64,000 nt of DNA, taken from NCBI GenBank assembly GCA_003597935.1, contig QZJT01000058.1, positions 3,639-67,638 of the forward strand, read 5' to 3'. This DNA is from Phycisphaerales bacterium (GTDB taxonomy: Bacteria; Planctomycetota; Phycisphaerae; UBA1845). Positions 1 to 64,000 of this stretch are shown here, one piece after another. The notes beneath the pieces were generated by a model that did no database searches, had not been told where the DNA came from, and saw only the letters and a program-made list of their open reading frames with translations. How positions within the stretch are numbered: position 1 is the first letter of the stretch; each line of letters begins with the position of its first letter. Made by a program: the position numbers and the translations under genes.

Positions 1-459
1 CCGCAGTCGCGGGTCTCGACGCGATTCGAGGCGCCGAACCCCGCCGGGCGGCGAAGTGATCTGGCCCTGGATGACCTGATCCCCGTCGGCGACGACCGCA
101 TCGAGCTGCTCTTCGACCCGCTCAACGCCGGCACGCGCTCGCCCGGCGACCTGTATCACGCCGCCGTCTTCCGGCACGGCGCAGCCCGGTCGCAGCAGGG
201 ACTTCAACTCGATCCGCAGGTGGGCCGGCGCCGCCCGTGGAACGCCGACCTGGCGGCCGCGACGCGCGAGACGCCCGACGGCTGGATCGCAGAGGTCCGC
301 ATCCCGCTCACGGCCTTCCCCTCCGATCCGTCGATGCAGACGGTGTGGGGGTTCAACGTGCTCCGCTGGGATGCGGCGGAGCAGCGTTTCTCGAACTGGT
401 CCGGCGCCCGCCGCAACGCCTACGATCCGCAGAGCCTGGGCAACCTGCGAGTTCCGTAA
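1..459 (+). CDS. 3' end of a secreted carbohydrate-binding (CBM9/DOMON-like) domain protein; 5' end lies outside the window
   Basis: Frame 1 is open from base 1 to the TAA at 457-459. The tail DGWIAEVRIPL...WGFNVLRWD...NWSG resembles CBM9-type modules. The family call rests on motif recollection only. Confidence 0.45.
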   Translation, partial: PQSRVSTRFEAPNPAGRRSDLALDDLIPVGDDRIELLFDPLNAGTRSPGDLYHAAVFRHGAARSQQGLQLDPQVGRRRPWNADLAAATRETPDGWIAEVRIPLTAFPSDPSMQTVWGFNVLRWDAAEQRFSNWSGARRNAYDPQSLGNLRVP

Positions 460-482
460 CTCTACCTTCCCGTCAGCGGGAT

Positions 483-775
483 CCGCAGATTGCGCAGATT
501 CTCGCAGATTAAGAGAAAAGAGAACGGCAGGCGATGGGAACCCCCACCACACTCCTGCGCCGAAGGGGCGCATGTCGATTGTGTCACGATGGCGCCGTGG
601 TTCAAGAGGTTGATACGAGCGGCTGCGGGCAGCCGGTGCTGATCTTACGAATCCAGGAAGCCGCTCTCTACGTTGGAATTCATCTCATAGCTGCAGCCCT
701 CCGGCAACCGACTCACGCGCCGTATCGCTCGTTTTCTTTTCTTTTCTCTTATCTGTGAGAATCTGCGCCATCTGT
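483..775. repeat. MITE-like unit: about 42-nt imperfect inverted repeats (483-524 and 733-775) around a roughly 210-bp core
   Basis: The left arm CCGCAGATTGCGCAGATTCTCGCAGATTAAGAGAAAAGAGAA matches the reverse complement of the right arm (CCACAGATGGCGCAGATTCTCACAGATAAGAGAAAAGAAAAG) with a few mismatches. The unit is intergenic. Confidence 0.6.
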
Positions 776-788
776 GGTTTTCTTCCTG

Positions 789-1997
789 CTATTCCGCTTT
801 TTCTCCGTGGATGAGAACCAGCGACGGCGGCGCGGCCAGCTCGATGGCGTCCGCCAGCTCGTCTTCCACGTCGCGGGTGCGATCGAGGCGGTCGTCGAGG
901 CGGCTCAGCGCCTCGGACTTGCGCTCGTATTCTTCGCACATATCGAGCAGCGACGTGATCTTGTCCCGGCGAACGTGGAGCATCTGCCTTCGCGCTTCCA
1001 GCTCCGCCTCGGCGATCGCCAGCCGGCGCAGGTCGTGGTTGAACTCGGGCAGCATCTGGCCGCCGGAGGCGCGGGCCAGCTCCTGACGGTGCCGCAGCAG
1101 TTCGACGCGGGCCATGGCCAGGCGCTCCTCCGCCTCGCCGATTTCACCCGCGGCGAGCGACATCTCCTTCAGCTTCATCAGGCGCGCGACTTCAGCCTCC
1201 CGCAGTTCCACCACTCGGGCCAGCTCGCGGGCAATCTCGTCGCCGCCCACGTGGCCCTGGACGTCCTTGCTGATCTGGGCGATCTGCTGCTCCACCGCCT
1301 CGCGACGGGCCCGCTGCACGAAGAGTTCAAGCTCGGCCTGTTCGGACTCCGTCTCCAGGTCGGCAAGCTGCTGCATCAGTTGATCGCGGAACAATTCGCG
1401 GTATCCAGCGGCCTTGCGGAGCTGTTCGACCTGGGCGCGGATCGCCTGCGCTTCGCGCGCCAGTGCCTCCGCCCGGGCGCGGACTGCCGCCAGGCGCTCC
1501 TGCACCGGGCGGGTGGACTCTTCATAGGTCCGGGTCAACGCCCGCTGCAGGCGCTCGGCGACGGCCGCCAGATACTCGCCGGCCGCGGGGCGGATCCGTC
1601 CTTCCTCGGCCAGGTTTGCACTCAGCTCGACCACCAGCCGGCCGATGATCGTGACGCGGCCGCCGAACATCTCCTCCTCCCCGCTGATCTCCATCAATGC
1701 CACCTGGGCGGCATCGCGCGCGATGTCCGGTGAGGCGTGCAGCACTTCGACGGCGGCCGCGCCGGCGATCGTCGAACTCTGCAGTAACTCGTTGATCAGG
1801 TCGGTATTGATCAGCCTGCTCTTGCCGTTGATGGACAGGCGGAAAACGCAGTCGGCGTTGAGCGGGCCTTCCCGCACGTCCTCCTGGACGCCGTCGAACC
1901 GGCCGCCCATCGGTGCGGACGCCTGCGCATGCGACGCCGCACTGCCGAGCCGGCACGCACAGAGAATGACCAGCGCTGCGCTCAGTGTTGCTCTCAT
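789..1997 (-). CDS. secreted coiled-coil protein, function unknown
   Basis: The ATG at 1997 is preceded by GGAGAG. The signal-like N-terminus reads MRATLSAALVILCACRLGSAASHA. The rest is long heptad-like E/R/L/A-rich sequence. It lies downstream of the sigma/anti-sigma pair on the same strand. Confidence 0.6.
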   Translation of the reverse strand: MRATLSAALVILCACRLGSAASHAQASAPMGGRFDGVQEDVREGPLNADCVFRLSINGKSRLINTDLINELLQSSTIAGAAAVEVLHASPDIARDAAQVALMEISGEEEMFGGRVTIIGRLVVELSANLAEEGRIRPAAGEYLAAVAERLQRALTRTYEESTRPVQERLAAVRARAEALAREAQAIRAQVEQLRKAAGYRELFRDQLMQQLADLETESEQAELELFVQRARREAVEQQIAQISKDVQGHVGGDEIARELARVVELREAEVARLMKLKEMSLAAGEIGEAEERLAMARVELLRHRQELARASGGQMLPEFNHDLRRLAIAEAELEARRQMLHVRRDKITSLLDMCEEYERKSEALSRLDDRLDRTRDVEDELADAIELAAPPSLVLIHGEKAE

Positions 1998-2143
1998 GGT
2001 GGATCTCTCCTTAACAAACAACTCACGTAATCCAGGCGAAGAAACCATGCCTTCGCGCGCCCATCGTCGCCCTCCTCGGGCGGGCGGTGCGCGCGGGCGC
2101 TCCGCGTCCGCCGAGCGGACGCACGATCCCCCGTCGGCGCCCG

Positions 2144-2875
2144 TCAGGCGTCCGGCGCGAGCTGCCCCAGCCGCCGGCGCGCCAGATCGGCTGCGAACGT
2201 GCCGGGAAACCGGTCGATGGTCCGCCGATACCACGTCTCCGCCACCGCGATGAGCGCGTCGTTGCGGGCCATTTCGTCCGCCTGTCGCACCAGCGTCAGC
2301 CCGGCCGTGTTGAGTTCACGCTCCACGGACGCCAGCGGATCCTCGGTGGTTCGGACGTCCGCGGCGTCGGCGTCCATCCGGCGCATGGCCGCCGCGATCA
2401 GGCCGGCGATCCGGGCGTGGGCGTCCGCCTCGGCCCGCAGGCGGGCGATCTGTGCCCGCGCCGCCTCGGCAGAGTCCGAGTCCGGCCTCGCCTGCGCCTC
2501 GATCGAACCGGTCGCTGAGGACGTCCGTTCTGAACGCGCGTCCATCCGCCGGTCGGCCATCCACGCCGAGTCGTCCCGCTCGCTTCGAGGGGGCTGCCCG
2601 GGCGGCGATACGCGGGGCAGGATGATCGCCAGCGCGATCGCTGCCGCCAGCGGGCACGCCACGCAGCCGATGGTCCGCCGCACCACTCGCCGCCGTCGGT
2701 GGAGCTTTGCGACCCGGCGGGCGAGCGGTTCGACGTCGGTGGCCGCGCCTCCGTCCCAGGGATAGGCCGCCCGCAGCGCGGATGTGAACAGCTCGTCTGC
2801 ATCCGCAGCGGCACGACGGGGCACGCCTTGGCCGCTGCCGTCGCGGGTTTCGTGTTGTCGATGGCGGCGTGTCAT
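2144..2875 (-). CDS. putative anti-sigma factor, single-pass membrane protein
   Basis: Its ATG at 2875 overlaps the TGA of the upstream ECF sigma gene (ATGA, 2872-2875). It has one hydrophobic span (GCVACPLAAAIALAIILP). The call is positional. Confidence 0.5.
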   Translation of the reverse strand: MTRRHRQHETRDGSGQGVPRRAAADADELFTSALRAAYPWDGGAATDVEPLARRVAKLHRRRRVVRRTIGCVACPLAAAIALAIILPRVSPPGQPPRSERDDSAWMADRRMDARSERTSSATGSIEAQARPDSDSAEAARAQIARLRAEADAHARIAGLIAAAMRRMDADAADVRTTEDPLASVERELNTAGLTLVRQADEMARNDALIAVAETWYRRTIDRFPGTFAADLARRRLGQLAPDA

Positions 2876-3510
2876 GGTTTCGCCCCCAGCTCGCGCAATG
2901 GCGGTTCCAGTGCCCGCCGGGCGCGGCTGAGCCGTTGCTCGACCGTGTTGCGTTTCACTCCCAACACTTCTGCGATCCGATCGACCGGCCACTCTTCCAG
3001 GTAACGCAGGACGATGACCTCTCGATACCTGCGTGGCAGGCGGTCCACGGCGCGACGGACCGCTGCGGCGCGACGGGTTTCGTCGAAACGCTCCGCAGGA
3101 TCGGCGGCGTCGTCTGGCTCGCTGCCGCGCAGCGCAGCGGGTCCGCGGCTGATCAGGCGCGTCCAGCCCCGCTGCACGACGGCGGTGCGGTTCGCCCGCC
3201 GGCAGGCATGGATGGCGATCCGCGTCAACCAGGTCTGCACGGAGGCCTCGCCGCGGAACCGCCCGGCGCCGGACAGGGCGGCGACGAATACGCTCTGCAC
3301 CACGTCGTCGACGCGATCCCGATCGTGCAGCATCCGCGCCGCGAGCCGGGCCACGCCGTCGCGATGCCGACCGATCAGTTCGACGAGCGCGGCTCGGTCA
3401 CCGGCCGCCAGGTCGGCGGCGAGCCTTCGATCTTCGCCGGCCGCCTGCACGGGCGGATCGCCGTGACCCGCAGCCGTCGCCCGGATGGCGGGTGATGCGT
3501 CTGTCGTCAC
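2872..3510 (-). CDS. ECF-type RNA polymerase sigma-70 family factor
   Basis: Region 2 (DDVVQSVFVAAL, WLTRIAIHACRR) and region 4 (REVIVLRYLEEWPVDRIAEVLGVKRNTVEQRLSRAR) are present. There is no in-frame ATG near the domain start, so I propose the GTG at 3510. Confidence 0.8.
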   Translation of the reverse strand: MTTDASPAIRATAAGHGDPPVQAAGEDRRLAADLAAGDRAALVELIGRHRDGVARLAARMLHDRDRVDDVVQSVFVAALSGAGRFRGEASVQTWLTRIAIHACRRANRTAVVQRGWTRLISRGPAALRGSEPDDAADPAERFDETRRAAAVRRAVDRLPRRYREVIVLRYLEEWPVDRIAEVLGVKRNTVEQRLSRARRALEPPLRELGAKP

Positions 3511-3897
3511 CGACGTATTAGAGCATCGACCGGCGGTCTGCTGACAGACGGGGGTCGTTTTTTTCCCGCGCTCCGGCCCGGCGGCATTGCACCCGCCGCG
3601 CGCCGCGGCCCGGCGGAAGGGCGCGCTGCGAATCCTGTGAAATTTCCGCGGGAGCGTCGGGATCGAGGCGGAGGAAAGCTCGGATGGCGACGATGGCCCG
3701 TCGGCAAAAGAGCGGCCCTCATCGCGCCAGGCTGCGCCGTGACGGCACCGGCGGCGCGCGTCCGACCGGCTCGACCCTGACCTGCCTCCGGCCGCGGCGG
3801 CCGGGGCGAAGACCGCCGACCCGGACAAATCACAGAATCGTCCGGGCATTAAGAAAAACTCACCTCAATTTTATTTTGGAAAATCACGGATATTCCC

Positions 3898-3925
3898 TTG
3901 ACATCTTTCCGATCGAAGTTATGAA
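3898..3925 (+). promoter_or_regulatory. sigma70-like promoter in an unusually AT-rich patch upstream of the aminomutase cluster
   Basis: TTGACA (3898-3903), a 16-nt spacer, then TATGAA (3920-3925). It is preceded by the A/T-rich stretch 3841-3895. Confidence 0.4.
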
Positions 3926-4027
3926 TCCCGCGCAGTCTGAGGAGTCGGCGCGGCTGGTCACGAGTCTCGTCCGTGTGTCAATCGGACTGGCAGACCCGCC
4001 AGACTCCTCAAGAGGTCCATCTGAGTC

Positions 4028-5317
4028 ATGGACGAGCAATCCTCAGGCTCCGATCTGGAGCCTGGCGGCCTGAGCCGCAACACCATCAGCCTGAACGTAA
4101 TCGAGCGTGTTGACCTGTATGCGACGCGGCCGAACGGCGTGTCGCGAAAACAGGGCCTGTCCCGTGCGCGGCCGCGCAGCCCGGGCCGCAACCATCGGCC
4201 CACCGGCGCGTCCGCGAGGCCGCCGCGGGCCGAAGGTCCGTCGGTCCGGGAATGGAACGACTGGCGCTGGCAGCTTCGCCATCGCATCCGGGACTTGGAG
4301 GGCCTGGAGGAGGCGTTCCGCCTGACCGACGACGAGCGTCTGGCCGTCGAGCGCATCGGTGGGCACCTTCCGGTGGGCATCACGCCTTACTATGCCCGGC
4401 TGATCCGGGCGGACGACCCCGACGACCCCATCCGGCGCACCATGGTCCCGCAAACGGGGGAACTGGTGCAGGGTCCGGGCGAGGCGGACGATCCGCTGGC
4501 GGAGGACTCGCACATGCCGGTCCCCGGGCTGGTACACCGCTATCCGGACCGGGTGCTGTTCCTGGTGACCAGCTTCTGCGCCACCTATTGCCGCTACTGC
4601 ACCCGCGCGCGGCTGGTGGGCAAGACCGGCGAGTACCACTTCAACACGCAGCAGTACGAGCGGGCGCTGGACTATCTGCGCGAACACGCGGAGATCCGGG
4701 ACGTGCTGCTCTCCGGCGGCGACCCGCTGACCATGCAGGACGACCGGCTGGAGTGGATCCTGTCACGTCTGCGGGCGATTCCGCACGTGGAGTTCCTGCG
4801 CCTGGGGTCGAAGATCCCGGTTGTGCTGCCGCAGCGCATCACGCCGGAGCTGTGTCGGATGCTGCGGAAGTATCACCCCTTCTGGCTCAGCATCCACTTC
4901 ATGCACCCCAACGAGCTGACGCCGGAGGTGGCACGGGCGTGCGGACGGCTGGCCGACGCCGGCATCCCGCTGGGCGCGCAGATCGTCCTGATGCGCGGGG
5001 TCAACGACAGCGTCGAGACGATGAAGAAGCTCGTCCACGGGCTGCTGAAGAACCGGGTGCGGCCGTACTACATCTACCAGTGCGACCCCATCTCCGGCTC
5101 GGCCCATCTGCGGACGCCGATCGAGAAGGGCCTCGAGATCGTCGCCGGCCTGCGCGGCTTCACGACGGGTTACGCCGTGCCGACGTTCGTCGTGGACGCC
5201 CCGGGCGGCGGCGGCAAGATCCCGGTGTTCCCCGATACGCTCATCGGCCGTGACGGGGACCACGTGCTGTTCCGCAACTACGAGGGCAAGACCTATCGCT
5301 ATTACGACCCGGAATAG
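4028..5317 (+). CDS. kamA: lysine 2,3-aminomutase family radical SAM enzyme (KamA/AblA/EpmB-like)
   Basis: It carries the CATYCRYCTRA radical-SAM motif, the WNDWRWQLRHRI N-terminal signature and the SGGDPL and GGGGK motifs. The start could lie downstream of 4028, because the N-terminal roughly 80 aa are low complexity. Confidence 0.9.
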   Translation: MDEQSSGSDLEPGGLSRNTISLNVIERVDLYATRPNGVSRKQGLSRARPRSPGRNHRPTGASARPPRAEGPSVREWNDWRWQLRHRIRDLEGLEEAFRLTDDERLAVERIGGHLPVGITPYYARLIRADDPDDPIRRTMVPQTGELVQGPGEADDPLAEDSHMPVPGLVHRYPDRVLFLVTSFCATYCRYCTRARLVGKTGEYHFNTQQYERALDYLREHAEIRDVLLSGGDPLTMQDDRLEWILSRLRAIPHVEFLRLGSKIPVVLPQRITPELCRMLRKYHPFWLSIHFMHPNELTPEVARACGRLADAGIPLGAQIVLMRGVNDSVETMKKLVHGLLKNRVRPYYIYQCDPISGSAHLRTPIEKGLEIVAGLRGFTTGYAVPTFVVDAPGGGGKIPVFPDTLIGRDGDHVLFRNYEGKTYRYYDPE

Positions 5318-5351
5318 AATGGCGAATAACGAATAGCGAATAACGAATGAA

Positions 5352-5643
5352 GACGAGTCGCCCTAGCCGAACGGCGAGCGTAAGCGACCGGCTGCGCCGC
5401 AGGGCGTGCCCAATCCGAAGCGCGAGCGTAAGCGACCGGCTGTGCCACAGGGCGTGCGCAATCCGAACCGCGAGCGGAAGCGACCGGCCGCGCCACAGGG
5501 CGTGCGCAATCCGAACCGCGAGCGTAAGCGACCGGCCGGCCGGGTGAAGCGTGTGCGCGCAGGTGGACCGCTTAGCGTTGCAAGAGCCGCTTCCTGACGG
5601 GCGCGGTTCGGATTGGCCGCTTCCTGACGGGTGCGGTTCGGAT
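5352..5643. repeat. REP family A cluster: about four tandem 48-bp units plus two inverted copies
   Basis: Units containing CAATCCGAACCGCGAGCGTAAGCGACCGGC repeat across 5352-5545. Reverse-complement copies (CCGCTTCCTGACGGGCGCGGTTCGGATTGG) sit at 5584-5643. Confidence 0.8.
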
Positions 5644-5670
5644 GAACACGCTCATCTTCAGGCCAGAACC

Positions 5671-6210
5671 ATGTCGCATGTTACGCTTCCATTGATCGAT
5701 CACGTCTGGGGCTGCACGAAGTGCGCCCGGATCACGCGGACGTGCTGCCAGCGCTGTGAGGTCCTGGTCAGCGCCGGCGATCGCGAGCGCATCGCCGAGT
5801 ACACCGGCCGCACGGATTTCTGGTCCGACCGCGTGCCGGAGGACCCGGCCTACGCCGACCCGGGCGGCGATCCGAACTGGCGGGCGTGGGGATTTCACGC
5901 GGACGGAAGCCGCCCGACGCTGAATCGCCGACAGGACGGCGATTGCACGTTCTTGACCGCCACCGGCTGCTCGCTGCCGATGCACGTGCGGCCGCTGGTC
6001 TGCCGGCTCTATCCGTATACGTACACCGAGCACGGCGTCAACGGCGTTTCAGACGAGTGCCCGCGGGAGGTGGTCCCGCCGGGCGACAACATCCTCAACG
6101 TGCTCGACGTGCGTCGGGCGGACGCGGACCGCTGGCACCAGATGCTCTATGCGGAACTGCGCACGGGAAAACGAAGCGATGAACATCGGCCTTACCTACG
6201 ATCTGCGTGA
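5671..6210 (+). CDS. YkgJ/UPF0153-type cysteine-cluster (zinc/iron-chelating) protein
   Basis: The start MSHVTLPL lies after the repeat cluster. The Cys pattern is CTKC...TCCQRCE...CTFL..GC...VCRLYP. Confidence 0.65.
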   Translation: MSHVTLPLIDHVWGCTKCARITRTCCQRCEVLVSAGDRERIAEYTGRTDFWSDRVPEDPAYADPGGDPNWRAWGFHADGSRPTLNRRQDGDCTFLTATGCSLPMHVRPLVCRLYPYTYTEHGVNGVSDECPREVVPPGDNILNVLDVRRADADRWHQMLYAELRTGKRSDEHRPYLRSA

Positions 6211-7327
6211 CGACTACCTGGCGGCCGGCTACGGCGAGGAGGAGACTGCGGAGTTCGACCGCGCCGACACTATCGACCGGCTGGCGGAGGCGCTGCGGGC
6301 GCTGGGCCACGAGACCGATCGGATCGGGCGTGCGCCGCGGCTGATCGAGCGCGTCGCCGCCGGGGATCGGTGGGACCTGGTGTTCAACATCGCCGAGGGG
6401 CTGCGCGGCTACGGCCGCGAATCGCAGGTGCCGGCCATTCTGGACGTCTACGACGTCCCCTACACCTTCTCCGACGTGCTGACCTCCGCCCTGACGCTGC
6501 ACAAGGGGATGGCCAAGCGGGTGTTGCGCGACTGCGGCGTGGCGACCACGCCCTTTCACGAGGTGGCGACGCCGGCAGACCTCGATACGCTCTCGCTGCC
6601 CTGGCCGCTCTTCGTCAAGCCCGTCGCGGAAGGCACGGCCAAGGGCATCGACGGGGCGTCGAAGGTGACCAGCCGCGGCGAGCTGGAAGCGGCCTGCGCC
6701 CGCATCCACCGGCAGTTCGACCAGCCGGCGCTGGTAGAGCCCTTCCTGGCGGGCCGGGAGTTCACCGTCGGGATCACCGGCACGGGCGCGGAGGCCGTCG
6801 CCATCGGCACGTTGGAAGTCGAGCTGATCGGAGGCGCGGAGCCGCACTCCTACACTTACGTCAACAAGGAGCAGTGCGAGGAGCTGTGCCGCTATTCGAT
6901 CGCGCCGCGGCCGTGGTCGCTGCGCTGCGAGACGCTGGCGCTCAGTGCCTGGCGGGCGCTCCACTGTCGCGACGGCGGCCGCGTGGACCTGCGGGCGGAC
7001 GAGGCGGGCGAAGTGTACGTCATGGAGATCAATCCGCTGCCCGGGCTGCACCCGGAGCATTCCGATCTGCCGATCCTCTGTGGCCACGTCGGCATGGCGT
7101 ACGTGGACCTGATCGACCGGATCGTGTCGTCCGCCCGGCGGCGGGTGGACGCGATGAACGGCCGGAGGCCGGCCTCGGCGCGGCGGACGACGTCCGCGCT
7201 CAGCCGGGAAACCACGCCATCAAAGGTACACGCGGTCGGATCAGCGCCTTGCGGGCGCCTCAGCGCGGGCGACGGTCCGATCAGACCGGCGGACCGTCCG
7301 GCCGTCGCCGCACAGAGCGGGTCATGA
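6179..7327 (+). CDS. ATP-grasp ligase, D-alanine--D-alanine ligase-like
   Basis: MNIGLTYDL..., PLFVKPVAEGTAKGI, EFTVGI and EVYVMEINPLPGL are typical ATP-grasp elements. Its stop overlaps the next start (ATGA at 7324-7327). Confidence 0.8.
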   Translation: MNIGLTYDLRDDYLAAGYGEEETAEFDRADTIDRLAEALRALGHETDRIGRAPRLIERVAAGDRWDLVFNIAEGLRGYGRESQVPAILDVYDVPYTFSDVLTSALTLHKGMAKRVLRDCGVATTPFHEVATPADLDTLSLPWPLFVKPVAEGTAKGIDGASKVTSRGELEAACARIHRQFDQPALVEPFLAGREFTVGITGTGAEAVAIGTLEVELIGGAEPHSYTYVNKEQCEELCRYSIAPRPWSLRCETLALSAWRALHCRDGGRVDLRADEAGEVYVMEINPLPGLHPEHSDLPILCGHVGMAYVDLIDRIVSSARRRVDAMNGRRPASARRTTSALSRETTPSKVHAVGSAPCGRLSAGDGPIRPADRPAVAAQSGS

Positions 7328-8655
7328 AGGTCGCGATCCTGCACGACGCACTGACCGACGAAAGCCGTCCGGACGAGACGGATGCGCTGGTGCAGGCCCG
7401 GTACGTGACCGGAGCGCTCGACGCCCTGGGGCACAAGTCCATCACGCTGCCGGTCTCGCTGAACCTGGAGCGCCTGTCCCGTGCGCTCGATGCCGAGCGG
7501 CCGGACGTAGTCTTCAACCTGGTGGAGACGCTCGCGGGCCGCGGGCGCCTCTGTCACGTCGTGCCCGCGCTGCTCGATGCGCTGGGCGTCCCCTACACCG
7601 GCTCCGACGGCCATGCGCTGTTTCTGACCACCGGCAAGACGCAGACCAAGGAGCAGTTGGTCCGCGGCGGGTTGCCCACGCCGCCGTGGTATGCGCCCCG
7701 CGACCTGCGCGAGGGCTGCGGCGAACCGCGGGGGTTCTCCTCTGAGCCGCGGGCTTCAGCCCGCGCGGAGCATCGCACACAGGCACGCGTTTCGTGCGGC
7801 GCGGCGAGTCCGGCGCGGACGCTGCAGGGCGACGGAGCGATGGACGGGATGGACAGAATGGACAGGATGGACGAGATGGACGGGATGGACCTGCAGAACC
7901 CGAACGAGGCGGGGAGCGTTACTGCACCGAATTGGGCGATCCGCTTTCCAGCCACCGTGATCCTCAAGCCGACCTGGGAGGATGCCTCCGTCGGGATCGA
8001 CGATGATTCAATCATCGCGGTGCGGGATGAAGCCGAACTGGCTGCCGTCCTCCGCGAGCGAACGCGACGTTACCAGCAGGAGCAGCGCGGCGAGGCAACA
8101 CAGCCCGGCGAGGCAACACAGCGCGGCGAGCCAACGCAGCGCGGTGAACGAACGCGACGTTACCAGCAGGAGCAGCGCGGCGAACCGGCGCGGCGCTTCG
8201 GGGACGAGTTGTTCGCCGAGGCGTACATCGACGGCCGTGAGTTCAATCTGTCGCTGCTGTGCGGCCCCCGCGGTCCGCAGGTGCTGCCGCCGGCCGAAAT
8301 CGACTTCGTTGACTACCCGCCGGAAAAACCGCATATCGTCGGATACGCCGCCAAGTGGGACGACCGGGCGTTCGAGTATCACGCCACGCCGCGCCGGTTC
8401 GACGTCGACGAGGCCGACCGCGGGCTGGTCGAGACGCTTCGAGCGCTGGCGGTCCACTGCTGGCGTCTGTTCGATCTGCGCGGCCACGTCCGCGTGGACT
8501 TCCGCGTGGACGAGCGGAATCAGCCGTGGATCCTGGAGGTCAACGCCAATCCGTGCCTGTCGCCGGAAGCCGGCTTCATGGCGGCCGCTGCCCGCGCCGG
8601 CCTGACGATCGAGCACGTGGTCGAACGCCTGCTCCGTGACGCCGTCGGCTCGTAG
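7324..8655 (+). CDS. second ATP-grasp ligase (Ddl-like) carrying two in-frame repeat insertions
   Basis: MKVAILHDAL..., VILKPTWEDASVGI, GREFNLSLL and PWILEVNANPCLSPEAGF are present. The repeat insertions lie at about 7720-7950 and 8050-8190. Confidence 0.75.
   Translation: MKVAILHDALTDESRPDETDALVQARYVTGALDALGHKSITLPVSLNLERLSRALDAERPDVVFNLVETLAGRGRLCHVVPALLDALGVPYTGSDGHALFLTTGKTQTKEQLVRGGLPTPPWYAPRDLREGCGEPRGFSSEPRASARAEHRTQARVSCGAASPARTLQGDGAMDGMDRMDRMDEMDGMDLQNPNEAGSVTAPNWAIRFPATVILKPTWEDASVGIDDDSIIAVRDEAELAAVLRERTRRYQQEQRGEATQPGEATQRGEPTQRGERTRRYQQEQRGEPARRFGDELFAEAYIDGREFNLSLLCGPRGPQVLPPAEIDFVDYPPEKPHIVGYAAKWDDRAFEYHATPRRFDVDEADRGLVETLRALAVHCWRLFDLRGHVRVDFRVDERNQPWILEVNANPCLSPEAGFMAAAARAGLTIEHVVERLLRDAVGS
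7744..7769. repeat. REP family B hairpin (short form) inside the ATP-grasp CDS
   Basis: GAGCCGCGGGCTTCAGCCCGCGCGGA, read in frame as EPRASARA. Confidence 0.8.
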
Positions 8656-8721
8656 GAATCCGCCGAAGCACGGCCGCGCGTTCCTCATTCGTTATTCACC
8701 GCCGGCCATTCGTTAATCTCC

Positions 8722-10620
8722 ATGTTCCGCATCCGCCGCATCTACGACGATTTGATCCCCATCGACGAGCGACAGATCGCTCAGATCCAGCAGATCCTGC
8801 GGCAGCAGTTCCCCGGCGCCACCGAAGCCCAGATCGCCGCCCTGCCGGAAATGCTCCGCAACCCGTTCAAGCACCGCTTCCGCGCCGTGCTCTACGTCGC
8901 CGACGACGCCCAGGGGACCGTGCGCGGCTTCGCCCTGGCGTTCCACGAACCGCAGCTCAAGTTCTGGTATCTCGACTTCATCGCCGCCGGCACCCAGGGG
9001 ACGGGGGGCGGCGTCGGCGGAGCGCTCTATGCCCAGGTGTGCGAGGAGGTTGTCCGCAGCGGGGCGATCGGCCTTTTCTTCGAATGCGCCCCCGACGACG
9101 ACGTGGACGACAAGGCCGTGCTCAAGCAGAACATCGCCCGGCTGCGCTTCTATGAGCGTTTCGGCGCCCGGCCGCTGGACAACAACGACTATCGCAGACC
9201 GGTCTGGCCCGGCCAGCGCGAACTGCCGTTCCTGATGTTCGACGATCAGGAGCGGGGCAAGCCGCTGCGGCGGCAGCAGGTGCGCGAGGTCGTGCGCGCC
9301 GTGCTCGAACGCAAATACGGCGACGTGTGCTCACCTGAATACGTCGACGCCGTCGTCGCGTCGTTCAGGGATGACCCCGTTCGCCTCCGCCCGTTCCGGT
9401 ACGTGAAACCCAACGCGGTGGCCGCGAGCGGCGACGATGCTGTACAGACCCCTCCGGAAACAGGCGCTACCACGGCGGAGGGCAGGCTGGAAGCCCGCGG
9501 CAGAAAGGCGGACGCCCGCGCCCCCGCGCCCCCCCGGCCGCGCATCGCCCTGGTCGTCAACGACAAGCACGACATTCACCACGTCAGGGAGCGCGGATAC
9601 GTGGAAGCGCCCGCCCGCGTGCGGGTGATCCTCAAGGAGATTGAAAAGACCGGTCTGTTTCGGCCCGTTCCGCCGCGCAGCTTCCCGGACCGCCACGTCC
9701 TCGAAGTCCACGAGCGCGGATTCGTGGAATACCTGAAACGGACCTGCCAGACCGTCCCCGCCGGCAAGTCGGTCTACCCTTACGTCTTTCCGATCCGCAA
9801 CCAGGCGCGGCCCCCGAAGGAACTCGCCATCCGTGCCGGCTACTACTGCATCGACACGTTCACGCCGCTGAACCGCAACGCGTATCCTGCCGCCAAGCGG
9901 GCGGTGGACTGCGTGCTGACCGCGGCCGAGGAGATCCTGCGCGGCGATCGGCTCGCCTACGCCCTCGTCCGCCCGCCGGGGCACCACGCCGAGCGGCGCT
10001 CGTTCGGCGGGTTCTGTTACTTCTGCAACGTGGCGATCGCGGCCCAGTTCTTCAGCCCGCACGGCCGGGTGGCGATCCTGGACGTCGATTACCATCACGG
10101 CAACGGACAGGAAGAGATCTTCTACGAGCGCGACGACGTGCTGACCGTCTCCATCCACGGCCATCCCCGCTTCGCCTACCCCTACTTCAGCGGCTTTCAG
10201 GACGATCGGGGCCTCGGCCAGGGAGAAGGGTACAACGCCAACTATCCTCTGCCGGAGCGCGTGGACGGCGAGCGGTATCGCCGCACCCTGGCGCAGGCGC
10301 TGCGGCGCATCCAGCGCTTCGCTCCTCGTTTTCTGATCGTGGCGTTGGGTCTGGACACGGCCCGCGGCGACCCGACCGGCTCGTGGTCGCTCTCCGCCTC
10401 GGACCTGGAGCGGAACGGGCGGTTGATCGGCGGGCTTCGCCTGCCGACATTGGTGGTACAGGAAGGCGGCTACCGGACCCGCACGCTGGGCGTGAACGCC
10501 CGTCAGTTCTTCGTGGGGCTGGCGGCCGCGGATGACCTCCGCGACGGCGGAAAGCGGACTCGGAACAGGACTTCGGGGCAGGGACGCACGGCCCCCAAAG
10601 GGAGCGTTGAAGCCGGATGA
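8722..10620 (+). CDS. fusion protein: N-terminal GNAT-like acyltransferase plus C-terminal histone-deacetylase-family amidohydrolase
   Basis: The N-terminus has YLDFIAAGTQGTGGGVGGALY...RLRFYERFGARPL (GNAT core). The C-terminus has RPPGHHA, DVDYHHGNGQ, GLDTARGDP and QEGGY (HDAC/acetylpolyamine amidohydrolase motifs). Confidence 0.85.
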   Translation: MFRIRRIYDDLIPIDERQIAQIQQILRQQFPGATEAQIAALPEMLRNPFKHRFRAVLYVADDAQGTVRGFALAFHEPQLKFWYLDFIAAGTQGTGGGVGGALYAQVCEEVVRSGAIGLFFECAPDDDVDDKAVLKQNIARLRFYERFGARPLDNNDYRRPVWPGQRELPFLMFDDQERGKPLRRQQVREVVRAVLERKYGDVCSPEYVDAVVASFRDDPVRLRPFRYVKPNAVAASGDDAVQTPPETGATTAEGRLEARGRKADARAPAPPRPRIALVVNDKHDIHHVRERGYVEAPARVRVILKEIEKTGLFRPVPPRSFPDRHVLEVHERGFVEYLKRTCQTVPAGKSVYPYVFPIRNQARPPKELAIRAGYYCIDTFTPLNRNAYPAAKRAVDCVLTAAEEILRGDRLAYALVRPPGHHAERRSFGGFCYFCNVAIAAQFFSPHGRVAILDVDYHHGNGQEEIFYERDDVLTVSIHGHPRFAYPYFSGFQDDRGLGQGEGYNANYPLPERVDGERYRRTLAQALRRIQRFAPRFLIVALGLDTARGDPTGSWSLSASDLERNGRLIGGLRLPTLVVQEGGYRTRTLGVNARQFFVGLAAADDLRDGGKRTRNRTSGQGRTAPKGSVEAG

Positions 10621-11138
10621 GCACGAATCTTTCCAAAATCCCGGTGGCGCCGCCGTCGGACGTTTACCTGCGTCGGCTGCTGCGGGCCACCGACGTACAC
10701 GCCCTCGAAGCCCTGCTGACCGCCACCGGGATGTTCGCCCCGCACGAGGTCGAGGTCGCGCTGGAACTGGTCCACGACTTCCTCTCCCGCGGCGAGCTGA
10801 GCGGCTACTGGTTCACGGTGGCCGAGGATGACGCCGGGCGGGTGGTGGGGTACACGGCCATCGGGCCGATCCCCTGCACGGTGGCCAGCTACGACATCTA
10901 CTGGATCGCGGTGCAGCCGGATTGCCAGGGCTGCGGCATCGGGCGGCGGCTGATGGAGGAGGCGGAGGAGCGCATCCGCGCCGCCGGGGGCGCACGGGTG
11001 TTCATCGACACCTCCGGCCGGGCGCAATACGCCCCCACGCGCGCCTTCTACGAACGGTGCGGCTATCGCGTGGAAGCGACGCTCTGCGATTTCTACGCCC
11101 CCGGTGATGACAAGGTCGTGTACGGCAAGGTCCTGTAG
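10617..11138 (+). CDS. GNAT family N-acetyltransferase
   Basis: There is an ATGA overlap with the upstream gene. IAVQPDCQGCGIGRRLM and RAFYERCGY are GNAT motifs. Confidence 0.8.
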   Translation: MSTNLSKIPVAPPSDVYLRRLLRATDVHALEALLTATGMFAPHEVEVALELVHDFLSRGELSGYWFTVAEDDAGRVVGYTAIGPIPCTVASYDIYWIAVQPDCQGCGIGRRLMEEAEERIRAAGGARVFIDTSGRAQYAPTRAFYERCGYRVEATLCDFYAPGDDKVVYGKVL

Positions 11139-11140
11139 GG

Positions 11141-12973
11141 CTACTCGCCGTCCTCGTCGTTCTTGCTCTGCTTCTGGGCGACCTTCCGCTCCACGACCTT
11201 GTCGAGGGCGACGCGCTGTGGCTCGTCCAGGGCGTTGCGGACGCGCTCGACGACGCGCTGGCGCGTGTCACGCCGCGCCTGGTTCCGCTCCGCTTCGTCG
11301 TCGATCCTGTCGATTTCGCGGAACCGGGCGCGGGCGTCATTGAAGATCCCGGACAGCAGCCGGCGCTGATCCGCGGAGAGGCCCACCTCCGGCTCATTGG
11401 CGGCCGAGAAGAACTCGGCCAGACTCAGCCCCGTGATGCTGGCCTCGGAGGGCCCGGGCTGGTCGTCGTCGTCGATGTAGCCAAGCCCTTTGAGCCGGTC
11501 GTGCTCCGCGCGTTGCTCCGGCGTCATCTCGTCGATGGCCCGCTCCGGGTTCTTGAGTTCCCACTTGCCCTGGTCGATCCAGCGCTGCACCAGCGGCCTG
11601 AGCTGCGCCACCACGTCCGCGTGTTTGTCCGCGACGTTGGTCAATTCCTGCGGGTCGCTGTCCAGATTGAACAACTTGATCTCGTCGGTCGGGTACTTCG
11701 GCTTTCCGACCTGGGCGATCAGCTTCCACGGCCCGCGCCGCACCATGATCTCGCGGTTGTGGGCGTCTTCGTGGATCAGCGTGGTGCGCCGGCTGAGCGC
11801 GGGGCTGGGGCGGCCCATCAGTACCTCGGTCAGGTTCAGGCCGTGCATGGGAAGCCCCTCGGGCTGCCGCACCTGCACGCCGAAGAGGTGGCACATCGTC
11901 GGAACCAGGTCGATCTGGCACACGCGGTCCTCGATCCGCAGCCCCGTGGGCATGCCGGGCATGCGGATGATGAGCGGCACGTGGACCGACGGCTCGTACA
12001 GCCCCATGTGGTCGAAATAGACGTTGTGATCGCCCAGGCACTCTCCGTGGTCCGCCACCACGACGATGCCGGTCGTGTCGTACAGACCGCGGTCTTTCAT
12101 CCCCTGGATAAAACGGCCCAGCTCGTGGTCCGTGTAGTTGAGTTCCCCTTTGTACATCGCGGGCGGGTAGGCCGGGTCGCGAACCTCGCTGAATTGTTTG
12201 AGCACCACCTGCGGCGCGCGGCGGAAGAACTCGTTCTCGTGGAACGGCGGCGCCTCGCCCGCGTACGGGTCGCCCTGGTAGAACTTCCTGGCGTACTCCT
12301 CCGGCGGGTCGTACTCCATGTGGGGGTCGAAGACGTGCAGCCACATGAAGAAGGGCTTGTCCGACGGCTGGTCCAGCCACTTCAGGGCCTTGTCCACCAT
12401 CTCGCCCGCCACCGGCTCACCGATCATTTCGTTCGGCTCGTCGAAGCCGGGCAGGGCCAACGTCGCGTCGGAGACGTGCCGGATCGCCGGGAACCCGACG
12501 CTGCGATAGCCCGCCCGCTGGAACGCGGCTGGCAGCGTGTCCACGCCCGGGTTGTGCTTCGGTAGCGAGGTCTGGTTGTTCATCACCTTGGCGTCGATGG
12601 CGTAAAGCCCGGTGAAGATCGACGTGTGGCTGGGGTTGGTGACGTTGGTCTGGCTGTAGGCGCGCAGGAAACGGGCGCCTTCGCTGGCCAGCTTCTCCAG
12701 ATTGGGGGTTAGCCCGTCGGCCCGCTCGTCGCCGATGCCCGAGATCAGGTCCGCCCGCGTGGTGTCCATCGTGACGATGATGAGGTTTTTACCCTTCATC
12801 GCCGCGACCATCGCCCCTTCCTCCACGGCCGCCGGCTGGGTCTGGCCGGCCGCCAGTTGCGGCAGCCGCCCGCCCGCCCGAATGAAGGTGAGCACGGCCA
12901 CGCAGAGAATCCCCGCCGCCACGGTACGGCAGCGTCCGGTATAGACGCGGGACGATTGCGGTGTCCTGCTCAT
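11141..12973 (-). CDS. sulfatase-like alkaline-phosphatase-superfamily hydrolase with a coiled C-terminal extension
   Basis: The ATG at 12973 is followed by a signal/TM segment. IIVTMDTTRAD and VVADHGE are metal-site motifs. The signature position reads VTNPSHTSIFTG instead of C/S-x-P-x-R. Confidence 0.85.
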   Translation of the reverse strand: MSRTPQSSRVYTGRCRTVAAGILCVAVLTFIRAGGRLPQLAAGQTQPAAVEEGAMVAAMKGKNLIIVTMDTTRADLISGIGDERADGLTPNLEKLASEGARFLRAYSQTNVTNPSHTSIFTGLYAIDAKVMNNQTSLPKHNPGVDTLPAAFQRAGYRSVGFPAIRHVSDATLALPGFDEPNEMIGEPVAGEMVDKALKWLDQPSDKPFFMWLHVFDPHMEYDPPEEYARKFYQGDPYAGEAPPFHENEFFRRAPQVVLKQFSEVRDPAYPPAMYKGELNYTDHELGRFIQGMKDRGLYDTTGIVVVADHGECLGDHNVYFDHMGLYEPSVHVPLIIRMPGMPTGLRIEDRVCQIDLVPTMCHLFGVQVRQPEGLPMHGLNLTEVLMGRPSPALSRRTTLIHEDAHNREIMVRRGPWKLIAQVGKPKYPTDEIKLFNLDSDPQELTNVADKHADVVAQLRPLVQRWIDQGKWELKNPERAIDEMTPEQRAEHDRLKGLGYIDDDDQPGPSEASITGLSLAEFFSAANEPEVGLSADQRRLLSGIFNDARARFREIDRIDDEAERNQARRDTRQRVVERVRNALDEPQRVALDKVVERKVAQKQSKNDEDGE

Positions 12974-13323
12974 AATGACCTTTCGGGCTTCGGCGCCGCC
13001 GGCGCGCGATGCAAAAGACCTATCGGAAACCGCGCCGGAGACGATAAGGCGGGGCGGCCGCCGCCCTCCGCGTTTCACGCGGATCACGCCTCGGGTTAGT
13101 GGACCCTGGGGCGCACTCTCTCCCTATGGCGCCTGGGCAGGCGGCTTCCTCCGCCGACCCTACCGCCACAACGAGCGCCGCCGTCCGCTATTGCCCGTGA
13201 GCCGGGTCAGACGCCCGCCCCGCTCCACTCCCGGCCTTGGATGGACCGTGGGCGTCATCGGGGCGCGCGCGTGCTTCCGGCCACGCCAGCACCGCTTTTC
13301 CAGGCCCGCGCCGGACCGGCGCG

Positions 13324-13491
13324 TTACGGATCGACCGTCTCGCCGGTGAAGCCGTGCCGCTCCTCGAGACGCACCTTGTTATCGCCTCCTCGCCGGCTGT
13401 CCGCACCAGACTGCCCGCTGTCCGAACCGCTGTTCAGGTAAACCACGACCAGCACGCCGACCAGCAACAGCAGAATGACCCAGTACTTCAT
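13324..13491 (-). CDS. small membrane protein (55 aa), not in the ORF track
   Basis: GGAG lies 8 nt before the ATG. The protein is MKYWVILLLLVGVLVVVYL followed by a polar tail. Third codon positions are mostly G/C. Confidence 0.4.
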   Translation of the reverse strand: MKYWVILLLLVGVLVVVYLNSGSDSGQSGADSRRGGDNKVRLEERHGFTGETVDP

Positions 13492-13728
13492 CGAAGTCGC
13501 TCCGAAACGCTCCGGGCGCCCGCTCTGCCAACCGACCGAACGGCCGCCCGGCAGCCTCTACGATACCGCGCCGATCGGCGTCCAGCGACCATCCCGCACG
13601 CCGGCGGAGGGCAGGCGGCGTGGAGCGCGGCCGGGCGGGTTTTTGCGCTGCCAGTGTATTGACAACCGCGGACGGGCGGGTGAATCTGGAAGGCGTCGAC
13701 TGCCCGGTTGATTCAGGAGCACTCCGCT

Positions 13729-14067
13729 ATGGCCCATATCGTCGCCGAACCGTGCATTAAGTGTAAGTACACCGACTGCGTCGCCGTCTGCCCGGTCGAT
13801 TGCTTTCACGAGGGCGTCAACTTCCTCGTGATCGACCCGGAGGTCTGCATCGACTGCGGCCTGTGCCCGCCGGAGTGCCCTACGGAGGCGATCTTCCCCG
13901 AGGAGGAGCTGCCCGAGAAGTGGTCCAACTTCGTCGAGATCAACGCCAGGTACGCCCCGCTCTGGCCCGTCATCGACACTCAGAAAGAGCCGCTGGCGGG
14001 GGCGGACGACATGGCCAAGGTCGAGCAGAAACTCGACCAGCTCGACCCGAACCCGTTTGAGGGTTAG
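13729..14067 (+). CDS. fdxA: 7Fe-type ferredoxin (FdxA-like)
   Basis: AGGAG lies 9 nt upstream of the ATG. The motifs are [18 protein letters not shown] and [12 protein letters not shown]. Confidence 0.9.
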
Positions 14068-14098
14068 CGCTGTCGGCGACCGGATCTGCGCCGCAGAA

Positions 14099-14127
14099 CC
14101 CGCGCGGGCTTCAGGCCCGCGGCTCGC
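14099..14127. repeat. REP family B hairpin, intergenic
   Basis: CCCGCGCGGGCTTCAGGCCCGCGGCTCGC, between fdxA and truD. Confidence 0.7.
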
Positions 14128-14207
14128 TGGCGGCGCATGATCGCGCCTGCTGACTCGGCTCGCACGGCCTGGGATTCCGGCGCCGGTCGCGGATACACTC
14201 CGCCTGC

Positions 14208-17968
<3,761 letters not shown>

Positions 17969-18085
17969 GATGGTCCCGGCCGTGCCAGGGGCGGGCAAGG
18001 TCCACGGCGTCCTCCCGAGCCCCCTCACGTCGCTACTCCAACTATGCCAGCATGCGCGATCCGTAGCCGGCTCTGAGCCGTGACG

Positions 18086-18111
18086 TCCGCGCGGGCTGAA
18101 GCCCGCGGCTC
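18086..18111. repeat. REP family B hairpin between the convergent ligA and ftcD-like genes
   Basis: TCCGCGCGGGCTGAAGCCCGCGGCTC. It could act as a bidirectional stem-loop. Confidence 0.7.
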
Positions 18112-18140
18112 GCTGTCGGCACACCCTGACGCACGCTGTT

Positions 18141-19841
18141 TCAGGCCTTCATCTTCCCGTTCACGCGCTCGAGCACGGCGCGCTCGCGCTCGATCGCCTG
18201 CCGTTCCAGGTCCGCCGCCTTTTTCAGCACGCCGTCGATCCACGTCTTGTCCTTCACGCTGCCTGCGTTGATCCGGACGTTGAGGTGTGCACCCATCACG
18301 GCCGCGCGGGCGGCCAGCGCCGCCACGCCGGCGTCCGAGATGCTGGCCTCCAACCCGGTCTCCGCCATGGCCTCGATCACCTCGAAGCTGGCCAGCGCCG
18401 TCTCCATCACCTTGAGCGGGACCTCGATCGCGCCGCGGGTCGCACTCTGAATCGCCTGCGACCGGGCGGCCTTCTCGGCGTCGCTGCCTTTCGGCAGGCC
18501 GAAGGCGTCCATGAGCCGGTTGAACGCGTCAGTGTCTTCGTCGATCAGCCGCAGCAGCGCATCGTGACAGCCCTTGCCTTTCACCGCCCAGTCTGAGAAT
18601 TCCTGCCAGCGGTCGTCCCAGCCGCGTTTGTGTGAGGAAAGGTTCGCCACCATGGTGGCCAAGGCCGCGCCGAATGCGCCCATCGCGGCCGCGATCGAGC
18701 CGCCGCCCGGCGCGGGCGACTCGCTGGCGGTCTCGTGCACGAACGCCTCCAACGTCCTGTCGACCAGACGCTTGTGCGCGCCCTTCCGCCGGGCGGCGAT
18801 GGCGTATTCTATGATCTTCTCCTCGGGCTTGAACGGGTAGAGTTCATCCAGCCCCAGCGACTTGACGGCGATCTTGATGAGTTCCCGGTCGCTGACGCCC
18901 AGGCTGCGCTGCTGTTTCGTCAGGAAATACCGCCCGGCGTCCAGCATGGCCCGCAATGGGATCAGCCCCACCAGTTCGCTGCCGGTCACCCTTACGCCGC
19001 GCTCCTGCGCCCTATTGCAGCACTCATCGAACGCGACGTGGACCGGCGTCACCGAGATGTTGGTCAGGTTGATCGAGATCTGGGCGATGCCGTACTCTTC
19101 TATGAACCAGCCGATCGCCTTGACGCACTTGAGCGATCCCGGTTGCCACAGTTTCTCCCCTTTTTCGTCCAGCAGCGGCGTGCCGGTGGGCGTGCCGTCG
19201 CTGGTCTGCACGCGTCCTTTCTCGCGGATGTCGAAAGCGATGGCGTTGGCCCGGCGGGTGGACGTAGTGTTGAGGTTGACGTTGTAGGCGACCAGGAAGT
19301 CGCGCGCCCCCACGGCGGTGGCGCCGCTGCGCGGATTGAACGCCGCCGGCCCGAAGTCCGGTTTCCACTCGTCGCGCCGGAGCTTGTCCGCCAGTCCCTC
19401 ATACTCGCCGGCCCGGACGGTCGCCAGGTTCCGCCGTTTCTCGTGGAACGCCGCGTTCTCATAGCAATAGATGGTCAGACCCACCTCTTCGCCCAGCCGC
19501 CTGGCCAGCGTGCGGGCATACTCAGCCGTTTTCTCCATGGTGACGTTCGCCACCGGCACCAGCGGGCACACGTCCATGGCGCCGAAGCGCGGGTGCTCGC
19601 CGTGGTGGCGGCTCATGTCGATCACCTCGGCCGCCTTCCGCCCCGCCCGCACGGCCGCTTCGATGACCGGCTCCGGCGCGCCCACGAAGGTCACGACGGT
19701 CCGGTGGGTGGCCTTGCCGGGATCGACGTCAAGCAGAGTTACGCCCTCGACCGACTCTATTGCGTCGGTGATCTGCTTGATCACGGCCGGATCGCGGCCT
19801 TCGGAGACGTTGGGTACGCACTCGATGAGCGGTTCGTTCAT
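18141..19841 (-). CDS. glutamate formimidoyltransferase-cyclodeaminase (bifunctional FTCD-like)
   Basis: The N-terminus MNEPLIECVPNVSEGRD marks the formiminotransferase domain. The C-terminal helical cyclodeaminase-like domain contains SPAPGGGS. Confidence 0.9.
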   Translation of the reverse strand: MNEPLIECVPNVSEGRDPAVIKQITDAIESVEGVTLLDVDPGKATHRTVVTFVGAPEPVIEAAVRAGRKAAEVIDMSRHHGEHPRFGAMDVCPLVPVANVTMEKTAEYARTLARRLGEEVGLTIYCYENAAFHEKRRNLATVRAGEYEGLADKLRRDEWKPDFGPAAFNPRSGATAVGARDFLVAYNVNLNTTSTRRANAIAFDIREKGRVQTSDGTPTGTPLLDEKGEKLWQPGSLKCVKAIGWFIEEYGIAQISINLTNISVTPVHVAFDECCNRAQERGVRVTGSELVGLIPLRAMLDAGRYFLTKQQRSLGVSDRELIKIAVKSLGLDELYPFKPEEKIIEYAIAARRKGAHKRLVDRTLEAFVHETASESPAPGGGSIAAAMGAFGAALATMVANLSSHKRGWDDRWQEFSDWAVKGKGCHDALLRLIDEDTDAFNRLMDAFGLPKGSDAEKAARSQAIQSATRGAIEVPLKVMETALASFEVIEAMAETGLEASISDAGVAALAARAAVMGAHLNVRINAGSVKDKTWIDGVLKKAADLERQAIERERAVLERVNGKMKA

Positions 19842-19896
19842 GCTATTCGTACTTTCTATGCGTATCTACAGTCCATGTCCTACAACTGCGACACGG

Positions 19897-20038
19897 CCAA
19901 TCCGAACCGCGACCGTAAGGGAGCGGCCCTGCCTGGGCGCAGCTATTTCTGCGCTTGGCCCGCCGCAGATTCCCCTAGCACGTGCGAACGCCGCAGCGCC
20001 GTCCAGAAGCCGCTTCCTTACGGGCGCGGTTCGGATTG
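19897..20038. repeat. inverted pair of REP family A elements around an 83-bp core (BIME/MITE-like)
   Basis: CCAATCCGAACCGCGACCGTAAGGGAGCGG (19897-19925) pairs with CCGCTTCCTTACGGGCGCGGTTCGGATTGG (20009-20038). Confidence 0.8.
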
Positions 20039-20051
20039 GTATTCCCCGTTC

Positions 20052-20108
20052 GACTGCCATTCAACCTTCAACCTTCCAACCTTCGACCTTCGACCTTCAA
20101 CCTTCAAC
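20052..20108. repeat. heptanucleotide tandem repeat CCTTCRA, about 8 copies
   Basis: TTCAACCTTCAACCTTCCAACCTTCGACCTTCGACCTTCAACCTTCAACC. It abuts the stop of the E1 gene. Confidence 0.8.
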
Positions 20109-22422
20109 CACAGCGCGACGCGGCCTCCGCGTGGGCACACACGTCGCGGGCCGCTTCGACGATGGACGCCTCCGTCGGCATCACCAGGTTGGCGGCCGGG
20201 CCCAGCGGGACATATGTATCGAGCGCGTTGTGACGTCTTGCGATCACGTTGCCGTTGCACGATTCGTGAATGAGCGCCAGAATGGCCTCGGCCACGCCGC
20301 TGCTGCGCCTCCCTTCATCCACCACCAGCACCCGGGCCGTCGCCCGCGCCTGGGCGAGAACAAACGCCTCGTTGAGCGGGCTCAGCCAGCGCAGATCGAC
20401 CACCCGGGCCGCGATGCCGTGTTCTTCCAGAAGCGTCCGCGCCGCCCGCAACGACAGCCACAGGCCGTTGGCGAACGTGAGAATCGTCAGGTCCGTCGCG
20501 TTTTCATGGTAGACGCGGCCCTCCCCGAAGGGGACGCACTCGTCCGGGGGCGGATACGCGAATTGCCAGGCGCCGTCCTTCGGTTCATACAGGTCGCGCT
20601 GCATATATAGCGCAATCGGTTCTATGAACGCACACACCCGCCCATCCACCGCCCCCATCGCCACGCAGGTGCGCATCATTTTCACGGCGTCGTCCCCGCG
20701 CGAGGGCGTCGCCACCAGCAGGCCGGGCACATCGCGCAGGGCGGCGATGCTGTTGTCATTATGAAAATGTCCGCCGAAGCCTTTCTGATAGCCCCACCCC
20801 GCGATGCGGATGACCATCGGGTTGCGATACTGACCGTTCGAGAAGAACTGGAGCGAGCACGCTTCGCCGCGCACCTGGTCCTCGGCGTTGTGGTAGTAGG
20901 CGAGGTACTGGAGTTCCGGGATGGGCAGCAGACCCACGTGGGCGGCCCCCAGCGCCAGCCCCAGGATCATCGTCTCATCGAGGAGCGTGTTGAACACCCG
21001 CCCGGCCCCGAAGCGCTGGTGCAGCCCCGTGGTGACGTGATACACGCCGCCTTTTTTCGCCACGTCCTCGCCGAACAGAATCGCGTTGGGATATTTCGCC
21101 AGAATATCGTGCAGCCCCTGGTTGATCAGCACCGCCATGTGCCGGGGGGGGGCGTTCTCCGGCAGGTGGTCCGCTCCGCCGAACGCCCGGGCGCGAGCCT
21201 GTCGATCGGCCGGCCGACACGCCTCCGTCAGGACGGCGTCCGGCGTGCAGGGCGCCAGCGGGGCGACGATCTGCTCTGCCGAGGTCAGCTTCGGCGCCGC
21301 GGCCGCAACCCGCGCCGCTTCCTGCACCCGCGTGCGGATGGCCTCGTAGCGTGCGAGCACCTCGCCCGCGCTGAGCACGCGGTGTTCGAGCGCCAGTTCC
21401 GCCGTCTTCAGCAGCGGATCGAGCCGCTCGGCCGCCTCGATGTCCTCCCACGAGTGATATTCCGTCTCCACGTCGCTGCCGGCGTGACCCAGCAGCCGCA
21501 CGACCTTCAGGTGCAGGAACACCGGGCAGCGCCGCGTGCGGCACAGCTTCACCGCGTCGGCCACCGCATCGTATCCAGCCAGCAGATCCAGGCCGTCGGC
21601 CTGCACGTAGGTGATGCCCGGCCGGTGCGACATCGTCGCTTCGATCCAGCCCGGCGGCGTGTGGACGCTGATGCCGATTCCGTTGTCTTCGCACACGAAC
21701 AGGATCGGGACGGGGAACTTCTGGTGAGCGCTCCACGCGGCCGCGTTGAACGCCGTCTGGGCGACCGCGTGGTTGACGGAGGCGTCTCCAAAGCTGCACA
21801 CCACAATGGCGTCCGGCGGCACCGGCAGCGCTGCTCCCATACGTTTCGCTCGTGGGATGGACAGAGCCGCCCCCACCGCCCTGGGCAGGTGGCTGGCGAT
21901 GGTGCTGGTCTGCGGCGGCACGTTCATGGCCACGCTTCCCCACACCTTGTGCCGCCCGCCCGCGATCGGGTCGAGCGAGCTGGCCGCGAAGCTGTGCATC
22001 ACGTCGGTGGTCAAGTCCGCCACGCCCGCCAGGCGCGCCCGCTCGGCCATGAACGCCCCGCTGCGGTAGTGGATAAACGCCGGATCGGTGTGCCGCGTCA
22101 GCCGCCCCAGCAGGGCGTTGCCCTCGTGCCCGGCGCTGCCGATGGTGTAGAACCCCTCGTCGCGGGCCCGCATCCGCCGCGCTTCGATGTCCTGATGGCG
22201 GCAGACCATCTGCGACTCGAACAGCTCGACCAGGTCCCGCCGCGTCACCCGCCCGCCGGCCTCCACCGGATCGTCCGTCGGCCCGGATGTCTCGGCGCCG
22301 TCCTCGCGGGCCGCCCACTCGGTGACAAACCGCACGAAGTTCTCGTCGACGACCTCGGCGCGGTTGAAGCGCGAGGCGCTGCGGGCGGGTTCACTGCCGA
22401 CGAGTCGAGAATGAGCGGACAC
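20104..22422 (-). CDS. fused alpha/beta E1 component of a 2-oxoacid (branched-chain type) dehydrogenase, TPP-dependent
   Basis: The alpha part has FGDASVNHAVAQTAFN. The beta part has LFGEDVAKKGGVYHVT, FNTLLDE and a transketolase-like C-terminus. The start is uncertain (GTG at 22422 or 22452). The longer ORF upstream is not supported. Confidence 0.85.
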   Translation of the reverse strand: MSAHSRLVGSEPARSASRFNRAEVVDENFVRFVTEWAAREDGAETSGPTDDPVEAGGRVTRRDLVELFESQMVCRHQDIEARRMRARDEGFYTIGSAGHEGNALLGRLTRHTDPAFIHYRSGAFMAERARLAGVADLTTDVMHSFAASSLDPIAGGRHKVWGSVAMNVPPQTSTIASHLPRAVGAALSIPRAKRMGAALPVPPDAIVVCSFGDASVNHAVAQTAFNAAAWSAHQKFPVPILFVCEDNGIGISVHTPPGWIEATMSHRPGITYVQADGLDLLAGYDAVADAVKLCRTRRCPVFLHLKVVRLLGHAGSDVETEYHSWEDIEAAERLDPLLKTAELALEHRVLSAGEVLARYEAIRTRVQEAARVAAAAPKLTSAEQIVAPLAPCTPDAVLTEACRPADRQARARAFGGADHLPENAPPRHMAVLINQGLHDILAKYPNAILFGEDVAKKGGVYHVTTGLHQRFGAGRVFNTLLDETMILGLALGAAHVGLLPIPELQYLAYYHNAEDQVRGEACSLQFFSNGQYRNPMVIRIAGWGYQKGFGGHFHNDNSIAALRDVPGLLVATPSRGDDAVKMMRTCVAMGAVDGRVCAFIEPIALYMQRDLYEPKDGAWQFAYPPPDECVPFGEGRVYHENATDLTILTFANGLWLSLRAARTLLEEHGIAARVVDLRWLSPLNEAFVLAQARATARVLVVDEGRRSSGVAEAILALIHESCNGNVIARRHNALDTYVPLGPAANLVMPTEASIVEAARDVCAHAEAASRCG

Positions 22423-22592
22423 ACGGGCCTCCGAAATCGGATGCTTGGCCACGCGGCCATAGTGGCAATCTCCTTGCCAGTCGCGGCCGAGCCGAGCGCG
22501 GGATCGAGCGTAACAGCCGACCGTGCCAGCGGTCAACCGACTTCGATCACCGCCCGACAGACGACAGTGCGTGACGCCGGCGCCTCGTGCCA

Positions 22593-22622
22593 TTGACAAC
22601 GGTCTGGTGAGTTTGATAGTAT
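22593..22622 (+). promoter_or_regulatory. sigma70-like promoter for the 22799 gene
   Basis: TTGACA (22593-22598), an 18-nt spacer, then TAGTAT (22617-22622). A leader of about 170 nt ends in GAGGAAG 7 nt before the ATG. Confidence 0.4.
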
Positions 22623-22798
22623 CCTCTCGGCCAAGTGTTGCCCGCGGACCGAAGGCTCCGGCAGTGTGATGTACGTCCAACGTGGGACCACCCGCACGTG
22701 ATCTATCCGAACCCGCATCGCCGGAGGGATCCCGCTCGCCTCCCCGTTTCCGACGCGACCTCGGATCGGGCCGCAGCGCATCGAGAGGAAGATGAGCT

Positions 22799-23350
22799 AT
22801 GACACCAGCCTCGCACATCGCAGATGTCGTTAGGACATTGATCGTAGCCGCAGTCGTAGGGTTCCTTGGCTACCAGGGGATCGAGCTGATTCGCGAGAGG
22901 ATCAACAACCCGCCACCGCAGATCGTCCGTCTCGAAGGCGAGGAGTTGAAGGAATTGCGGCATTCACTTGACGGGGCCGTTGAACACATGCTCTCGCGAC
23001 TTTCCGTTCTGGAAGACCGAGCGCGGCGCCATCTACCGTTCGGCCTCCCGGAAGAAACACGCGTCGAGTGCGGAAGGTTCGAGATCACCTTCACGGAGCA
23101 ACAACCTAAGACGGCAGGCGGGGAAGGAGGCGGCCCAAAGTGGTTCTACGACCACGAGGTGACGTTCGGTCATCGATACGTCACGCCACCGCTAGTCATT
23201 GTTACGGACAACTCGGTGACGGGTGCGTGGCCCCATGTCGCCGTTCACAAGATCACTACCAGCGGTGCTGTGTTCAAGTTAAACCTGCACCATGGCGCGA
23301 TGGGTCGTACCGCGACGATTGCCTACCTGGTGATCGGGGAGGCCAACTGA
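22799..23350 (+). CDS. membrane-anchored protein with a C-terminal H-type-lectin-like domain (tentative)
   Basis: It has an N-terminal TM segment (VVRTLIVAAVVGFLGY). The C-terminus VTFGHRYVTPPLVIVTD...ITTSGAVFKL...IAYLVIGE fits the H-lectin pattern from memory. The region is visibly more A/T-rich. Confidence 0.4.
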   Translation: MTPASHIADVVRTLIVAAVVGFLGYQGIELIRERINNPPPQIVRLEGEELKELRHSLDGAVEHMLSRLSVLEDRARRHLPFGLPEETRVECGRFEITFTEQQPKTAGGEGGGPKWFYDHEVTFGHRYVTPPLVIVTDNSVTGAWPHVAVHKITTSGAVFKLNLHHGAMGRTATIAYLVIGEAN

Positions 23351-23361
23351 GCACAAATCTC

Positions 23362-24537
23362 ATGCAATTCATTCGGGCGCTCGCCCTCGCAATACCCGCT
23401 TTCATCGCCGCCAGCGCCCGCGCCGACGGCGTCTTCGAGGACGTCAAGTTCGACGAAGCCTGCCGCCGGGCGGCCGCCGCGAAGAAGCTCGTCTTTATCG
23501 ACTTCTACACCGACTGGTGCGGCCCCTGCAAAGTGATGGATAAGACGACGTTCGTCGACGAGCGCGTGGTGGCGGCGCTGAGGGCACGGACGATTCCGAT
23601 CAAAGTCGATGCCGAGGCGGACGCGGCGCTGGCGCGGCGGTTCAACGTGGACGGCTATCCGATGATGCTGCTGGTCCGGCCTGACGGCACGGAGGCCGGC
23701 CGCATCGCCGGCTTTCAACCTGCCGACGACTTCCTGGATGCGCTCGACGCCGCCATCAGCGGCAAAGACGCCGAGACCCGTGCTCGCGAGGCGGTGGCCG
23801 CCGGCGGCGGAACGGACGCCATGGCACGGTTGCGGCTGGGGCAGGTGCTGGCGGCGAAGGGCAGGCACGGCGATGCCCTGGCGGAGTTCCTCTGGTGCTT
23901 CGACGCCGGCGCGACGCGAGACCCGGCGTTCATGAGCCTGCGCCGCGGCGTACTGCTCGACGCCATCGCCGCGCTGGGCCGCGAATACGGGCCGGCGCTC
24001 GCTGAGATATCGCGACGGCGCGACGCGCTGGAGGGGGACATTCTCGCCGGCCGGGCGGATTTCGCCGCTGTGCTCGACTACAGCGCCATCCACCGCGCGC
24101 TGCAGCAGACCGACCGCACGCTGGCGACGTTCGACAAGCTGCCGGACAACTCGGCGGCCAAAGTCATGCTCTTCGCTGATCTTGTCGACGCGCTGCTGGC
24201 GGCCCGCCGCTACGCCGACGTCGTCAGGATGGCCGATCCGGCCGCCGGACTGTCCCGCAAGATCGAGGACTTCCACCGCACGGAGGCGGACCCCCGCATC
24301 CGCAGCGATTCGGCACGTCAGATGCTGCTTACCACCATGCGCGAGGACATCCGCCGCTATGCCGCCCGCATGACGCTCGCCCTGGCCGGCGCCGGCCGGC
24401 TTGACGACGCCCGCAAGCTCATCGCAGACGCGCTGGCGTTCGACGGCGGCGAGGAGATGCGACGCGAGATTCGGGACTATCTGGACGGAACGGACGTGGA
24501 CGGTGCCGAGGATCTTCGCAGGTCGCTCTTGCCATAG
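23362..24537 (+). CDS. secreted thioredoxin-domain protein with a helical C-terminal domain
   Basis: It has the signal MQFIRALALAIPAFIAASARA and the motif FYTDWCGPCKVM (WCGPC). Confidence 0.75.
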   Translation: MQFIRALALAIPAFIAASARADGVFEDVKFDEACRRAAAAKKLVFIDFYTDWCGPCKVMDKTTFVDERVVAALRARTIPIKVDAEADAALARRFNVDGYPMMLLVRPDGTEAGRIAGFQPADDFLDALDAAISGKDAETRAREAVAAGGGTDAMARLRLGQVLAAKGRHGDALAEFLWCFDAGATRDPAFMSLRRGVLLDAIAALGREYGPALAEISRRRDALEGDILAGRADFAAVLDYSAIHRALQQTDRTLATFDKLPDNSAAKVMLFADLVDALLAARRYADVVRMADPAAGLSRKIEDFHRTEADPRIRSDSARQMLLTTMREDIRRYAARMTLALAGAGRLDDARKLIADALAFDGGEEMRREIRDYLDGTDVDGAEDLRRSLLP

Positions 24538-24593
24538 AGTGGAGAAACCCGCGCAGGTCAGTAGAATCAGCGGAGTTCCCACGGAGCGAACCG

Positions 24594-25196
24594 ATGGACT
24601 GGGTCACCACCTCGACCATCCTGGAACGGCTGCACGATTTCGACGACCGGTCGGTCTGGGAGACGTTTTCCCGGCGGTTTCGGCGTCCGCTGATCGCGTT
24701 CGCCCGCAAGGTCGGTGTTCCAGACGGCGAGGTGGACGACGTCGTGCAGGAGATCCTGCTGGCGTTCATAGACGCGTTTCGCCGGGACCAGTATGACCGC
24801 CAGAAGGGCCGGCTGAGCCATTGGTTGTTCGGGATCGCCTACCGCCAGATCGCCAACGCGCGGCGCAAGCGGGCCATCGAAGCAGGCCGCAAGGACCCGC
24901 GTGGCGAGAAATCTTCATTCTGGGGCGGCGTCCCGGATGAGCGCGAGGCGCAGGCCACCTGGGACGAGGAATGGGAGAAGTCGCTCATCGAGACGTGTCT
25001 TCGGCAGGCGCGGTCCGAGGTGTCCGAGTCGACCTATCGCGCGTTCGAGATGGTCGTCCGCCAGGGCCGCACGCCTGACGAAGCCGCCGCTGAGCTGAAG
25101 ATGACGCGCAACGCCGTCTACGTGGCCAAGCACCGCGTGCTCAAGAGGCTGGAAGAGTTGATGAAGGACTATGAAGATCTGCTTCCCGACCGGTGA
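24594..25196 (+). CDS. ECF-type sigma factor (planctomycete kinase-associated type)
   Basis: Region 2 reads DDVVQEILLAFIDAF...HWLFGIAYRQI. Region 4 reads TPDEAAAELKMTRNAVYVAKHRVLKRL. Confidence 0.8.
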   Translation: MDWVTTSTILERLHDFDDRSVWETFSRRFRRPLIAFARKVGVPDGEVDDVVQEILLAFIDAFRRDQYDRQKGRLSHWLFGIAYRQIANARRKRAIEAGRKDPRGEKSSFWGGVPDEREAQATWDEEWEKSLIETCLRQARSEVSESTYRAFEMVVRQGRTPDEAAAELKMTRNAVYVAKHRVLKRLEELMKDYEDLLPDR

Positions 25197-25279
25197 CGCC
25201 GCTGTCCGGCGCGTAACGGCGTTGTCGGCCGCGTGACGACGTAGTTCGGCTGGACGGCGGTCTTTCACGGCAGAGCCGA

Positions 25280-27166
25280 ATGCCTTGCCCTACCCTTGAA
25301 GATCTGGAGCGGTACGCGACGGATGCGCTGCCCGACGACGCCAGGGAATCCTTGGCTGCCCACATGCCAGGCTGCGCGGGCTGTCAGGATCAGGTCGCAG
25401 CGCTTCGGCGAGCAGCCGAGTTGGCCCGTCGCGTGCATCGCATCGCAGTCGCCGGGGGTGGGGCCGCCACCGTCACGCTCCCCGTGACGCCCCGGCCGAC
25501 GAGTCCATTGCCGGGCGGTGGCTTTCCCGAGTATACGATCGTCAAGGAACTCGGCCGCGGCGGGCAGGGCAGCGTCTATCAGGCCGTCCATGAGCCGACG
25601 AAGCGCAGCGTCGCGATCAAGGTGCTGCTGGAGGGTCCACATGCCTCGCCCTCGGCCCGCCGGCGGTTCGAGCGCGAAATCGAACTCGTTGCGCAGCTCA
25701 AGCACCCCAACATCGTTCCGATTCTTGAATCCGGGACGACCCAAACAGGCCATCCTTACCTGATTATGGAATTCCTGCGCGGAAAGACCCTGCTGGATCA
25801 CATTACGACAACGCGGGCTACGACGGACGCCGTCCTGTCAGTTTTTTTGCAGATCTGCGAGGCGGTTCACTACGCGCACCGGCGCGGGATCATCCACCGC
25901 GATCTGAAGCCCGCTAATATTCTGATTCAGTTGCCGGCGCGCTCCGCTGACGGTCGCGATAGGGTCGGGCTCCCGGTGCCGAGGGTGCTGGACTTCGGTC
26001 TGGCCAAGGCGATCGGCGGCGATGGCGACACGAGCTTGGGCGTCACCGTAACGGGACAGTTCCTCGGGTCTTTGCCCTGGGCAAGCCCGGAACAGGTCGG
26101 AGGGGATCCGGCTGACGTCGACATTCGTACCGACATTTACTCGCTGGGCGTGGTGCTTTACCAAGCACTCACACTGCGGTTTCCCTACGCGGTCGACGGA
26201 TCGCTGCACAGTGTCATCGACAACATTCTCACGGCCGAGCCCGTTTGCCCCAGTTCGGTTGTCCCGGGATTCGACCGCGACCTGGAAGAGATCGTCCTCA
26301 AGTGTCTGCAGAAAGATCGGGAGAACCGTTATGAAACGGTCCTGGACTTGAGTCGAGACATTCGGAGCCTGCTGGCCCACAAGCCGATCTCAGCTCGCCA
26401 GGATGATGAATGGTACGTGCTTCGCAAGACCATTCGACGGCAGGCTGCACCGGCCGCAACGGCGATCGCGCTGCTGGCGGAGGTAGTCCTGGCGGACTCC
26501 GGGGGCGCGGACCGCATCGCGCGCCGTCAGCGCATTGGCCGGCAGTTGGGTTGGTTGGTCGCCGGAGCGCTCACCGTGATGCTCGCCACCGCCGGGCTGG
26601 CGATCGGCCGATCTCGTTCAGCGGGCGAGCTGACCGGCGGCATAGCGACGGTGTTTGATGCCATGATGGTTGGGGCGTTCGGTGGCTCGCTGCTGGCGTG
26701 CTTCGGCCTGATCGTTCTCACGCTCCCCCAGGCTGCCTTTCGCTTCGCAACCTGGCTGTCTCAACCGCGCACGGCGATACGGGCCGTGGGCCGCACGATC
26801 ATGCTGGTCAGTCTCGCAACGGTAGCGGCCCACTATGCCGGCGTTGTGATGAAAGCCATCATCACCGCCCTGTGGGTCACAGGTCCGGGTGTGGTTTTCC
26901 TGCGATGCCTGGAGCAGTTCTTGCGCACGGAGGCTACGCGTTCGTTGTCGCGGGCAGCGGCACTGCAGATGCGTGTGCTTGCGGCATTTGGAGCCAGCAT
27001 GCTGGCGGTGTTGCTCGCAAGAGAGACCTACCCGCGCGTCCCCGGCGAGCAGGTAGTTTTGGTCACGTTCACGGTTATGAATGTGCTGCTCGGGTGTTTG
27101 CTGGGAATCGGCGTTACCGGCCTGCTGTTCCGCAGTCGCCGCGCGATTCTGCGCCCGGAGCATTGA
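25280..27166 (+). CDS. Ser/Thr protein kinase with an N-terminal zf-HC2 anti-sigma-like motif and a polytopic C-terminal membrane domain
   Basis: HMPGCAGC matches H-x3-C-x2-C. Kinase motifs are GRGGQGSVY, VAIK, HRDLKPANI, DFG and SPEQ. Several hydrophobic spans follow residue 400. Confidence 0.85.
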   Translation: MPCPTLEDLERYATDALPDDARESLAAHMPGCAGCQDQVAALRRAAELARRVHRIAVAGGGAATVTLPVTPRPTSPLPGGGFPEYTIVKELGRGGQGSVYQAVHEPTKRSVAIKVLLEGPHASPSARRRFEREIELVAQLKHPNIVPILESGTTQTGHPYLIMEFLRGKTLLDHITTTRATTDAVLSVFLQICEAVHYAHRRGIIHRDLKPANILIQLPARSADGRDRVGLPVPRVLDFGLAKAIGGDGDTSLGVTVTGQFLGSLPWASPEQVGGDPADVDIRTDIYSLGVVLYQALTLRFPYAVDGSLHSVIDNILTAEPVCPSSVVPGFDRDLEEIVLKCLQKDRENRYETVLDLSRDIRSLLAHKPISARQDDEWYVLRKTIRRQAAPAATAIALLAEVVLADSGGADRIARRQRIGRQLGWLVAGALTVMLATAGLAIGRSRSAGELTGGIATVFDAMMVGAFGGSLLACFGLIVLTLPQAAFRFATWLSQPRTAIRAVGRTIMLVSLATVAAHYAGVVMKAIITALWVTGPGVVFLRCLEQFLRTEATRSLSRAAALQMRVLAAFGASMLAVLLARETYPRVPGEQVVLVTFTVMNVLLGCLLGIGVTGLLFRSRRAILRPEH

Positions 27167-27511
27167 GGCGCTCGCCTCGATGATCGCGGCGAGGGCAGGG
27201 GTGTCGTGCCCGGTACACTGGTGCCGTATGCCGAAGTCGTGAGCGATAGGATCGGGGATGCGGATCCGCCCTGCCGCCCCCGCCGAACCGAAATCCGGCG
27301 GGGGCGAGATCGGCGGAGAGCCGGGCGACTGGACGGCAACGACGAGGAGGGCGAACGGAGGATGCTCCACTGATCCTCCCGGGCGGACAAAGGCCCCGAG
27401 TCCGGCGGATTCCCGCGGGCGCCCCGCCCCGGCCACTCCTTGAACCGGCCCCCCGGATGCTGAGAATGGCTTGGACCTACGCTGGCACCGTCCGACAGGC
27501 AGGTTTCGTCC

Positions 27512-29914
27512 ATGGGCCAAAGCGCCGATGCCAGACCACCCGTGCTCGAACATCTCCCTGCCATCAGCGGATACCGATTGCTGCACGTGATCGGTTCCGG
27601 CGCCAGCGGCACCGTCTGGCTGGCAGAGGAGACGCTCTCGGGGCTGCAGCGCGCGGTCAAGCTGTTGCCGAAAGGAGAGATCGCCGTCGCCGATGGCGCC
27701 ACCGGCGCCGCCGCTGCGGGAAGCCGCGAACTCGACGGGCTGCGCGAGTACCAGCGCGTCGCCGAGCGGCAGCCGCACCTGCTCCAGATCTTCCACGTCG
27801 GCGAGAGCGACGGCTTCTTCTACTACGTCATGCAGCTCGCGGATCCGGCGCCGCCGGGCGTCGAGCGTGCGCAGGACGGTGATGACCCCGCGCGGGCCGG
27901 TGATGACCTCGCGCCGGCCGGCGATGACCGTGCGCCGGCCGGCGCCGCCGGCGAGGACCGTGTACAATCCGGCGCCGCCAGCGAGCCGCGGGCTTCAGCC
28001 CGCGCGGATGTTCCTGCAGGCACGCCGCTACCGATGACGCACGCTGACCTGAACCCGGCGTCAGGTACGATTCCGCCGCCGCCGGAGGCCGCCGACGCGT
28101 CGACGACTCACAGCGATCCCCACTGCGGCGCAACCCTGCGGGCGAAAGCCTACCGCCCCCTGACGCTGAAAGAGTTGATCCGAACGCAGGCCCCGCTCGA
28201 CCCGGCGAAGGCGCTGGACATCACGCGCCAGGTGCTCGAAGGTCTGGCGACGCTGCACGCTCACGGCCTGACCCACCGCGACGTCAAACCCGACAACGTG
28301 CTGATGGTGGACGGCCAGGTCCGCCTGGCGGACGTGGGTCTGGTCGCCAACCTCGACCACACCCTCACCCAGGTCGGCACGCCCGGCTACATGCCGCCGG
28401 AAGGAGCCGTCGATCAACGCGCCGACCTCTACGCCGTCGGCATCATGCTCTACGAGATGATCACCGGCTATCCGCGTACCAGGTTCCCCGAACTGCCGCG
28501 CTTCGACCCCATGCCCCGCGGCCGACGCCGCGCCTTCAGGGTGGCCAATCGCGTCGCGACCCAGGGGGCGGCCTGGGACCGCAGGGCGCGGTTCCAGTCG
28601 GCCGCGGACTTCCTGCGGGCGCTCGACCACGGCGGCCGCCGACGGAGTTTGCGTCCGACGCGCTGGCGGTGGGTCGCGGCCGGTGCGCTGTCGCTCCTTG
28701 CGCTCACCTGGGGGGCGACGCATCGCGTTCACCTTCGAAGCGCCGAACTCGTCGCCGGGGAGCGGTCGGTTCGGGTGACGGGCGACTGGGGGCGGTCGTG
28801 GGTTTGTGGGAGTTTCGATGCCACGCTGGGAAGACCCGTGTTGGCCGACGTCGATGGTGACGGGCGTGCGGAACTGGTCGTCGCGGTGGACGAGTCCTTC
28901 CCCCGTGCAAGCCGCGACGCCGGAAAGCTGTTCGCCTACGCCGGCTATCTGGGGCGTCTGCGGCTGGTTTCGCTTTGGGACGAGCCGGTGCGTCTGTACG
29001 CGACCCCCCCCTGGAAGACCCGGACGGCGCCGGAATCCTGCGGCGTCCGCGTCAATCAGGTTGCGGACCTCGACAACCGACTCGGGCAGGAGTTGGTCGT
29101 CAGCGCCAAATTCCCGGGCGCTTGCACGCGCATCGCGGTCGTCGGCCAGGATGGACGCATCCTGGGCGATTACTGGCACTACGGCTACATGGACGTCTAT
29201 GCGATCACCGATCTGGACGGCGACGGCGCCCGCGAGTTGATCTGCGTAGGCCTGATGAACCACCCGGAAGACGAACGCGGCCAGGAACTTCTCTCCCCGG
29301 CCGTGATGATCCTCAACGTCGGCCCCGGCGGCACGCCGAGCCGAGCCACGACGAGCCCAGCTACGCCAAACCGAGCTACGCCGAACCGAGCTATGCCGAA
29401 CCGAGCTATGCCAAACCGAGCCGCACCAATCCGAGCCGCGACCGTCGGGGAGTGGTTCCTGACCGGCCGCTGCAACGCCGGGGCGCTCTTGCCCGAAAGT
29501 GCCGGGATCCGCTCGTCCGAACCCGCCGAACCGCCTTCGCCGCAAGCCGCCGAACCGCCTTCGCCGCAGGCCGCCGGGGTGCCTTCGCCGGAATCGGCCG
29601 GGGCGTTCTCGCCCGGAGGCTTTGGCAGTCTGCGCGCCTACGGCCGCCTGCGATCCCTCGCGACGGCACCCACCGGCGGCGAGTACACCTTCCACGGCGA
29701 CGGCATCCACATGACCTACGACGGCCAGGACAAGCTGGAACTGGTGCTGGCCCAACGGCTGATCCTCATCCTCGATTCGCACCTTCGCCCCATCGAAGGC
29801 GGCGTTCGCCCCACCTCCAGCTTCGACCCCGCCCTGCCCATCCCCCCCATCGACGCCCTCTGGCAACCACTCTGGCCGCCGGCCGCCGACATCCGCCCCC
29901 AATCCGAGCCATGA
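27512..29914 (+). CDS. Ser/Thr protein kinase with a FG-GAP/VCBS-like extracytoplasmic domain and repeat insertions
   Basis: Kinase motifs are GSGASGTVW, AVKLL, HRDVKPDN, ADVG and GTPGYMPPE. DVDGDGRAELV and DLDGDGAREL are FG-GAP-like. REP and tandem inserts lie at 27850-28010 and 29330-29600. Confidence 0.85.
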   Translation: MGQSADARPPVLEHLPAISGYRLLHVIGSGASGTVWLAEETLSGLQRAVKLLPKGEIAVADGATGAAAAGSRELDGLREYQRVAERQPHLLQIFHVGESDGFFYYVMQLADPAPPGVERAQDGDDPARAGDDLAPAGDDRAPAGAAGEDRVQSGAASEPRASARADVPAGTPLPMTHADLNPASGTIPPPPEAADASTTHSDPHCGATLRAKAYRPLTLKELIRTQAPLDPAKALDITRQVLEGLATLHAHGLTHRDVKPDNVLMVDGQVRLADVGLVANLDHTLTQVGTPGYMPPEGAVDQRADLYAVGIMLYEMITGYPRTRFPELPRFDPMPRGRRRAFRVANRVATQGAAWDRRARFQSAADFLRALDHGGRRRSLRPTRWRWVAAGALSLLALTWGATHRVHLRSAELVAGERSVRVTGDWGRSWVCGSFDATLGRPVLADVDGDGRAELVVAVDESFPRASRDAGKLFAYAGYLGRLRLVSLWDEPVRLYATPPWKTRTAPESCGVRVNQVADLDNRLGQELVVSAKFPGACTRIAVVGQDGRILGDYWHYGYMDVYAITDLDGDGARELICVGLMNHPEDERGQELLSPAVMILNVGPGGTPSRATTSPATPNRATPNRAMPNRAMPNRAAPIRAATVGEWFLTGRCNAGALLPESAGIRSSEPAEPPSPQAAEPPSPQAAGVPSPESAGAFSPGGFGSLRAYGRLRSLATAPTGGEYTFHGDGIHMTYDGQDKLELVLAQRLILILDSHLRPIEGGVRPTSSFDPALPIPPIDALWQPLWPPAADIRPQSEP
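27983..28008. repeat. REP family B hairpin inside the kinase CDS
   Basis: GAGCCGCGGGCTTCAGCCCGCGCGGA is identical to the copy at 7744-7769 and is read as EPRASARA. Confidence 0.8.
29426..29455. repeat. REP family A copy inside the kinase CDS
   Basis: CCAATCCGAGCCGCGACCGTCGGGGAGTGG, preceded by five 15-bp tandem units (about 29340-29425). Confidence 0.7.
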
Positions 29915-30015
29915 GGGGTAGCTCGCCGGGTAGCTCGCCACTCCGTGGCGAGACTCCGAGCCACCACCGCCTGCCCTTGACCGAGCGAAGCGAGGTCAAG
30001 CGTGAGGGAGTGCTT

Positions 30016-30044
30016 CCTTCCGAGCCGCGACCGTCAGGGAGCGG
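30016..30044. repeat. REP family A copy, intergenic
   Basis: CCTTCCGAGCCGCGACCGTCAGGGAGCGG. Confidence 0.65.
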
Positions 30045-30215
30045 TTTTCCCTCAAAACGAGAAATCTCGGAATTCCGTGAAAGATGTTTCCGCGAACCGG
30101 GAATAGGTATCGGGAGAGAGGGACCCCGTACGCCGAAGGCCGGGGGGAGGGCGTGCCTCCCCACCTCTGCGGTGCCATGCGGTGCTTGAGCAGTCGTGAA
30201 AAGGAGGATGTTGCC

Positions 30216-31478
30216 GTGAGAAAGCGATGGATGGTGGGCGCGGTCGTCGGTCTGATGGCCTTGCCGGCGTGGGCGCAGTTTGAGAGTGGATCGGACGGAT
30301 CGGATGGCGATCTCGATATCACTGAGAATACGATCATCGAACTGGATCGGGCACTGACAGGCGCTTGGGACACACCCATTCCGCCGGAAAACGAAGGGCA
30401 AGGAATCTACGATCCGCTAAGATGGGCAGCCGTGTTCAAGTACAAGACCATCACCATACGGCCGGGTGTGATCGTCACCTTCAAGAACCACCCCAAGAAC
30501 CCGCCCGTCGTGTGGCTCGCCCAGGGCGACGTTATTATCGATGGTGCGGTTTCTGTGGCTGGGCAACCTGGACACGCCAACAACCTGCCGAACTACCGGT
30601 TGCCAGGTCCTGGAGGCTTTGAAGGCGGACTCGGCGGTCCAGGCCAACAGAACGGGTTTCCGGGACTGGGTCCGGGAGGCGCCTCCAGCTTTGATAGCGG
30701 TGGGAGCTATGGGACTGGGGGCCAAGGACCGAACGCAGGCGAAGTCTACGGGAATGTCGCCATTGTTCCGCTTATCGGTGGATCTGGTGGAGGCGGAGAT
30801 CAAAGCCCCAGTGGTTATACGGGGGGTGGGACGGGAGGCGGAGCCATTCTAATTGCGTCGTCCACAAAGATCTCGCTTAACGTGTTCAATGAAGGCGTAT
30901 TTGCTGACGGGGGCGACGCCGGGAGCGTAAGTCGGCTTGGCGGCGGGGGAGGCAGCGGAGGTGGTATCCGCCTGCTGGCAAATGAGGTGAGTGGAGCAGG
31001 ACGCCTCTCGGCATCCGGCGGAAACGGTTACCTCACAGACGGAGGTAAGGGGCGTATCCGCGTAGAAGCCCCGGTCATTCGACTAACGCAACCCAGCGAT
31101 CCGCCGTATACTATCGAATTCTCGCCCGGGCCGGTCTTTCCACCTGCGGGTGCTCCGACGCTCAAAGCCGTCAAGCTCGGCAAGAAGAAGTTGCCCGCCG
31201 ATCCCGACGCGGGCATTACCACCACCGACCTGGAAATCAGCGCCGAAGCGGCTACCCTCTACATCGAGGCGACGAACATCCCACTGCCACCACCCCCACA
31301 GAAGATCACCGTCAAGGTCTACGTCATCGAAGCCCTGGGCGAGCGTAGGGAACTCGAATCCACGCCCCTGGAGGATGCCGGCAGAGGCAAGCTCACAGCC
31401 GAAAGGTTGATCGACCCGCTTCCTACAGGCCGGTTCGAGATTCAACTCATGGCCAACTGGGTCAACCCGGAACCATAA
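30216..31478 (+). CDS. secreted glycine-rich beta-solenoid-like protein
   Basis: AAGGAGG lies 8 nt before the GTG at 30216. The signal is VRKRWMVGAVVGLMALPAWAQ. It carries repeated GGxGGGG...GGAILI / GGGGSGGGIRL blocks. Confidence 0.6.
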   Translation: MRKRWMVGAVVGLMALPAWAQFESGSDGSDGDLDITENTIIELDRALTGAWDTPIPPENEGQGIYDPLRWAAVFKYKTITIRPGVIVTFKNHPKNPPVVWLAQGDVIIDGAVSVAGQPGHANNLPNYRLPGPGGFEGGLGGPGQQNGFPGLGPGGASSFDSGGSYGTGGQGPNAGEVYGNVAIVPLIGGSGGGGDQSPSGYTGGGTGGGAILIASSTKISLNVFNEGVFADGGDAGSVSRLGGGGGSGGGIRLLANEVSGAGRLSASGGNGYLTDGGKGRIRVEAPVIRLTQPSDPPYTIEFSPGPVFPPAGAPTLKAVKLGKKKLPADPDAGITTTDLEISAEAATLYIEATNIPLPPPPQKITVKVYVIEALGERRELESTPLEDAGRGKLTAERLIDPLPTGRFEIQLMANWVNPEP

Positions 31479-31592
31479 ACCCGTGCGGACCGCGCCGCGA
31501 CGACGGTGAGTTCCAGTCGCCACGGATAAGCCCCGTGCCGGCGCACAACCTCGTCGCGAGCGCGGTCCGTGAAAGGTCGCAGGAGCGATACT

Positions 31593-32051
31593 ATGAGAAT
31601 ATATGCTTTGATAGTGCTCACATGCGCGGCGGCGCTGGGCGGCAATTCCGGCGCTTCGACGGATGCGCCGTCCTACGTCTCCCTTCCTGTCGCAGAAGCC
31701 TTCACTGGTTGGACAGTTTTCTCGATCCGTGACGGCCGGACGGCGCCGCCCGAGGCGCAGGGCCTGTTCACGGAGAGTATTTCACGGGCTTGGAGCATCC
31801 TGAACCGCTCCAGCGTTTCCGGGCCGTTCACGGAAGCGATATCGCGCTCGCTCACGGTTTTGAACGGAGCGGCGGCGCCGAGCCAGTTCACGGAGGCGAT
31901 CTCGCGGGCGTGGACGGTCTCGAACCAAAGCGCAGGCCCCTTGCTCGCGACCGAAGCCGTCTCACGCGCGTGGACCATATTCGCCACGGGCGATGGCGGG
32001 ATGGTGTTTACGGAGAGCATTTCCCGCGCCCACACGGTTCAGAACGAATGA
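31593..32051 (+). CDS. small secreted protein made of five 20-aa tandem repeats (FTEAISRAWTVxN)
   Basis: AGGAG lies 7 nt before the ATG. The signal is MRIYALIVLTCAAALG. The repeat period is 60 bp from about 31758 to 32045. Confidence 0.6.
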   Translation: MRIYALIVLTCAAALGGNSGASTDAPSYVSLPVAEAFTGWTVFSIRDGRTAPPEAQGLFTESISRAWSILNRSSVSGPFTEAISRSLTVLNGAAAPSQFTEAISRAWTVSNQSAGPLLATEAVSRAWTIFATGDGGMVFTESISRAHTVQNE

Positions 32052-32129
32052 CCGGGCAATTGGAGCGTTTGTGTGCCACGTCGGGCCGTTCGGTCTGACG
32101 GACGAGACCGCTTTTCAGGAGGCAGAATC

Positions 32130-33392
32130 ATGCGCAGGCAATGGAGATGGGTTTGGACATGGGTAGCGTTTGCCGTCACTACGACCCCGGTGCTCCCGGC
32201 GGCGCCCATCGCGGACCGCGGCGGCTCGCAGGCGGCGACGTGCCGGTCGCTGCGGCGTTTCGCCAAGGTAACCGTCTGCAAACCGGGCGGCGTGGAAACG
32301 GGGTTCTTCACCGGTGACGATGACAATGGCGGCGCGCGGTTGACCCTCAAGAACGGGACGAAGGACAACAACGAGACGATCGTCCTCGATGGAAATCACC
32401 TTGGCGACGCCGCCGGCCTCATGCGCCTGGGCACATCAACCCTGAATGATTCCATCGTTCTGGACGCGTTCTCTATCGATCGGGGCGCGTTTATAAACAT
32501 AAAGAACTCCTCGACCGGTACAATAAACATGTTCGGTGGTGTTGGTGATGACGGTGCGCGAGTATCCCTAGGCAATGGGCAGATAAATCGGGAGACGATC
32601 TCTCTGGATGCACGGGCCGAAAGAGACTCAGGAATGATCACGCTTCACGACGGATTCGGCAATCCCACGCTTCAACTCATGGGCGCTCGGAACGATCAAC
32701 CGGAGCAGAATGGAGGGTTCCTCCGCATTACCAAGGACGGAACAGCTCGAATAGATATGTTGGCTGATGTTGTGGAGAACGGCCCTTACATTTCGATGCT
32801 GAATAGCGCGTTGAATGGAACCGTTTCTCTAGCTGCTGGTCAAGGAGTGCCTGGGGCGGGCGGAAGGATCACACTCGGTCCATTCGGCGGCGGTTCATCC
32901 ATTGTGTTAAACGGTGCGACTGGGAACATCTGCGCGAACGAATTCAAGGGTATACATTCAGCTCCGGGAAACTGCGCCGACCTCGCCGAGCATTTCGACC
33001 ACTCCGACCCCGCGGTCGTGCGGCCCGGCATGGTCATGGTCATCGACGCGGCCAATGCAGGGCATTTGACGGTCAGCATGCGGGCCTATGACACCAAGGT
33101 GGCGGGAATCGTCTCCGGCGCTGGTGGACTGCAGGCCGGTATGGTGTTGGGAGGGTCGGACTCTGAAGGCGATGACTTGCCCGTCGCGCTGACCGGGCGC
33201 GTCTACTGCTACGTCGATGCGACCGAAGAGCCGATCGAGGTCGGCGACCTGCTCACCACCTCGAATACGCCGGGTCACGCGATGAAGGTGACCGACTTCG
33301 CCCGTTCGCAAGGCTGCGTGCTGGGCAAGGCCATGCAGCCGATAGAAAAGGGCAAGAAGGGCCTGATCCTGGTGCTGGTGGCGTTGCAGTGA
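32130..33392 (+). CDS. secreted repeat protein with a conserved fibre-type C-terminal domain
   Basis: AGGAGG lies 7 nt before the ATG. It has an N-terminal hydrophobic segment and Asn/Gly-rich repeats. The C-terminus DLAEHF...KVAGIVSG...VALTGRVYCYVD...GDLLTTSNTPGHAMK...GKAM...LVLVALQ recurs at the ends of fibre/adhesin-like proteins, by recollection. Confidence 0.6.
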   Translation: MRRQWRWVWTWVAFAVTTTPVLPAAPIADRGGSQAATCRSLRRFAKVTVCKPGGVETGFFTGDDDNGGARLTLKNGTKDNNETIVLDGNHLGDAAGLMRLGTSTLNDSIVLDAFSIDRGAFINIKNSSTGTINMFGGVGDDGARVSLGNGQINRETISLDARAERDSGMITLHDGFGNPTLQLMGARNDQPEQNGGFLRITKDGTARIDMLADVVENGPYISMLNSALNGTVSLAAGQGVPGAGGRITLGPFGGGSSIVLNGATGNICANEFKGIHSAPGNCADLAEHFDHSDPAVVRPGMVMVIDAANAGHLTVSMRAYDTKVAGIVSGAGGLQAGMVLGGSDSEGDDLPVALTGRVYCYVDATEEPIEVGDLLTTSNTPGHAMKVTDFARSQGCVLGKAMQPIEKGKKGLILVLVALQ

Positions 33393-33544
33393 TCGACCGT
33401 GCTCCAAGAAAGGGAAGGCAGGCGCGCCGCAGGCCCGAGGGCGGACTCCTCCCTGCCCCGGGCTGCGGACGACTTGGTCCAGGAGGTCATGATCGCCGCG
33501 GTGCAGACGTTGCGTGTGTGGCGTACGGCGCCGGGAACGGTCTT

Positions 33545-33977
33545 TCACGGCGTGAGAAGCTCGAACGCGCCGAACGTGGAAAAATCTCCGGCGTTCGAGG
33601 TCATGATCCGGCGGACCCCGGCGCTGTACAGCGACGCCGCGAGGTGGGTGTCGATGATGCGTTTGCGCCCCAGTCCGTATTTCGACATCCACTCGAGGAC
33701 GAGATCGATCGCTTCTTGCCCCCGGCGTCACGACCCGGACCTCGCGAGCGCGGAACCAGAAACGTGCGCGGACCATCGCGTCCGCCATAGACAGAGGGCG
33801 GGGGAAACGCCTGCCGTCGGTGACGACGTGCAGGAATTCCAAAACGACGTGCGGCGTGAGCGCCACGGTGTCGCCCGCATCCAGAACCTCGCGTTGGAAC
33901 AATGCACGGGCCTTTGCGTGTCCGGGTACATCGGACACTTCAAGCTGGACCAGAACCGACGTGTCGAGCCCGATCAT
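33545..33977 (-). pseudogene. vapC: PIN-domain VapC-type toxin interrupted by a +1 frameshift in a G5 run
   Basis: MIGLDTSVLV...VVTPG runs in one frame. QEAIDLVLEWMSKYGLGRKRIIDTHLAASLYSAGVRRIMTSNAGDFSTFGAFELLTP-stop runs in the next. The span is 433 nt (3n+1). The shift site is the C5 run at 33719-23 on the plus strand. Confidence 0.75.
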
Positions 33978-34201
33978 GAACGCAGCATCTCGTCCAGGAG
34001 GTCGTCGTCGCGCACCACGCGGCGAAGCGGGGGGCCCAACGAGGTGGGCTTGTGGTCACGCAGTGACGGGCGCTCCTCCACGCCGGAGAGGCGCGCCACC
34101 GGACGGTCGCCATCCGTGATCAGGATCTCGCCGTACAATGGCAATTGCTCGACAAGTTCGGCGAGATCAACTTTGGCATTATGAATGTCGACCGTTTGCA
34201 T
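33974..34201 (-). CDS. Phd/YefM-type antitoxin
   Basis: MQTVDIHNAKVDLAELVEQL..ILITDGDRPVARL. Its stop overlaps the vapC start (ATGA at 33974-33977). Confidence 0.7.
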   Translation of the reverse strand: MQTVDIHNAKVDLAELVEQLPLYGEILITDGDRPVARLSGVEERPSLRDHKPTSLGPPLRRVVRDDDLLDEMLRS

Positions 34202-34205
34202 GTGT

Positions 34206-34310
34206 TCAAATCCCTCGGGGCGGTGGTTCATGCCGCTGGGCGGCTGACGCCTTCGATGGCTCCGACCGGTCGAGGGCGTACGCCAAGATGTTCGTGTCAA
34301 CGGCGTTCAT
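34206..34310 (-). pseudogene. truncated 5' remnant of a second PIN-domain toxin gene
   Basis: It starts MNAVDTNILAYALDRSEP, a PIN N-terminus with the catalytic D, and then stops after 34 codons just before the Phd gene. Confidence 0.5.
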
Positions 34311-34530
34311 GCACTTCGTCGCGCGTCGGGCGCCATCCCTCCAGCCGTATCCCGCCCTGCTCCCGCGAGCGCCGGAACTCCGCACGAGCCCACGCTTCCG
34401 ATTGGGCCGTAACCTCGATACGCCGAATGGCGATGACGAGCCGGGTATGCTCGGGAAGCGGCAACTGCCGCTCCGGTCGCAGGACGCCATTATCGAGGAC
34501 CACGCCGATTTCGCCGTTGATGGCCATCAC
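34297..34530 (-). CDS. DUF104/AF2212-like antitoxin-type small protein
   Basis: The N-terminus MMAINGEIGVVLDNGVLRPERQLPLPEHTRLVIAI matches the usual pattern of antitoxins paired with PIN toxins. It overlaps the PIN remnant start. Confidence 0.5.
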   Translation of the reverse strand: MMAINGEIGVVLDNGVLRPERQLPLPEHTRLVIAIRRIEVTAQSEAWARAEFRRSREQGGIRLEGWRPTRDEVHERR

Positions 34531-34630
34531 CCTATCATACCCGCTTCGGATCGCCGGAAAAAGTGGTTCGGGATATCGCCGTGGAGGGGACCTCCCAGTT
34601 CGTCCGGACCTGTTGTGCAGGCCGATAAAC

Positions 34631-34785
34631 GTCGGGCGACCGGCTGACCACCTCGAATACCATTGGCCACGCGATGAAAGTCACCGACTTCGCTCGTTCG
34701 CAGGGCTGCGTGCTCGGCAAGGCCATGCGGCCGCTGGAGAAGGGCAAGAAGGGATTGATCCTTGTGCTGGTGGCGTTGCAGTGAC
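34631..34785 (+). pseudogene. orphan 3' fragment of a paralogue of the 32130-33392 gene
   Basis: It translates to SGDRLTTSNTIGHAMKVTDFARSQGCVLGKAMRPLEKGKKGLILVLVALQ-stop. It aligns to 33237-33392 with about 20 differences in about 150 nt. An in-frame TAA lies immediately upstream. Confidence 0.75.
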
Positions 34786-34902
34786 CTACCGTTCCCATTC
34801 CCGCCGACTGGAGCGGTGGGTTTGTGTGTTGTAGTTTCCGCGGTCCGCGCGTCCGCGGCCGTGCATGCCTGATGTGCATCCGCACAGGCATTGGAGTGAC
34901 AC

Positions 34903-37900
34903 ATGTCCCGAATTCGTACATCGACCGTGGTTCTCACGTGTTTCCTCTCGGCCGCGGCAGTAGTAAGGGCCCAATCCGTGCGGTACGTCGACGACGACGC
35001 GTTGCCCGGCGGCGACGGGCTGAGTTGGGCGACGGCGTATCGGTATCTGCAGGATGCTATGTTCGACGCCGCATCCGATCCGGGGATTGACGAAGTCCGG
35101 ATCGCGGGCGGGCTACACCGCGCGGACCGGGACGAGGCCGGCAACGTGACCCCGGGCGACCGGCTCGCGACGCTGACGGTCCGCAACGGCCTGCACGTGC
35201 TGGGCGGGTATCGGGGACTGGCCGGCGGCGGCGATCCGAACGACCGCGACATCGGTGCATTCGAGACGATCGTCAGCGGTGACCTGCAGGGCAATGACGG
35301 ACCTGCGTTTTCGAACAACGGCGAGAACAGTTATCACGTCTTCACCGTCACCGGCGTCGGGCCGGGGACGCTGCTTGACGGGATTACGGTTGAGGGTGGG
35401 AATGCCAACGGTCCGGAACCGCACGCACTCGCATCGGCGGTCAACGGGCGTACATCGAGTCCGACGCTGCGCGACTGCACGTTTCGCTCGAACGCCGGTG
35501 GGCCGGTGCTGCTCACACTGGGAGCGGCCCGCATCGAATCCTGCGGTTTCACCGGTAACGCCGGCGGTGCGCTGCGAAACAGTTCAGCGGCCAACGTAAT
35601 CGTGGATTCGACCTTCGCGGACAACAGCGGCGGCGCCCTGCTCAACGGCGACGCTCCCACGGTGGTGGTTCGATGCAGTTTCGACGGCAACACCGGCAGC
35701 TTCGGCGGCGCCGTCAACAACTATCGGAGCGACGGCGTGTTCCTCAACTGCACATTCCACGGCAACGTCGCAGATGAAGGCGGCGCGATCTATAACAATG
35801 GCAGTGATCCGCAGGTCGTCAACTGCATCTTCGTCGGCAACCGGGCGAACTACGACGGCGGCGCGTTCAACAACGTCGTCCAGAGCTTCCCCACGCTCAT
35901 CAACTGCACGGTAGTGGGCAATTACGCCCGGCAGAGCGGGGCGGGCGCCGGCGGCGGTGGATTGAACTCGCAGCACAGCAGCAACCCGACGCTGATCAAT
36001 TGCGTCATTTGGGGCAACAAGGTGAGGGAGTGTCTCAGTCCTGGGCAGGTCTGCGCGTACGTGTCCTCAAGCGAGACGCAACTCAAGCAGACGGGCGGGT
36101 CGTACACGGTGCGTTACAGTTGCATCCAGGGCGGCGCGGCCGGCGTCGGGAATATATCACTGGACCCGTTGTTCACACGGCCGTCGTCGATCGGCGCCGA
36201 CGATGTCCCAGGGACCGGTGATGACGACTACGGCGATCTGCGGCTTCAGGCAGGTTCGCCCGCCGCCGACTCCGGCGACAACGACGCGTTGCCGGCCGAT
36301 GACCATGACCTCGACGCCGACCTGGTCCTGGCAGAGCCCCTGCCGCTGGACCTGACCGACGCGCCGCGCGTCGGCGACGATCCCGTGGCCGCGGACGGCG
36401 GCAATCCGCCGATGGCAGCCCCGTATGTCAACATGGGTGCGTTCGAGGCACCCGTACAGCGCATCCTCGTCAGCGCCCCGTCAGTCAGTGTTCCCGAGGG
36501 CGGCACCAACGATGTCCTCGTGAGCCTGGCGCTGAATCCCGGCGGCCCGGTCGACGTCACGACGACCGTAGCCGACGGCGACCCCGACATCACGGTCCAG
36601 TCGGGCGGAGTGCTCTCTTTCGACGCGACGAATTACGCTGTGGACCAGGTCGTCACGCTCGCGGCCGCGGCCGACGCCGACTTCATCAGCGAAACCGCGA
36701 CCATCCGCCTCTCCGGCGCGGCCGCACCGGACACGTTCGTCGTCGCCCGCGAGATCGACGACGAACCGGTCCCACCGGTCCTCCACGTCGACATCGACAC
36801 CGCACCAGGCGGCAACGGCGCCACCTGGGCGACGGCGATCGATCAGGTGCAGTCGGCGCTGTACGCAGCCGGACACACCAACGGCGGCGTCGAGCGGATC
36901 TGGGTGGCGGAGGGGGTTTATCGCCCCGACCAGGGCGTGGGTGCGATGCAGGGGAGCCGGCTGGCGACGTTCGCGCTGGCCGACGGGCTGGCCGTCCTGG
37001 GTGGTTTCGCCGGAGGTGAGATGAGTGAAGCCGAGCGAGACCCCGACGCGCACCCAACCGTGCTCAGCGGAGATCTCAACGGCGACGATGTGCCGGGCTT
37101 CGTGAACTACACCGATAATGCGTATCATGTCGTTTCCGGTGTTCAAGTCGGCGCGTCGGCCCTGCTCGATGGCTTTACCGTCCGGGGTGGCAACGCCGAC
37201 GGGCCACCGGGCGATCTCAACGTTGGCGGAGGCGTAACGCTGCGCCAGTCCGGCGCCCTGATCCGCCGGTGCGTCATCGAAGACAACCGGGCGTGGACGC
37301 TGGGCGGCGGGCTGTTCATCGGGAATGGAAGCCCCCGCATCGAAGCGTGCCGGCTTCATGGAAATGCCGTTGTCGGCACGGGCAAGGGCGGCGGCGCCGC
37401 CGTATCCGATGGCGGACCGATCATCGCCGGCTGTACGCTCGAGGACAACACGGCCTACTTCGGCGCGGGCGTGTCCAACGAGGTCGACAGCACACCGTTG
37501 TTCGTCAATTGCACCATTCGCAGCAACAAAGCCGTCCAGGAGGGTGGCGGCGTTTACACGAATGCCAGCGACCCGACTTTCGTCAACTGTGTTCTCACGA
37601 ACAACGCCTCCGGATACGAGGGCGGCGCCATGAACAACGTCGTCCAGAGCAATCCTGTTCTCGTCAACTGCACGGTGACGGGGAATGAGACGGGCACGTC
37701 CGGCGCCGGGCTGGGCGGCGGGGGACTCAACGTGCAGCACAGCAGTCACGCGCAGTTGCACAACTGCACTCTATGGAAGAACGTGGACCTCACCGGCGAG
37801 GATACGATGTCCGCCCAGGTGAACTTCGTTTCGGGAGGCTCGGCGACGATCCGCTACAGCGACGTCTCCGGCCTCGGGAGCCCGATCGACGGGAACATCA

Positions 37901-38919
37901 GCAGCGACCCGTTATTCGCTGCTGCGCCGACGCCCGGCCTGGACGGCATCCGCGGAACCGACGACGACGACGACGGCGATCTGCGGCTGACCACCGGCTC
38001 GCCGTGCATCGACGCCGCCGACAACGACCTGGTGCCCACCGACGGTGCGGACCTTGACGGGGACCTGAACGTCGGCGAACCCCTTCCCTTCGACATCGCC
38101 CGCGAGCCGCGCTTCCGCGACGACCCGGCGACCCCTGACACCGGCAACGGCGCCGCGCCGATCGTGGACATGGGTGCGTACGAGTTTCCCGGCATGGACA
38201 CGGATTGCAATGAGAACCAAGTGCCCGACTCAGTGGACATACAGAATGGCACCAGCCCGGACGTTAATGAGAACGGCGTCCCTGACGAGTGCGAGTACGT
38301 CGTCTTCACGGCCGTGGCCGACGCGTTCCTGGCCAGTGGCCACCCCAATCGCAATGAAGGCGCCAACCCGCGGCTCTGGGTCCGCTCGACGGGACACAAC
38401 CGGGCCCTGATGGCGTTCGATCTGAGTTCGATCCAGCCGTCGGACGTGGCGCAGGCCACGCTGGCGCTGACGATCGCGGAAAACCACGACAACTGGGGCG
38501 CCAACAACGATCGCACGGTCGACGCGCATCCGCTCCTCGTGCCGTTTATCGAGGGCAACGGCCAGAATCTGGGCGTGCCGAACCCGGAGTCGACGCGCGG
38601 CGAGGGGGCGGGCGTCACGTGGAATTGTGCAGAGGATGCTGATGTTTCGAACCAGGCGCCCGACTGCCAGTCGCAATGGGATGGAGGGATCTATGGTCCG
38701 CCAACGGCGCCTCCGGTCGTACACGTCAACGGCCTGACCGGCGACGTGTCCTGGGATGTCACGATCGACGTACAGGCCGGCGCTACGAATAGTTGGATCG
38801 TACGCAAGACGAACGAGGGTCAGCCGGGATTCGTGGAGTACTATTCACGCGAGGGTTCGATGGCCGCCTTCGGTAACTTGAGCGCGGCGCCGCGGCTCGT
38901 GATTCTGACGGGAAAATGA
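34903..38919 (+). CDS. giant secreted right-handed beta-helix protein with Pmp-like GGA/FxxN repeats and Asp-rich calcium-type motifs
   Basis: The signal is MSRIRTSTVVLTCFLSAAAVVRAQS. The module (GG.N..G....GGA..N...F..N.A..GGA) is duplicated. There are repeated DDDYGDLRL / DDDDGDLRL and DLDADL / DLDGDL segments. Confidence 0.8.
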   Translation: MSRIRTSTVVLTCFLSAAAVVRAQSVRYVDDDALPGGDGLSWATAYRYLQDAMFDAASDPGIDEVRIAGGLHRADRDEAGNVTPGDRLATLTVRNGLHVLGGYRGLAGGGDPNDRDIGAFETIVSGDLQGNDGPAFSNNGENSYHVFTVTGVGPGTLLDGITVEGGNANGPEPHALASAVNGRTSSPTLRDCTFRSNAGGPVLLTLGAARIESCGFTGNAGGALRNSSAANVIVDSTFADNSGGALLNGDAPTVVVRCSFDGNTGSFGGAVNNYRSDGVFLNCTFHGNVADEGGAIYNNGSDPQVVNCIFVGNRANYDGGAFNNVVQSFPTLINCTVVGNYARQSGAGAGGGGLNSQHSSNPTLINCVIWGNKVRECLSPGQVCAYVSSSETQLKQTGGSYTVRYSCIQGGAAGVGNISLDPLFTRPSSIGADDVPGTGDDDYGDLRLQAGSPAADSGDNDALPADDHDLDADLVLAEPLPLDLTDAPRVGDDPVAADGGNPPMAAPYVNMGAFEAPVQRILVSAPSVSVPEGGTNDVLVSLALNPGGPVDVTTTVADGDPDITVQSGGVLSFDATNYAVDQVVTLAAAADADFISETATIRLSGAAAPDTFVVAREIDDEPVPPVLHVDIDTAPGGNGATWATAIDQVQSALYAAGHTNGGVERIWVAEGVYRPDQGVGAMQGSRLATFALADGLAVLGGFAGGEMSEAERDPDAHPTVLSGDLNGDDVPGFVNYTDNAYHVVSGVQVGASALLDGFTVRGGNADGPPGDLNVGGGVTLRQSGALIRRCVIEDNRAWTLGGGLFIGNGSPRIEACRLHGNAVVGTGKGGGAAVSDGGPIIAGCTLEDNTAYFGAGVSNEVDSTPLFVNCTIRSNKAVQEGGGVYTNASDPTFVNCVLTNNASGYEGGAMNNVVQSNPVLVNCTVTGNETGTSGAGLGGGGLNVQHSSHAQLHNCTLWKNVDLTGEDTMSAQVNFVSGGSATIRYSDVSGLGSPIDGNISSDPLFAAAPTPGLDGIRGTDDDDDGDLRLTTGSPCIDAADNDLVPTDGADLDGDLNVGEPLPFDIAREPRFRDDPATPDTGNGAAPIVDMGAYEFPGMDTDCNENQVPDSVDIQNGTSPDVNENGVPDECEYVVFTAVADAFLASGHPNRNEGANPRLWVRSTGHNRALMAFDLSSIQPSDVAQATLALTIAENHDNWGANNDRTVDAHPLLVPFIEGNGQNLGVPNPESTRGEGAGVTWNCAEDADVSNQAPDCQSQWDGGIYGPPTAPPVVHVNGLTGDVSWDVTIDVQAGATNSWIVRKTNEGQPGFVEYYSREGSMAAFGNLSAAPRLVILTGK

Positions 38920-39053
38920 CTCGGCCGAGGGCGGCGGCCGCACACGCGTGCCGACCGCAAAAACGCTGGCAGTCGCGCCTGGTGTTCCGGCCATCCTCGG
39001 GTAAGCCTACGATGGGCGCGAGATCCCGGGAAGTGGTGGCCGAAGGATAGGTA

Positions 39054-39863
39054 GTGATCCAGCAGGACCGAGCGGAACCACCGAGGTTCGGGCTTGCCCG
39101 AGAATGCACGATCGTGAAAGACCCGGACGAACATCTCGGCTCAGACACCATCACCTCCACGACCCTCCTTCGCCGCGTGGCTACACCGGGCGGGGAGGCC
39201 GCGTGCAGGGACTTCGTGCGGCGGTACACGCCGATGGTGCGGGCGATTGCGGCGTCGTGCGGACTCTCGCACGAGGACGTGGAGGACGTGGTGCAGGAGG
39301 TGATGGCGGCGGCCGTGGGTGCGCTGCGCGAGGGGCGCTACGACCGCCAGCAGGGGCGGTACAAGCCTTTCCTCAAGGGCATCATCGGCCACAAGGTGCG
39401 GGACGCTATGGTTCGCGGGCGGAGCGCTCCAGGCCTGACGCCGGATGTTCGTGCCGGGGAGCGGAACACTCCGGACCAGGAACAGAACGCTTCCGCCGGG
39501 CAGCGAAGCACCGTGACGGGCAAGCAGAACGCCTCGCCCGCACCAACTCGCCTTCAGCGTTGGACATCGCGGGCGCCCCTTCCGCTCCACGAGGACGTTC
39601 CCGATCCGCACCCGTCGCCGGCCGAGGCCTTCGAGGCCGCGTTCGAGATCGAGTGGCGCAAGACGGCAATGGAAGAAGCGCTCGACGAGATCCGCCGCGA
39701 GTTCGACCCGGCCACGTTTCAGGCCTTCGACCTCTACGCCCGCAAGGACATGCCCGCCCGCGAAGTGGCCCGCCTGCTGGGCGTGTCGCGCAACGCCGTC
39801 TACATCGCCAAGACCCGCGTGCTGGCGCGTCTGCGCGAACTGCTTGGGCCGGAAGCGCCGTGA
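39054..39863 (+). CDS. ECF-like sigma factor with a long inter-domain linker
   Basis: Region 2 reads EDVEDVVQEVMAAAVGAL...YKPFLKGIIGHKVRD. Region 4 reads PAREVARLLGVSRNAVYIAKTRVLARL. It is a paralogue of the 24594 gene. The start codon is uncertain. Confidence 0.7.
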   Translation: MIQQDRAEPPRFGLARECTIVKDPDEHLGSDTITSTTLLRRVATPGGEAACRDFVRRYTPMVRAIAASCGLSHEDVEDVVQEVMAAAVGALREGRYDRQQGRYKPFLKGIIGHKVRDAMVRGRSAPGLTPDVRAGERNTPDQEQNASAGQRSTVTGKQNASPAPTRLQRWTSRAPLPLHEDVPDPHPSPAEAFEAAFEIEWRKTAMEEALDEIRREFDPATFQAFDLYARKDMPAREVARLLGVSRNAVYIAKTRVLARLRELLGPEAP

Positions 39864-39974
39864 CGGCCGCGCTCGCCGTGCGCGAGCGCTCGCGGGAAGC
39901 GTCGAGGCGAGTTGATCTTCCCCGACTCCCCTACTGCCTCATTCCCCTCGTCGCCAGAGGCGTCTCCGCGCCCC

Positions 39975-40205
39975 TCACCGACCCTTGAGCTTGCCTATGG
40001 CCTCGAGCACTTCATGGTGCTCCGGGAACCGGTCCTTCTCGTGCTTGCTCCAGACCTGGGCGCCGTCGACGTGTACGTCGAACACGCCGCCGCTTCCCTC
40101 GATCAGCGCGGACTCCACGCCGAACCTCTTGCGAATCGCATCCGCCAGACCGGCGGCTTTGGGAAGGTAGTTTCACTGCACGCAGTACTTGATCGTGACG
40201 TTCAT
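39975..40205 (-). CDS. SelW/Rdx-family selenoprotein; the in-frame TGA at 40173-40175 is read as selenocysteine
   Basis: AAGGAG lies 6 nt before the ATG at 40205. The translation is MNVTIKYCVQ-U-NYLPKAAGLADAIRKRFGVESALIEGSGGVFDVHVDGAQVWSKHEKDRFPEHHEVLEAIGKLKGR. It has the CxxU redox motif and the GGxFxV..DG...SK...RFP signature of SelW-like proteins. Confidence 0.85.
40142..40156 (-). promoter_or_regulatory. SECIS-like hairpin downstream of the UGA codon
   Basis: The RNA CCGCC-GGUCU-GGCGG begins 16 nt after the UGA. The GGUCU apical loop resembles the loop of the E. coli fdhF SECIS. Confidence 0.45.
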
Positions 40206-40269
40206 CGCTTGCTCCTTGACTCTTCGCACGGCGGCCGGCGCCGCTGCGAAGAACGTGCCGTCCTTGTCG

Positions 40270-40350
40270 AATCCGCCCGGAAAAGCCGGCTTGCCAAACC
40301 TGTCTGGAAAGGCCGGCTTGCCATATCCGCCCGGAAAGCCCGTCGCCTCG
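40270..40350. repeat. three roughly 27-bp tandem units (CCGCCCGGAAAAGCCGGCTTGCCA-like)
   Basis: GAATCCGCCCGGAAAAGCCGGCTTGCCA / AACCTGTCTGGAAAGGCCGGCTTGCCA / TATCCGCCCGGAAAGCCCGTCGCCTC, lying upstream of the selenoprotein gene. Confidence 0.55.
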
Positions 40351-40376
40351 AATCCGCACCGGGTTGAACGCCCGGG

Positions 40377-40451
40377 TCAGCCGGTGGCGAAGGCGGAAAG
40401 CGCCAGAAAGGCCAGGACGATGCCGATCAGAATGGCCAGAATAGACTCCAC
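40377..40451 (-). CDS. 24-aa hydrophobic peptide (candidate small membrane protein)
   Basis: GGAGG lies 6 nt before the GTG. The peptide is (M)ESILAILIGIVLAFLALSAFATG-stop. It is too short for the ORF track. Confidence 0.3.
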   Translation of the reverse strand: MESILAILIGIVLAFLALSAFATG

Positions 40452-40641
40452 CGTAATCCTCCACGAAGTCGGCCGAAAGGCTACCTCAGCGCCGGCCGAC
40501 TCGGCCGGTTGCCTCCAATGGATCGCTACCGCACGTTCGGCGCTCCGGCGTAGGAGCGCCCCCGCTTCGCTGGGGATGATACGTCCGCGGGCCGGCGCTG
40601 CAAGGCGCCGACCGACGCCCACGCCGGCCTCGACCGGGCCT

Positions 40642-41022
40642 CTACCTCGGGCGCTTCTCGCGGAACGCCGGCGCCGCATCGAGCGTGAAGACCACGATTT
40701 CCTCGCCGGTCATCGTGCTGATGTCGTGGTGCAGGCTTCGGATCTGGGCGCCGGTGATTCCCTGCACAATGGGTTCCAGCGTCGGCCGGGCCGCTTCCAT
40801 CAACAAGGTGCGGACCTGCTTGAGCAGGTCGCGCCCTTTTTCATGGGGAAGCGTGCCGACGCGTTGTTGCTCGGCCGGGGTCAGGGTGCCCTGCATGCGG
40901 ACCACGAGGAGGTCGCCGATCAGGTGAGCATGGACGTCCTTTGGACCGCGGCCCATGCACTCCTGCACAAAGCGGCCCATCGCCTGACAGATGGCGGCCT
41001 CGATTTCGCCCTGGGTGTTCAT
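40642..41022 (-). CDS. DUF2294 family protein
   Basis: GEIEAAICQAMGRFVQECMGRGPKDVHAHLIGDLLVVRMQGTLTPAEQ...HHDISTMTGEEIVVFTL matches the DUF2294 pattern. Confidence 0.8.
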   Translation of the reverse strand: MNTQGEIEAAICQAMGRFVQECMGRGPKDVHAHLIGDLLVVRMQGTLTPAEQQRVGTLPHEKGRDLLKQVRTLLMEAARPTLEPIVQGITGAQIRSLHHDISTMTGEEIVVFTLDAAPAFREKRPR

Positions 41023-41165
41023 GTGTGGTCTGGCGTTGCTCTCGGGGCGTTCGGTGAGCGTGAACGAACGTCACGTCGGGCCGAAAGAGCGCCGGGCGCC
41101 GGTTCCCGAGACCGCCGATCATCCTACCCCGGCCCGAGCGGGAACGAAAGTCCGAAAGTGACCCC

Positions 41166-41193
41166 TTGCCTTTACAGATCCGCACGCTATACT
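41166..41193 (+). promoter_or_regulatory. sigma70-like promoter driving the leader of the 41411 gene
   Basis: TTGCCT (41166-41171), a 16-nt spacer, then TATACT (41188-41193). Confidence 0.45.
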
Positions 41194-41199
41194 GCTGAA

Positions 41200-41410
41200 A
41201 GTGGCGACGTTTGGGGAGGCCCGGCCGGGGCCGCCTTGGACGCCGTACTGAAGAAATCGGATGACTGACCAGAGGGCAGCCCGGCCCGGCCGGGTGGCCC
41301 GCTGACGAGTAAGCCGACGTGATCGAGCGCCCGCGGGCGCTCCATCACGTCGGCTTTTTTTGCTTTGGCGCGGCGCAGCGCGGTCGTCGCGGCAAGACGA
41401 GGTGACGGCA
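41200..41410 (+). promoter_or_regulatory. structured GC-rich 5' leader (candidate riboswitch or attenuator) ending in an intrinsic terminator
   Basis: It lies between the promoter and the DUF2294 start. It contains several GC hairpins (GGCCC-GGCCG-GGGCC, CCCGGCC-C-GGCCGGG) and then the terminator at 41313-41361. Confidence 0.45.
41313..41361 (+). terminator. strong Rho-independent terminator
   Basis: GCCGACGTGAT pairs with ATCACGTCGGC (a perfect 11-bp stem). The inner palindrome GAGCGCCCG/CGGGCGCTC extends the stem. Seven T residues follow. Confidence 0.8.
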
Positions 41411-41827
41411 ATGGACATACCCAACGCGACCATGGCCGAGCAGATTGCCGCGGCGGCCCGCGTCTTCGAGCGCCAGAGAACCGGGCTCGTTCCCAGGTCG
41501 GTGAGCGTCGTGCAATCCGACAAAACGCTGGTGGTCACGCTGCACGGGGCGCTGTCAGCCGCCGAGGAGACCCTCTCCCGGTCTGCGGAAGGCGCCGCCA
41601 AGGTGCGGGAGTTTCATCGCGAATTGTTCGCCAGTGCATCGGCCGCCATGCGGGCGGAGATCAGACGCATCACCGGCGTCGACGTGTGCGAGGCCGCCGC
41701 CGAGGTCGATCCATCCACGGGCAACGTGGTGGCGGTCTTTTCGACCGGGACGATCGTACAGGTTTTCCTGCTCCAGAGCAGCATCCCGCCCGGCGCATGG
41801 AACGCCGTCGGCCAGAAGGATCGCTGA
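41411..41827 (+). CDS. DUF2294 family protein (divergent paralogue)
   Basis: GAGGTG lies 6 nt before the ATG. MDIPNATMAEQIAAAARVFERQRTGLVPRSVSVVQSDKTLVVTLHGALSAAE...DPSTGNVVAVF follows the same architecture as the 40642 gene. Confidence 0.75.
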   Translation: MDIPNATMAEQIAAAARVFERQRTGLVPRSVSVVQSDKTLVVTLHGALSAAEETLSRSAEGAAKVREFHRELFASASAAMRAEIRRITGVDVCEAAAEVDPSTGNVVAVFSTGTIVQVFLLQSSIPPGAWNAVGQKDR

Positions 41828-42321
41828 CGAGTCGACCGAGCGAGGTGCGCGTTTGTGGGATATCGCAGTGAACTCGATGGCGTCAACGAAGTCCAACAAC
41901 GCCTCTGGGAGTACCGGAATGGGGAGAGTGCGCCGGGCTCCCAGGGGCTTTTTTTGGGCGTTCATGGGCGATGCGCCGTGCGGTAACACGGCGCGGGATG
42001 AAAGGACGACGTATATCGTTGAGAGCACTCTTCCAGCAGCTTTCGGCGCCCTCGACCACGACACGGAAGCGAGGCCCGTGGGGCGGGCAGCGATGACGAT
42101 CGTGAAGAAGCCGGTCGACATTCCGGAACTCGCACTCGTACTTCGGGCACTCGTGGGGGCCGCCGAGTCGTGGCAGCAGACACGCTCCGCAAACAAAGAC
42201 TGCACGACCGGGAGCGCCGCGCGATTCACGCGGGACGCCGTTCCGCGTGGATCGCCCGGCGGCGCCGACAAGCTCAGAGTGGTTCGTCTCTATCACCGTG
42301 CGCGATCACGCGCCGGCAGCG

Positions 42322-42366
42322 AGCCGCGGGCTCCTGCTTGCCGGCAGGCGGGTCAGCGCGGGCGGC
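42322..42366. repeat. REP family B, long form
   Basis: GAGCCGCGGGCTCCTGCTTGCCGGCAGGCGGGTCAGCGCGGGCGG. The same ends as the short form enclose an extra internal palindrome. Confidence 0.65.
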
Positions 42367-42652
42367 GCTGATTCGCGCACGGTGATATAGGATGCGCTGG
42401 GTCATGGGAGTCGCCCCGATAAGATGGGACATGCGCCGGTATGGTGAATCAGTGCGTTGTGCGGACCTCCCAGGGGCGCAGGAGCGGAAGATGGAGTTTC
42501 TCCGGAGGGAATTGAGATGAAACAACGGTCCTGATGGACCGACCTCAGGTGCAGTGAACGCGAGCGATGGCTCAAGGTGTTGAAGTGAACATGGCGGCGA
42601 ATGTCGCCGTGGCGGTCGTCTGCTGACCGCCCGCTCCGAATGGAGGATCGAG

Positions 42653-42808
42653 ATGATTGGGACGATTGTACTGGTACTGCTGATTCTGATGCTGGTCGGC
42701 GCGCTGCCCCGATGGGGTCATAGCCGGGACTGGGGTTATTATCCCAGCGGAGGGCTTGGCCTGGTGGTGTTGATTGTGGTCATCCTGTGGCTTGCGGGGC
42801 GCATTTGA
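42653..42808 (+). CDS. DUF3309 family small membrane protein (51 aa), not in the ORF track
   Basis: GGAGG lies 5 nt before the ATG. MIGTIVLVLLILMLVGALPRWGHSRDWGYYPSGGLGLVVLIVVILWLAGRI matches the DUF3309 pattern. Confidence 0.75.
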   Translation: MIGTIVLVLLILMLVGALPRWGHSRDWGYYPSGGLGLVVLIVVILWLAGRI

Positions 42809-43189
42809 TTCCCAACGTTGCAGACGATGGGATCGTCGAATGAAAAACAGCGTGTGCAGGAGAATCGGACTCGAAGCGATGGCGCGCGACGTCATTGTTT
42901 GCAGTGACCGGAAACAGGCAGGCGAGCTGCGATAAACCCGTTCCAATCTGGCCTTTACGAGCGTCACGCAAGGACACGCCCATGTTGATAGTTTGTGGAC
43001 TTGTCGCCGGACGCGGCGCCCGTCGCAGCAAATGCGCGATCGGCGCGATGGCCTGATGTATGCGGAGAACGGCGATCGTGAAGAACACGCGGCCGTGCCA
43101 CGGATGATCCGGGAAGGGGGCCGGTGTGGGAAGGATACGGCGGCGCCCGCGGCCGAGTCCCTGCGTAAACCCGATCTTGAGAGTGACGG

Positions 43190-43681
43190 ATGCTCATGAC
43201 GCCTGAACCGATGGCAGGTCATCTGACGGAACCCCATGAAATCGGCAAGCAGATCGAGGTCGAGCTTGCTCTGGTGGCGCACATCGAACGAGCCCTGCTC
43301 ACCGCCCTCGGCTGGCGTACCGGCGGCGGCGGGAATATCCGCAAACTGTCGACCCTCCGGTTCGTGGCGCGGTCTTTTGAACGCCACCTGACGCGGCTCC
43401 GTGTTCTCTCGGAGTACGGCGGTTACATGAACGTCGTCCTGGAGACGAAGCCGCACCTGGCCAGCGAAGTGCGGTCGCTGAAAGAGGCGCGCGACACCTT
43501 GCACGCCCGCCTCGAACGGATCATTCTGCGCCTGGAGCACGTCGTGCCGAACGACGCTGCGGCGTTCGACGCGCTGTGCGCGGAACTGGAGCGCTACCTT
43601 GATGATCTCAGTTCGCACGGGCACGCGGAATCGGAACTCCTGCAGCACTCCTTCGCCCAGGAGGAGGGCGGGTCGGGGTGA
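43190..43681 (+). CDS. hypothetical helical protein (possibly hemerythrin-like, weak)
   Basis: The amino-acid composition is balanced, with His/Glu pairs (HLTEPHE, ERH, HGHAESE). No firm motif was found. Confidence 0.4.
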   Translation: MLMTPEPMAGHLTEPHEIGKQIEVELALVAHIERALLTALGWRTGGGGNIRKLSTLRFVARSFERHLTRLRVLSEYGGYMNVVLETKPHLASEVRSLKEARDTLHARLERIILRLEHVVPNDAAAFDALCAELERYLDDLSSHGHAESELLQHSFAQEEGGSG

Positions 43682-43692
43682 TCGCTCGTTTC

Positions 43693-45684
43693 CTAACGCA
43701 GAAGCAGAAACGTGGACGCGGGAATCGCGATGGCCCGCTCACCGATCGGCCCCGCGGCGGACCGCGTGATGACGAGGCCGAATTCCCCCGAGAAGGCGGG
43801 CTTGGTGCAGAACTGCTCGATGGGTTTGACATCGGTCGGCCCGGGCGGCCGGCTCCGGTACTTCAATTCGACCGGGATTCGGCCGATGCCGATGGTCAGG
43901 AGCAAGTCGATTTCGCGCTGGTCCTTCCGCTCCGGCACCCAGGACAACTCGACGCCCGGGATGCCGCGCAGGAAATAGCCGATGACGCTCTCGATGACGT
44001 GGCCCGCCTGGGTGTCTACCGCTTCGTCACAGCCGGCCGGTTCCGCCGGATCGAGCGGAATCGTCCCCTGCAATACGCCGTCCCGGACAAAGTGATCGCA
44101 GATGCACAGCTTGGGCGGCCGGGCCTGCTTTCTCGCCAGCATTTCGACGGAGGGTATCCGGTACAGAAGGAGCGAATCGGACAGGAACTCCAGAGCTTCC
44201 GTGACCTTCGCGTGGGCGACCGGCGCCCCCGATACTGCCTGGATTTCCACGGCAAATCGTTTGGGCATGACGGCCTGACCGGCGTAGCGGCAGCAGATGC
44301 GAAACACGTCCCGGACGAAGGCGGGTTCGAGTTGCGGCTGCCGCGGTCGGTGACCCGGATCGTGCTCGATCGTCTTGGTGATGACTTGCTGGACGATCTG
44401 CTGGCGCAGAGATTCGACACCGTTCTTCGGACCCGCATGGCAGTAAGGGTAGCCGCCGAACCTGGAGAAGTGGCGGAATGCCTCGTCGCGGATTTCGGCG
44501 TGCTGCTTGCCATGCTCGACGAGCCCCAGCCAGAATTCGCGTTTCCGCCAGTCTTCCATCCGCGCGTCGGGCCGGTAGGGCGGGAGGTTTCCGAGCCTGC
44601 GGATACCCGCGATCTCGCTCAATCGCAGCGGCCCGAGTTCGATGGGCGTGATCCGGCCGGCCAGGTTGTCCTGCCCGGCCGTGATCCGCATGGCGGAGCT
44701 TCCCGTAACGATGAAGTTCGCGTCCGTGTGGTCCGCCAGGATTTTGAGTTGCCCGGACCACTTGTAGAGGTTCTGCACTTCGTCGAAGAACAGGTACGCT
44801 GGCGTCCCCCCGCGAGCCGCCGTGTTCATCGTCATTTTCAGGACGTTTTCCTCGTACCAGCGAACGATGGATTCGATAGGATTCAGCAGCCCTCCGAGGC
44901 TCGGGATCTCATCGAACTGCACCAGAAGTATGCGTGACGGATCGACGGGCCTGAGCGTCGTGTCGAATCGGCCCAGCAGCAGCAGATCTTCGATCAATTG
45001 CGTCTGAATCACGGATTTGCCGACTCGGCGGGATCCGCGCAGTACCACGATCTTGGCGATCTTCGACCGCAGCCGGTCGACCACTTCGTTGAACGCCCAC
45101 CGCCGATATGACTCAGCGACCTGGCCGGCTCCCCCTCGCCACCAGGGATTGAGTCGCTCCAGGATTTCGACGATCTGCTGGTCCAGCACACCGGCGTCCC
45201 TTGAACGGAAGGCGGCCTTCGGTTTGCGCGCCAGCTTCGCTACACGCGAGAGTCCGCGCCAAAACTCATGCCTGGTCAATTCCCTGCCCGTCAGCTTTGT
45301 GAAGCGCTGGTGGAGGTCGTCGAACCGGGCCGTGTAGGGAAGGTGATCGCGGTTGCCGACACCGTCCGGCATGAGGCGCAGAATCTCAAACTGTTCTTCC
45401 GCGGTCAGTGTGGGCGTGCGGGGTGCTCGCTTTTTCTTGCCGGACTTGCCGCCGGGGCCGCCGCCCTTGCCGATGCTGGACAACATCCGCCAGAACCGCA
45501 CGTCCTCAATGGGCGCGTTCCGCCAGCGCTCGAATTCGCCCTTGAGCGCGTCGAACTGCTCAGTGTATGGGAGCGCGTCGCGGGGCAGGTCGCACTCGCC
45601 AAGAAGGGCGAGGATGCGCTCTCGGGTCGCTTGATCGTACTTCGTTCCGCGGTCTGATTTCGCGAAGTCTTCGCTCCGAGGCAT
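43693..45684 (-). CDS. AAA+ ATPase (AAA_14-like) with a DUF4143-like C-terminus and a duplicated N-terminal module
   Basis: Walker A is LRGSRRVGKS and Walker B is YLFFDEVQ. The C-terminus reads EIDLLL...PVELKY. The N-terminus has two copies of LPYT..FD.L...F......FWR.LS. Confidence 0.8.
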   Translation of the reverse strand: MPRSEDFAKSDRGTKYDQATRERILALLGECDLPRDALPYTEQFDALKGEFERWRNAPIEDVRFWRMLSSIGKGGGPGGKSGKKKRAPRTPTLTAEEQFEILRLMPDGVGNRDHLPYTARFDDLHQRFTKLTGRELTRHEFWRGLSRVAKLARKPKAAFRSRDAGVLDQQIVEILERLNPWWRGGAGQVAESYRRWAFNEVVDRLRSKIAKIVVLRGSRRVGKSVIQTQLIEDLLLLGRFDTTLRPVDPSRILLVQFDEIPSLGGLLNPIESIVRWYEENVLKMTMNTAARGGTPAYLFFDEVQNLYKWSGQLKILADHTDANFIVTGSSAMRITAGQDNLAGRITPIELGPLRLSEIAGIRRLGNLPPYRPDARMEDWRKREFWLGLVEHGKQHAEIRDEAFRHFSRFGGYPYCHAGPKNGVESLRQQIVQQVITKTIEHDPGHRPRQPQLEPAFVRDVFRICCRYAGQAVMPKRFAVEIQAVSGAPVAHAKVTEALEFLSDSLLLYRIPSVEMLARKQARPPKLCICDHFVRDGVLQGTIPLDPAEPAGCDEAVDTQAGHVIESVIGYFLRGIPGVELSWVPERKDQREIDLLLTIGIGRIPVELKYRSRPPGPTDVKPIEQFCTKPAFSGEFGLVITRSAAGPIGERAIAIPASTFLLLR

Positions 45685-45855
45685 GGTCTTCTCGTCAGCA
45701 AACTGGGAGCAGATCGCAGCCTCCCACCGATGACGAGTATAGCCGTGTAGGCGCCTGGGACCAACACAGTGGCCCTATCGGCTCGAGCGGCCAGACGTGC
45801 TATGCCCCATGTGCGTCTCCGGGTGACTCCCGCCATGAATGGCGGGGCTCTGACG

Positions 45856-47022
45856 TCATCCCGCCAGCGGCAGGGCGATGCCCTCGCGGCGCGCGGGGAT
45901 CAGCTCGAGAATGACGCGATTGGCGACCAACTGTCCGGCCGCCGTCAGGCGAACGTGCGATTCAGTCACCTCGAGCCAGCCCCGCGCAGCCGCCGCGCCG
46001 AGTTCGGTCGCCAGCCGTTCGATCGGGTCGAACCCCAGCCGGTCGACCACCGCCCGGCGCGACAGCCCCTCATGGGTGCGAAGCTGCACCATGATCATCT
46101 CGGTGAACAGGGTCCGCTCGTCGATCGTCTCGGATTCCGCTTCGGCGTGGCCCTGGTCGCGCATGCGTCGGACGTAGGCGTCCACGTTGGGCACGTTCTT
46201 GTAGCGACGCGAGCCGTCGAAGCCGGCCGCCGAGGGGCCGATGCCCAGGTAAGGGTGATTGCGCCAGTAGAGCAGGTTGTGCCGGCACTGCTGACCCGGC
46301 CGGGCGAAGTTGCTGATCTCGTACTGCTCGAACCCAGCCCGGTTCAGCACCTCGATGGTGGTCTCGAACATGCGGGCTTCCAGCGATTCGTCGCACGGCG
46401 CGATGTCGCCCCGGTGCAAGCGCGCGGTCAGCGGCGTGCCGGGTTCGTACGTCAGGCCGTAGCAGGACAGGTGTTGCGTATCGAGTTCGATCGCCCGCGC
46501 CAGCGACTCGGTCCAGGTCTCCAGCGTCTGACCGGGGATGCCGAAGATCAGGTCGACGTTCAGCGACGGCAAGCCGGCGTCGCGCAGCAGCCGCACGGTC
46601 GGCTGGACGTCCTCCGGACCGTGCAGCCGCTCGAGCACGGCCAGCTCTCGCTCGAAAAACGACTGAGCCCCCATCGAGACGCGCGTGACGCCGTTCTCGA
46701 CCAGGATCGCCGCTTTCCGCGCATCCACGGTGGCAGGATTGGCTTCGACTGTCCACTCACAGACCGGCTGGCGCGCCGTGCCGCTTCGGATCGTGCGCAG
46801 CAGCAGGTCCAGTTCGTCGTGGGGCAGGAGCGTCGGCGTGCCGCCGCCGATGAAGACGGTGGTGATCGGCAGCGCCCAGGTGCTCAGCCGGGCGTCCAGC
46901 TCCGCGATGACCTGTTCGACCAGCGGCGCGGTCTGCCGTCCCTGCAGAGGGACGGAGTAGAAATCGCAGTATCCGCACTTGGTCTGGCAGAACGGGATGT
47001 GGACGTACAGCCCCGATTCCAC
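45856..47022 (-). CDS. hemW: radical SAM family heme chaperone HemW / HemN-like
   Basis: It begins (GTG)ESGLYVHIPFCQTKCGYCDFYS (CxxxCxxC) and carries GGGTPTLL and a HemN C-terminal domain. GGAAGGA lies 6 nt upstream. Confidence 0.9.
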   Translation of the reverse strand: MESGLYVHIPFCQTKCGYCDFYSVPLQGRQTAPLVEQVIAELDARLSTWALPITTVFIGGGTPTLLPHDELDLLLRTIRSGTARQPVCEWTVEANPATVDARKAAILVENGVTRVSMGAQSFFERELAVLERLHGPEDVQPTVRLLRDAGLPSLNVDLIFGIPGQTLETWTESLARAIELDTQHLSCYGLTYEPGTPLTARLHRGDIAPCDESLEARMFETTIEVLNRAGFEQYEISNFARPGQQCRHNLLYWRNHPYLGIGPSAAGFDGSRRYKNVPNVDAYVRRMRDQGHAEAESETIDERTLFTEMIMVQLRTHEGLSRRAVVDRLGFDPIERLATELGAAAARGWLEVTESHVRLTAAGQLVANRVILELIPARREGIALPLAG

Positions 47023-47279
47023 GTTGGTTCCTTCCCTCCCGGGCGGCCGCGTCCCGTGCCCTCACGCCCGTCGGGCCGGGCGGCGGGGCGTCTCTGCGGC
47101 CGCCGCGGGCGTTTTCGCCTCAGCGGCGAATCCGCCAATTCGGCGTTTGAAGACCGTCGCCGCGGGAGTATACTGTATCGACGTGAGCGGCCGGACGCAC
47201 GTCCGGGCGCTTGTCCGGGGCTCGGCCGCGCGGCGGTGTGCGGTCGGTGTCTCCGCTCGACACGTAACGGGATGGCCTC

Positions 47280-47768
47280 ATGGGTGTCACTCTGGTCATG
47301 TTCAACGAGGACGGCCGTCGGAGGGATTTTCCGCTCAAGTACGGCGCCACCACCATTGGACGCAAGACGGATTGCGACATCCGCATCCCGTCGAACGAGG
47401 TGTCGCGCCTGCACGCGGAAGTCATCACGGACGAGGACGGCGCCACGGTGCGGGACCTGGGCGCCGCCAACGGGACGTACATCAATAACGCCCGCGTCAA
47501 GGACGAGGACCTTGAGCCCGGGGATCACCTGATGATCGGCCCGGTGACGTTCGTGGTGCAGATCGACGGCGATCCCAGCGACGAGGAACTGGTGCAGATC
47601 CGCAGCACGCTGCGTTCGCGGCAGGCGGCCGGCCGCGGCCCTACAGTCGGCACGTCCGAGCACGTCTACTCCAGTGACGACGAAATCGACCCGATCGCCG
47701 CCCTCGAAGCTCTCGCCTCCAGCGCCGACCAGACGGCGATCGAACCCGAAGAGGACGAGGAAGTCTGA
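47280..47768 (+). CDS. FHA domain protein
   Basis: TTIGRKTDCDIRIPSNEVSRLHAEV...VRDLGAANGTYINN is a canonical FHA core. Confidence 0.85.
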   Translation: MGVTLVMFNEDGRRRDFPLKYGATTIGRKTDCDIRIPSNEVSRLHAEVITDEDGATVRDLGAANGTYINNARVKDEDLEPGDHLMIGPVTFVVQIDGDPSDEELVQIRSTLRSRQAAGRGPTVGTSEHVYSSDDEIDPIAALEALASSADQTAIEPEEDEEV

Positions 47769-47804
47769 CCCGTAGCGGGCGCGGGGGGTCGTTGTCGGTC
47801 ACCT

Positions 47805-49526
47805 TCACTCGGGATAACGCTCGTCCCGGTGATTCTCCCCATGGCACAGCAGGGTACACGAGCCGCTCAGGCGGCCGGTGTCACGGAACTCCAGTCGCCC
47901 GCTCTGGGGGTCCGGCCGGACAATCGTCGTATCGAAGTTGATCAGCCGGGTGTGGTCGCCGCTACCGCCCGGCACCAGGTTGCTCACGCCGTGGGGGGCA
48001 TGGCAGGCGGAACAGGGCGTGCGCTCTTCGACAATGTGCATCCGATGTTCGGAGAAGCTCTCGTCGGAGAGGATGCTGGTGCGCTCGTGACACTTGTAGC
48101 ACAGCGCGTAGGCGGACGCGGACTCCGGCGTGTCGTCGTCGGTGACGTATTCGCGTTCCAGCAGGAAATCGTAGATCGAGCCGTGGGGGCCGTCCGGCCC
48201 CGCGCCGCCGCCCCGCTGCCCGCTGTCGCTGTTGTGGCAGTCGGTGCAGCGCAGGAGCGATCCGCGCGGCACGTTGGGGACCAGGCTGGGCGACTCGGAG
48301 CTGACCGACGCCGCCGCCACGGGGTGGAAACTTTCGTTGGTGGGCTGAAACAGCAGGCGGACGTTTGACGTCTGCGACTGACGCGGCACGGCGCCGGGCA
48401 CCGATACCGCCGTATCGGCGTGGCAGCGATAACAGACCTCGTACTCGAACTGCGCTTCCTCGACTTCGGCGCCGCCGGACGACACGCCGCGCGTCTTCAG
48501 CAGCGTCTGTCCGATGCGGCGGTAGCCCCCCCCCCGTTCCGGCGCCATCGCCGCGTGGCCGTTGTGGCAGTCGGCGCATTCCACGTGGGTGTTGTCCACC
48601 AGCGCGGGTTCCGCCGGGTCGTGCCTGGCGCTGTAGCGTCGCGGGTCGTGCCCGCTGATCTTGTCCAGCTCCGTCTGAATGTCGGTCTTCGCCACGCGTC
48701 CGTCGTGGCAGATCAGGCAGTTTCTCTCCTCGTCGCCGAAGAGCAGCAGCCGGTCGGGTCCGCCGGCCGTGTGCGGCCGGTGGCAGCTTCGGCAGGCGTT
48801 CTGGGCCACGGTGTCGTAAGGCCAGCCCCCCTCCGAGTGCCCCCCGACCCGGGCCTGCGACAGCCGGTGCGACGCGCCGGCCCAGCCGCTCATCTGGTGG
48901 CAGGTCGTGCAGAGTTCGCCGAACTCGTTGGGCAGGACGAGGAAGTCGCCGTACTGATCGTTGTGGGCGTCGTGACACGCGGTACACTGAAGCTCGCCGT
49001 CCGTACCGAGCCGGATCTCAAGCGGCAGCGAGTGCGGGTCCGCGAGCTGCCCGTCGGCCAGCGCCAGCCCTGACGTGTAGAAGAAGCTGACCGGGTGATC
49101 GTCCGACAGATCCGTGCCCAGGTGGGCCGGACCGGACGGCAGGTAGTCTCCCGTGCGCATCTGGATGCGTTCCGCCCGGCTCAGGACGCTGCCCAGCGCG
49201 ATCGTACCGTCGTGACAGCTCAGACACAGTTTGCTGGCACCGGTCGGCTGGCCGGGTCTGGCATCCAGCGTCGACGAGCGGTAGATGCGGTAGTTGGCGC
49301 TGGGCACGTCGCGGTTCCATAGCGGGCGCAGTCCGCTGGTGTTGTGCGGCGCGTGGCAGAAGATGCAGACCTGCCGCTCCGTCTGAGCGCGCACCTGTCC
49401 CGGTCCGCCGGCGGACAGGTTGTGGACGGTGTCGGAGACGTGGAGCTGGGCGGCGGCGGTGGAGAGGAACACGAGCGTGAAGATTGCGACGGCTGTCCCA
49501 GGGACCGCCAGGCTCGCACCTGGCAA
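47805..49526 (-). CDS. multiheme c-type cytochrome, 11 CxxCH motifs plus one CxxxCH
   Basis: Motifs counted by eye: CIFCH, CLSCH, CTACH, CTTCH, CRSCH, CLICH, CADCH, CYRCH, CTDCH, CYKCH, CSACH and CTLLCH. I propose a TTG start at 49526 before the signal-like PGASLAVPGTAVAIFTLVFLSTAAA. The upstream ORF extension is REP sequence. Confidence 0.85.
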   Translation of the reverse strand: MPGASLAVPGTAVAIFTLVFLSTAAAQLHVSDTVHNLSAGGPGQVRAQTERQVCIFCHAPHNTSGLRPLWNRDVPSANYRIYRSSTLDARPGQPTGASKLCLSCHDGTIALGSVLSRAERIQMRTGDYLPSGPAHLGTDLSDDHPVSFFYTSGLALADGQLADPHSLPLEIRLGTDGELQCTACHDAHNDQYGDFLVLPNEFGELCTTCHQMSGWAGASHRLSQARVGGHSEGGWPYDTVAQNACRSCHRPHTAGGPDRLLLFGDEERNCLICHDGRVAKTDIQTELDKISGHDPRRYSARHDPAEPALVDNTHVECADCHNGHAAMAPERGGGYRRIGQTLLKTRGVSSGGAEVEEAQFEYEVCYRCHADTAVSVPGAVPRQSQTSNVRLLFQPTNESFHPVAAASVSSESPSLVPNVPRGSLLRCTDCHNSDSGQRGGGAGPDGPHGSIYDFLLEREYVTDDDTPESASAYALCYKCHERTSILSDESFSEHRMHIVEERTPCSACHAPHGVSNLVPGGSGDHTRLINFDTTIVRPDPQSGRLEFRDTGRLSGSCTLLCHGENHRDERYPE

Positions 49527-49572
49527 CTTGGCGGCGCGATGCTGCGATAGAGCGCGTTGTCCCGCAGGATGC

Positions 49573-49619
49573 TCCGCGCGGGCTGACCTGCCTGCCGGCA
49601 GGCAGGAGCCACGCGGCTC
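49573..49619. repeat. REP family B, long form
   Basis: TCCGCGCGGGCTGACCTGCCTGCCGGCAGGCAGGAGCCACGCGGCTC. Confidence 0.65.
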
Positions 49620-49656
49620 GCTCACTGGGCGTGCGCGCGCGCGCCAAAGCGGTGAG

Positions 49657-50691
49657 TTAGGGCTCAGTCTGGGGTGGTTGCGATGCGTCGGGCACATAAT
49701 CGAACACCTGCAAACGTTGATTGTATGAGTCGCAGATCCAGATGCGGTCCGTGTCGTCGATGAAGATGCCTCCGGGCAGCCAGAACTGGCCCGGGCCGGT
49801 CCCCTCTTCGCCGAAGGTCAGCAGCAGCCGGCCCTGGCGATCGAAGATCTGCACGTTCTCGAAGCGGGCGTCCACCACGTAGACGTGTCCGTCGCGGTCC
49901 AGCGCGATCGCCTTGGGCAGGGCCAGGTCTCCGAAGGCGTCCCCCGCCTGCCCGAAGGCCGCTTGCGGCGCTGCCAGTCGCGACAGGCGCTGCACGCGAT
50001 GGTTGCCGGCGTCGACGACCCACACGTCCTCTCCGGCGACGACCAGATCGCAGGGGAAGTTGAACTCCCCGGCGCCGCCGCCGCGCCGTCCCAGCGTGCG
50101 CACGGGCCGCCCGTCGGCGGTCAGGACCTTGACGTCATGGGCCAGCACGTCCACGACGTACAGCTCGCCGACCGCGTCGTCCCAGAAGACGCTCACCGGC
50201 CTCTGCACGTCGTCGGGCAGCGCCAGGGCCGAGTCGCTTCCGCCGTTTTCTGGCGAAACGCGGTAGACGGCGCCTTCTTCCGAGTCGCAGACGTACACGG
50301 CGCTGCCCGGCCCCACGCAGACGTCGACCGGCGTCAGCAGCGCGGCGTCGCCGACGTGCGTGATCCTGCGGTGCTGGCGGCGCTGCAGATCGAACAGGTG
50401 GACGCAGCGCCAACCGGGATCCGCCACCCACACGTATCGTCCGTCGCGGGACCGGACCGCGGAACGCGGACCGTTCAGCCGGTCCGGTTCCTTCGAGCCC
50501 AGCAGCAGGCCGCCCAGCCCCTCGAAGGGCTTGGGCGCCGGGCGCAGGTCGGCCGAGGTGCTGATCTGCCCGACGTAGCGGATGCGGGCCGGCTGACCGT
50601 CCGACGGCCACACGATCTGCGGGTGGGTCTCCTCGAAGATCGGCTTCAGCGGGCGCTGGCAGCCGGCGGTGACGAGTGCGATGGCGATCAT
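49657..50691 (-). CDS. NHL-repeat beta-propeller lipoprotein
   Basis: The ATG at 50691 gives MIAIALVTAGC (lipobox). NHL-like blades include RYVWVADPG, AVYVCDS, ELYVVDV, DVWVVDAGNHRVQRL, HVYVVDARFENVQIF and RIWICDSYNQRLQVF. Confidence 0.8.
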   Translation of the reverse strand: MIAIALVTAGCQRPLKPIFEETHPQIVWPSDGQPARIRYVGQISTSADLRPAPKPFEGLGGLLLGSKEPDRLNGPRSAVRSRDGRYVWVADPGWRCVHLFDLQRRQHRRITHVGDAALLTPVDVCVGPGSAVYVCDSEEGAVYRVSPENGGSDSALALPDDVQRPVSVFWDDAVGELYVVDVLAHDVKVLTADGRPVRTLGRRGGGAGEFNFPCDLVVAGEDVWVVDAGNHRVQRLSRLAAPQAAFGQAGDAFGDLALPKAIALDRDGHVYVVDARFENVQIFDRQGRLLLTFGEEGTGPGQFWLPGGIFIDDTDRIWICDSYNQRLQVFDYVPDASQPPQTEP

Positions 50692-50733
50692 CGTCAGCGC
50701 GAATGTCAGGAGAGGCGTTGCGGGGTGGCCCGT

Positions 50734-50808
50734 GCAATCCGAACCGCGACGGTGAGGGAGCGGGCCGGGCGCGATCTCGCTATCCGAACCGCGACCGTAA
50801 GGGAGCGG
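50734..50808. repeat. two REP family A copies
   Basis: GCAATCCGAACCGCGACGGTGAGGGAGCGG and CTATCCGAACCGCGACCGTAAGGGAGCGG. Confidence 0.75.
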
Positions 50809-51056
50809 CTTCTGCAGAGCGTTCACATCTGGAACGCGTTTCGAATCGTGGGAGAGCGCGCCGTGATCCACGCCTCCTCCGCCCCTTCGGGGCGGACGGT
50901 TGGGGGGGGGCGCTATCCACGGGTTCCGCTTCACCCGCCTTACGGCGGGCTTCGCTCCACCCGTGGCTACACTCCTTGGCCCCTCCGGAGCCGCAGAGTG
51001 GGCCCATGGCCCCTGCGAGGCAGCGGACTCGGCCGATGCCCCCTCCGGGGCCGCAG

Positions 51057-51176
51057 ACACCGGTTCAAAACCGGTGCCACACGGAGACACCGGTTCAAAA
51101 CCGGTGCCACACGGAGACACCGGTTCAAAACCGGTGCCACACGGAGACACCGATTGAAAACCGGTGTCACACGTGG
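51057..51176. repeat. four tandem 30-bp units, each with an internal hairpin (CACCGG-TTCAAAA-CCGGTG)
   Basis: ACACCGGTTCAAAACCGGTGCCACACGGAG occurs three times, followed by one degenerate copy. On the minus strand each unit reads TGGCAC-N5-TTGA. Confidence 0.85.
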
Positions 51177-51318
51177 GTCGTCGCCTCGCACGGGTCGAGG
51201 CGGATGGGTTGCGCCTAATCGGTGTCATTGGCCACACGAGTCTCTTCGTTCGTTCTTCGCCATTCGACATCCGCTTTTCATTCGTCATTCTCCTGCATCG
51301 ACCTTGGCCCTTCGCCCT

Positions 51319-53388
51319 TCAGAACCTCCTGCGCACCTGCACCAACAGGGCCGAATGGCGGTTGTCGGTGAAGTCGTCCTCGAAGGTGCCGTATTCGTAC
51401 GTCAAGCGGAACGACGTCTTCCGCACGTTGTATTCCAGCGATACGTCGGCGTCGACGCCGCGGTCGTCGCCGCTGAGCGTGTCCTGCAAGCGGCGATACT
51501 GCACCGCCCCCTCCACGTTGAGTCGGGCCGTGATCGGGTGGCGGTAGCGGCCTTCCAGCGACAGCAGCCGCGTCCGCCGCTCTTCGGCCGTCTCGAAACG
51601 GATGTCCGACCATCGGGCCGTCAGGGCGGCCGTGGCCCCGAAGTCGAAGCGGTGCGTGTACCCGGCATTGAGGCGTAGCGCGGTGAACGGGCTGATGGTC
51701 GATTCGTGGTCCTCGTGCTCGGCCCCCAGCGTCAGCCCGCCGCGGCGATACTCTACGCCCAGAATGTGTACGGTGAGGTCCTCTTCCTGAAAGCCCGTCG
51801 AGCGTTGCGGCGAAATCACCTGGTCCTGGTTGCGGAAGCGATAGTACGGCGTCAGGCCGAAATCGAACTCCTGGCGGATGCCGAAGCCGTGGCTGGTCGT
51901 GTCCAGCGTGAAGTCGCCGCCGACGTTGAGCACGTAGTCGATCAGGACGGTCTGGCCCTCGGCGATGAGGCCGGTGGGGTCGCGCTCGATCTCGATCCGG
52001 TTGCCGAAGACGCGGACGCGGTAGTCGCGGCCGGAGCCGTACAGCGTCGTGGCCTGCTCGTCGGTGATGACGATGCTGGCGACCTCAAGGTCCTGGGCCT
52101 GGAGGATGATCGGCTCGCCGTCCTGGAAGCGATGCGCCTCGTCGAACACCTCGACGCGTTGATCGCCGCCGCGGCGCTCCTGCCGCTGAAACGCGAAGCG
52201 GTAATCGGCCCGCAGCACGCCCCAGCGGTTCTTCTTGCGGTAGTCGAAGGAGGCGTTCCAGCCCACGCGGTCGACGTCCGCTCCCGATCCGAACGTCTGC
52301 TGCTGGCCGTACGCGCCGACCTGCGACGTGAGGCTCTCGTACAGTTGGTGCTCCAGCGATCCGCTCAGCAGCACCGAGCGTTCATCGATCGGGTCGCCGC
52401 CCGCCAGGCTCCCCTGTGTCCGGTCCAGCCACTCGAAGTCGAACCAGGAGCGCAGGTTCTCCGCGTGTTCGAGCCGCAGCCGCTCACGCCATTGGATGCG
52501 CTCGATATCGAACGTGCCGCGCTGATCGAGGAAGCTGAGCGTCGATTCGAGGTGGTGCTGGTGAAGCTCGCCGAAGGCCAGCCGATGGGAAAGCGAGGCG
52601 TCGTCGGAGTCGTAGTTGAATCCGAAGGGCGCCTGCTCGATCGACTGATGGCTGTAGCGCAGTCCCAGCGTGTTGGACGGGCTGAAGTTGTAGGCCGTGT
52701 CGAATCCGAAGACGGTGCTCTTCTGCTGGCGCTGCTCCTCGTCGGAGCCGAGCGCCTCGAACTCGCTGGTGGTGTGCTCGAAGTTGATGGAGGTGGGCGT
52801 CTTCTCGCTGACGTAGCGCCAGTCGAAGCCGTAACCGGTGGTGATCGTCTGCAGGCTGGGCAGGAACGGACGGGCGTCGATCGAGCGCCGGCGGCGGGCG
52901 AAGACGCTGGCCGGATAGGGCTTTTTTTTCAGGAACGTGGCGGAGAGGTCGAACTCATCGATGCTGCCGTCGTCGCTGCTGCGGCGGGTGACGCCGTCGC
53001 GCGTGTCCTCGAACTCCTGCTGCAACAGTCCGAACGTCCCCGCCAGGGCGAACTCCATCAGGTTCGGGTGATAGGTGTAGCCGTCCAGCGTCAGGCTCAG
53101 CTCCTCCTCGAAGATCGTCTCGTCCGTCGAGACGTCCGTCCCGCCCACCTTCGACCGCTGATCGCGGGAGTTCTGACGGGCGACGAAATCGAGGTATCCG
53201 CCCACGTCGGTGACGTGTACGTCGCCGACGCCGCGGCGACGGGCGCCTTCGCCGGTGCAGCCGGCGGTGCAGATCGTCAGCGCCAGGCCGGACAGGCACG
53301 CCAGGGCGATGAGACGTTCGGCGCCGGCCGCGGTTCCGGTCGTCCACGGGGGGGGGGTGCCCAGAACCTGTCGGCGTCGGTGGCTCAA
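51319..53388 (-). CDS. outer-membrane beta-barrel protein (porin-like, 689 aa)
   Basis: The signal/lipobox-like N-terminus is LACLSGLALTICTAGC. Alternating amphipathic strands rich in Y/F/R/D run throughout. The C-terminus ends VQVRRRF (terminal Phe). Its start overlaps the stop of the pentaheme gene (ATGA). Confidence 0.75.
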   Translation of the reverse strand: MSHRRRQVLGTPPPWTTGTAAGAERLIALACLSGLALTICTAGCTGEGARRRGVGDVHVTDVGGYLDFVARQNSRDQRSKVGGTDVSTDETIFEEELSLTLDGYTYHPNLMEFALAGTFGLLQQEFEDTRDGVTRRSSDDGSIDEFDLSATFLKKKPYPASVFARRRRSIDARPFLPSLQTITTGYGFDWRYVSEKTPTSINFEHTTSEFEALGSDEEQRQQKSTVFGFDTAYNFSPSNTLGLRYSHQSIEQAPFGFNYDSDDASLSHRLAFGELHQHHLESTLSFLDQRGTFDIERIQWRERLRLEHAENLRSWFDFEWLDRTQGSLAGGDPIDERSVLLSGSLEHQLYESLTSQVGAYGQQQTFGSGADVDRVGWNASFDYRKKNRWGVLRADYRFAFQRQERRGGDQRVEVFDEAHRFQDGEPIILQAQDLEVASIVITDEQATTLYGSGRDYRVRVFGNRIEIERDPTGLIAEGQTVLIDYVLNVGGDFTLDTTSHGFGIRQEFDFGLTPYYRFRNQDQVISPQRSTGFQEEDLTVHILGVEYRRGGLTLGAEHEDHESTISPFTALRLNAGYTHRFDFGATAALTARWSDIRFETAEERRTRLLSLEGRYRHPITARLNVEGAVQYRRLQDTLSGDDRGVDADVSLEYNVRKTSFRLTYEYGTFEDDFTDNRHSALLVQVRRRF

Positions 53389-53975
53389 GGGTCACGTTGG
53401 AGCAGGAAGAACCGTCCATCCCCTCCGTGGGGGTCATGGCACACCGTGCAGGCGTCTTCCGACAGCTCCTGGTGGTGGAGACCGGCGGTCATGTCGTCGC
53501 GCGAGTGGCACTGAAGGCAGACGCCCGGCTCCGGCAGCTTGAGCAGGTGCAGCTCGACGGATGAGTGCGGTTCATGGCAGGTCAGGCAGGCGTCGACCGC
53601 GACCGGACCGTGAAGGAACATACGCTTGCCGGGCGGGTCCGCGTGGCACAGGGCGCACAGTCCCCGGTCGACGGGTTTGACCAGCCGCCCGCTGAAGGCG
53701 TCGTGACAGCCGTCGCAGCGGTCGGACGCATACGGCGGGTGTACGGAGAGCGGCTGCCGCACCACCCGCCGCCGCTCGTGGGGCGACGTGGTGTCCGCAG
53801 GCAGCGGTCTACCGCCGGGGCCCAGGGCGACCGGGACGGCGTTCGGATCGGGGACGCCGTCAAAGAAGAAGGTCAGCACCTGATAGCGCGTCGCCTGGGC
53901 GCAGGCCAGCCCCAGTCCGACCACCCCCGTGGCGCCGAGCAGATTCACGAGTTGGCGTCGTCCGTCGGACGTCAC
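53385..53975 (-). CDS. pentaheme c-type cytochrome (c3/c7-like, periplasmic)
   Basis: The motifs are CDGCH, CALCH, CLTCH, CLQCH and CTVCH. It has an N-terminal signal/TM segment. Confidence 0.85.
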   Translation of the reverse strand: MTSDGRRQLVNLLGATGVVGLGLACAQATRYQVLTFFFDGVPDPNAVPVALGPGGRPLPADTTSPHERRRVVRQPLSVHPPYASDRCDGCHDAFSGRLVKPVDRGLCALCHADPPGKRMFLHGPVAVDACLTCHEPHSSVELHLLKLPEPGVCLQCHSRDDMTAGLHHQELSEDACTVCHDPHGGDGRFFLLQRDP

Positions 53976-53998
53976 GGCCGGCCCTTCTTACGTCGCGA

Positions 53999-55306
53999 TC
54001 ACGCCCCCTCCGGCGCCGGTTCGGCGCCGGCGTCCTGCCCGTTGTCGGCCGGGTCGATCGGGGACTGCGCCCCCTGCGGCAGGGGCAGCGGAGTCTGGTC
54101 CTCATCCACCGGCACCGGCGGCAACGCCCGGATCTGTGATTCCGCCAGCCTGTACCCCTCGGGGAACTGCCCGAAGGCGTACACGTTGATCAGCCGCGGC
54201 CCGTACTGGCTGACCACGAACAGCAGGTAGTCCACCGAGAAGTCCTTGTGGACGTATTGCTGGAAGAACGCCGCGGAGTTCTTGTCCACGGCCAGCGTCG
54301 ACGGCAGCACCAGCGCCCCGGGCAGGTTCCCCGGCCCGGCGAAGCGCATCAGGATGTGGCCCTCCGGGTCGAACATCTGCACGATCTCGGTGGCGCCGTC
54401 GGTGACGTAGATGATCCCGTCCGGGCCGGCCCGGATGCCGCGCGGGCGGCCGAACTGGCCCAGCCGATAGCCCGGCGCCCCCTTCACCCACACCATCTCG
54501 CCCTCCAGCGTGAGCTTCTGAACGCGGAAGTTGTGCGTATCGCTGACGTAGAGGAAGCCGTCCGGGCTGGTGCAGAGGCTGCTGGGACGATTGAACTGGC
54601 CCGGTTCGCGTCCGGGGCCGCCGAAGGTGCGCAGCACCTCGCCGGTGGTGCGGTCCAGCACCACCACCTGGCAGGTCTCGTCGTTGTCGAGCACGAACAG
54701 TTCGTTGCCGTGCAGCGCCACGTCCACCGGGTAGCCGGGCTGAGGGACGTCGAAGGCGGAGACGAAGTTGTCGCTGGGTCCGAAGACGACGATCTGCCGC
54801 CGGAACGGATCGGCCACGAACTTGTAGCCCAGTGGGTCGATGCAGATGTTGATGGGCTTGCGCAGCCGGCCGGGGCCCTGATAGCCGAAGACCGAGTAGG
54901 TCTTGTTCTTGAAGTCCAGCTTGCAGATGCAGATGTCCTTGGTGTCGCAGACGTACACCGACCCGTCGTGGACGGCCACGCCGTAGGGCTTGTTGATCTG
55001 CCGGGGGGCCTGGGGTTCTTCGCCCAGGATGAACTCCTCGAACGACGTGCGCGGTGGTTCGACCTCGGCCGCGCCGCTGGCCCACGTGAGGAACTGGATG
55101 CGGGGCTTCTCCGGCGGCGAGGGGAAGAAGAGCCAGGTCGGCTCGGCTTTCTCGGCCGTTTTGCAGCCGCAAGCCAGCATCAGCAGGCCGGCCGCGGCCA
55201 CGGGGACGTAACCTGGGCGTAGACGTTGCGGCACACCTGACCTCCACTCGCCCGCGTCCGATAGAGACGGGCCCGAACCCGGGGGCGTCCTCCACCGGCG
55301 ATTCAT
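53999..55306 (-). CDS. NHL-repeat beta-propeller lipoprotein
   Basis: The start MNRRW is followed by AAAGLLMLACGC (lipobox). Blades include SVYVCDT, YKFVADPFRRQIVVF, ELFVLDN, FLYVSDTHNFRVQKL and IIYVTDGATEIVQMF. Confidence 0.8.
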   Translation of the reverse strand: MNRRWRTPPGSGPSLSDAGEWRSGVPQRLRPGYVPVAAAGLLMLACGCKTAEKAEPTWLFFPSPPEKPRIQFLTWASGAAEVEPPRTSFEEFILGEEPQAPRQINKPYGVAVHDGSVYVCDTKDICICKLDFKNKTYSVFGYQGPGRLRKPINICIDPLGYKFVADPFRRQIVVFGPSDNFVSAFDVPQPGYPVDVALHGNELFVLDNDETCQVVVLDRTTGEVLRTFGGPGREPGQFNRPSSLCTSPDGFLYVSDTHNFRVQKLTLEGEMVWVKGAPGYRLGQFGRPRGIRAGPDGIIYVTDGATEIVQMFDPEGHILMRFAGPGNLPGALVLPSTLAVDKNSAAFFQQYVHKDFSVDYLLFVVSQYGPRLINVYAFGQFPEGYRLAESQIRALPPVPVDEDQTPLPLPQGAQSPIDPADNGQDAGAEPAPEGA

Positions 55307-55338
55307 ACAAGCAGCGTACCAGACGAACGCCGCGCATG

Positions 55339-55369
55339 AAAAACGCACACCCGCAGTCGCGGGTGTGCG
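55339..55369 (-). terminator. intrinsic terminator after the tetraheme cytochrome gene
   Basis: The minus-strand RNA forms CGCACACCCGC-GACU-GCGGGUGUGCG, an 11-bp stem, followed by UUUUU. Confidence 0.6.
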
Positions 55370-55430
55370 CTGCCAGCGATCCTGAAACAGCGGGCGGGTG
55401 TCGCCGCAAGCGACGCTCCGCCGGAACAGC

Positions 55431-56072
55431 CTACTTGTTATGGCACTCCAGGCAGATCACGCTTTCTTCCAGCGGCGCCCGCAGGAACTTGCCCAGGCCG
55501 GGGTTGTGCGGGTTGTGACAGGAACTGCACTCGACCCGCTCGACGCCCTGCAGCTCGATCAGCCGCACGCCCAGCGCCTTGCCGCGGGTCATAAACTCGT
55601 TCGGGTCGTTGAAATCCTCGCCCGGGGCGGGGTACTCGATGCCGATCGGGTGGTCGTTCGACAGGTCCGTGCCCAGGTTCGCGGGCGAATCCGGGTCGAT
55701 GACCACGTTGCCCTGCTTGCCGCCGTAGCTGTCGATGGCGGTGACGCCGTCGTGGCAGCTCAGGCACTTCTTGCTGGTGCCCTCCGGCTGACCGGCCTCG
55801 TTGTGGTACATCTGGAACGTCTCCTGCGTCTCCGCGTGGTTCCACAGGACGTTCTCCTCCCCGGCCTGCAAGGCGTTGTGCGGCACGTGACACGGCAGGC
55901 AGACCTGGTTCAGCTCGATCTCCACGCCGGGATAGTTGTTCAGGTTGTGAGGGGAGTTGACGATGCTCTCGATCGGCCAGGTCTGCGGATCGTAGGGGTC
56001 GAACTGCCCCAGGGCCGTCGTCGCAGAGCCCAGCAGCGCCACTGTCACCACGATTGCTGATGCACGTTTCAT
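55431..56072 (-). CDS. tetraheme c-type cytochrome, secreted
   Basis: GGAGG lies 5 nt before the ATG at 56072. The signal is MKRASAIVVTVALLGSATTALG. The motifs are CLPCH, CLSCH, CSSCH and CLECH. SPHNL and DLSNDHP motifs are shared with the 47805 cytochrome. Confidence 0.85.
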   Translation of the reverse strand: MKRASAIVVTVALLGSATTALGQFDPYDPQTWPIESIVNSPHNLNNYPGVEIELNQVCLPCHVPHNALQAGEENVLWNHAETQETFQMYHNEAGQPEGTSKKCLSCHDGVTAIDSYGGKQGNVVIDPDSPANLGTDLSNDHPIGIEYPAPGEDFNDPNEFMTRGKALGVRLIELQGVERVECSSCHNPHNPGLGKFLRAPLEESVICLECHNK

Positions 56073-56241
56073 GCTAACCTCCCCGGGGATCCTGTTCCCC
56101 ATTCGATGCCGTCTGACGCCACAGGCGCCGGCAAGCGTCGTCAGTCCGACGCGTCGTCTGTTCCAATCTCTCCGCCCCGGCCGCACCCACGCCGCCGCGG
56201 TGCGCAGCCACTGAGGCGGACAAAACGCTCCGCCATTCTGC

Positions 56242-56258
56242 AAGCACCCTCCGTGCCG
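56242..56258 (-). promoter_or_regulatory. candidate sigma54 (-24/-12) promoter upstream of the tetraheme cytochrome gene
   Basis: The minus strand reads CGGCACGGAGGGTGCTT. The GG and GC dinucleotides are 10 nt apart, as in TGGCACG-N4-TTGCW. It lies about 170 nt upstream of the ATG at 56072. Confidence 0.4.
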
Positions 56259-56446
56259 GACGATCGGGACGGGCGGCGCTGAGCCGCCGGGCTGAGCGCG
56301 CCATTCCCAGGCTCTCCGTAACCCGTTATCCGTAAAGTGGTTGTGATCGTCGGCGTCTTGGCCGTCGCCGGCGGCGGCCGGCGCGTCCGCGTCCGGCTTT
56401 CTCAGGAACGGGAACGGCGCGGCGGCAATTCCAGATGCTGAGACAC

Positions 56447-57448
56447 CTACTTCGACGCCCCGTAGACCTCTTCCAGCGCCTTGCGGTAGCACTCGACGGC
56501 CAGATCGCAGCGGCCGCGGCGCTCGTGCAGCCGGCCGAGTTCGAACAGGACCGGACCTTTGCGCGGCGACAGCTTCAGAGCGGCGTTCAGGTGTCGTTCG
56601 GCCGCCTCATCGTGGCCGCGGCGCAGCTCCAGTCGCGCCAGGGGCAGGTTCAGGATGGGCGCCATCGGTTCGTGTTCCAGGTGCGGTTGGAGGCAGGCCG
56701 CGGCGTCGTCGAGCCGGTCCAGCGCCAGGTAGACGGTCGCCAACTCGGCCGCCACCTGCACGGCGTCGCGCTGCCGCCGGATCTCCTCCAGGATGACCAG
56801 CGCGTCCTGGTACTTGCCCTCTTCGATCAGTGTGTGGGCGAAGGCCAGGCGGGTCTGAAACATGTCGTTCCAGGCGTCGCGCTCCTGACGGATCTGCTTC
56901 AGTTGCTCGTCGTGAGCCGCCTGGTCGATCCGGCCGCGGAGCAGATCGAGGTGAATGCCCACCGATCGGGCGTAACTCGGCGGCAGGTGAGGCAGTTCGA
57001 ACCGCAGCACGCCGCCGGCGTCCACCAGCAGCGTGGTGGGCGTGACCACCAGTCCGAAGTCCCCATACACCTTCCGCTTCGGATCCAGTGCGATGGGAAA
57101 GGCCAGGCCCAGATCGGTACTGACCTTGCGGTAGTGATCCCCCGCCTGATCGTCGGACGAGACGGCCAGGATGGTGACGGCGGCACGGTCGCCGCCCGCC
57201 GCGATCTGCTGCGCCGTTTGCAGCGCCGTGACCGACCCTTCCTGCCCGGGCCGCACGAACAGCAGCAGCAGCGGCCGGCCCTTGCAACCGGCCAGGTCGT
57301 ACGTCTTTCCGTCCAGCCCGTTCACCGAGAAGGGCGGAAGTGGGTCGCCGATCTTGACGTTGCGCAGCGCCTCGCTCGACTGCGTCATCGCGCCGAGGGC
57401 CAGCAGCAAAGATACCAGGGTGAGCAATCGGCCGATGGTCTGTGGCAT
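56447..57448 (-). CDS. secreted redoxin/TlpA-fold protein lacking the CxxC motif, fused to TPR repeats
   Basis: The signal is MPQTIGRLLTLVSLLLALGA. The AhpC/TSA-like fold reads PLPPFSV.GLDGKTYDL....GRPLLLLFVRPGQEGS, with no Cys at the active-site position. The C-terminus has TPR-like helices. Confidence 0.65.
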   Translation of the reverse strand: MPQTIGRLLTLVSLLLALGAMTQSSEALRNVKIGDPLPPFSVNGLDGKTYDLAGCKGRPLLLLFVRPGQEGSVTALQTAQQIAAGGDRAAVTILAVSSDDQAGDHYRKVSTDLGLAFPIALDPKRKVYGDFGLVVTPTTLLVDAGGVLRFELPHLPPSYARSVGIHLDLLRGRIDQAAHDEQLKQIRQERDAWNDMFQTRLAFAHTLIEEGKYQDALVILEEIRRQRDAVQVAAELATVYLALDRLDDAAACLQPHLEHEPMAPILNLPLARLELRRGHDEAAERHLNAALKLSPRKGPVLFELGRLHERRGRCDLAVECYRKALEEVYGASK

Positions 57449-57470
57449 GGCGTGGCGCTCCGTTACTGCC

Positions 57471-58829
57471 TCACTCCCTTCTTCCGACCGAGGCGTCGGA
57501 AAGATTCACAAAGGGCGAACCGCGGTCATAACGGTACGGCTTGTGGCATCCCGGCTGGCATGCACCGCCGGTGTCCGTCTGCTGGAAGTTGATCGGGATC
57601 GCCCAGTTCCCGAAGGGCACGGAATCCCGAATGTGCTTCGGGTTGCGGCTGGCGTGTACCTCGTGACAGGCCCGGCAGGTCCGCCCTTTCGTTTCACGAT
57701 TGACGTGCAGGAAGTGGAGGTTCTGGTCGCCGTTGCGGAAGTTCGTCAGCCGGTCGGTGCGCTCGGTCCGCACCAGGTCCGGCTCGTGACACTCGAAGCA
57801 CAGGGCGTAGTTCTCCTCCTGATAGGCGGAGTAGAACTTCTCCGGGTACGCCTGCGTCAACATGCGGAACTGCGAGCCGCCGTGCGTCTCGTGACACCCG
57901 GAGCACTGTCGCTGGGCGATCGGACCGTGTACGGAGGGATTGTCGGCGAAGAGCTTTTTCAGATCGGCGATCCGGCCGTGGGGCGTGTCCAGCGGCTTGT
58001 CGTGGCAGGACAGGCACAGGCTCATGGCGTCGGTGCGGAGGATGTGCTCGAAGTCGGAAGCGTGCGGATCATGGCAGGTGGCACAGGCCTGACCGGTCAT
58101 GACGGCGTCGTGCTTGACCGCCGCGGTCCGGATGCGCTCTTCCATCTCCTGGTGACACTTGAGGCAGGCGTCCGGCCCCGACGCGGACAGCAGCATCCGA
58201 TCGTCCGACCCGTGGGCGTTATGGCAGGCGGTGCAGTCGCTGGTCACCGGACCGTGGACGTAGGCCCGCCCGGCCAGTTGTGTCTTGACGTCGGTGTGAC
58301 ACTTGACGCAGAACTCGTTGCGGGCGGCGAACAGCAGTCCCTCGTGGTCGGAAGCGTGGGCGTTGTGGCAGGCCAGACACCCGCCGGCCGCCACCGGACC
58401 GTGCAGAAACTCCATACCGTCCGTCACGCCGACGTGGCATTGCCGGCAAAGCTGTTCGACCGTCGCGGCGCGCAGAAAATACTTCGCGTCGCTGCCGTGC
58501 GGATCATGGCAGGAGACGCACTGGCCCTCGGCCTCGGGGCGGTGGCGCACGGAACCGGCGTGCCGCTCCAGGTGGCAGAACGAGCACAACGCGGCCCCTT
58601 CGGACGTCAGTCGGAACCGGTGGTCCTGCTTGCTGACCACCACGTGGCACGCTTCGCACGAGCCCACCGACGTCGGCCCGTGTACGAACGGGCGTTGCAG
58701 CAGGCCGCCGTGGCAGGCGGCATCGGTGCAACTGCCGGAGTAGTCTTTCGCCCGCGTCTGGGCGTAACTGGTGGAAACCGTCAGCAGCGCGCTGACGAGT
58801 GCGGTGTGGAGAACCGGGGACGAAATCAT
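57471..58829 (-). CDS. multiheme c-type cytochrome, 13 CxxCH plus CxxxCH and CxxxxCH variants
   Basis: The motifs are CEACH, CSFCH, CVSCH, CRQCH, CLACH, CVKCH, CTACH, CLKCH, CATCH, CLSCH, CSGCH, CFECH and CRACH. Variants are CTDAACH and CQPGCH. The repeated HGP...C..CH..H spacing is typical of doubled-CXXCH domains. Confidence 0.9.
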   Translation of the reverse strand: MISSPVLHTALVSALLTVSTSYAQTRAKDYSGSCTDAACHGGLLQRPFVHGPTSVGSCEACHVVVSKQDHRFRLTSEGAALCSFCHLERHAGSVRHRPEAEGQCVSCHDPHGSDAKYFLRAATVEQLCRQCHVGVTDGMEFLHGPVAAGGCLACHNAHASDHEGLLFAARNEFCVKCHTDVKTQLAGRAYVHGPVTSDCTACHNAHGSDDRMLLSASGPDACLKCHQEMEERIRTAAVKHDAVMTGQACATCHDPHASDFEHILRTDAMSLCLSCHDKPLDTPHGRIADLKKLFADNPSVHGPIAQRQCSGCHETHGGSQFRMLTQAYPEKFYSAYQEENYALCFECHEPDLVRTERTDRLTNFRNGDQNLHFLHVNRETKGRTCRACHEVHASRNPKHIRDSVPFGNWAIPINFQQTDTGGACQPGCHKPYRYDRGSPFVNLSDASVGRRE

Positions 58830-59944
58830 GGGTGACCTCCCTGCGAAGCGGCGTCCGTGCGGTTGAATTCCACGGTCATGGCGCCCTGGGCCGTGGTGAT
58901 CACCCGTTCCTTGCCCAGCTCGATCCAGATCGGTATCGGCGCCGCCCCCGGCGGCGCCACTTCCAGCCGCAGGGCCGGGCGGGCGTCGGCGGAAAGCGAC
59001 ATCTGGTATTCCTCGTGCAGCCGCGCGGCCGGCACGAAACGGGAAACTCGAAACGTATACTTGGATTCCGGAATGGGGACCTTTTCATCGAGCGCCGCCT
59101 GCTGCGTGGTGATGGTCCGCCCCAGCCGCTGGAAAACCTCCGGCGCTGAGCCGGCGACGCTGACCAGAACGTAGTCGGGCGTCGTTCCCACGCGCGCCGA
59201 CGGATAGAACAGCGTCACCTCGAACTGCGGCAGCGCCGTTCCACCGGTGTTCATCTCCGGGTGGCGGGCGAACACCCACCGCTCGTCCATCTTGCCTTCG
59301 GCGTGCAGCTCGACCCGGATCGCCGGGTTGACCGGTTCATCGGAGAGGTTCTTCGGCCGCCCGGTGTCGGGGTCGAGGACCAGGTGCGGATAGACCTCGA
59401 CCACCTTGATCCGACATTTCGGCTCGGCCAGTTCCCGGGTCCGGCCCACCATCAGCGGCGCCTCCGTTACGGCGTCGCCGCGGCGCACCGTCAGGGACGG
59501 GTGAAGGTCCGACTCGCGCGTGAACTGTCGGAGCAACTCGTAGCGCTGGGCCGCGTCGGCGACCGCCATGAAGCGCCAGAAACCGATCAGGCTCACCAGC
59601 CGATTGCGGGTGGGGTCATCCGCCAGCAGCCACCGTTCGTAGGTTTGTTTCGGTCCTTCGAGAACCAGCAGCGCCGCCGCCCGTCCGTCGCCCTCCCCCG
59701 CCGGGACTACCAGTTGGGTGACCACGGCCTGAGAGAGGTACCGTGTGATGCGCGGCGACGGCCAGGGTGAGGGCATGGTGACGCCGACGTCCAGTTCCAC
59801 CGGTTCCATCGAGGGCGTCAAATCCAGCACCCGCTCCGCCACCACCGGACCCGACGTCCCCTGAGCCTGGCAGAGAAAACGGTATTGAATCGCGGCCGCC
59901 GGCCCCGGATCCGGTTTCGACGTCTGCGCCGACGCGGCTTGCAC
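58826..59944 (-). CDS. periplasmic protein of unknown function (faint resemblance to the ResB/Ccs1 soluble domain); true start probably upstream at a non-ATG codon
   Basis: Its stop overlaps the next start (ATGA at 58826-58829). The frame stays open to about 60012 and there encodes RRRDPGWRRAVVCAAAACVQAASA, a signal-like segment. Confidence 0.55.
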   Translation of the reverse strand: MQAASAQTSKPDPGPAAAIQYRFLCQAQGTSGPVVAERVLDLTPSMEPVELDVGVTMPSPWPSPRITRYLSQAVVTQLVVPAGEGDGRAAALLVLEGPKQTYERWLLADDPTRNRLVSLIGFWRFMAVADAAQRYELLRQFTRESDLHPSLTVRRGDAVTEAPLMVGRTRELAEPKCRIKVVEVYPHLVLDPDTGRPKNLSDEPVNPAIRVELHAEGKMDERWVFARHPEMNTGGTALPQFEVTLFYPSARVGTTPDYVLVSVAGSAPEVFQRLGRTITTQQAALDEKVPIPESKYTFRVSRFVPAARLHEEYQMSLSADARPALRLEVAPPGAAPIPIWIELGKERVITTAQGAMTVEFNRTDAASQGGHP

Positions 59945-60029
59945 GCACGCCGCGGCCGCGCAGACGACGGCCCGGCGCCACCCTGGGTCACGGCGACGGG
60001 AACTGGGCGACAGGTTGATGTTCAGGGTC

Positions 60030-61424
60030 CTACGAATGGGGAGACTCCGTGACTTCGTTGGCCAGCTTCGACATCTTGGTGATGCCGAGTTCGTCCATTT
60101 TTCGATACAGGCTGGAAAGCCCGATGCCCAGGGCGTCGGCCGCCGCCGCCTTGTTGTGCCGGAAGGTGGAGAGCACTTTCATGACGTGCTGCCGCTCGAA
60201 CTGGCGCGTCGCCGTGCGCAGGTCCAGGGCCAGGGACGACGGCGTGATGCGGTCCCCGACGACGAACGACAGGTCCTCCAGCGTCACCGGCCGGTCATCG
60301 GCGAAGATCATCGCCCGTTCGATGACGTTCTCCAGCTCGCGGACGTTGCCGCGCCAGTGGTGGTCGCACATGGCCTGCACCGCGTCCGGTTCCAGCCCCG
60401 GGCACTTGCTCCCCAGTTCGGTGTTGTATTTGCGCACGAAGTAGTTGATGAGCGGAGGGATGTCCTCGGGGCGCTGCCGCAGAGGCAGGAGCGTCAGGCG
60501 CACCACGTTGAGGCGGTAGTACAGGTCTTCGCGAAAGGTGCCCAGGTCGATCGCCCGCTCCAGGTCCGTGTTGGTGGCGGCCACGATGCGCAGGTTGACG
60601 CGCCGCGGCCGGGTGTCCCCGACCCGCGTGACGCAGCGCTGCTCGATGGCGCGCAGCAGCACCGCCTGGCTTTTCAACGGGAGGTTGCCGACCTCGTCGA
60701 GGAAGAGCGTGCCGCCGTCGGCCGCCTCGAAGTAGCCGATCCGGTCCCGGTCCGCTCCCGTGAAGGCGCCGCGGCGGTAGCCGAAGAACTCGCTCTCCAC
60801 CAGGCTGTCGGTCAGGCCGCCGCAGTTGACCGCCACGAAGGGCTTGTTGGCGGTGACGCCGCCGAAATGGAGGGCCCGCGCCAGCACTTCCTTGCCGGTG
60901 CCGCTCTCGCCGCACAGCAGCACGTTGCTCATCGTGTGACAGATGCGCCGGATGGTGTCGACGATGGCGGTCATCGCGGGCGAGACCGCGACGATCTCCA
61001 GGAACTGGCTGGATGGCCGCACCTGCTCGCGCAGCACCTCGTTCTCGCGGGCCAGTTCCTTCTGCACCACGAACTGCTTGAGCTTGAAGATCAGCTCCTC
61101 GAACCGCACCGGTTTGCAGATGTAGTCGCGGGCGCCTTTCTTCATCGCCTCCACGGCCGTGTCCACCTCTCCGAAGGCGGTGATCACGATGATGTCCGTG
61201 TCCGGCGTGATCTTGACCGCGTGGTCGATCAGGTCCATGCCGCAAATGCCCGGCATGCGCAGGTCGGTGATGAGCACGTCCACCGACTGGTTCCGCAGCG
61301 CAGCCAGCGCCTCCGTTCCGTCGGCGCAGGCGACGACGTCGAAGTTCTCCTCGCGGAGCACCTCCGCCAGGTTGAGCCGCAGCGTGTCCTCGTCGTCCGC
61401 CAGTAATACAGTAGTCTGCGCCAT
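60030..61424 (-). CDS. sigma54-dependent response regulator (NtrC family: REC + AAA+ + Fis-type HTH)
   Basis: It has DLRMPG in the receiver domain, GESGTGKE (Walker A), ESEFFGY and GAFTGA (sigma54 contact loop), and a C-terminal HTH (AAAADALGIGLSSLYRKM). Confidence 0.9.
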   Translation of the reverse strand: MAQTTVLLADDEDTLRLNLAEVLREENFDVVACADGTEALAALRNQSVDVLITDLRMPGICGMDLIDHAVKITPDTDIIVITAFGEVDTAVEAMKKGARDYICKPVRFEELIFKLKQFVVQKELARENEVLREQVRPSSQFLEIVAVSPAMTAIVDTIRRICHTMSNVLLCGESGTGKEVLARALHFGGVTANKPFVAVNCGGLTDSLVESEFFGYRRGAFTGADRDRIGYFEAADGGTLFLDEVGNLPLKSQAVLLRAIEQRCVTRVGDTRPRRVNLRIVAATNTDLERAIDLGTFREDLYYRLNVVRLTLLPLRQRPEDIPPLINYFVRKYNTELGSKCPGLEPDAVQAMCDHHWRGNVRELENVIERAMIFADDRPVTLEDLSFVVGDRITPSSLALDLRTATRQFERQHVMKVLSTFRHNKAAAADALGIGLSSLYRKMDELGITKMSKLANEVTESPHS

Positions 61425-61426
61425 GT

Positions 61427-62845
61427 CTACGGTTCCGGGGGCGAGTCGGTGACGGGAAGCTGCACGATCATGACGGTGCCGACCCCCAGCTTCGAGTCGA
61501 ATTCAATCGATCCGCCGTGCTTCTGAATGATCCCGTAGCTGACCGCCAGGCCCAGGCCGGTGCCCCGGCCCGGCTCCTTGGTGGTGAAGAACGGCTCGAA
61601 GACGCGGCGGCCGACGGTTGGGTCGATGCCTATCCCCGTGTCTTCGATGCGGAAGACCAGCGTCCGCGCCCGGACGCCGGCCGTCACGGTCAGCGTGCCG
61701 CCGTCCGGCATCGCGTCCAGGGCGTTCAGAAGAAGGTTGATGAAGACCTGCTGGAGCTGTCCGCGGATGCCATAGGTGATGGGCAGCGACGGCGGCGGGT
61801 CGAACCGGATGCCGACGCCGCGGGCGCGACGGTCGAACGAGATCAGCCGCACGGCCTCGTCGAGCGTCTGCACCGCGTCGAGCGGCTCCCATCGCTCCAC
61901 GCCCGGGTGAGCGAGCTTGCCGAGCTGTCGGACGATCACGGAGATCCGCTGGATGTGCTTCTCGATCAGGTCCAACTGCCCGTTCATGGGCGAGTTGGTC
62001 TTGCCGCGCTTGAGCATCTGGGCGATCGACGAGATGCTGGACAGCGGGTTGCCGATCTCGTGGGCGATCCCCGAGGCGATCTGCCCGATCGCCACCATCT
62101 TCTCCTTCTCCACCAGGTGCTGGCGCATCCGCCCCACCTTGCGGGCCTCTTCCTCCAGCAGAAACATCAGGTTGTTGAAGCTCTCGCCCAGTTCGGTCAG
62201 AACGTCGGGACACGAGCGACGATACACGTCGCACGACAGACAGTGCTGAATGGCCGTGGCCGGTGAGACGTCGTCGCGGGTGGCGTGACTGAGCGCCATC
62301 ACCTGCCAGCAACGCTCGGCGGAAGCGTCGTACATCGGGCAGTCGGTCCGATCACAGTCGAAGACCTGCCGGCAGTGTACGAGGTGGGGGTTCTCGAATC
62401 GGGTCGGCGCGCTGCGGGTTGTCTGGTACGATTCGAGCACGCGCGTGAGTTGTTCCGCCGTCCGGGTCAGCGCCTGCTGCTGGCGGCGCATCACCAGATA
62501 GACGCCCAGGAACGTGGCTAGAGTCAGAAAGAGGGCCTGAGCGGTGAGGACCGTGTGCCGCGTGGCCACCGATGCCGCGGGAAAGTAGATTCGCTGGATC
62601 ACCTCAGCGCCGACCATGAAGGAAGCCAGCAGCACCAGCACGGCGGCGGAGATGAAGATCCGGTAGCACCGGCGCCTCCAGATCCGACGGGTCGCCGCTG
62701 TCGCCTCCTGGATGGACGCGCTGGACAGGGCCGTTCGGCGCCGACCGGTGGGGAAATCGGCCGTAGGCTCGGCGTGACAACATCGGGACGAACCGGCCGG
62801 GCAGGCTGTCGTCGGCGCCATAGGATGGGCGGGCTGTCCGGCCAT
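61427..62845 (-). CDS. sensor histidine kinase with two TM segments and a Cys-rich cytoplasmic module
   Basis: The H-box is ASGIAHEIGNPL, the N-box is LLNALDAM and the G-boxes are DTGIGI and GTGLGL. The Cys module reads HCRQVFDCDRTDCPMYDASAERCW...CLSCDVYRRSCPD. The start is moved to the ATG at 62845 because the track start lies inside a sigma54 promoter. Confidence 0.85.
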   Translation of the reverse strand: MAGQPAHPMAPTTACPAGSSRCCHAEPTADFPTGRRRTALSSASIQEATAATRRIWRRRCYRIFISAAVLVLLASFMVGAEVIQRIYFPAASVATRHTVLTAQALFLTLATFLGVYLVMRRQQQALTRTAEQLTRVLESYQTTRSAPTRFENPHLVHCRQVFDCDRTDCPMYDASAERCWQVMALSHATRDDVSPATAIQHCLSCDVYRRSCPDVLTELGESFNNLMFLLEEEARKVGRMRQHLVEKEKMVAIGQIASGIAHEIGNPLSSISSIAQMLKRGKTNSPMNGQLDLIEKHIQRISVIVRQLGKLAHPGVERWEPLDAVQTLDEAVRLISFDRRARGVGIRFDPPPSLPITYGIRGQLQQVFINLLLNALDAMPDGGTLTVTAGVRARTLVFRIEDTGIGIDPTVGRRVFEPFFTTKEPGRGTGLGLAVSYGIIQKHGGSIEFDSKLGVGTVMIVQLPVTDSPPEP

Positions 62846-62927
62846 GATCGTCTCGTGCGGCGGTCTGCCTCCGAAGGTCGCGGCCCCGCGGACTGCCAGC
62901 CGTCCCCGGGGGCGGCAGAGGGGTTGA

Positions 62928-62943
62928 TGCAATTCATGTGCCA
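62928..62943 (-). promoter_or_regulatory. consensus sigma54 promoter upstream of the kinase/regulator/cytochrome operon
   Basis: The minus strand reads TGGCAC-ATGAA-TTGCA, an exact match to TGGCAC-N5-TTGCA. Confidence 0.7.
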
Positions 62944-63068
62944 CCTATCCCGGCGGCCCGGGCCATGCCCGGATCGACCGGTCGATTGACAGGAACGGTT
63001 CGTGCAGGAAAACTCTCACAGGCCGGACTGCTCTGCCCGGCGGTCGGAGGTCGCATAAGGAGTGCGCG

Positions 63069-63278
63069 GTGGGACGGAAAACCCCTCGTCAACGAGTGTC
63101 TGCGCGCATCAGACACGCAGCCGTCATCGTCCTGTGTCTGCTGACGCCGGCGATGATGGGCGGGTGCCCGGAGTTTCAGGATGCATCCGTGGATGCCTTC
63201 GAGACGGCCGCACGTGGGTTGTTGGACGCGGCGCTCGATCTGTTCTTCGATCAGTTTCGCACCGATGTTTCCAAGTGA
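63069..63278 (+). CDS. small lipoprotein (69 aa)
   Basis: AAGGAG lies 6 nt before the GTG at 63069. AAVIVLCLLTPAMMGGC is a lipobox-type signal. Confidence 0.5.
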   Translation: MGRKTPRQRVSARIRHAAVIVLCLLTPAMMGGCPEFQDASVDAFETAARGLLDAALDLFFDQFRTDVSK

Positions 63279-63399
63279 CCGGGGCGTGTGGGCCTTTCGT
63301 GAACGGGAACCGGCGTTCGCCTCGGCCACAGCGGCCGCGGCGCGGGTTTTCCCCGCCTGCGGGCACTTGCGGTCGCGTCCCCGACATCAGGTTCGGCCC

Positions 63400-64000
63400 T
63401 TATGGGTCCAGGCGGTGGCAGACGAAACAGAGCGTCGACCGCTCCAGCGTGACTGACAGCAGATGATCGCTGCCGGCGTAGAGATTGTGGCATGACACGC
63501 AACTGACCCTGCCGCCCGGCAGTCGAACCAGCGGCGGCAGTTCGCTCGGCGGGCGCAGCGTAACTTCGGCGTCGCGCCCCGTGGCATACGCGATCCCCAC
63601 CGGGTGGTTCCAGTCCGCGTCTGCCAGCCCGTTTCCGCCGGCGAACCGGTCGCTGGCGCTGACGCCGTCGTGACATTCCAGACATCGGCGCGATTCTGAA
63701 TCGAGGGGATCGCCGTCCGTCGGCTGCGCCAACCCATTCTCGTTCCCGGCAAGTTCTGTCCCGAATTCGAGAACGTGGGCCCGGGGAACGGCGAGCCAGT
63801 GCATCGCGTGTTTTCCGCCGCTTTGGCCGGCGTCGTGGCAGTTGCCGCAGAAAGTGAGCGAACGGGATCCCTGCGGTCCATCGCAGCGCAGTTGCGGATC
63901 GTTCCTGAAACTGAGATCGGGGATGGCGGCGTGGCACGTCAGGCAGGTGATGGTGCCGTCGGAATCGAGCGGCCAGCCGGCCGGGATCCTGATGCCGGCG
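63400..64000 (-). CDS. multiheme c-type cytochrome, 3' part; 5' end lies outside the window
   Basis: The frame is open from the window edge to the TAA at 63400-63402. The visible motifs are CLTCH, CGNCH, CLECH, CVSCH and CFVCH. Confidence 0.8.
   Translation of the reverse strand, partial: AGIRIPAGWPLDSDGTITCLTCHAAIPDLSFRNDPQLRCDGPQGSRSLTFCGNCHDAGQSGGKHAMHWLAVPRAHVLEFGTELAGNENGLAQPTDGDPLDSESRRCLECHDGVSASDRFAGGNGLADADWNHPVGIAYATGRDAEVTLRPPSELPPLVRLPGGRVSCVSCHNLYAGSDHLLSVTLERSTLCFVCHRLDP

Follow-up and report, generated by a model that had tools for sequence, protein, structure and literature searches.

A gene cluster combining a lysine 2,3-aminomutase with two ATP-grasp ligases, a candidate pathway to a small beta-lysine conjugate

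Organization of the locus

The window (the whole 64-kb stretch of DNA that was analyzed) contains six open reading frames at 4028-11138, all on the + strand (Table 1), which form a real, tightly packed operon, as proposed in the original prediction made from this DNA. The ATG at 6179 lies, as noted there, inside the preceding gene (32 nt within an ORF whose stop codon is at 6208-6210), and both of the reported ATGA overlaps (7324-7327 and 10617-10620) are seen. The tight packing holds overall, with the exception of a 353-nt spacer (5318-5670) and a 66-nt gap (8656-8721). Domain calls assign Radical_SAM and LAM_C to the first gene, Dala_Dala_lig_C to the third and fourth, Hist_deacetyl with an N-terminal GNAT to the fifth, and GNAT to the sixth. 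The second gene, previously left unnamed, appears to encode a divergent YkgJ-type Cys-cluster protein; the window copy matches no Pfam or NCBIfam model, and the assignment comes from its orthologues in three other loci (L002, L016, and L068), which match PF03692 at 25.6-27.1 bits (cut-off 23). Direct reading of the translations reveals no obvious export signal in any of the cluster proteins.

Two non-coding features accompany the genes. Over its last ~190 nt, the leader upstream of the aminomutase gene matches contig L241, the closest relative, at ~90% identity, while the sequence further upstream diverges; the leader has no Rfam match, no riboswitch was found in it, and its folding is not significant (z = -1.1). 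The repeat units of the spacer are partly reverse-complementary to each other, have related copies at 19902, 19991, and 50784, and are absent from the closest relative. These repeats are lineage-specific and probably outside the function of the cluster.

Table 1. Features of the beta-lysine cluster, in window coordinates
Feature	Position	Strand	Evidence or detail
Promoter and 5' leader upstream of the aminomutase gene	3850..4027	+	AT-rich; TTGACA-N16-TATGAAT
KamA-family radical-SAM/PLP lysine 2,3-aminomutase	4028..5317	+	Pfam Radical_SAM + LAM_C
REP-like repeat spacer	5318..5670	.	48-bp unit x3.6 (5367-5538); 30-bp unit x1.9 (5586-5643)
Small Cys-rich YkgJ/CxxCxxCC-family protein, accessory	5671..6210 (GTG 5551 possible start)	+	PF03692 matches of orthologues
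AG1, Ddl-fold ATP-grasp amide ligase	6179..7327	+	PF07478 E 2e-27
AG2, second Ddl-fold ATP-grasp ligase	7324..8655	+	PF07478 E 3e-15
GNAT fused to acetylpolyamine-amidohydrolase (APAH)-type HDAC (Zn amidohydrolase), accessory	8722..10620	+	PF00850 E 5e-72
Small GNAT acetyltransferase, 173 aa	10617..11138	+	PF13508/PF00583 E 1e-16

Properties of the encoded enzymes

The aminomutase is a short form of the KamA family that has a ~70-aa N-terminal extension, ends at about LAM residue 369, and is missing the C-terminal Zn domain. It scores 482 bits against the NCBIfam model for AblA (TIGR03820; cut-off 525), 360 bits against the KamA family model (TIGR00238; cut-off 199), and 254 bits against the EpmB model (cut-off 369). 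Its identity to the Clostridium subterminale LAM (2a5h; 458 bits) is 55%, versus 34% to Escherichia coli EpmB. The CxxxCxxC motif and the equivalents of R134, D293, D330, and K337 are conserved, the lysine-binding residues and the PLP lysine of LAM are retained, and C268 is replaced by S. The enzyme is therefore LAM/AblA-like and not the EpmB-type protein that would have spoken against the original prediction, and the predicted conversion of L-lysine to beta-lysine is well supported by these residues.

Against the Ddl subfamily model (cut-off 243), AG1 scores 152 bits and AG2 89 bits, and the ligases of other lineages likewise score far below the Ddl cut-offs. The best PDB matches of the AG1 AF2 model (pLDDT 84) are all Ddl/VanA (TM 0.8, 24-27% identity), and the only database name for this protein is 'D-alanine--D-alanine ligase'. 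Both ligases keep all of the ATP, Mg, and catalytic residues (in AG1, the equivalents of K97, K144, E180, E187, K215, R255, D257, E270, and N272) and differ at the Ddl substrate positions, although the substrate assignments are read from alignment positions in flexible loops, with low pLDDT in the AG1 lid. In AG1, Y216 is replaced by E, an Asp follows S281, the second-substrate loop gains acidic residues, and the E15-like 'AE.D' motif is kept. AG2 carries a family-wide K-W signature (Y216W), and its lack of E15 conservation might fit an N-blocked donor. AG2 also has weak TTL and RimK-like matches, and in this genome contains two lineage-specific low-complexity inserts (~85 and ~40 aa) that orthologues do not have and that are encoded by tandem DNA repeats (7839-7890 and 8082-8155). 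The possibility that the two proteins are bona fide cell-wall Ddl enzymes is not borne out, since they are catalytically intact but fall far under the family cut-offs and have changed substrate residues.

The best PDB matches of the fusion protein are APAHs (6phr, 9gkz, 3men, and 3q9b; E 1e-60 to 6e-70), and its HDAC domain keeps a complete APAH-type active site (HH pair, D-H-D Zn ligands, and the EGGY Tyr). The N-terminal 240 aa (AF2 pLDDT 91) adopt a generic GNAT fold with intact Q-x-x-G-x-G and N..R..FYE motifs, matched by Foldseek to nourseothricin/OrfE acetyltransferases. The small GNAT matches PDB 2r7h (E 1.9e-38) and is an orthologue of that orphan structure, the Desulfovibrio desulfuricans DDE_3044 protein deposited as 'putative D-alanine N-acetyltransferase'. 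Its NCBIfam matches are weak and generic, the best being rimI (48 bits versus a cut-off of 86); others are to streptothricin acetyltransferase models (E ~3e-3) and to the GNAT portion of TIGR03103 (E 2e-4). The acetyl-CoA motifs of both GNATs are intact, and neither matches an NCBIfam beta-lysine acetyltransferase model.

Distribution and modularity of the cluster

Locus scans with three independent anchors (the fusion protein, AG1, and the small GNAT) demonstrate that the co-localization on which the original prediction depended holds in related and very distant genomes from more than 10 phyla. The cluster is seen in Planctomycetota, Desulfobacterota, Acidobacteriota, KSB1, Calditrichota, Dehalococcoidia, Bacteroidota, Ignavibacteriota, Verrucomicrobiota, Krumholzibacteriota, and others, and its carriers are hundreds of bacterial species, mostly anaerobic. 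Among related loci with margins of at least 3 kb, 75 of 116 contain the aminomutase, two ligases, and the GNAT, and the two ligases occur alongside KamA in 75 of 78; the same gene set surrounds the fusion in 37 of the 46 loci that have 5 kb or more of sequence on each side, a recurrence beyond chance. Loci with a single ligase contain an AG2-type enzyme and the GNAT and lack KamA (e.g., Anaerolineae, which have no aminomutase at all beside the pair and whose ligase belongs to one orthologous group with AG2), and almost every locus has the small GNAT directly beside an AG2-type ligase. AG2 and the GNAT are an old pair that also stands alone, and KamA and AG1 travel together. The original prediction drew both ligases into the beta-lysine pathway, but the occurrence of the AG2-GNAT pair without an aminomutase in Anaerolineae means that only AG1 is specifically tied to beta-lysine, and, for the same reason, acetylation may be directed at something other than beta-lysine.

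The fusion and the YkgJ-type gene are accessories, since they are present in only 42 and 12 of the 75 complete clusters, respectively, the latter always between KamA and AG1. The fusion is thus a frequent partner but lies outside the universal core; because it is missing near 33 of the 75 clusters and also occurs alone, the acetylated-intermediate cycle of the original prediction can be no more than an optional addition. The fusion is encoded in at least 575 species-level genomes and is 54-67% identical across phyla, a conservation similar to that of AG1 and much greater than that of AG2, which together with its solo occurrence could indicate a more general, possibly protein-directed, function. 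No efp, carrier protein or small carrier ORF, or further conserved neighbor was found in the examined loci. In Dehalococcoidia, the cluster includes the gene for a MarC-family membrane protein, and in four loci, each of a different lineage, an MFS transporter adjoins the cluster.

Proposed pathway and alternatives

The combination of an aminomutase with two ligases was predicted to differ from the known beta-lysine routes, and no description of such a cluster was found in the literature searched. The AblA/AblB system, which makes N-epsilon-acetyl-beta-lysine in methanogens and some bacteria, likewise places a LAM-type radical-SAM aminomutase beside a GNAT, and AblA is the best NCBIfam model for the window enzyme, with conserved lysine-binding residues. 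However, this enzyme is under the AblA equivalog cut-off and without the Zn domain, the GNAT is of the 2r7h type with no AblB-model match and has AG2 rather than the aminomutase as its conserved partner, and the two ligases are obligatory. In the EpmA/EpmB system, a KamA-family aminomutase makes the beta-lysine that is then amide-linked to the side chain of a lysine in EF-P; the window cluster differs in its LAM-like aminomutase and in having no linked EpmA or efp. The logic may match that of pyrrolysine synthesis, in which PylB, a radical-SAM enzyme, rearranges lysine before PylC, a Ddl-like ATP-grasp ligase, joins the product by an amide bond, although PylB is outside the KamA family, the window cluster has two ligases plus GNATs and no PylD-like dehydrogenase, and no PylC model is among the NCBIfam matches listed (all 17 for AG2 and the best 25 of 31 for AG1). 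The conserved two-gene unit of AG2 and GNAT resembles the Ngg-type N-acetylglutaminylglutamine (NAGGN) synthetase and the NAAG synthetases in coupling acetyl-CoA N-acetylation to ATP-grasp ligation, and the small GNAT has the weak TIGR03103 match given above, but the genes are separate rather than fused, the ligase is Ddl-type rather than RimK-type, the cluster has no amidotransferase and an added beta-lysine module, and the homology is only at the superfamily level. Compared with APAHs (class IIb HDAC-like), the C-terminal 330 aa of the fusion align end-to-end (E 6e-70) with all catalytic and Zn residues kept, but the protein carries an apparently active GNAT, an architecture that an architecture search found only within its own family, and lies in a beta-lysine cluster rather than among polyamine genes. 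AG1 and AG2 share the Ddl/Van fold (TM ~0.8) and full catalytic apparatus, but are 24-33% identical to these enzymes, have no mur/dcw context, and are altered family-specifically at E15/S150/Y216/S281-L282.

The reading that we favor, with about even confidence, is that the cluster encodes a cytoplasmic pathway to a small N-acetylated amide or peptide containing beta-lysine, probably an undescribed conjugate. The KamA-type enzyme would turn L-lysine into beta-lysine, and AG1 would form an acyl-phosphate with ATP and then an amide bond involving beta-lysine. The older AG2-GNAT pair may supply or extend an N-acetylated amino-acid partner, on the model of GNAT plus ATP-grasp N-acetyl-dipeptide synthetases. 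Where present, the fusion would take off and/or shift the acetyl of a terminal alkyl-amine, for instance the one at the epsilon position of the beta-lysine moiety, and so serve deprotection, turnover, or recycling. The YkgJ-type protein may be an optional helper that, for example, acts in tailoring or donates electrons to the radical-SAM cluster. Gene content and modular co-inheritance are directly observed, and catalytic competence and lysine specificity determinants are read from conserved residues; the order of steps, the group joined by each ligase, the partner amino acids, and the physiological role are inferred. The original scheme, in which beta-lysine is made, ligated, and acetyl-cycled, is partly upheld (co-localization, a LAM-type aminomutase, and non-Ddl ligases), but not in regarding the fusion as core or both ligases as tied to beta-lysine.

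Some ATP-grasp enzymes act on proteins (e.g., RimK and TTL), and it is conceivable, though unlikely, that the ligases attach beta-lysine, alone or along with an acetylated partner, to a protein such as a translation factor or ribosomal protein, with the GNAT and the fusion as writer and eraser. The weak matches of AG2 to TTL and RimK-like proteins, the RimI match of the small GNAT, the conservation and independence of the fusion, and the precedent of EF-P beta-lysylation would fit such a role; against it, 238 loci and the 64-kb window contain no efp, EpmA-like gene, or further conserved gene for a potential substrate, the aminomutase is not EpmB-like, the ligases belong to the Ddl-type branch known for small-molecule substrates, and the HDAC domain is nearest to small-molecule APAHs. 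Beta-lysine peptides are also known antibiotics, to which GNATs acetylating the beta-lysine confer resistance, so that a cationic, loosely streptothricin-like product with N-acetylation as self-protection and deacetylation as activation might be envisaged from the streptothricin and nourseothricin acetyltransferase matches and the occasional adjacent transporters. This is quite improbable, as the GNAT matches are weak and generic, and the vertically widespread, highly conserved cluster lacks variable tailoring genes, NRPS/PKS, and, in most loci, a dedicated exporter, a pattern usually seen for physiological functions and not for chemical warfare.

A role in the cell envelope, with the ligases building or modifying a beta-lysine-containing peptidoglycan stem or cross-bridge, is suggested by their Ddl fold, catalytic residues, and database labels, and by the ATP-grasp enzymes that add D-Asp to peptidoglycan precursors in some Gram-positives. 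We regard it as very unlikely given the low Ddl scores in this and other lineages, the replacement of D-Ala-binding residues, the absence of linked mur, fem, or other envelope genes from the examined loci, and the presence of the cluster in Dehalococcoidales, which are generally considered wall-less. Least probable is the degradation or salvage of lysine or acetylated polyamines via beta-lysine and N-acetyl intermediates, with acetate released by the APAH domain. The Bacillus kamA operon and the Pseudomonas N6-acetyl-beta-lysine pathway do use acetylation and deacetylation, and an APAH-type deacetylase and GNATs are present here, but a catabolic route would have no use for two ligases that consume ATP, aminotransferase, CoA-transferase, 3-keto-acid cleavage enzyme, and KamD/E are all missing from the conserved set, and the deacetylase is dispensable in 33 of the 75 clusters.

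For the favored small-conjugate pathway, the lack of a further conserved gene, carrier ORF, or efp, the occasional MarC or MFS neighbors, and the absence of export signals point to a small molecule rather than a protein as substrate. The product is perhaps best seen as a compatible solute or a nitrogen-rich, polyamine-like metabolite of anaerobes. The record titles of carriers include groundwater, peat (SPRUCE), and bioreactor MAGs, so the cluster is not confined to saline habitats and an osmolyte is not specially favored.

Gene content and conservation of the cluster

Six plus-strand ORFs are present where the original prediction placed six same-strand genes, in a window of ~68% G+C whose closest relatives among the matches listed are Phycisphaerae/Planctomycetota MAGs. 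The described gene overlaps are also seen (the start at 6179 overlaps the tail of the preceding ORF by 32 nt, and stop and start codons of adjoining genes overlap as ATGA at 7324-7327 and 10617-10620), and the earlier domain calls were upheld by Pfam and NCBIfam; the second gene, previously left unnamed, encodes a Cys-rich protein, probably of YkgJ type. The tight packing is broken by a 353-nt spacer of REP-like tandem repeats between the aminomutase and YkgJ-type genes, made up of a 48-bp unit in four tandem copies and a 30-bp unit in two inverted copies, and related repeats occur elsewhere in the window as inverted pairs. These repeats are specific to this genome, and because the contig of the closest relative has none in that spacer, they represent a recent insertion within the operon. 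The 3' boundary of the operon is marked by a sulfatase-family gene, which is typical Planctomycetota content.

Positions of the cluster, its genes and other elements in the window
Feature	Position	Strand	Remarks
ECF sigma factor	2872-3849	minus	diverges from cluster
Six-gene cluster	4028-11138	plus	
Aminomutase (KamA type)		plus	Radical_SAM + LAM_C
REP-like spacer	5318-5670		
YkgJ-type gene		plus	Cys-rich
AG1 (ATP-grasp ligase)	6179-7327	plus	Dala_Dala_lig_C
AG2 (ATP-grasp ligase)	7324-8655	plus	Dala_Dala_lig_C
Low-complexity inserts of AG2	7690-8230		
GNAT-HDAC fusion		plus	Hist_deacetyl domain, GNAT at N-terminus
Small GNAT		plus	173 aa
Sulfatase-family protein	11141-13087	minus	long charged C-terminal tail; converges on cluster end
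REP-like inverted pairs	19902-20039; 50784-50808		
158-nt direct repeat	33243-33400; 34635-34792		
Multihaem cytochrome row	49657-62944	minus	
30-bp tandem repeat	51022-51171		

Related loci were collected in three sets, anchored on the GNAT-HDAC fusion, on AG1 or on the small GNAT. The GNAT-HDAC scan, with one genome per GTDB species, recovered at least 575 relatives; in the best 80 of these loci, tblastn with the six window proteins detected their counterparts, with the gene order unchanged or rearranged, and the full gene set is present in 37 of the 46 GNAT-HDAC loci having at least 5 kb on both sides. At least 573 relatives were recovered with AG1 (including the cultured Desulfosarcina variabilis Montpellier), and many of these clusters have the arrangement KamA-[YkgJ]-AG1-AG2-GNAT without a nearby GNAT-HDAC gene. 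Amongst loci anchored on the small GNAT, the layout is KamA-AG1-AG2-GNAT-GNAT_HDAC in Desulfovibrionaceae and AG1-AG2-GNAT-KamA in Bacteroidota, Calditrichota, Ignavibacteriota and Verrucomicrobiota, and 23 Anaerolineae/Chloroflexota loci contain a single ligase and a GNAT without the aminomutase. By reciprocal blastp, this single ligase falls in the AG2 group, and the AG1 proteins from all cluster types form a separate group.

Gene content of 116 pooled loci with margins of at least 3 kb (the three sets overlap slightly)
Genes present	Loci
2 AG + KamA + GNAT + GNAT_HDAC	42
2 AG + KamA + GNAT	33
1 AG + GNAT	18
GNAT only	10
GNAT_HDAC only	6
2 AG + GNAT, no KamA	3
Other combinations	4

The pooled counts indicate that the cluster is modular: AG2 and the GNAT are an old pair, KamA and AG1 are a second unit, and the GNAT-HDAC fusion and the YkgJ gene (found in 12 of 75 clusters) are accessories. 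The expectation that all six genes would be conserved as a neighbourhood thus holds for their co-localisation across loci, but not for the fusion and the YkgJ gene as constant members. No replacement enzyme was found in the place of KamA in a related locus that lacks it (L048), and the solo GNAT-HDAC genes have no common context, their neighbours being mutually unrelated.

Sequence features of the encoded enzymes

The aminomutase is 55% identical to the lysine 2,3-aminomutase (LAM) of Clostridium subterminale and 34% identical to E. coli EpmB. Alignment to the C. subterminale structure 2a5h shows that the CxxxCxxC motif, the PLP-binding Lys337 and the carboxylate-binding Arg134 are kept, as are Asp293 and Asp330, which bind the epsilon-ammonium group in LAM; glutamate 2,3-aminomutase has other residues in place of the two aspartates. 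The protein passes the KamA family model TIGR00238 (360 bits versus a cut-off of 199) and fails the EpmB model TIGR03821 (254 bits versus 369), which sets it apart from EpmB as predicted, and five orthologues from other phyla behave likewise with both models. Scores on the AblA equivalog TIGR03820 are below its cut-off of 525.4 bits for the window protein (482 bits) and the five orthologues (473-496 bits), and the alignment breaks off ~362 positions into the 417 of the model, since the protein has no C-terminal Zn domain: the inter-subunit Zn site (Cys268 and Cys375/377/380) is missing, residue 268 is Ser, and the protein ends at approximately LAM residue 369. From the retained residues and the model scores, we conclude that the enzyme should make beta-lysine.

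Both ligases retain all the residues with which E. coli DdlB binds ATP and Mg and carries out catalysis, and K97, K144, E180, E187, K215, R255, D257, E270 and N272 are conserved in AG1, AG2 and 28 orthologues, with the exception of E270, which is Asp in some AG2-type sequences. Nevertheless, both proteins fail the Ddl models NF002378 (cut-off 243; 152 bits for AG1, 89 bits for AG2) and TIGR01205 (cut-off 246; 122 and 74 bits), and orthologues from other lineages also score below the cut-offs on Ddl models (103-192 bits). Together with changes in the substrate residues, these scores bear out the predicted separation from bona fide cell-wall Ddl. In AG1, the position of Tyr216 is Glu (Trp or Arg in the other types), L282 is Asp, the 'AE.D' motif at the Glu15 site is retained, and a conserved Asp is present in the loop equivalent to that for the second D-Ala carboxylate. 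Glu15 of Ddl binds the donor amino group. These features weakly suggest that the AG1 substrate is cationic with a free amino group, beta-lysine being the evident candidate. AG2 has Trp at Y216, Ala at S150 and Ala-Gly at S281-L282, E15 is not conserved, and a Lys-Trp pair is invariant among AG2-type proteins, a pattern that hints weakly at an N-blocked donor, possibly supplied by the GNAT partner. The AF2 model of AG1 (pLDDT 84, with the lid and C-terminal tail disordered) superposes on Ddl/VanA with a TM-score of ~0.8 at 24-27% identity, and fold searches for a more specific GNAT or ligase subfamily returned only generic GNAT and Ddl. The window copy of AG2 is further interrupted, in frame, by two low-complexity inserts (MDGMDRMDRMDEMDGMD and GEATQ/RGEPTQ/RRYQQEQRGE types) whose coding sequences are tandem repeats of 9 bp and 18 bp; the inserts map to surface loops of the Ddl fold and are absent from the orthologues.

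The HDAC domain of the fusion aligns end-to-end with acetylpolyamine amidohydrolases (APAHs; E 6e-70), and the D-H-D Zn ligands, the tandem His and the catalytic Tyr of EGGY are all present, with RPPGHHA, DVDYHHGNG, LGLDTARGDP and QEGGY matching 6phr. The genomic context suggests that its substrate is an acetylated beta-lysine derivative rather than an N-acetylated polyamine. The N-terminal 240 residues of the fusion form a generic GNAT fold (pLDDT 91) with an intact acetyl-CoA motif; in our search this domain was seen only inside this fusion family, and a Rosetta-stone search for other fusions recovered only fragments of the same family. The small GNAT is an orthologue of PDB 2r7h (E 2e-38), a structural-genomics entry from Desulfovibrio desulfuricans (DDE_3044) that is an orphan as to function, and an exact-sequence look-up of the window protein returned no record. 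In NCBIfam, neither GNAT matched a model for beta-lysine acetyltransferase, of which TIGR03827 is one, at E <= 0.01. The window copy of the YkgJ-type protein has no match to PF03692 (CxxCxxCC/YkgJ) even at E <= 10; its orthology is based on tblastn identities of 39-60% and conserved position, and three orthologues score 25.6-27.1 bits versus the cut-off of 23.

Proposed pathway and alternatives

Domain identity, catalytic competence and co-inheritance can be read from these data, and what is said of function beyond them we infer. In the proposed route, the aminomutase would turn L-lysine into beta-lysine, AG1 would form an amide bond involving beta-lysine, and AG2 with the GNAT would provide or extend an N-acetylated partner; where present, the GNAT-APAH fusion would deacetylate or re-acetylate a terminal amine, for deprotection or turnover. 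Our tentative reading, which we consider plausible and somewhat short of probable, is that this modular KamA + AG1 / AG2 + GNAT route makes a widespread and unrecognised class of metabolites (N-acetylated di- or tripeptides that contain beta-lysine, or beta-lysyl-amine conjugates) in hundreds of anaerobic bacteria of sediments, groundwater and bioreactors, from more than 10 phyla, and that the product stands in for polyamines or is a major compatible solute, with a dedicated bifunctional acetyltransferase-deacetylase to remodel it. A small-molecule product would fit with the MarC-family membrane protein inserted into the cluster in Dehalococcoidia and with the MFS transporter that adjoins the cluster in four loci from separate lineages.

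Specific evidence stands against each of four other roles, namely protein modification, an antibiotic-like peptide, a cell-wall function and catabolism. Modification of EF-P is the role of the radical-SAM relative EpmB, but tblastn with E. coli EF-P found no match in the window or the first 80 related loci, and neither epmA nor efp is among the conserved neighbours recovered by ORF clustering of the three locus sets. All-versus-all ORF clustering (three sets of ~80 loci, ORFs of at least 80-100 aa) revealed no further conserved neighbours, carrier proteins or precursor peptides beyond the genes already described; the only additions were transporters and regulators that are lineage-specific. 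In most loci, the spaces between genes would not fit a conserved small gene. The retained DdlB residues would suit a cell-wall ligase, against which stand the Ddl model scores and altered substrate residues. As for catabolism, the Bacillus kamA (yodT-kamA) operon has an aminotransferase, CoA-transferase subunits and an M20 deacetylase beside kamA and a GNAT, and none of the first three types of enzyme is among the conserved neighbours in the three locus sets.

As the original prediction held, the cluster falls outside AblA/AblB, Bacillus kamA and EpmA/EpmB. It shares with AblA/AblB the logic of beta-lysine plus acetylation, but no AblB-type neighbour was recognised and the small GNAT groups with 2r7h. 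As in PylB/PylC, a radical-SAM enzyme would rearrange lysine before a Ddl-like ligase acts, and the pairing of a GNAT with an ATP-grasp enzyme recalls the Ngg/NAAG synthetases, which make N-acetyl-dipeptides; the Ngg model TIGR03103 (fused GNAT + ATP-grasp, cut-off 569) gave only 19.8 bits, from the small GNAT. The cluster is a member of neither AblA/AblB, PylB/PylC nor Ngg/NAAG. A full-text literature search found no description of it, and an earlier in-silico prediction is possible, most likely in the 2009 amidoligase survey.

If the proposed small-molecule route is correct, an uncatalogued compound derived from beta-lysine is made by a large group of ecologically important anaerobes, among them sulfate reducers, Planctomycetota, Dehalococcoidia, Bacteroidota and several candidate phyla. 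Hundreds of genes named 'ablA', 'D-alanine--D-alanine ligase' (the public database name of the ligases) or 'acetylpolyamine amidohydrolase' (that of the fusion) would then need re-annotation, the metagenomic inference of N-epsilon-acetyl-beta-lysine synthesis from the aminomutase would need revisiting, the orphan structure 2r7h would gain a function, and the Ddl branch of ATP-grasp ligases would gain two substrate specificities useful for enzymatic beta-peptide synthesis. The hypothesis is directly testable because cultured carriers exist: Desulfosarcina variabilis is one, and the source of the 2r7h structure points to Desulfovibrio/Oleidesulfovibrio alaskensis G20 as another. The G20 locus was not recovered by the small-GNAT scan, in which an Oleidesulfovibrio MAG came nearest, at 73% identity. 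In P. carbinolicus there is just a simple ablA-ablB pair, and a literature mention of Dde_3047 refers to an unrelated phosphatase.

Regulation and other elements of the window

In 13 of 124 loci, versus ~0.9 expected (~15-fold over background), a canonical sigma-54 promoter (TGGCAY-N5-TTGCW) stands 100-200 nt upstream of the aminomutase start. These loci (L029, L034, L038, L052, L057, L073, L095, L099, L111, L113, L114, L122 and L151) belong to Desulfobacterota and one Rhodopirellula MAG, and sigma-54 activators are found near the cluster in nine loci. In the window, the divergent ECF sigma factor could regulate the cluster in a lineage-specific way. The same divergent neighbour is present in the closest relative (L241, 2745-5234), where the sigma gene encodes 171 aa and is followed by two unannotated genes, one of which is possibly an anti-sigma factor; the window ORF as listed has 325 aa, with sigma domains only in the last ~170 aa. 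The leader and spacer show no sign of a riboswitch or another known RNA: across the whole window, Rfam had no match at the gathering threshold, in 3750-5700 at E <= 1 there were only two chance snoRNA matches, and the folding of the leader (z = -1.1) gives no support for a structured RNA.

A row of genes at 49.6-63 kb, considered as a bona fide ddl/dcw cluster for comparison, is a multihaem cytochrome cluster. Besides multihaem cytochromes with paired CXXCH domains, it encodes a TPR-redoxin and beta-propeller proteins with NHL repeats, and its neighbours include a histidine kinase together with a response regulator that is sigma-54-dependent; in this Phycisphaerae-like genome, the row might serve electron transfer in the periplasm or outside the cell. 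A 30-bp tandem repeat, CGGAGACACCGGTTCAAAACCGGTGCCACA, in ~4-5 copies with a short palindrome per unit, sits at the 5' end of its ORF 49657-51288 (minus) or slightly inside it. A 158-nt direct repeat (87% identity, copies 1.4 kb apart) is located where ORFs 33399-34184 and 34903-38919 start, or close by.

Follow-up and report, generated by a model that had tools for sequence, protein, structure and literature searches.

SelW-like proteins with a CxxU motif have been reported since 2005 as being among the most abundant prokaryotic selenoproteins, including in marine metagenomes (PMC1088965, PMC2398784). In the GOS dataset, they are the most abundant selenoproteins, with 427 Sec forms compared to 56 Cys forms (PMC2398784), and Cys homologues are rare in organisms that use Sec (PMC1794560). 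Eukaryotic SELENOW, also an Rdx-family member, likewise carries its CxxU motif near the N-terminus (PF10262; PMC1088965). Complete gene sets for Sec insertion are carried by some Planctomycetes (PMC4807772). A literature search found no publication linking the Phycisphaerae with selenoproteins.

The closest described systems are the bacterial SelW-like selenoproteins (PF10262, formerly pfam05169; TIGR02174), which are known from the Sargasso Sea/GOS metagenomes and from the genomes of Deltaproteobacteria, Clostridia and Symbiobacterium. These proteins are ~75-80 amino acids in length with an N-terminal CxxU, and their genes have an intragenic SECIS hairpin directly 3' of the UGA. The gene described here was found in a 64-kb stretch of DNA (the window), and has the same domain, motif position, size and hairpin placement. 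The sole difference is the Phycisphaerae-type Planctomycetota host, and the architecture is nothing new. The eukaryotic SelW genes, in contrast, have a kink-turn SECIS in the 3'-UTR that operates with SBP2 and eEFSec, whereas the window gene has an in-frame, bacterial-type hairpin after the UGA (PMC1088965). On the comparative evidence set out below, we hold with high confidence that positions 39975-40205 of the minus strand encode a 76-residue SelW-like selenoprotein, in which the UGA at codon 11 is decoded as Sec with the hairpin.

Gene layout and family membership

The elements of the gene, all on the minus strand, are listed in window coordinates.

39975..40205, minus strand: full SelW-like (Rdx family) CDS, 76 codons plus stop, with the UGA at codon 11 taken as Sec
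40212..40217, minus strand: Shine-Dalgarno sequence AAGGAG, read from the sequence, with a 6-nt spacer (caagcg) before the ATG
40203..40205, minus strand: ATG start codon, read from the sequence
40173..40184, minus strand: redox motif Cys8-Val-Gln-Sec11 (TGC GTG CAG TGA), from the sequence and its translation
40173..40175, minus strand: putative Sec codon UGA, codon 11, TGA in 162/163 loci
40142..40156, minus strand: candidate bacterial SECIS hairpin, with stem CCGCC (40156-40152), loop GGUCU (40151-40147) and stem GGCGG (40146-40142)
39975..39977, minus strand: true stop TGA, from the sequence and its translation

The read-through product is 76 amino acids in length (MNVTIKYCVQ-U-NYLPKAAGLADAIRKRFGVESALIEGSGGVFDVHVDGAQVWSKHEKDRFPEHHEVLEAIGKLKGR). 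Residues Y7, C8, V9, Q10 and U11 are encoded by TAC-TGC-GTG-CAG-TGA, and 65 further codons follow the UGA at codon 11 before the TGA stop at 39977-39975. The minus-strand translation matches the 76-residue product with a YC-VQ-U motif that was named in the original prediction. The AAGGAG placed there 6 nt 5' of the ATG is present at 40217-40212, just beyond the range given for the gene, and the coordinates agree for the CCGCC-GGUCU-GGCGG hairpin described as starting 16 nt past the UGA. The first nucleotide of this hairpin lies 16 nt 3' of the UGA, and the hairpin spans codons 17-22 (Ala-Ala-Gly-Leu-Ala-Asp). The proposed family core requires one correction: the GG, F, V, DG, SK and RFP elements are all present, but the gap from DG to SK is four residues and not six (GG.F.V..DG....SK....RFP). 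No SECIS-like hairpin was identified 3' of the true stop at 39977-39975, and a promoter and terminator scan of window positions 39800-40700 detected nothing.

The profile scans of the 76-residue protein were performed with U replaced by C. The protein matched the Pfam family PF10262 (Rdx) over residues 2-70 of 76, with an E-value of 1.9e-21 and a score of 76.4 bits (cutoff 22.6). It also scored 69 bits against TIGR02174 (CXXU_selWTH; cutoff 34.2) and 90 bits against NF041051 (cutoff 88). By these curated HMM thresholds, the gene belongs to the Rdx/SelT-SelW-SelH family, and the SelW-like identity first proposed for it is borne out by all three profiles.

The matches in the PDB included the bacterial Rdx-family proteins 2ojl, 3dex, 2fa8, 2oka, 2obk and 2p0g, as well as human C17orf37/MIEN1 (2ljk), aligned over residues 2-72 with E-values from 1.8e-11 to 8e-7. 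The motif aligned column for column, with the Sec11 column falling on the second Cys of C-T-Q-C in 2ojl and 3dex, where the window protein has C-V-Q-U. In this alignment, Sec11 stands opposite the Cys of the CxxC relatives as a classic Sec/Cys pair. There are differences from the solved Cys-form relatives: all seven PDB chains are 103-117 amino acids in length, ~25-40 residues longer than the window protein; 2ojl and 3dex have a three-residue insertion ahead of the IEGSGG-equivalent strand that is absent from the window protein; and the identity, judged by eye, is at most ~35%. A thioredoxin-like fold may be inferred for the window protein from its homology to these seven solved family members.

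The product would be a small, single-domain Rdx-related protein of a family whose members are thioredoxin-like. Its Cys8-x-x-Sec11 pair most likely cycles between the selenol/thiol and selenenylsulfide states, making it a putative thiol-dependent oxidoreductase by analogy with the family.

The UGA codon in homologous loci

A total of 163 loci were compared, comprising 80 from genomes, 80 from metagenomes and three reached via a named Phycisphaerae protein; 143 of these were unique. The genome loci were mostly from Phycisphaerae and other Planctomycetota MAGs, with some labelled as Deltaproteobacteria, Acidobacteriota, Thermoanaerobaculia and others. As the peptide patterns used for retrieval sit in the C-terminal half of the protein, they do not skew the count of Sec versus Cys forms.

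Codon 11 was TGA in 162 of the 163 loci and CGA in one, with no Cys codon in any of them, and the C-x-x-U motif was accordingly present in 162 loci. The 162 Sec forms to no Cys forms observed here may be set beside the 427 to 56 of the GOS data. The decapeptide 5' of the Sec codon was conserved as M-x-[IV]-[ST]-I-[KET]-Y-C-x-x. An ATG or GTG was present exactly 10 codons 5' of the Sec codon in 123 of the 143 unique loci, and a Shine-Dalgarno-like 4-mer occupied the equivalent position in 121. On the 3' side of the TGA, the frame was intact and conserved among the homologues, which stop at about the same place (TAG in 61, TGA in 58 and TAA in 41). The earlier reading had been offered as one that would fall if orthologues stopped at the TGA and showed no conservation past it; the opposite was found, with both flanks conserved around a TGA present in all but one locus.

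The exception is a locus in the MAG Phycisphaerae bacterium swi_bin.202 (L012:284-511; JBKJYI010000534.1), where a single T-to-C change gives CGA (Arg) and the hairpin is intact. The CGA may be an artefact of sequencing or assembly, or the copy may have been inactivated recently.

TGA is the ordinary stop codon of 17 of the 31 Pfam-supported genes in the window, the SelW-like gene included, and is the commonest stop. The recoding at codon 11 would therefore be site-specific. A reassigned code, with TGA as a sense codon throughout, is ruled out by the same 17 genes, and the code is standard. When the window was scanned for pairs of ORFs that share a frame, are bridged by a TGA and have a coding-like GC3, 18 candidates emerged. 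The other 17 were rejected, as only the SelW-like gene had a redox motif and plausible coding on both sides of the TGA.

The hairpin 3' of the UGA codon

The published bSECIS model specifies an apical loop of 3-9 nt, an upper stem of 4-16 bp, a UGA-to-loop distance of 16-37 nt and an MFE of no more than -7.5 kcal/mol, with a G in the first two loop positions (N1 G [G|U] N N2) (PMC13188914). The window element compares with the model as follows.

Apical loop, 3-9 nt required: 5 nt, GGUCU
Upper stem, 4-16 bp required: 5 bp
UGA to loop, 16-37 nt required: 21 nt
MFE, <= -7.5 kcal/mol required: -9.3 to -9.5 kcal/mol

The pair between G/A25 and U29 of the alignment fits N1-N2 of the loop pattern. 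The element had been called SECIS-like at the outset, and that description is strengthened by its position within all four published ranges and by the compensatory synonymous changes described below. A search of the whole window against Rfam at gathering thresholds gave no match, and only chance-level hits (E >= 4) were found around the gene; this absence may mean little.

The original prediction likened the loop to the apex of the fdhF SECIS. The sequence of the E. coli fdhF element was confirmed in 5,419 of 5,426 E. coli genomes and then folded. Both elements are intragenic, immediately 3' of the UGA, with a conserved G-U in the loop, and they share an identical apical hexamer, GGUCUG, which encodes Gly-Leu in both. 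The resemblance is confined to this apex, and the stem, bulge, loop size and spacing differ. The predicted fold of the fdhF SECIS is a ~40-nt hairpin that begins at the UGA: one U of its upper stem is unpaired, its apex is a GGUC tetraloop, and the loop lies 18 nt from the UGA. In the window element, by contrast, there is just a 5-bp stem capped by a loop of 5 nt (or by a triloop closed by G.U), at a UGA-to-loop distance of 21 nt; the bulged U and the long lower stem are missing, and the element sits one codon (3 nt) farther from the UGA. It fits the general bSECIS model and not the fdhF-type architecture.

The thermodynamic stability of the element was unexceptional in its context. The folding z-scores with flanking sequence were 0.3 and 0.25 relative to dinucleotide shuffles, and a 46-nt stretch gave -0.59, while the 20-nt hairpin alone folded at -9.5 kcal/mol (z = -2.0). 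Among the synonymous recodings of the window gene, 45% folded equally well, but only 1.2% kept the stem and the loop GU. Because stability with flanks is unremarkable in a sequence of 67% GC, the case for the hairpin rests on the comparison between genes.

In the alignment of the 143 unique sequences, the stem runs across the A-A-[G/S]-L-A codons, and two of its five pairs consequently join third codon positions. The pair 21:33, which joins the wobble positions of Ala17 and Ala21, was CG in 118 sequences, GC in 12, UA in seven, UG in four and GU in two. It was thus able to pair in 143/143, with changes on both sides in 21 sequences. The pair 24:30 was CG in 141 sequences and UA in one. The covariation across the whole helix was 0.146 compared to 0.046 ± 0.006 in shuffled alignments; none of 500 shuffles reached the observed value, and all of the slid registers scored lower. 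RNAalifold independently recovered four of the five stem pairs of the same helix together with the G/A25-U29 pair.

The codon usage in the loop was similarly restricted. The loop codon was GGT in 85/85 of the Gly cases and AGT in 56/56 of the Ser cases, so that GGU or AGU was present in 141 of 142 sequences. In the remainder of these genes, GGT made up 94 of 888 Gly codons (10.6%) and AGT 16 of 375 Ser codons (4.3%). Given this restriction against background usage, G26-U27 is under selection at the RNA level. The codon for Leu20 was limited to CUG or UUG (YUG). Part of the conservation of the hairpin is at the protein level, as it overlaps the conserved A-A-G/S-L-A peptide. The synonymous-site pattern nevertheless indicates that the hairpin is maintained by selection on the RNA and not on the protein alone.

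Residue 19 (codons 19-20 correspond to window 40151-40146 and to alignment columns 25-30) was only Gly (GGU) or Ser (AGU), with the exception of one Arg (AGG), and residue 20 was almost exclusively Leu (CUG/UUG). The G-to-A change at alignment column 25 preserves pairing with the invariant U29. To judge from these substitutions, the SECIS requirement appears to dictate the overlapping protein sequence at residues 19-20, and the SelW-like family would be a clear natural example of a peptide constrained by the RNA element that overlaps it. The 143-sequence alignment provides a well-supported SECIS with synonymous-site covariation, and could seed a covariance model for the class.

In the mechanism that we favour, which draws on established bacterial Sec decoding, ribosomes would start at the ATG at 40205, guided by the AAGGAG. 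With the UGA of codon 11 in the A site, the 15-nt hairpin, with G-U at loop positions 2-3, would be bound by SelB carrying Sec-tRNA(Sec). The SelB·GTP·Sec-tRNA(Sec) complex would then deliver Sec to the UGA, and translation would proceed with no termination. We infer the binding of SelB and the insertion of selenium from that background, and the redox chemistry of the product from its family.

The window was searched for the components of this machinery. ARAGORN found no tRNA of any kind in the 64-kb window, and no tRNA-Sec in 649 kb flanking the homologous loci. Pfam analysis, which covered 40 of the 47 ORFs predicted in the window, detected neither selA nor selB nor selD, and E. coli SelA, SelB and SelD queries gave no tblastn match in the window or in the 649 kb of homologous loci. 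As there are no sel genes in the window, the Sec machinery is not linked to the SelW-like gene.

These searches are the main point in favour of read-through without Sec, whether by a near-cognate Trp or Cys, or with Cys inserted via the Sec machinery at low selenium, in which the hairpin would act as a generic stimulator. We regard this as very unlikely, although it survives better than the other alternatives considered here. In the alignment, residue 11 falls on the catalytic Cys of the CxxC relatives, and the hairpin has the G-U loop, spacing and size of a SelB-dependent SECIS in addition to the GGUCUG apex of fdhF. Furthermore, Cys codons would be expected among the 163 homologues if Cys sufficed, and none were seen. 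Under the selenoprotein reading, the SelW-like gene is a strong indirect marker of UGA-as-Sec decoding in its host. As to the host lineage, the LigA protein encoded in the window had a best database match of 82% identity, with the rest at ~54-68%, and the named matches were all from Phycisphaerae, Phycisphaerales or Planctomycetota, which puts the host among uncultured Planctomycetota of the Phycisphaerae type.

Annotation, genomic context and significance

The original prediction held that the ORF list splits the gene because codon 11 is TGA, and the program-made list indeed contains only a 47-aa, GTG-started fragment at the locus, downstream of the TGA. It also held that gene callers miss the gene. 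This is right insofar as the active site is lost, but N-terminally truncated versions are called: the public protein sets include this gene as shortened products of 57 and 47 aa. A protein search retrieved 31 homologues, all of 42-67 aa, which covered the C-terminal 49-83% of the query (~75% for most). Many of these calls start L/M-P-K-A-A-G-L-A, the first possible start past U-N-Y, which suggests that gene callers truncate the homologues alike. The public entries titled 'SelT/SelW/SelH family protein', 'Rdx family protein' and 'selenoprotein W-related protein' are truncations without the CxxU. The gene calls of NCBI, JGI and ENA all share this mis-annotation, which is systematic. With at least 31 homologues annotated without the catalytic CxxU, selenoproteins are under-called in the MAGs of Phycisphaerae and other Planctomycetota.

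Taken at face value, the truncation of this gene and of every one of the 31 retrieved homologues in the public protein sets, as well as the listed 47-aa GTG ORF, would fit a UGA that is a genuine stop, with a 10-residue peptide or none made upstream and the downstream part translated from an internal CTG or GTG start to give the 57- or 47-aa products. This is less probable still than read-through without Sec. The truncated products would be without the CxxU or CxxC that defines the family, and the called internal starts vary (L/M after U-N-Y, MADAIR, VESAL/VDSKL, MIEGSGG). The ten upstream codons, their register, the ATG position and the Shine-Dalgarno sequence are, in contrast, conserved over the 143 unique loci, and a genuine stop leaves the synonymous-site constraint on the hairpin without an explanation. 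A pseudogene or sequencing error, in which a Cys codon (TGC/TGT) was mutated or misread as TGA, is effectively refuted by the comparative data, since although TGA is one base from TGC/TGT and the CGA of L012 is itself one base off, TGA occupies this codon in 162 of the 163 independent assemblies, which represent many samples and phyla, with no Cys and with the downstream frame intact and conserved. The reading that we retain is that of a SelW-like selenoprotein with Sec at codon 11.

The genes nearest to the SelW-like gene, assigned by Pfam, are listed below.

39054-39863, plus strand: ECF-like sigma factor, convergent neighbour
40642-41022, minus strand: MpsC-family (PF10057) gene, directly upstream of the SelW-like gene
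41360-41827, plus strand: MpsC-family (PF10057) paralogue, divergent from the first

The recurring neighbours across the homologous loci were Rho (16/80), an MBL-fold hydrolase (13/80) and CoaE (12/80), none of which is present in the window. As the neighbourhood is not conserved and the recurrent genes are missing from the window, the context says nothing about function. Some Phycisphaerae MAGs share a conserved order of coaE, rho, the SelW-like gene and the MBL-fold hydrolase (L008, L010, L011, L013-L015, L017, L018, L023 and others), from which the window context differs.

Several other features of the window were noted. At 40263-40342, a 27-nt sequence is directly repeated three times in tandem (CTTGYCRAAYCYGYCYGGAAARGCCG; copies 73-81% identical). 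These repeats lie 58-137 nt 5' of the SelW-like ATG, within the 436-nt gap after the MpsC gene, and could belong to an operator or a promoter region. On the minus strand, an ORF of 40 aa (40202-40324) ends by overlapping the SelW start in an ATGA and probably does not represent a gene. The ~1.36 kb at 41828-43189 contains no ORF passing the length and GC3 filter. Farther away, genes for multihaem c-type cytochromes, with paired CXXCH motifs and MtrC/MtrF-like domains, form a large cluster at 47805-59944 and 63400-63999 on the minus strand. Among them lie genes for NHL-repeat beta-propeller proteins and for an AhpC/TSA-TPR fusion, and genes for a sigma-54 activator and a histidine kinase come next. 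The cluster resembles an extracellular electron-transfer or redox module.

Only the host lineage and the systematic truncation in annotation are new here, as the family and the mechanism are already known. The importance is practical more than conceptual: a mis-annotation is exposed, and neither mechanism nor family is new. With 162 TGA and no Cys codons among the closest 163 loci, we lean, by a small margin of confidence, towards the broader view that an obligately Sec SelW-like protein is near-universal, and systematically mis-annotated, in the Phycisphaerae and allied Planctomycetota. If this is true, Sec decoding would be far commoner in these poorly cultured lineages than the literature records.

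Follow-up and report, generated by a model that had tools for sequence, protein, structure and literature searches.

Described systems and the overall comparison

In its minimal form, as defined in a 2025 preprint, the omcE cluster consists of OmcE and a large barrel together with two multiheme cytochromes and two propeller lipoproteins (bioRxiv 10.1101/2025.10.22.684050). Paired NHL propellers are also found in the DFE clusters of D. ferrophilus (PMC5815863) and in the Uet cluster, which has the same parts list as the locus described here: a tetraheme, a 28-strand barrel, two NHL proteins and an undecaheme (bioRxiv 10.1101/2022.05.06.490989). The original prediction for our window, i.e., the whole 64-kb stretch that was analysed, had likened a twelve-gene minus-strand run at 47805–64000 to porin-cytochrome conduits and had held its paired NHL lipoproteins to be foreign to described modules. 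However, such a pair is a defining part of the omcE cluster (bioRxiv 10.1101/2025.10.22.684050), and since even the minimal form of that cluster contains two propeller lipoproteins, the NHL proteins belong to a described module.

With the Geobacter omcE cluster the locus shares an OmcE homolog (c4), the two propellers and a GSU0615-type cytochrome (c13), and cytochrome-maturation genes, which adjoin the cluster in relatives of our locus, do so likewise in Geobacter. It differs in having a barrel from a Planctomycetota-only family, an MtrA-like pentaheme lipoprotein (c5) that precedes this barrel and in some relatives forms a natural fusion protein with it, a 12-heme cytochrome whose N-terminal domain is OmcE-like (c11), a 5-heme OmcE-like paralog (cytP5), and a sigma54 two-component system with conserved sigma54 promoters. 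There are parallels with the Mtr complex as well: c5 and c13 are MtrA-like, the top fold match of the barrel is MtrB, and the c11 tail is of the MtrC/MtrF type. Given the OmcE and propeller homologies and a barrel that falls outside MtrB/PioB, the closest known system is the OmcE nanowire cluster and not Pcc, Ext or MtrCAB. The conduit reading stands in part: an EET-type cluster that has a large outer-membrane barrel at its core and multiheme cytochromes beside it, among them an MtrA-like c5, is supported, whereas the nearest known system is a different one.

On these grounds, we think it probable that this Phycisphaerae bacterium has, in the cluster, the genes for an extracellular electron-transfer machine of the OmcE type, a function read from homology and gene context; the most likely roles of the machine are electron transport through the outer membrane and the assembly of a cytochrome nanowire like that of OmcE.

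Gene content and conservation of the locus

All twelve ORFs were found at their predicted places. Heme motifs were counted by script and domains assigned from Pfam and NCBIfam. Several mechanically listed ORF starts were too long, and the likely starts were set anew (c11 49526, NHL2 50691, NHL1 55234, c4 56072 and kinase 62845); the gene spacing is consistent with the transcription units proposed below. All features discussed lie on the minus strand. The script reproduced the earlier CxxCH counts, which as heme numbers are right or slightly low, c13 and c11 having extra CX4CH or CX3CH motifs.

Among GTDB species genomes there are 78 related loci, all of them in Planctomycetota MAGs and mostly in Phycisphaerae, which confirms the planctomycete background that had been read from the window. 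The cluster genes are kept together across these loci, and the same gene order recurs even in a group whose barrel is only 27–30% identical; this recurring arrangement is far beyond chance. In the loci examined, the barrel never occurs apart from c5, NHL2 and c11.

The OmcE-like cytochromes and c13

The putative nanowire subunit c4 (55431–56072) is a tetraheme OmcE homolog with four CxxCH motifs and a Sec signal peptide. It matches G. sulfurreducens OmcE (PDB 7TFS, chain 7tfs_A) over its full length (E 4e-18, residues 25–232), and also 9yuq_N (E 7e-16). Its four CxxCH motifs and four distal histidines are invariant across Geobacter and Phycisphaerae sequences, its C-terminal CHxK end is identical to the end of Geobacter OmcE, and four hemes are found in 50 of 57 homologs. 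By sequence, then, c4 belongs to the OmcE family of tetraheme cytochromes and has all the heme ligands of the filament subunit.

The secreted cytochrome c11 (47805–49526) begins with a tetraheme domain of the same kind (residues 21–219 against 7tfs_A, E 9e-29), in which all OmcE heme-ligand positions are invariant. Shared without exception by Geobacter OmcE, c4 and c11 are H31, C51/C54/H55, H58, C103/C106/H107, H149, C201/C204/H205, H208 and C226/C229/H230. The original prediction had given neither the tetraheme nor this N-terminal domain an OmcE identity, which the 7tfs_A matches now supply for both. The extension that follows, with seven CxxCH and one CX3CH, matches the MtrC/MtrF domain II/IV family (PF22113, 46 bits, cut-off 30); across six Desulfuromonadia omcE loci it finds a single weak counterpart, in which residues 245–288 align with the first L089 cytochrome (E 2.3e-7). 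c11 thus has 11 CxxCH, as do 55 of 67 homologs, plus the C-terminal CX3CH, which like the individual heme motifs is conserved in a 57-sequence alignment; it likely carries twelve hemes.

The periplasmic c13 (57471–58829) has 13 CxxCH together with one CX4CH and one CX3CH, both conserved in a 38-sequence alignment, and likely carries about 15 hemes. Its phmmer matches to the first cytochrome of Desulfuromonadia omcE loci (E 1e-70 to 3e-87) take in the C-terminal TDTGGxCxxGCHKP block, and among PDB sequences it matches best MtrA, which is chain A in the Mtr complex structure 6r2q (E 3e-14). On this evidence c13 corresponds to the GSU0615-type periplasmic cytochrome of omcE clusters, of which it is an expanded ortholog. 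At the other end of the run, the OmcE-related paralog cytP5 (63398–64000), cut by the window end, has five CxxCH in 199 aa; its full-length relatives, which lie upstream of the kinase in many loci, have exactly five CxxCH and a signal peptide, and its C-terminal half, with three hemes, has a weak likeness to OmcE (BLASTP E 5e-4).

The barrel and its pentaheme partner

The 689-aa product at 51319–53388 had been taken for a barrel with a terminal Phe. It ends in RRRF, and its AlphaFold2 model, a confident one (mean pLDDT 86.9, pTM 0.72), is a large beta-barrel with about 28–30 predicted strands and an inserted small beta domain (aa ~420–490). Its N-terminus is predicted to be lipidated, the N-terminal Cys being conserved in 60 of 64 sequences. 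Among PDB folds it comes closest to MtrB (6r2q_B, E 7e-9, a weak TM of 0.46), followed by LptD; LptD and TonB-dependent receptors score nearly like MtrB, and usher barrels are among the matches. The barrel is thus large, of MtrB/LptD size. Its sequence has no Pfam, NCBIfam or PDB match, which speaks against membership of MtrB/PioB and equally against homology to an unrelated export family; its own family, 2411 clusters at E<1e-3, is seen only in Planctomycetota. With the Desulfuromonadia omcE barrel no similarity was detectable (hhalign probability 0.1–9%), so that on present evidence this one core component is analogous at best.

Immediately upstream lies c5 (53385–53975), a pentaheme lipoprotein with five CxxCH (64 of 67 homologs) and a lipobox Cys conserved in 65 of 68; its best PDB sequence match is MtrA (6r2q, chain A, E 1e-15). 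The c5 stop overlaps the barrel start, and four relatives carry natural c5-barrel fusion proteins (P0142, P0199, P0218 and P0280). This arrangement bears on a rather unlikely but not negligible alternative, in which the barrel and the two propellers would be a secretion or assembly device for the nanowire subunit, with no conduit, and electrons would reach the filament by other means. Such a role has been proposed for OscE/F/G of the OmcS companion cluster (cited in PMC13194489 and in bioRxiv 10.1101/2025.10.22.684050); a barrel of this strand number would be wide enough for a folded small cytochrome, and the usher barrels among the fold matches point the same way. However, the translational coupling and covalent fusion of c5 to the barrel are more readily explained by a resident cytochrome than by a channel left free for export, and the conduit and secretion roles are in any case mutually compatible.

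Propeller lipoproteins and remaining genes

NHL1 (53999–55234), a six-bladed NHL beta-propeller lipoprotein of the NHL, SGL and TEN_NHL families, has a lipobox Cys conserved in 64 of 68 sequences and matches the propellers of Desulfuromonadia omcE clusters (E 1e-20 to 7e-32). NHL2 (49657–50691), an NHL/DUF5128 propeller (NHL E 2e-16) with a lipobox Cys conserved in 59 of 63, shows full-length homology to GSU0617-type propellers (E 1e-32 to 2e-40). By sequence, this pair is homologous to the pair of beta-propeller lipoproteins in omcE clusters. A long N-terminal extension of the NHL2 ORF was rejected as protein: it is a translated REP-like repeat spacer within the operon (50692–51318), structured (RNA fold z-score -8.5), with four 30-bp palindromic tandem repeats at 51055–51173, and in this long form present only in the window, L006 and L010.

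Between activator and c13 in most loci lies hyp372 (58826–59944), a conserved secreted protein of unknown fold that has no Pfam, NCBIfam or PDB match; its stop overlaps the c13 start (median gap across loci 3 nt), and its relatives have N-terminal GHGxHPxMP and C-terminal GxHP motifs. The AhpC/TSA-redoxin and TPR protein (56447–57448; PF00578 E 2e-13 plus TPR families) lacks CxxC, as had been noticed, and its gene occurs in a subset of loci, namely the closest relatives and the distant L066–L083 group.

Regulation and transcription units

The sigma54 two-component system seen earlier is borne out: the activator gene adjoins the cluster and sigma54 promoter elements are present. The histidine kinase (61427–62845; HisKA and HATPase_c) has two TM segments and a cytoplasmic module of seven cysteines (C-x5-C-x4-C-x9-C...C-x2-C-x6-C), invariant in 17 of 17 orthologs and probably a metal or Fe-S redox sensor. 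The NtrC-type enhancer-binding response regulator (60030–61424) combines Response_reg, Sigma54_activat (E 2e-64), AAA_lid_14 and HTH_8 and has the GAFTGA motif. Before these two genes stands the -24/-12 element TGGCACATGAATTGCA (62928–62943), which lies upstream of the kinase ATG (62845) at a distance of 83 nt and is the sole zero-mismatch match to TGGCAC-N5-TTGCW in the window; of 18 related loci, 11 have a site with at most two mismatches before the kinase gene.

c4 forms a monocistronic unit between a promoter and a terminator of its own, an arrangement that one would expect for the gene of a major structural subunit. Across nine aligned upstream regions, GGCAC-N3-G-N2-TG is the sole invariant multi-base block besides the start codon, and it marks the sigma54 promoter CGGCACGGAGGGTGCT (56243–56258). 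About 145 nt further upstream, the inverted repeat TTCCCGTTCCTGAGAA (56399–56414) is a candidate activator-binding site (UAS), a TTCTC-N6/7-GAGAA palindrome being kept at the same aligned place in relatives. Directly 3' of c4, the intrinsic terminator (55338–55370) consists of a GC-rich hairpin of 12 bp (-26.9 kcal/mol, z -5.3) and a UUUUUC tract behind it, with an equivalent hairpin and T-run after c4 in relatives.

Before the NHL1-c5-barrel-NHL2-c11 operon there is a degenerate sigma54-like site, TGGTACGCTGCTTGTA (55306–55321). Better sites (TGGCAC...TTGC) precede NHL1 in L013, L015, L031, L032 and L036 and can be seen in the alignment of the intergenic region, and 18 of 62 loci have sites there with at most two mismatches. 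Related loci totalling 1.16 Mb contain 48 sigma54-type sites on the coding strand against 16 on the opposite one. The kinase and activator would switch on the sigma54 promoters before their own genes and before c4, and probably also that of the NHL1 operon.

Proposed electron path and alternatives

In the machine we propose, inner-membrane electrons would reach c13 in the periplasm and pass to c5, tethered at the inner face of the outer membrane and presumably seated in or under the barrel as MtrA is in MtrB. They would leave the cell through c11, whose OmcE-like head may dock onto, or nucleate, the c4 polymer, which would place it at a filament end, while its MtrC-like tail would offer exposed hemes; the propeller lipoproteins may help to assemble or hold the complex. 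In D. ferrophilus, no Fe(III) oxide phenotype resulted when the related DFE cytochromes were deleted (PMC9769857), which counts against this proposal.

It appears rather improbable that the machine runs towards uptake, drawing electrons from donors outside the cell (Fe(II) minerals, cathodes or partner cells, for example) instead of respiring extracellular acceptors. Electron uptake is the role assigned to the Uet cluster of Ca. Tenderia electrophaga, with its same parts (bioRxiv 10.1101/2022.05.06.490989), and the D. ferrophilus DFE clusters with NHL proteins have been linked to it (PMC5815863), but surveys find in Phycisphaerae MAGs mostly reductive-type and rarely oxidative EET markers (bioRxiv 10.1101/2022.03.26.485925). 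Multiheme wires being reversible, the direction is not fixed by sequence.

We consider it unlikely that c13, c5, the barrel and c11 form only a trans-outer-membrane wire like MtrCAB or Pcc, with c4 a small surface or periplasmic monomer and no filament. The Mtr-like features of c5, c13, the barrel fold and the c11 tail, along with the c5-barrel fusions, would suit such a wire, and tetraheme OmcE-like proteins are widespread and need not all polymerise (bioRxiv 10.1101/2025.10.22.684050). Against this, c4 retains all eight heme-ligand positions and the exact C-terminal end of the filament subunit, its separate promoter and terminator are typical of a highly expressed structural subunit, and it is accompanied by propeller and barrel partners, which the OmcE authors use to recognise nanowire-forming homologs (bioRxiv 10.1101/2025.10.22.684050). 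Finally, a periplasmic redox or detoxification system unrelated to EET, with an ordinary porin or exporter linked by chance, might be suggested by the redoxin-TPR protein but is very improbable, as that gene is dispensable and missing from most loci, the barrel is accompanied by c5, NHL2 and c11 in all loci examined, is at times fused to c5 and matches no known exporter family, c4 and c11 are homologous to a protein solved as an extracellular filament, and the cytochromes are not known periplasmic enzymes.

OmcE-type machines have so far been described in Geobacter-type bacteria and four other phyla; if the OmcE-type reading is right, Planctomycetota would be a new phylum for them.

A predicted OmcE-type nanowire cluster in the Phycisphaerales

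The 12-gene cluster named by the original prediction was recovered in full, with its ORFs, heme motifs and domains all confirmed: 12 consecutive ORFs, all on the minus strand, occupy 47805–64000 of a window whose G+C content is ~67% over 64 kb. The multiheme cytochromes, whose heme motifs were tallied by script, are a partial OmcE-related protein (cytP5; minus strand, 63398–64000) with 5 CxxCH, a GSU0615-type cytochrome (c13; minus strand, 57471–58829) with 13 CxxCH, one CX4CH and one CX3CH, a tetraheme OmcE homolog (c4; minus strand, 55431–56072) with 4 CxxCH, a pentaheme lipoprotein (c5; minus strand, 53385–53975) with 5 CxxCH, and a larger cytochrome (c11; minus strand, 47805–49526) with 11 CxxCH and one CX3CH. 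Since both variant motifs of c13 are kept in an alignment of its homologs (n=38 sequences) and that of c11 is kept in its own (n=57 sequences), the true heme numbers are probably 15 and 12, respectively. Pfam and NCBIfam models further identify a histidine kinase (HisKA/HATPase_c), an activator with receiver, Sigma54_activat (GAFTGA included) and HTH_8 domains, the lipoproteins NHL1 and NHL2 as NHL/DUF5128 propellers, and an AhpC/TSA-redoxin plus TPR protein (redoxin-TPR) from whose sequence CxxC is absent; neither the 372-aa secreted protein (hyp372) nor the 689-aa barrel matches a family in these collections. The true gene starts likely yield shorter proteins than the mechanical ORFs.

The key identification, which we regard as decisive at the level of sequence, is the match to OmcE, the subunit of a Geobacter nanowire. 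In a PDB sequence search, c4 aligns along its entire length with the G. sulfurreducens OmcE filament (7tfs_A; E 4e-18) and with 9yuq_N (E 7e-16), and residues 21–219 of c11 match the same two chains at E 9e-29 and E 2e-23. When OmcE proteins of Geobacter and Desulfuromonadales were aligned with the c4 proteins and c11 heads of three Phycisphaerae loci (alignment A3), the four CxxCH motifs and H31, H58, H149 and H208 (OmcE numbering) were invariant throughout, and c4 has the same C-terminal CHxK end as OmcE. An inter-subunit His-heme polymer has been seen for OmcE, whereas for c4 the likeness lies in the conservation of these ligands.

The relationship extends to the neighboring genes. With OmcE residues 25–232, rebuilt from a printed alignment, as the query, six Desulfuromonadia omcE loci were compared; their layout is resB, ccsB, a 9-heme and an 8-heme cytochrome, a propeller, OmcE, in some a further propeller, a 713–759-aa barrel and glycosyltransferases. 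The first cytochrome of these loci matches c13 at E down to 3e-87, C-terminal CX3CH block included, marking c13 as a clear homolog of the GSU0615 type, while the GSU0616-type cytochrome matches c5 and c13 at the repeat level only. Both propeller lipoproteins find full-length matches among the propellers of the six loci (E 1e-20 to 2e-40), NHL2 down to 2e-40 and NHL1 down to 7e-32. Beyond its OmcE-like head, c11 has a single weak match in the omcE loci (residues 245–288 against the first cytochrome of one of them, L089; E 2.3e-7), and its tail passes the Pfam cut-off for the MtrC/MtrF domain II/IV family (46 vs 30 bits). For c13, the best PDB sequence match is MtrA, chain A of the Shewanella MtrCAB structure 6r2q (E 3e-14), and its score against the DmsE family model TIGR03508 (140 bits) lies below the cut-off of 192.

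According to Petersen et al. (bioRxiv 10.1101/2025.10.22.684050), a minimal omcE cluster comprises OmcE itself, a pair of multiheme cytochromes, a pair of beta-propeller lipoproteins and one large beta-barrel. Judged by its sequences, the present cluster is an OmcE-type nanowire cluster, with the NHL propellers a defining part of that system, and the finding as a whole is real and biologically coherent. The original prediction of an extracellular electron transfer (EET)-type barrel-cytochrome cluster under sigma54 control stands in that respect; it missed the closest known system, the OmcE-type nanowire cluster, and had taken the NHL propellers to be foreign to the described modules, when a homologous pair in fact defines the omcE clusters.

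The barrel and its pentaheme partner

The barrel has full-length homologs at 43–79% identity, all annotated as hypothetical, and those that carry an organism name all come from Planctomycetota or Phycisphaerae MAGs. A search of 1.8 billion representatives with its profile returned 2411 clusters at E<1e-3, or 883 when the threshold was tightened to E<1e-30; a profile built from distant barrels, used as a second query for homologs, returned only 34 proteins, the few named ones again from Planctomycetota or Phycisphaerales, and tblastn of the barrel and c11 against 72,556 plasmids gave zero matches. The AlphaFold2 model, built from a 45-sequence alignment, is a confident one (pLDDT 86.9, pTM 0.72) and has about 28–30 predicted transmembrane strands, interrupted at residues ~420–490 by a small inserted beta domain. 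Its best PDB fold match is MtrB (6r2q_B, E 7e-9), with LptD and TonB-dependent receptors close behind, and such a match to a model would show size and class rather than homology. Since no Pfam or NCBIfam family (E<=0.01), MtrB/PioB models included, and no PDB chain matches the barrel by profile or single sequence, it lies outside the MtrB/PioB family, and it is no recognizable exporter. The resemblance to MtrB/PioB, which the original prediction had put forward as a check, is one of fold only (TM 0.46). Nor is there significant profile-profile similarity to the Desulfuromonadia omcE barrels (GSU0619 type): the barrel profiles A1 and A2 gave hhalign probabilities of 0.9% and 8.6% against a four-sequence profile of these proteins (A4), and A1 gave 0.1% against a single such sequence, although a very remote homology could escape profiles this shallow.

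Four relatives encode c5 and the barrel as a single polypeptide (P0142, P0199, P0218 and P0280), which runs from a lipobox through a pentaheme domain, where the YxVLSFFFDGVPDP motif of c5 recurs, and a Pro-rich linker to the barrel. These fusions are strong evidence, from gene architecture, that c5 and the barrel act as a physical unit. The best PDB sequence match of c5 is, again, MtrA (6r2q chain A, E 1e-15), and it scores 57 bits against TIGR03508 (DmsE family), below the cut-off of 192.

Conservation of the locus

Neighborhood look-ups, together with a scan in which each GTDB species was represented by one genome, yielded 78 distinct loci, all 78 from Planctomycetota MAGs (Phycisphaerales, Sedimentisphaerales and a few with Pirellulales labels); in the scan of the GTDB species genomes, every locus was planctomycete and none came from a cultured isolate. 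When the ORFs of all loci were searched with the 12 window proteins, a near-universal order emerged, namely [cytP5]–kinase–activator–hyp372–c13–(redoxin-TPR, in a subset)–c4–NHL1–c5–barrel–NHL2–c11; a test of gene-neighborhood conservation had been proposed in the original prediction. The barrel always adjoins the OmcE-like subunit across the 78 loci, and the same core is retained in a distant group (L066–L083) whose barrels are 27–30% identical. The heme numbers are likewise stable, with 5 in c5 in 64/67, 11 CxxCH in c11 in 55/67 and 13 in c13 in 32/41, and the lipobox Cys is retained in NHL1 (64/68), NHL2 (59/63), c5 and the barrel, at whose N-terminus it is kept in 60/64.

Maturation genes (ResB/CcsA or CcmABCEF) directly adjoin the cluster in the Phycisphaerae loci L002 (1–2033), L004 (648–6749) and L084 (3911–6148). 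The omcE clusters of Geobacter are likewise adjoined by resB-ccsB, and ccsAB is a conserved part of the Uet module according to the Uet paper (bioRxiv 10.1101/2022.05.06.490989). As such genes accompany the clusters in all three settings, the linkage between heme attachment and this cluster type is a recurrent one. Some distant relatives carry extra cytochromes after c11 (L005 5770–10262; L004 14949–16502), and one of these, a match to NapC/NirT proteins (Cytochrom_NNT), could serve as an inner-membrane, quinol-oxidizing entry to the pathway.

Of 16 homologs of hyp372 (58826–60010), none matches Pfam; hyp372 has no meaningful PDB match by single sequence or profile, and its single-sequence structure model (pLDDT 33) is unusable. 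No canonical start codon precedes what looks like its signal peptide (RRAVVCAAAACVQAASA), with only CTG or ATC in frame. A His/Met-rich N-terminal GHGxHPxMP motif is found in its relatives and is absent from the window copy, which keeps the C-terminal GxHP conserved among them; both motifs could be metal or heme ligands.

Elsewhere in the window, the G+C content dips to 0.615–0.62 at 30–34 kb against about 0.67 in the rest, and the ORFs at 30084–31478 and 32073–33392 as well as a 1338-aa ORF at 34903–38919 have no Pfam match, which may point to a foreign island or to lineage-specific genes. Two adjoining genes code for eukaryote-type Ser/Thr kinases (25280–27166, Pkinase E 3e-47; 27512–29914, E 5e-28), a gene type common in Planctomycetota.

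Regulation and operon structure

The sole perfect TGGCAC-N5-TTGCW in the window lies at 62928–62943, 83 nt before the start codon (ATG) of the kinase gene. In the related loci, 1.16 Mb in all, sigma54-type sites with <=1 mismatch were found 48 times on the coding strand and 16 times on the opposite one, and they concentrate upstream of the kinase, c4 and NHL1. In an alignment of the regions upstream of c4 from 9 loci, GGCAC-N3-G-N2-TG is the sole invariant multi-base block besides the start codon, and it constitutes a -24/-12 element (56243–56258 in the window); a TTCYC-N6-GAGAA palindrome (56399–56414) lies ~145 nt further upstream. Directly 3' of c4 is a conserved intrinsic terminator (55338–55370; a -26.9 kcal/mol hairpin plus U-run), followed by a sigma54-like site; the window copy of this site is degenerate, whereas L013, L015, L031, L032 and L036 have good ones. 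The median gaps within hyp372-c13 and NHL1-c5-barrel-NHL2-c11 are 3, 43, 4, 39 and -21 nt, whereas c4 is flanked by ~400 nt before and ~260 nt after. Given this promoter element, terminator and spacing, c4 is predicted to be separately promoted and terminated, as genes for major structural subunits usually are. The activator domains and the GG-N10-GC promoters at the target genes are those of NtrC-type sigma54 regulation. No rpoN was seen in the window, and a generic sigma70 promoter/terminator scan was uninformative, with the c4 terminator overlooked by it.

Between the second TM segment of the kinase (61427–62845) and its HisKA domain (residues ~158–212), seven Cys are invariant in 17/17 orthologs, spaced C-x5-C-x4-C-x9-C ... 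C-x2-C-x6-C and with no Pfam family match, which suggests that this module may be a cytoplasmic metal or Fe-S redox sensor.

The barrel-NHL2 spacer (50692–51318, ~600 bp) contains four tandem 30-bp palindromic units at 51055–51173, with a GGCACCGGTTTTGAACCGGTGTC core, along with GC-rich hairpins; no other copy of the unit occurs in the window, and the predicted structure of the spacer transcript is very strong (z -8.5). A spacer of this length is found only in the window, in its closest relative L006 and in L010; it may be either an inserted REP-like sequence or an RNA element tuning downstream expression. The TGGCACCGGTTTTGAA triplets at 51064–51139 were rejected as sigma54 promoters, belonging as they do to the palindromic units, and the long N-terminal stretch of the NHL2 ORF was rejected as real protein, being a translated REP-like repeat.

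Comparison with known systems and alternative readings

With the omcE clusters of Geobacter and Desulfuromonas, the window cluster shares an OmcE-family tetraheme with identical heme-ligand positions, two NHL/DUF5128 propeller lipoproteins and a GSU0615-type cytochrome with significant sequence homology, an adjoining large barrel without Pfam domains, nearby maturation genes (here, in the relatives) and long intergenic regions flanking the subunit gene. It differs in gene order, in the absence of the glycosylation gene block and the presence of a dedicated sigma54 two-component system, in a barrel without detectable similarity to the Desulfuromonadia one, and in the heme motifs of the GSU0615-type cytochrome (13+2 here vs 9+2). 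A pentaheme lipoprotein preceding the barrel or fused to it, and a 12-heme cytochrome with an OmcE-like head, are added here, as is a 5-heme paralog relative to the omcE clusters as described, 5-heme OmcE-like proteins having been mentioned from uncultured phyla (bioRxiv 10.1101/2025.10.22.684050). The host phylum is Planctomycetota, which lies outside the five listed for OmcE homologs in the preprint, i.e., Thermodesulfobacteriota, Pseudomonadota, Aquificota, Campylobacterota and Nitrospirota (bioRxiv 10.1101/2025.10.22.684050), and among the papers searched, none ties OmcE nanowires to Planctomycetes or Planctomycetota. Set against the described omcE clusters, the differences are the phylum, the unrelated-looking barrel family, the barrel-coupled pentaheme lipoprotein, the OmcE-headed 12-heme chimera, the 5-heme paralog and the regulation.

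One alternative is a conduit without a filament, for which MtrCAB of Shewanella (6R2Q) is the natural template. The shared logic is a periplasm-side multiheme inside a large barrel and an outer multiheme cytochrome, and the matches run in parallel, with c5 and c13 closest to MtrA, the barrel closest in fold to MtrB and c11 matching MtrC/MtrF domain II/IV. The window cluster differs from MtrCAB in a barrel outside the MtrB/PioB family with more strands, in a c5 that is a lipoprotein with 5 hemes vs 10, and in its OmcE-like subunit and propellers, both of which MtrCAB lacks. Toward the Geobacter Pcc (OmaB/OmbB/OmcB) and Ext conduits, the GSU2203-family model matched only far below cut-off.

A second alternative is a function in electron uptake. 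The Uet cluster of Ca. Tenderia electrophaga, in which a tetraheme and an undecaheme are accompanied by a predicted 28-strand barrel, two NHL proteins, a PPIase, three trihemes and a cupredoxin, has been assigned this role and is also found in some Gallionella (bioRxiv 10.1101/2022.05.06.490989; PMC10734462). By the published description, UetA (an extracellular tetraheme), UetC (the barrel), UetH and UetI (NHL) and UetJ (11-CxxCH) have architectural counterparts in c4, a barrel of similar predicted size (about 28–30 strands), NHL1/NHL2 and c11. In contrast, the peptidyl-prolyl isomerase, the three triheme c7 cytochromes and the cupredoxin of Uet are domains absent from the 12 window genes, Uet for its part has neither a pentaheme lipoprotein nor a GSU0615-type cytochrome nor a sigma54 system, and its hosts are Gammaproteobacteria rather than Planctomycetota. 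The D. ferrophilus IS5 clusters DFE_0448-0451 and DFE_0461-0465 combine cytochromes with NHL proteins and have no barrel described (PMC5815863), and deletion of the DFE cytochromes left Fe(III) oxide reduction unaffected (PMC9769857). The likeness to the window cluster, by description, is the grouping of multiheme cytochromes with NHL beta-propeller proteins, and the difference is the barrel of the window cluster; the DFE clusters serve as FeGenie markers. FeGenie- and FEET-type marker surveys have already flagged "DFE variants" in Phycisphaerae MAGs (bioRxiv 10.1101/2022.03.26.485925; PMC13055281).

A third alternative is a barrel mainly for secretion. It has on its side the companion cluster (osc) of OmcS in G. 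sulfurreducens, which, as cited, has been proposed to fold and secrete OmcS, a hexaheme with no sequence relation to OmcE (Shen et al. 2025, cited in PMC13194489); set against it are the natural fusions between c5 and the barrel.

Returning to the OmcE-type nanowire cluster, the homologies, fusions, lipoboxes, promoters and synteny can be taken as established from the sequences, and electrons might flow either way. In the mechanism that we propose, c13 would convey electrons across the periplasm, and c5, tethered by its lipid to the periplasmic side of the outer membrane, would occupy or cap the barrel like a half-size MtrA. Outside, c11 would take the electrons, its OmcE-like head being continuous with the c4 polymer, and the propeller lipoproteins NHL1 and NHL2 would assemble or stabilize the complex. 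According to the authors of the Desulfuromonas OmcE structure (the D. soudanensis OmcE bundle), the omcE operons that they examined encode no candidate for a tip or a stopper (bioRxiv 10.1101/2025.10.22.684050). A bolder and rather doubtful reading is that of a self-contained porin-cytochrome-nanowire machine, in which c5 resides in the barrel and c11 is a built-in adaptor whose head co-polymerizes with c4 to form a connected filament base or a heme-exposed tip.

Biological significance

If the cluster were such a self-contained machine, its extra parts would answer open questions on OmcE filaments, and the Phycisphaerae would count as electroactive nanowire formers subject to sigma54 and redox control. 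It also presents natural experiments absent from Geobacter, i.e., a barrel-fused cytochrome, a chimera of OmcE head and multiheme tail and a 5-heme OmcE paralog, which bear on filament anchoring, electron charging and termination. Similarly, the conserved sigma54 promoter with the palindrome upstream of it and the kinase with its seven Cys make up a defined, testable regulatory circuit. The Phycisphaerae have a wide distribution in anoxic sediments, groundwater and lakes, but their respiration is poorly known, and marker surveys flag "DFE variants" only. A sixth phylum would be added to the range of the OmcE-type nanowire cluster, and recognizing those survey hits as a complete, conserved cluster of this type may provide a concrete and testable basis for EET in Planctomycetota beyond the anammox lineage.
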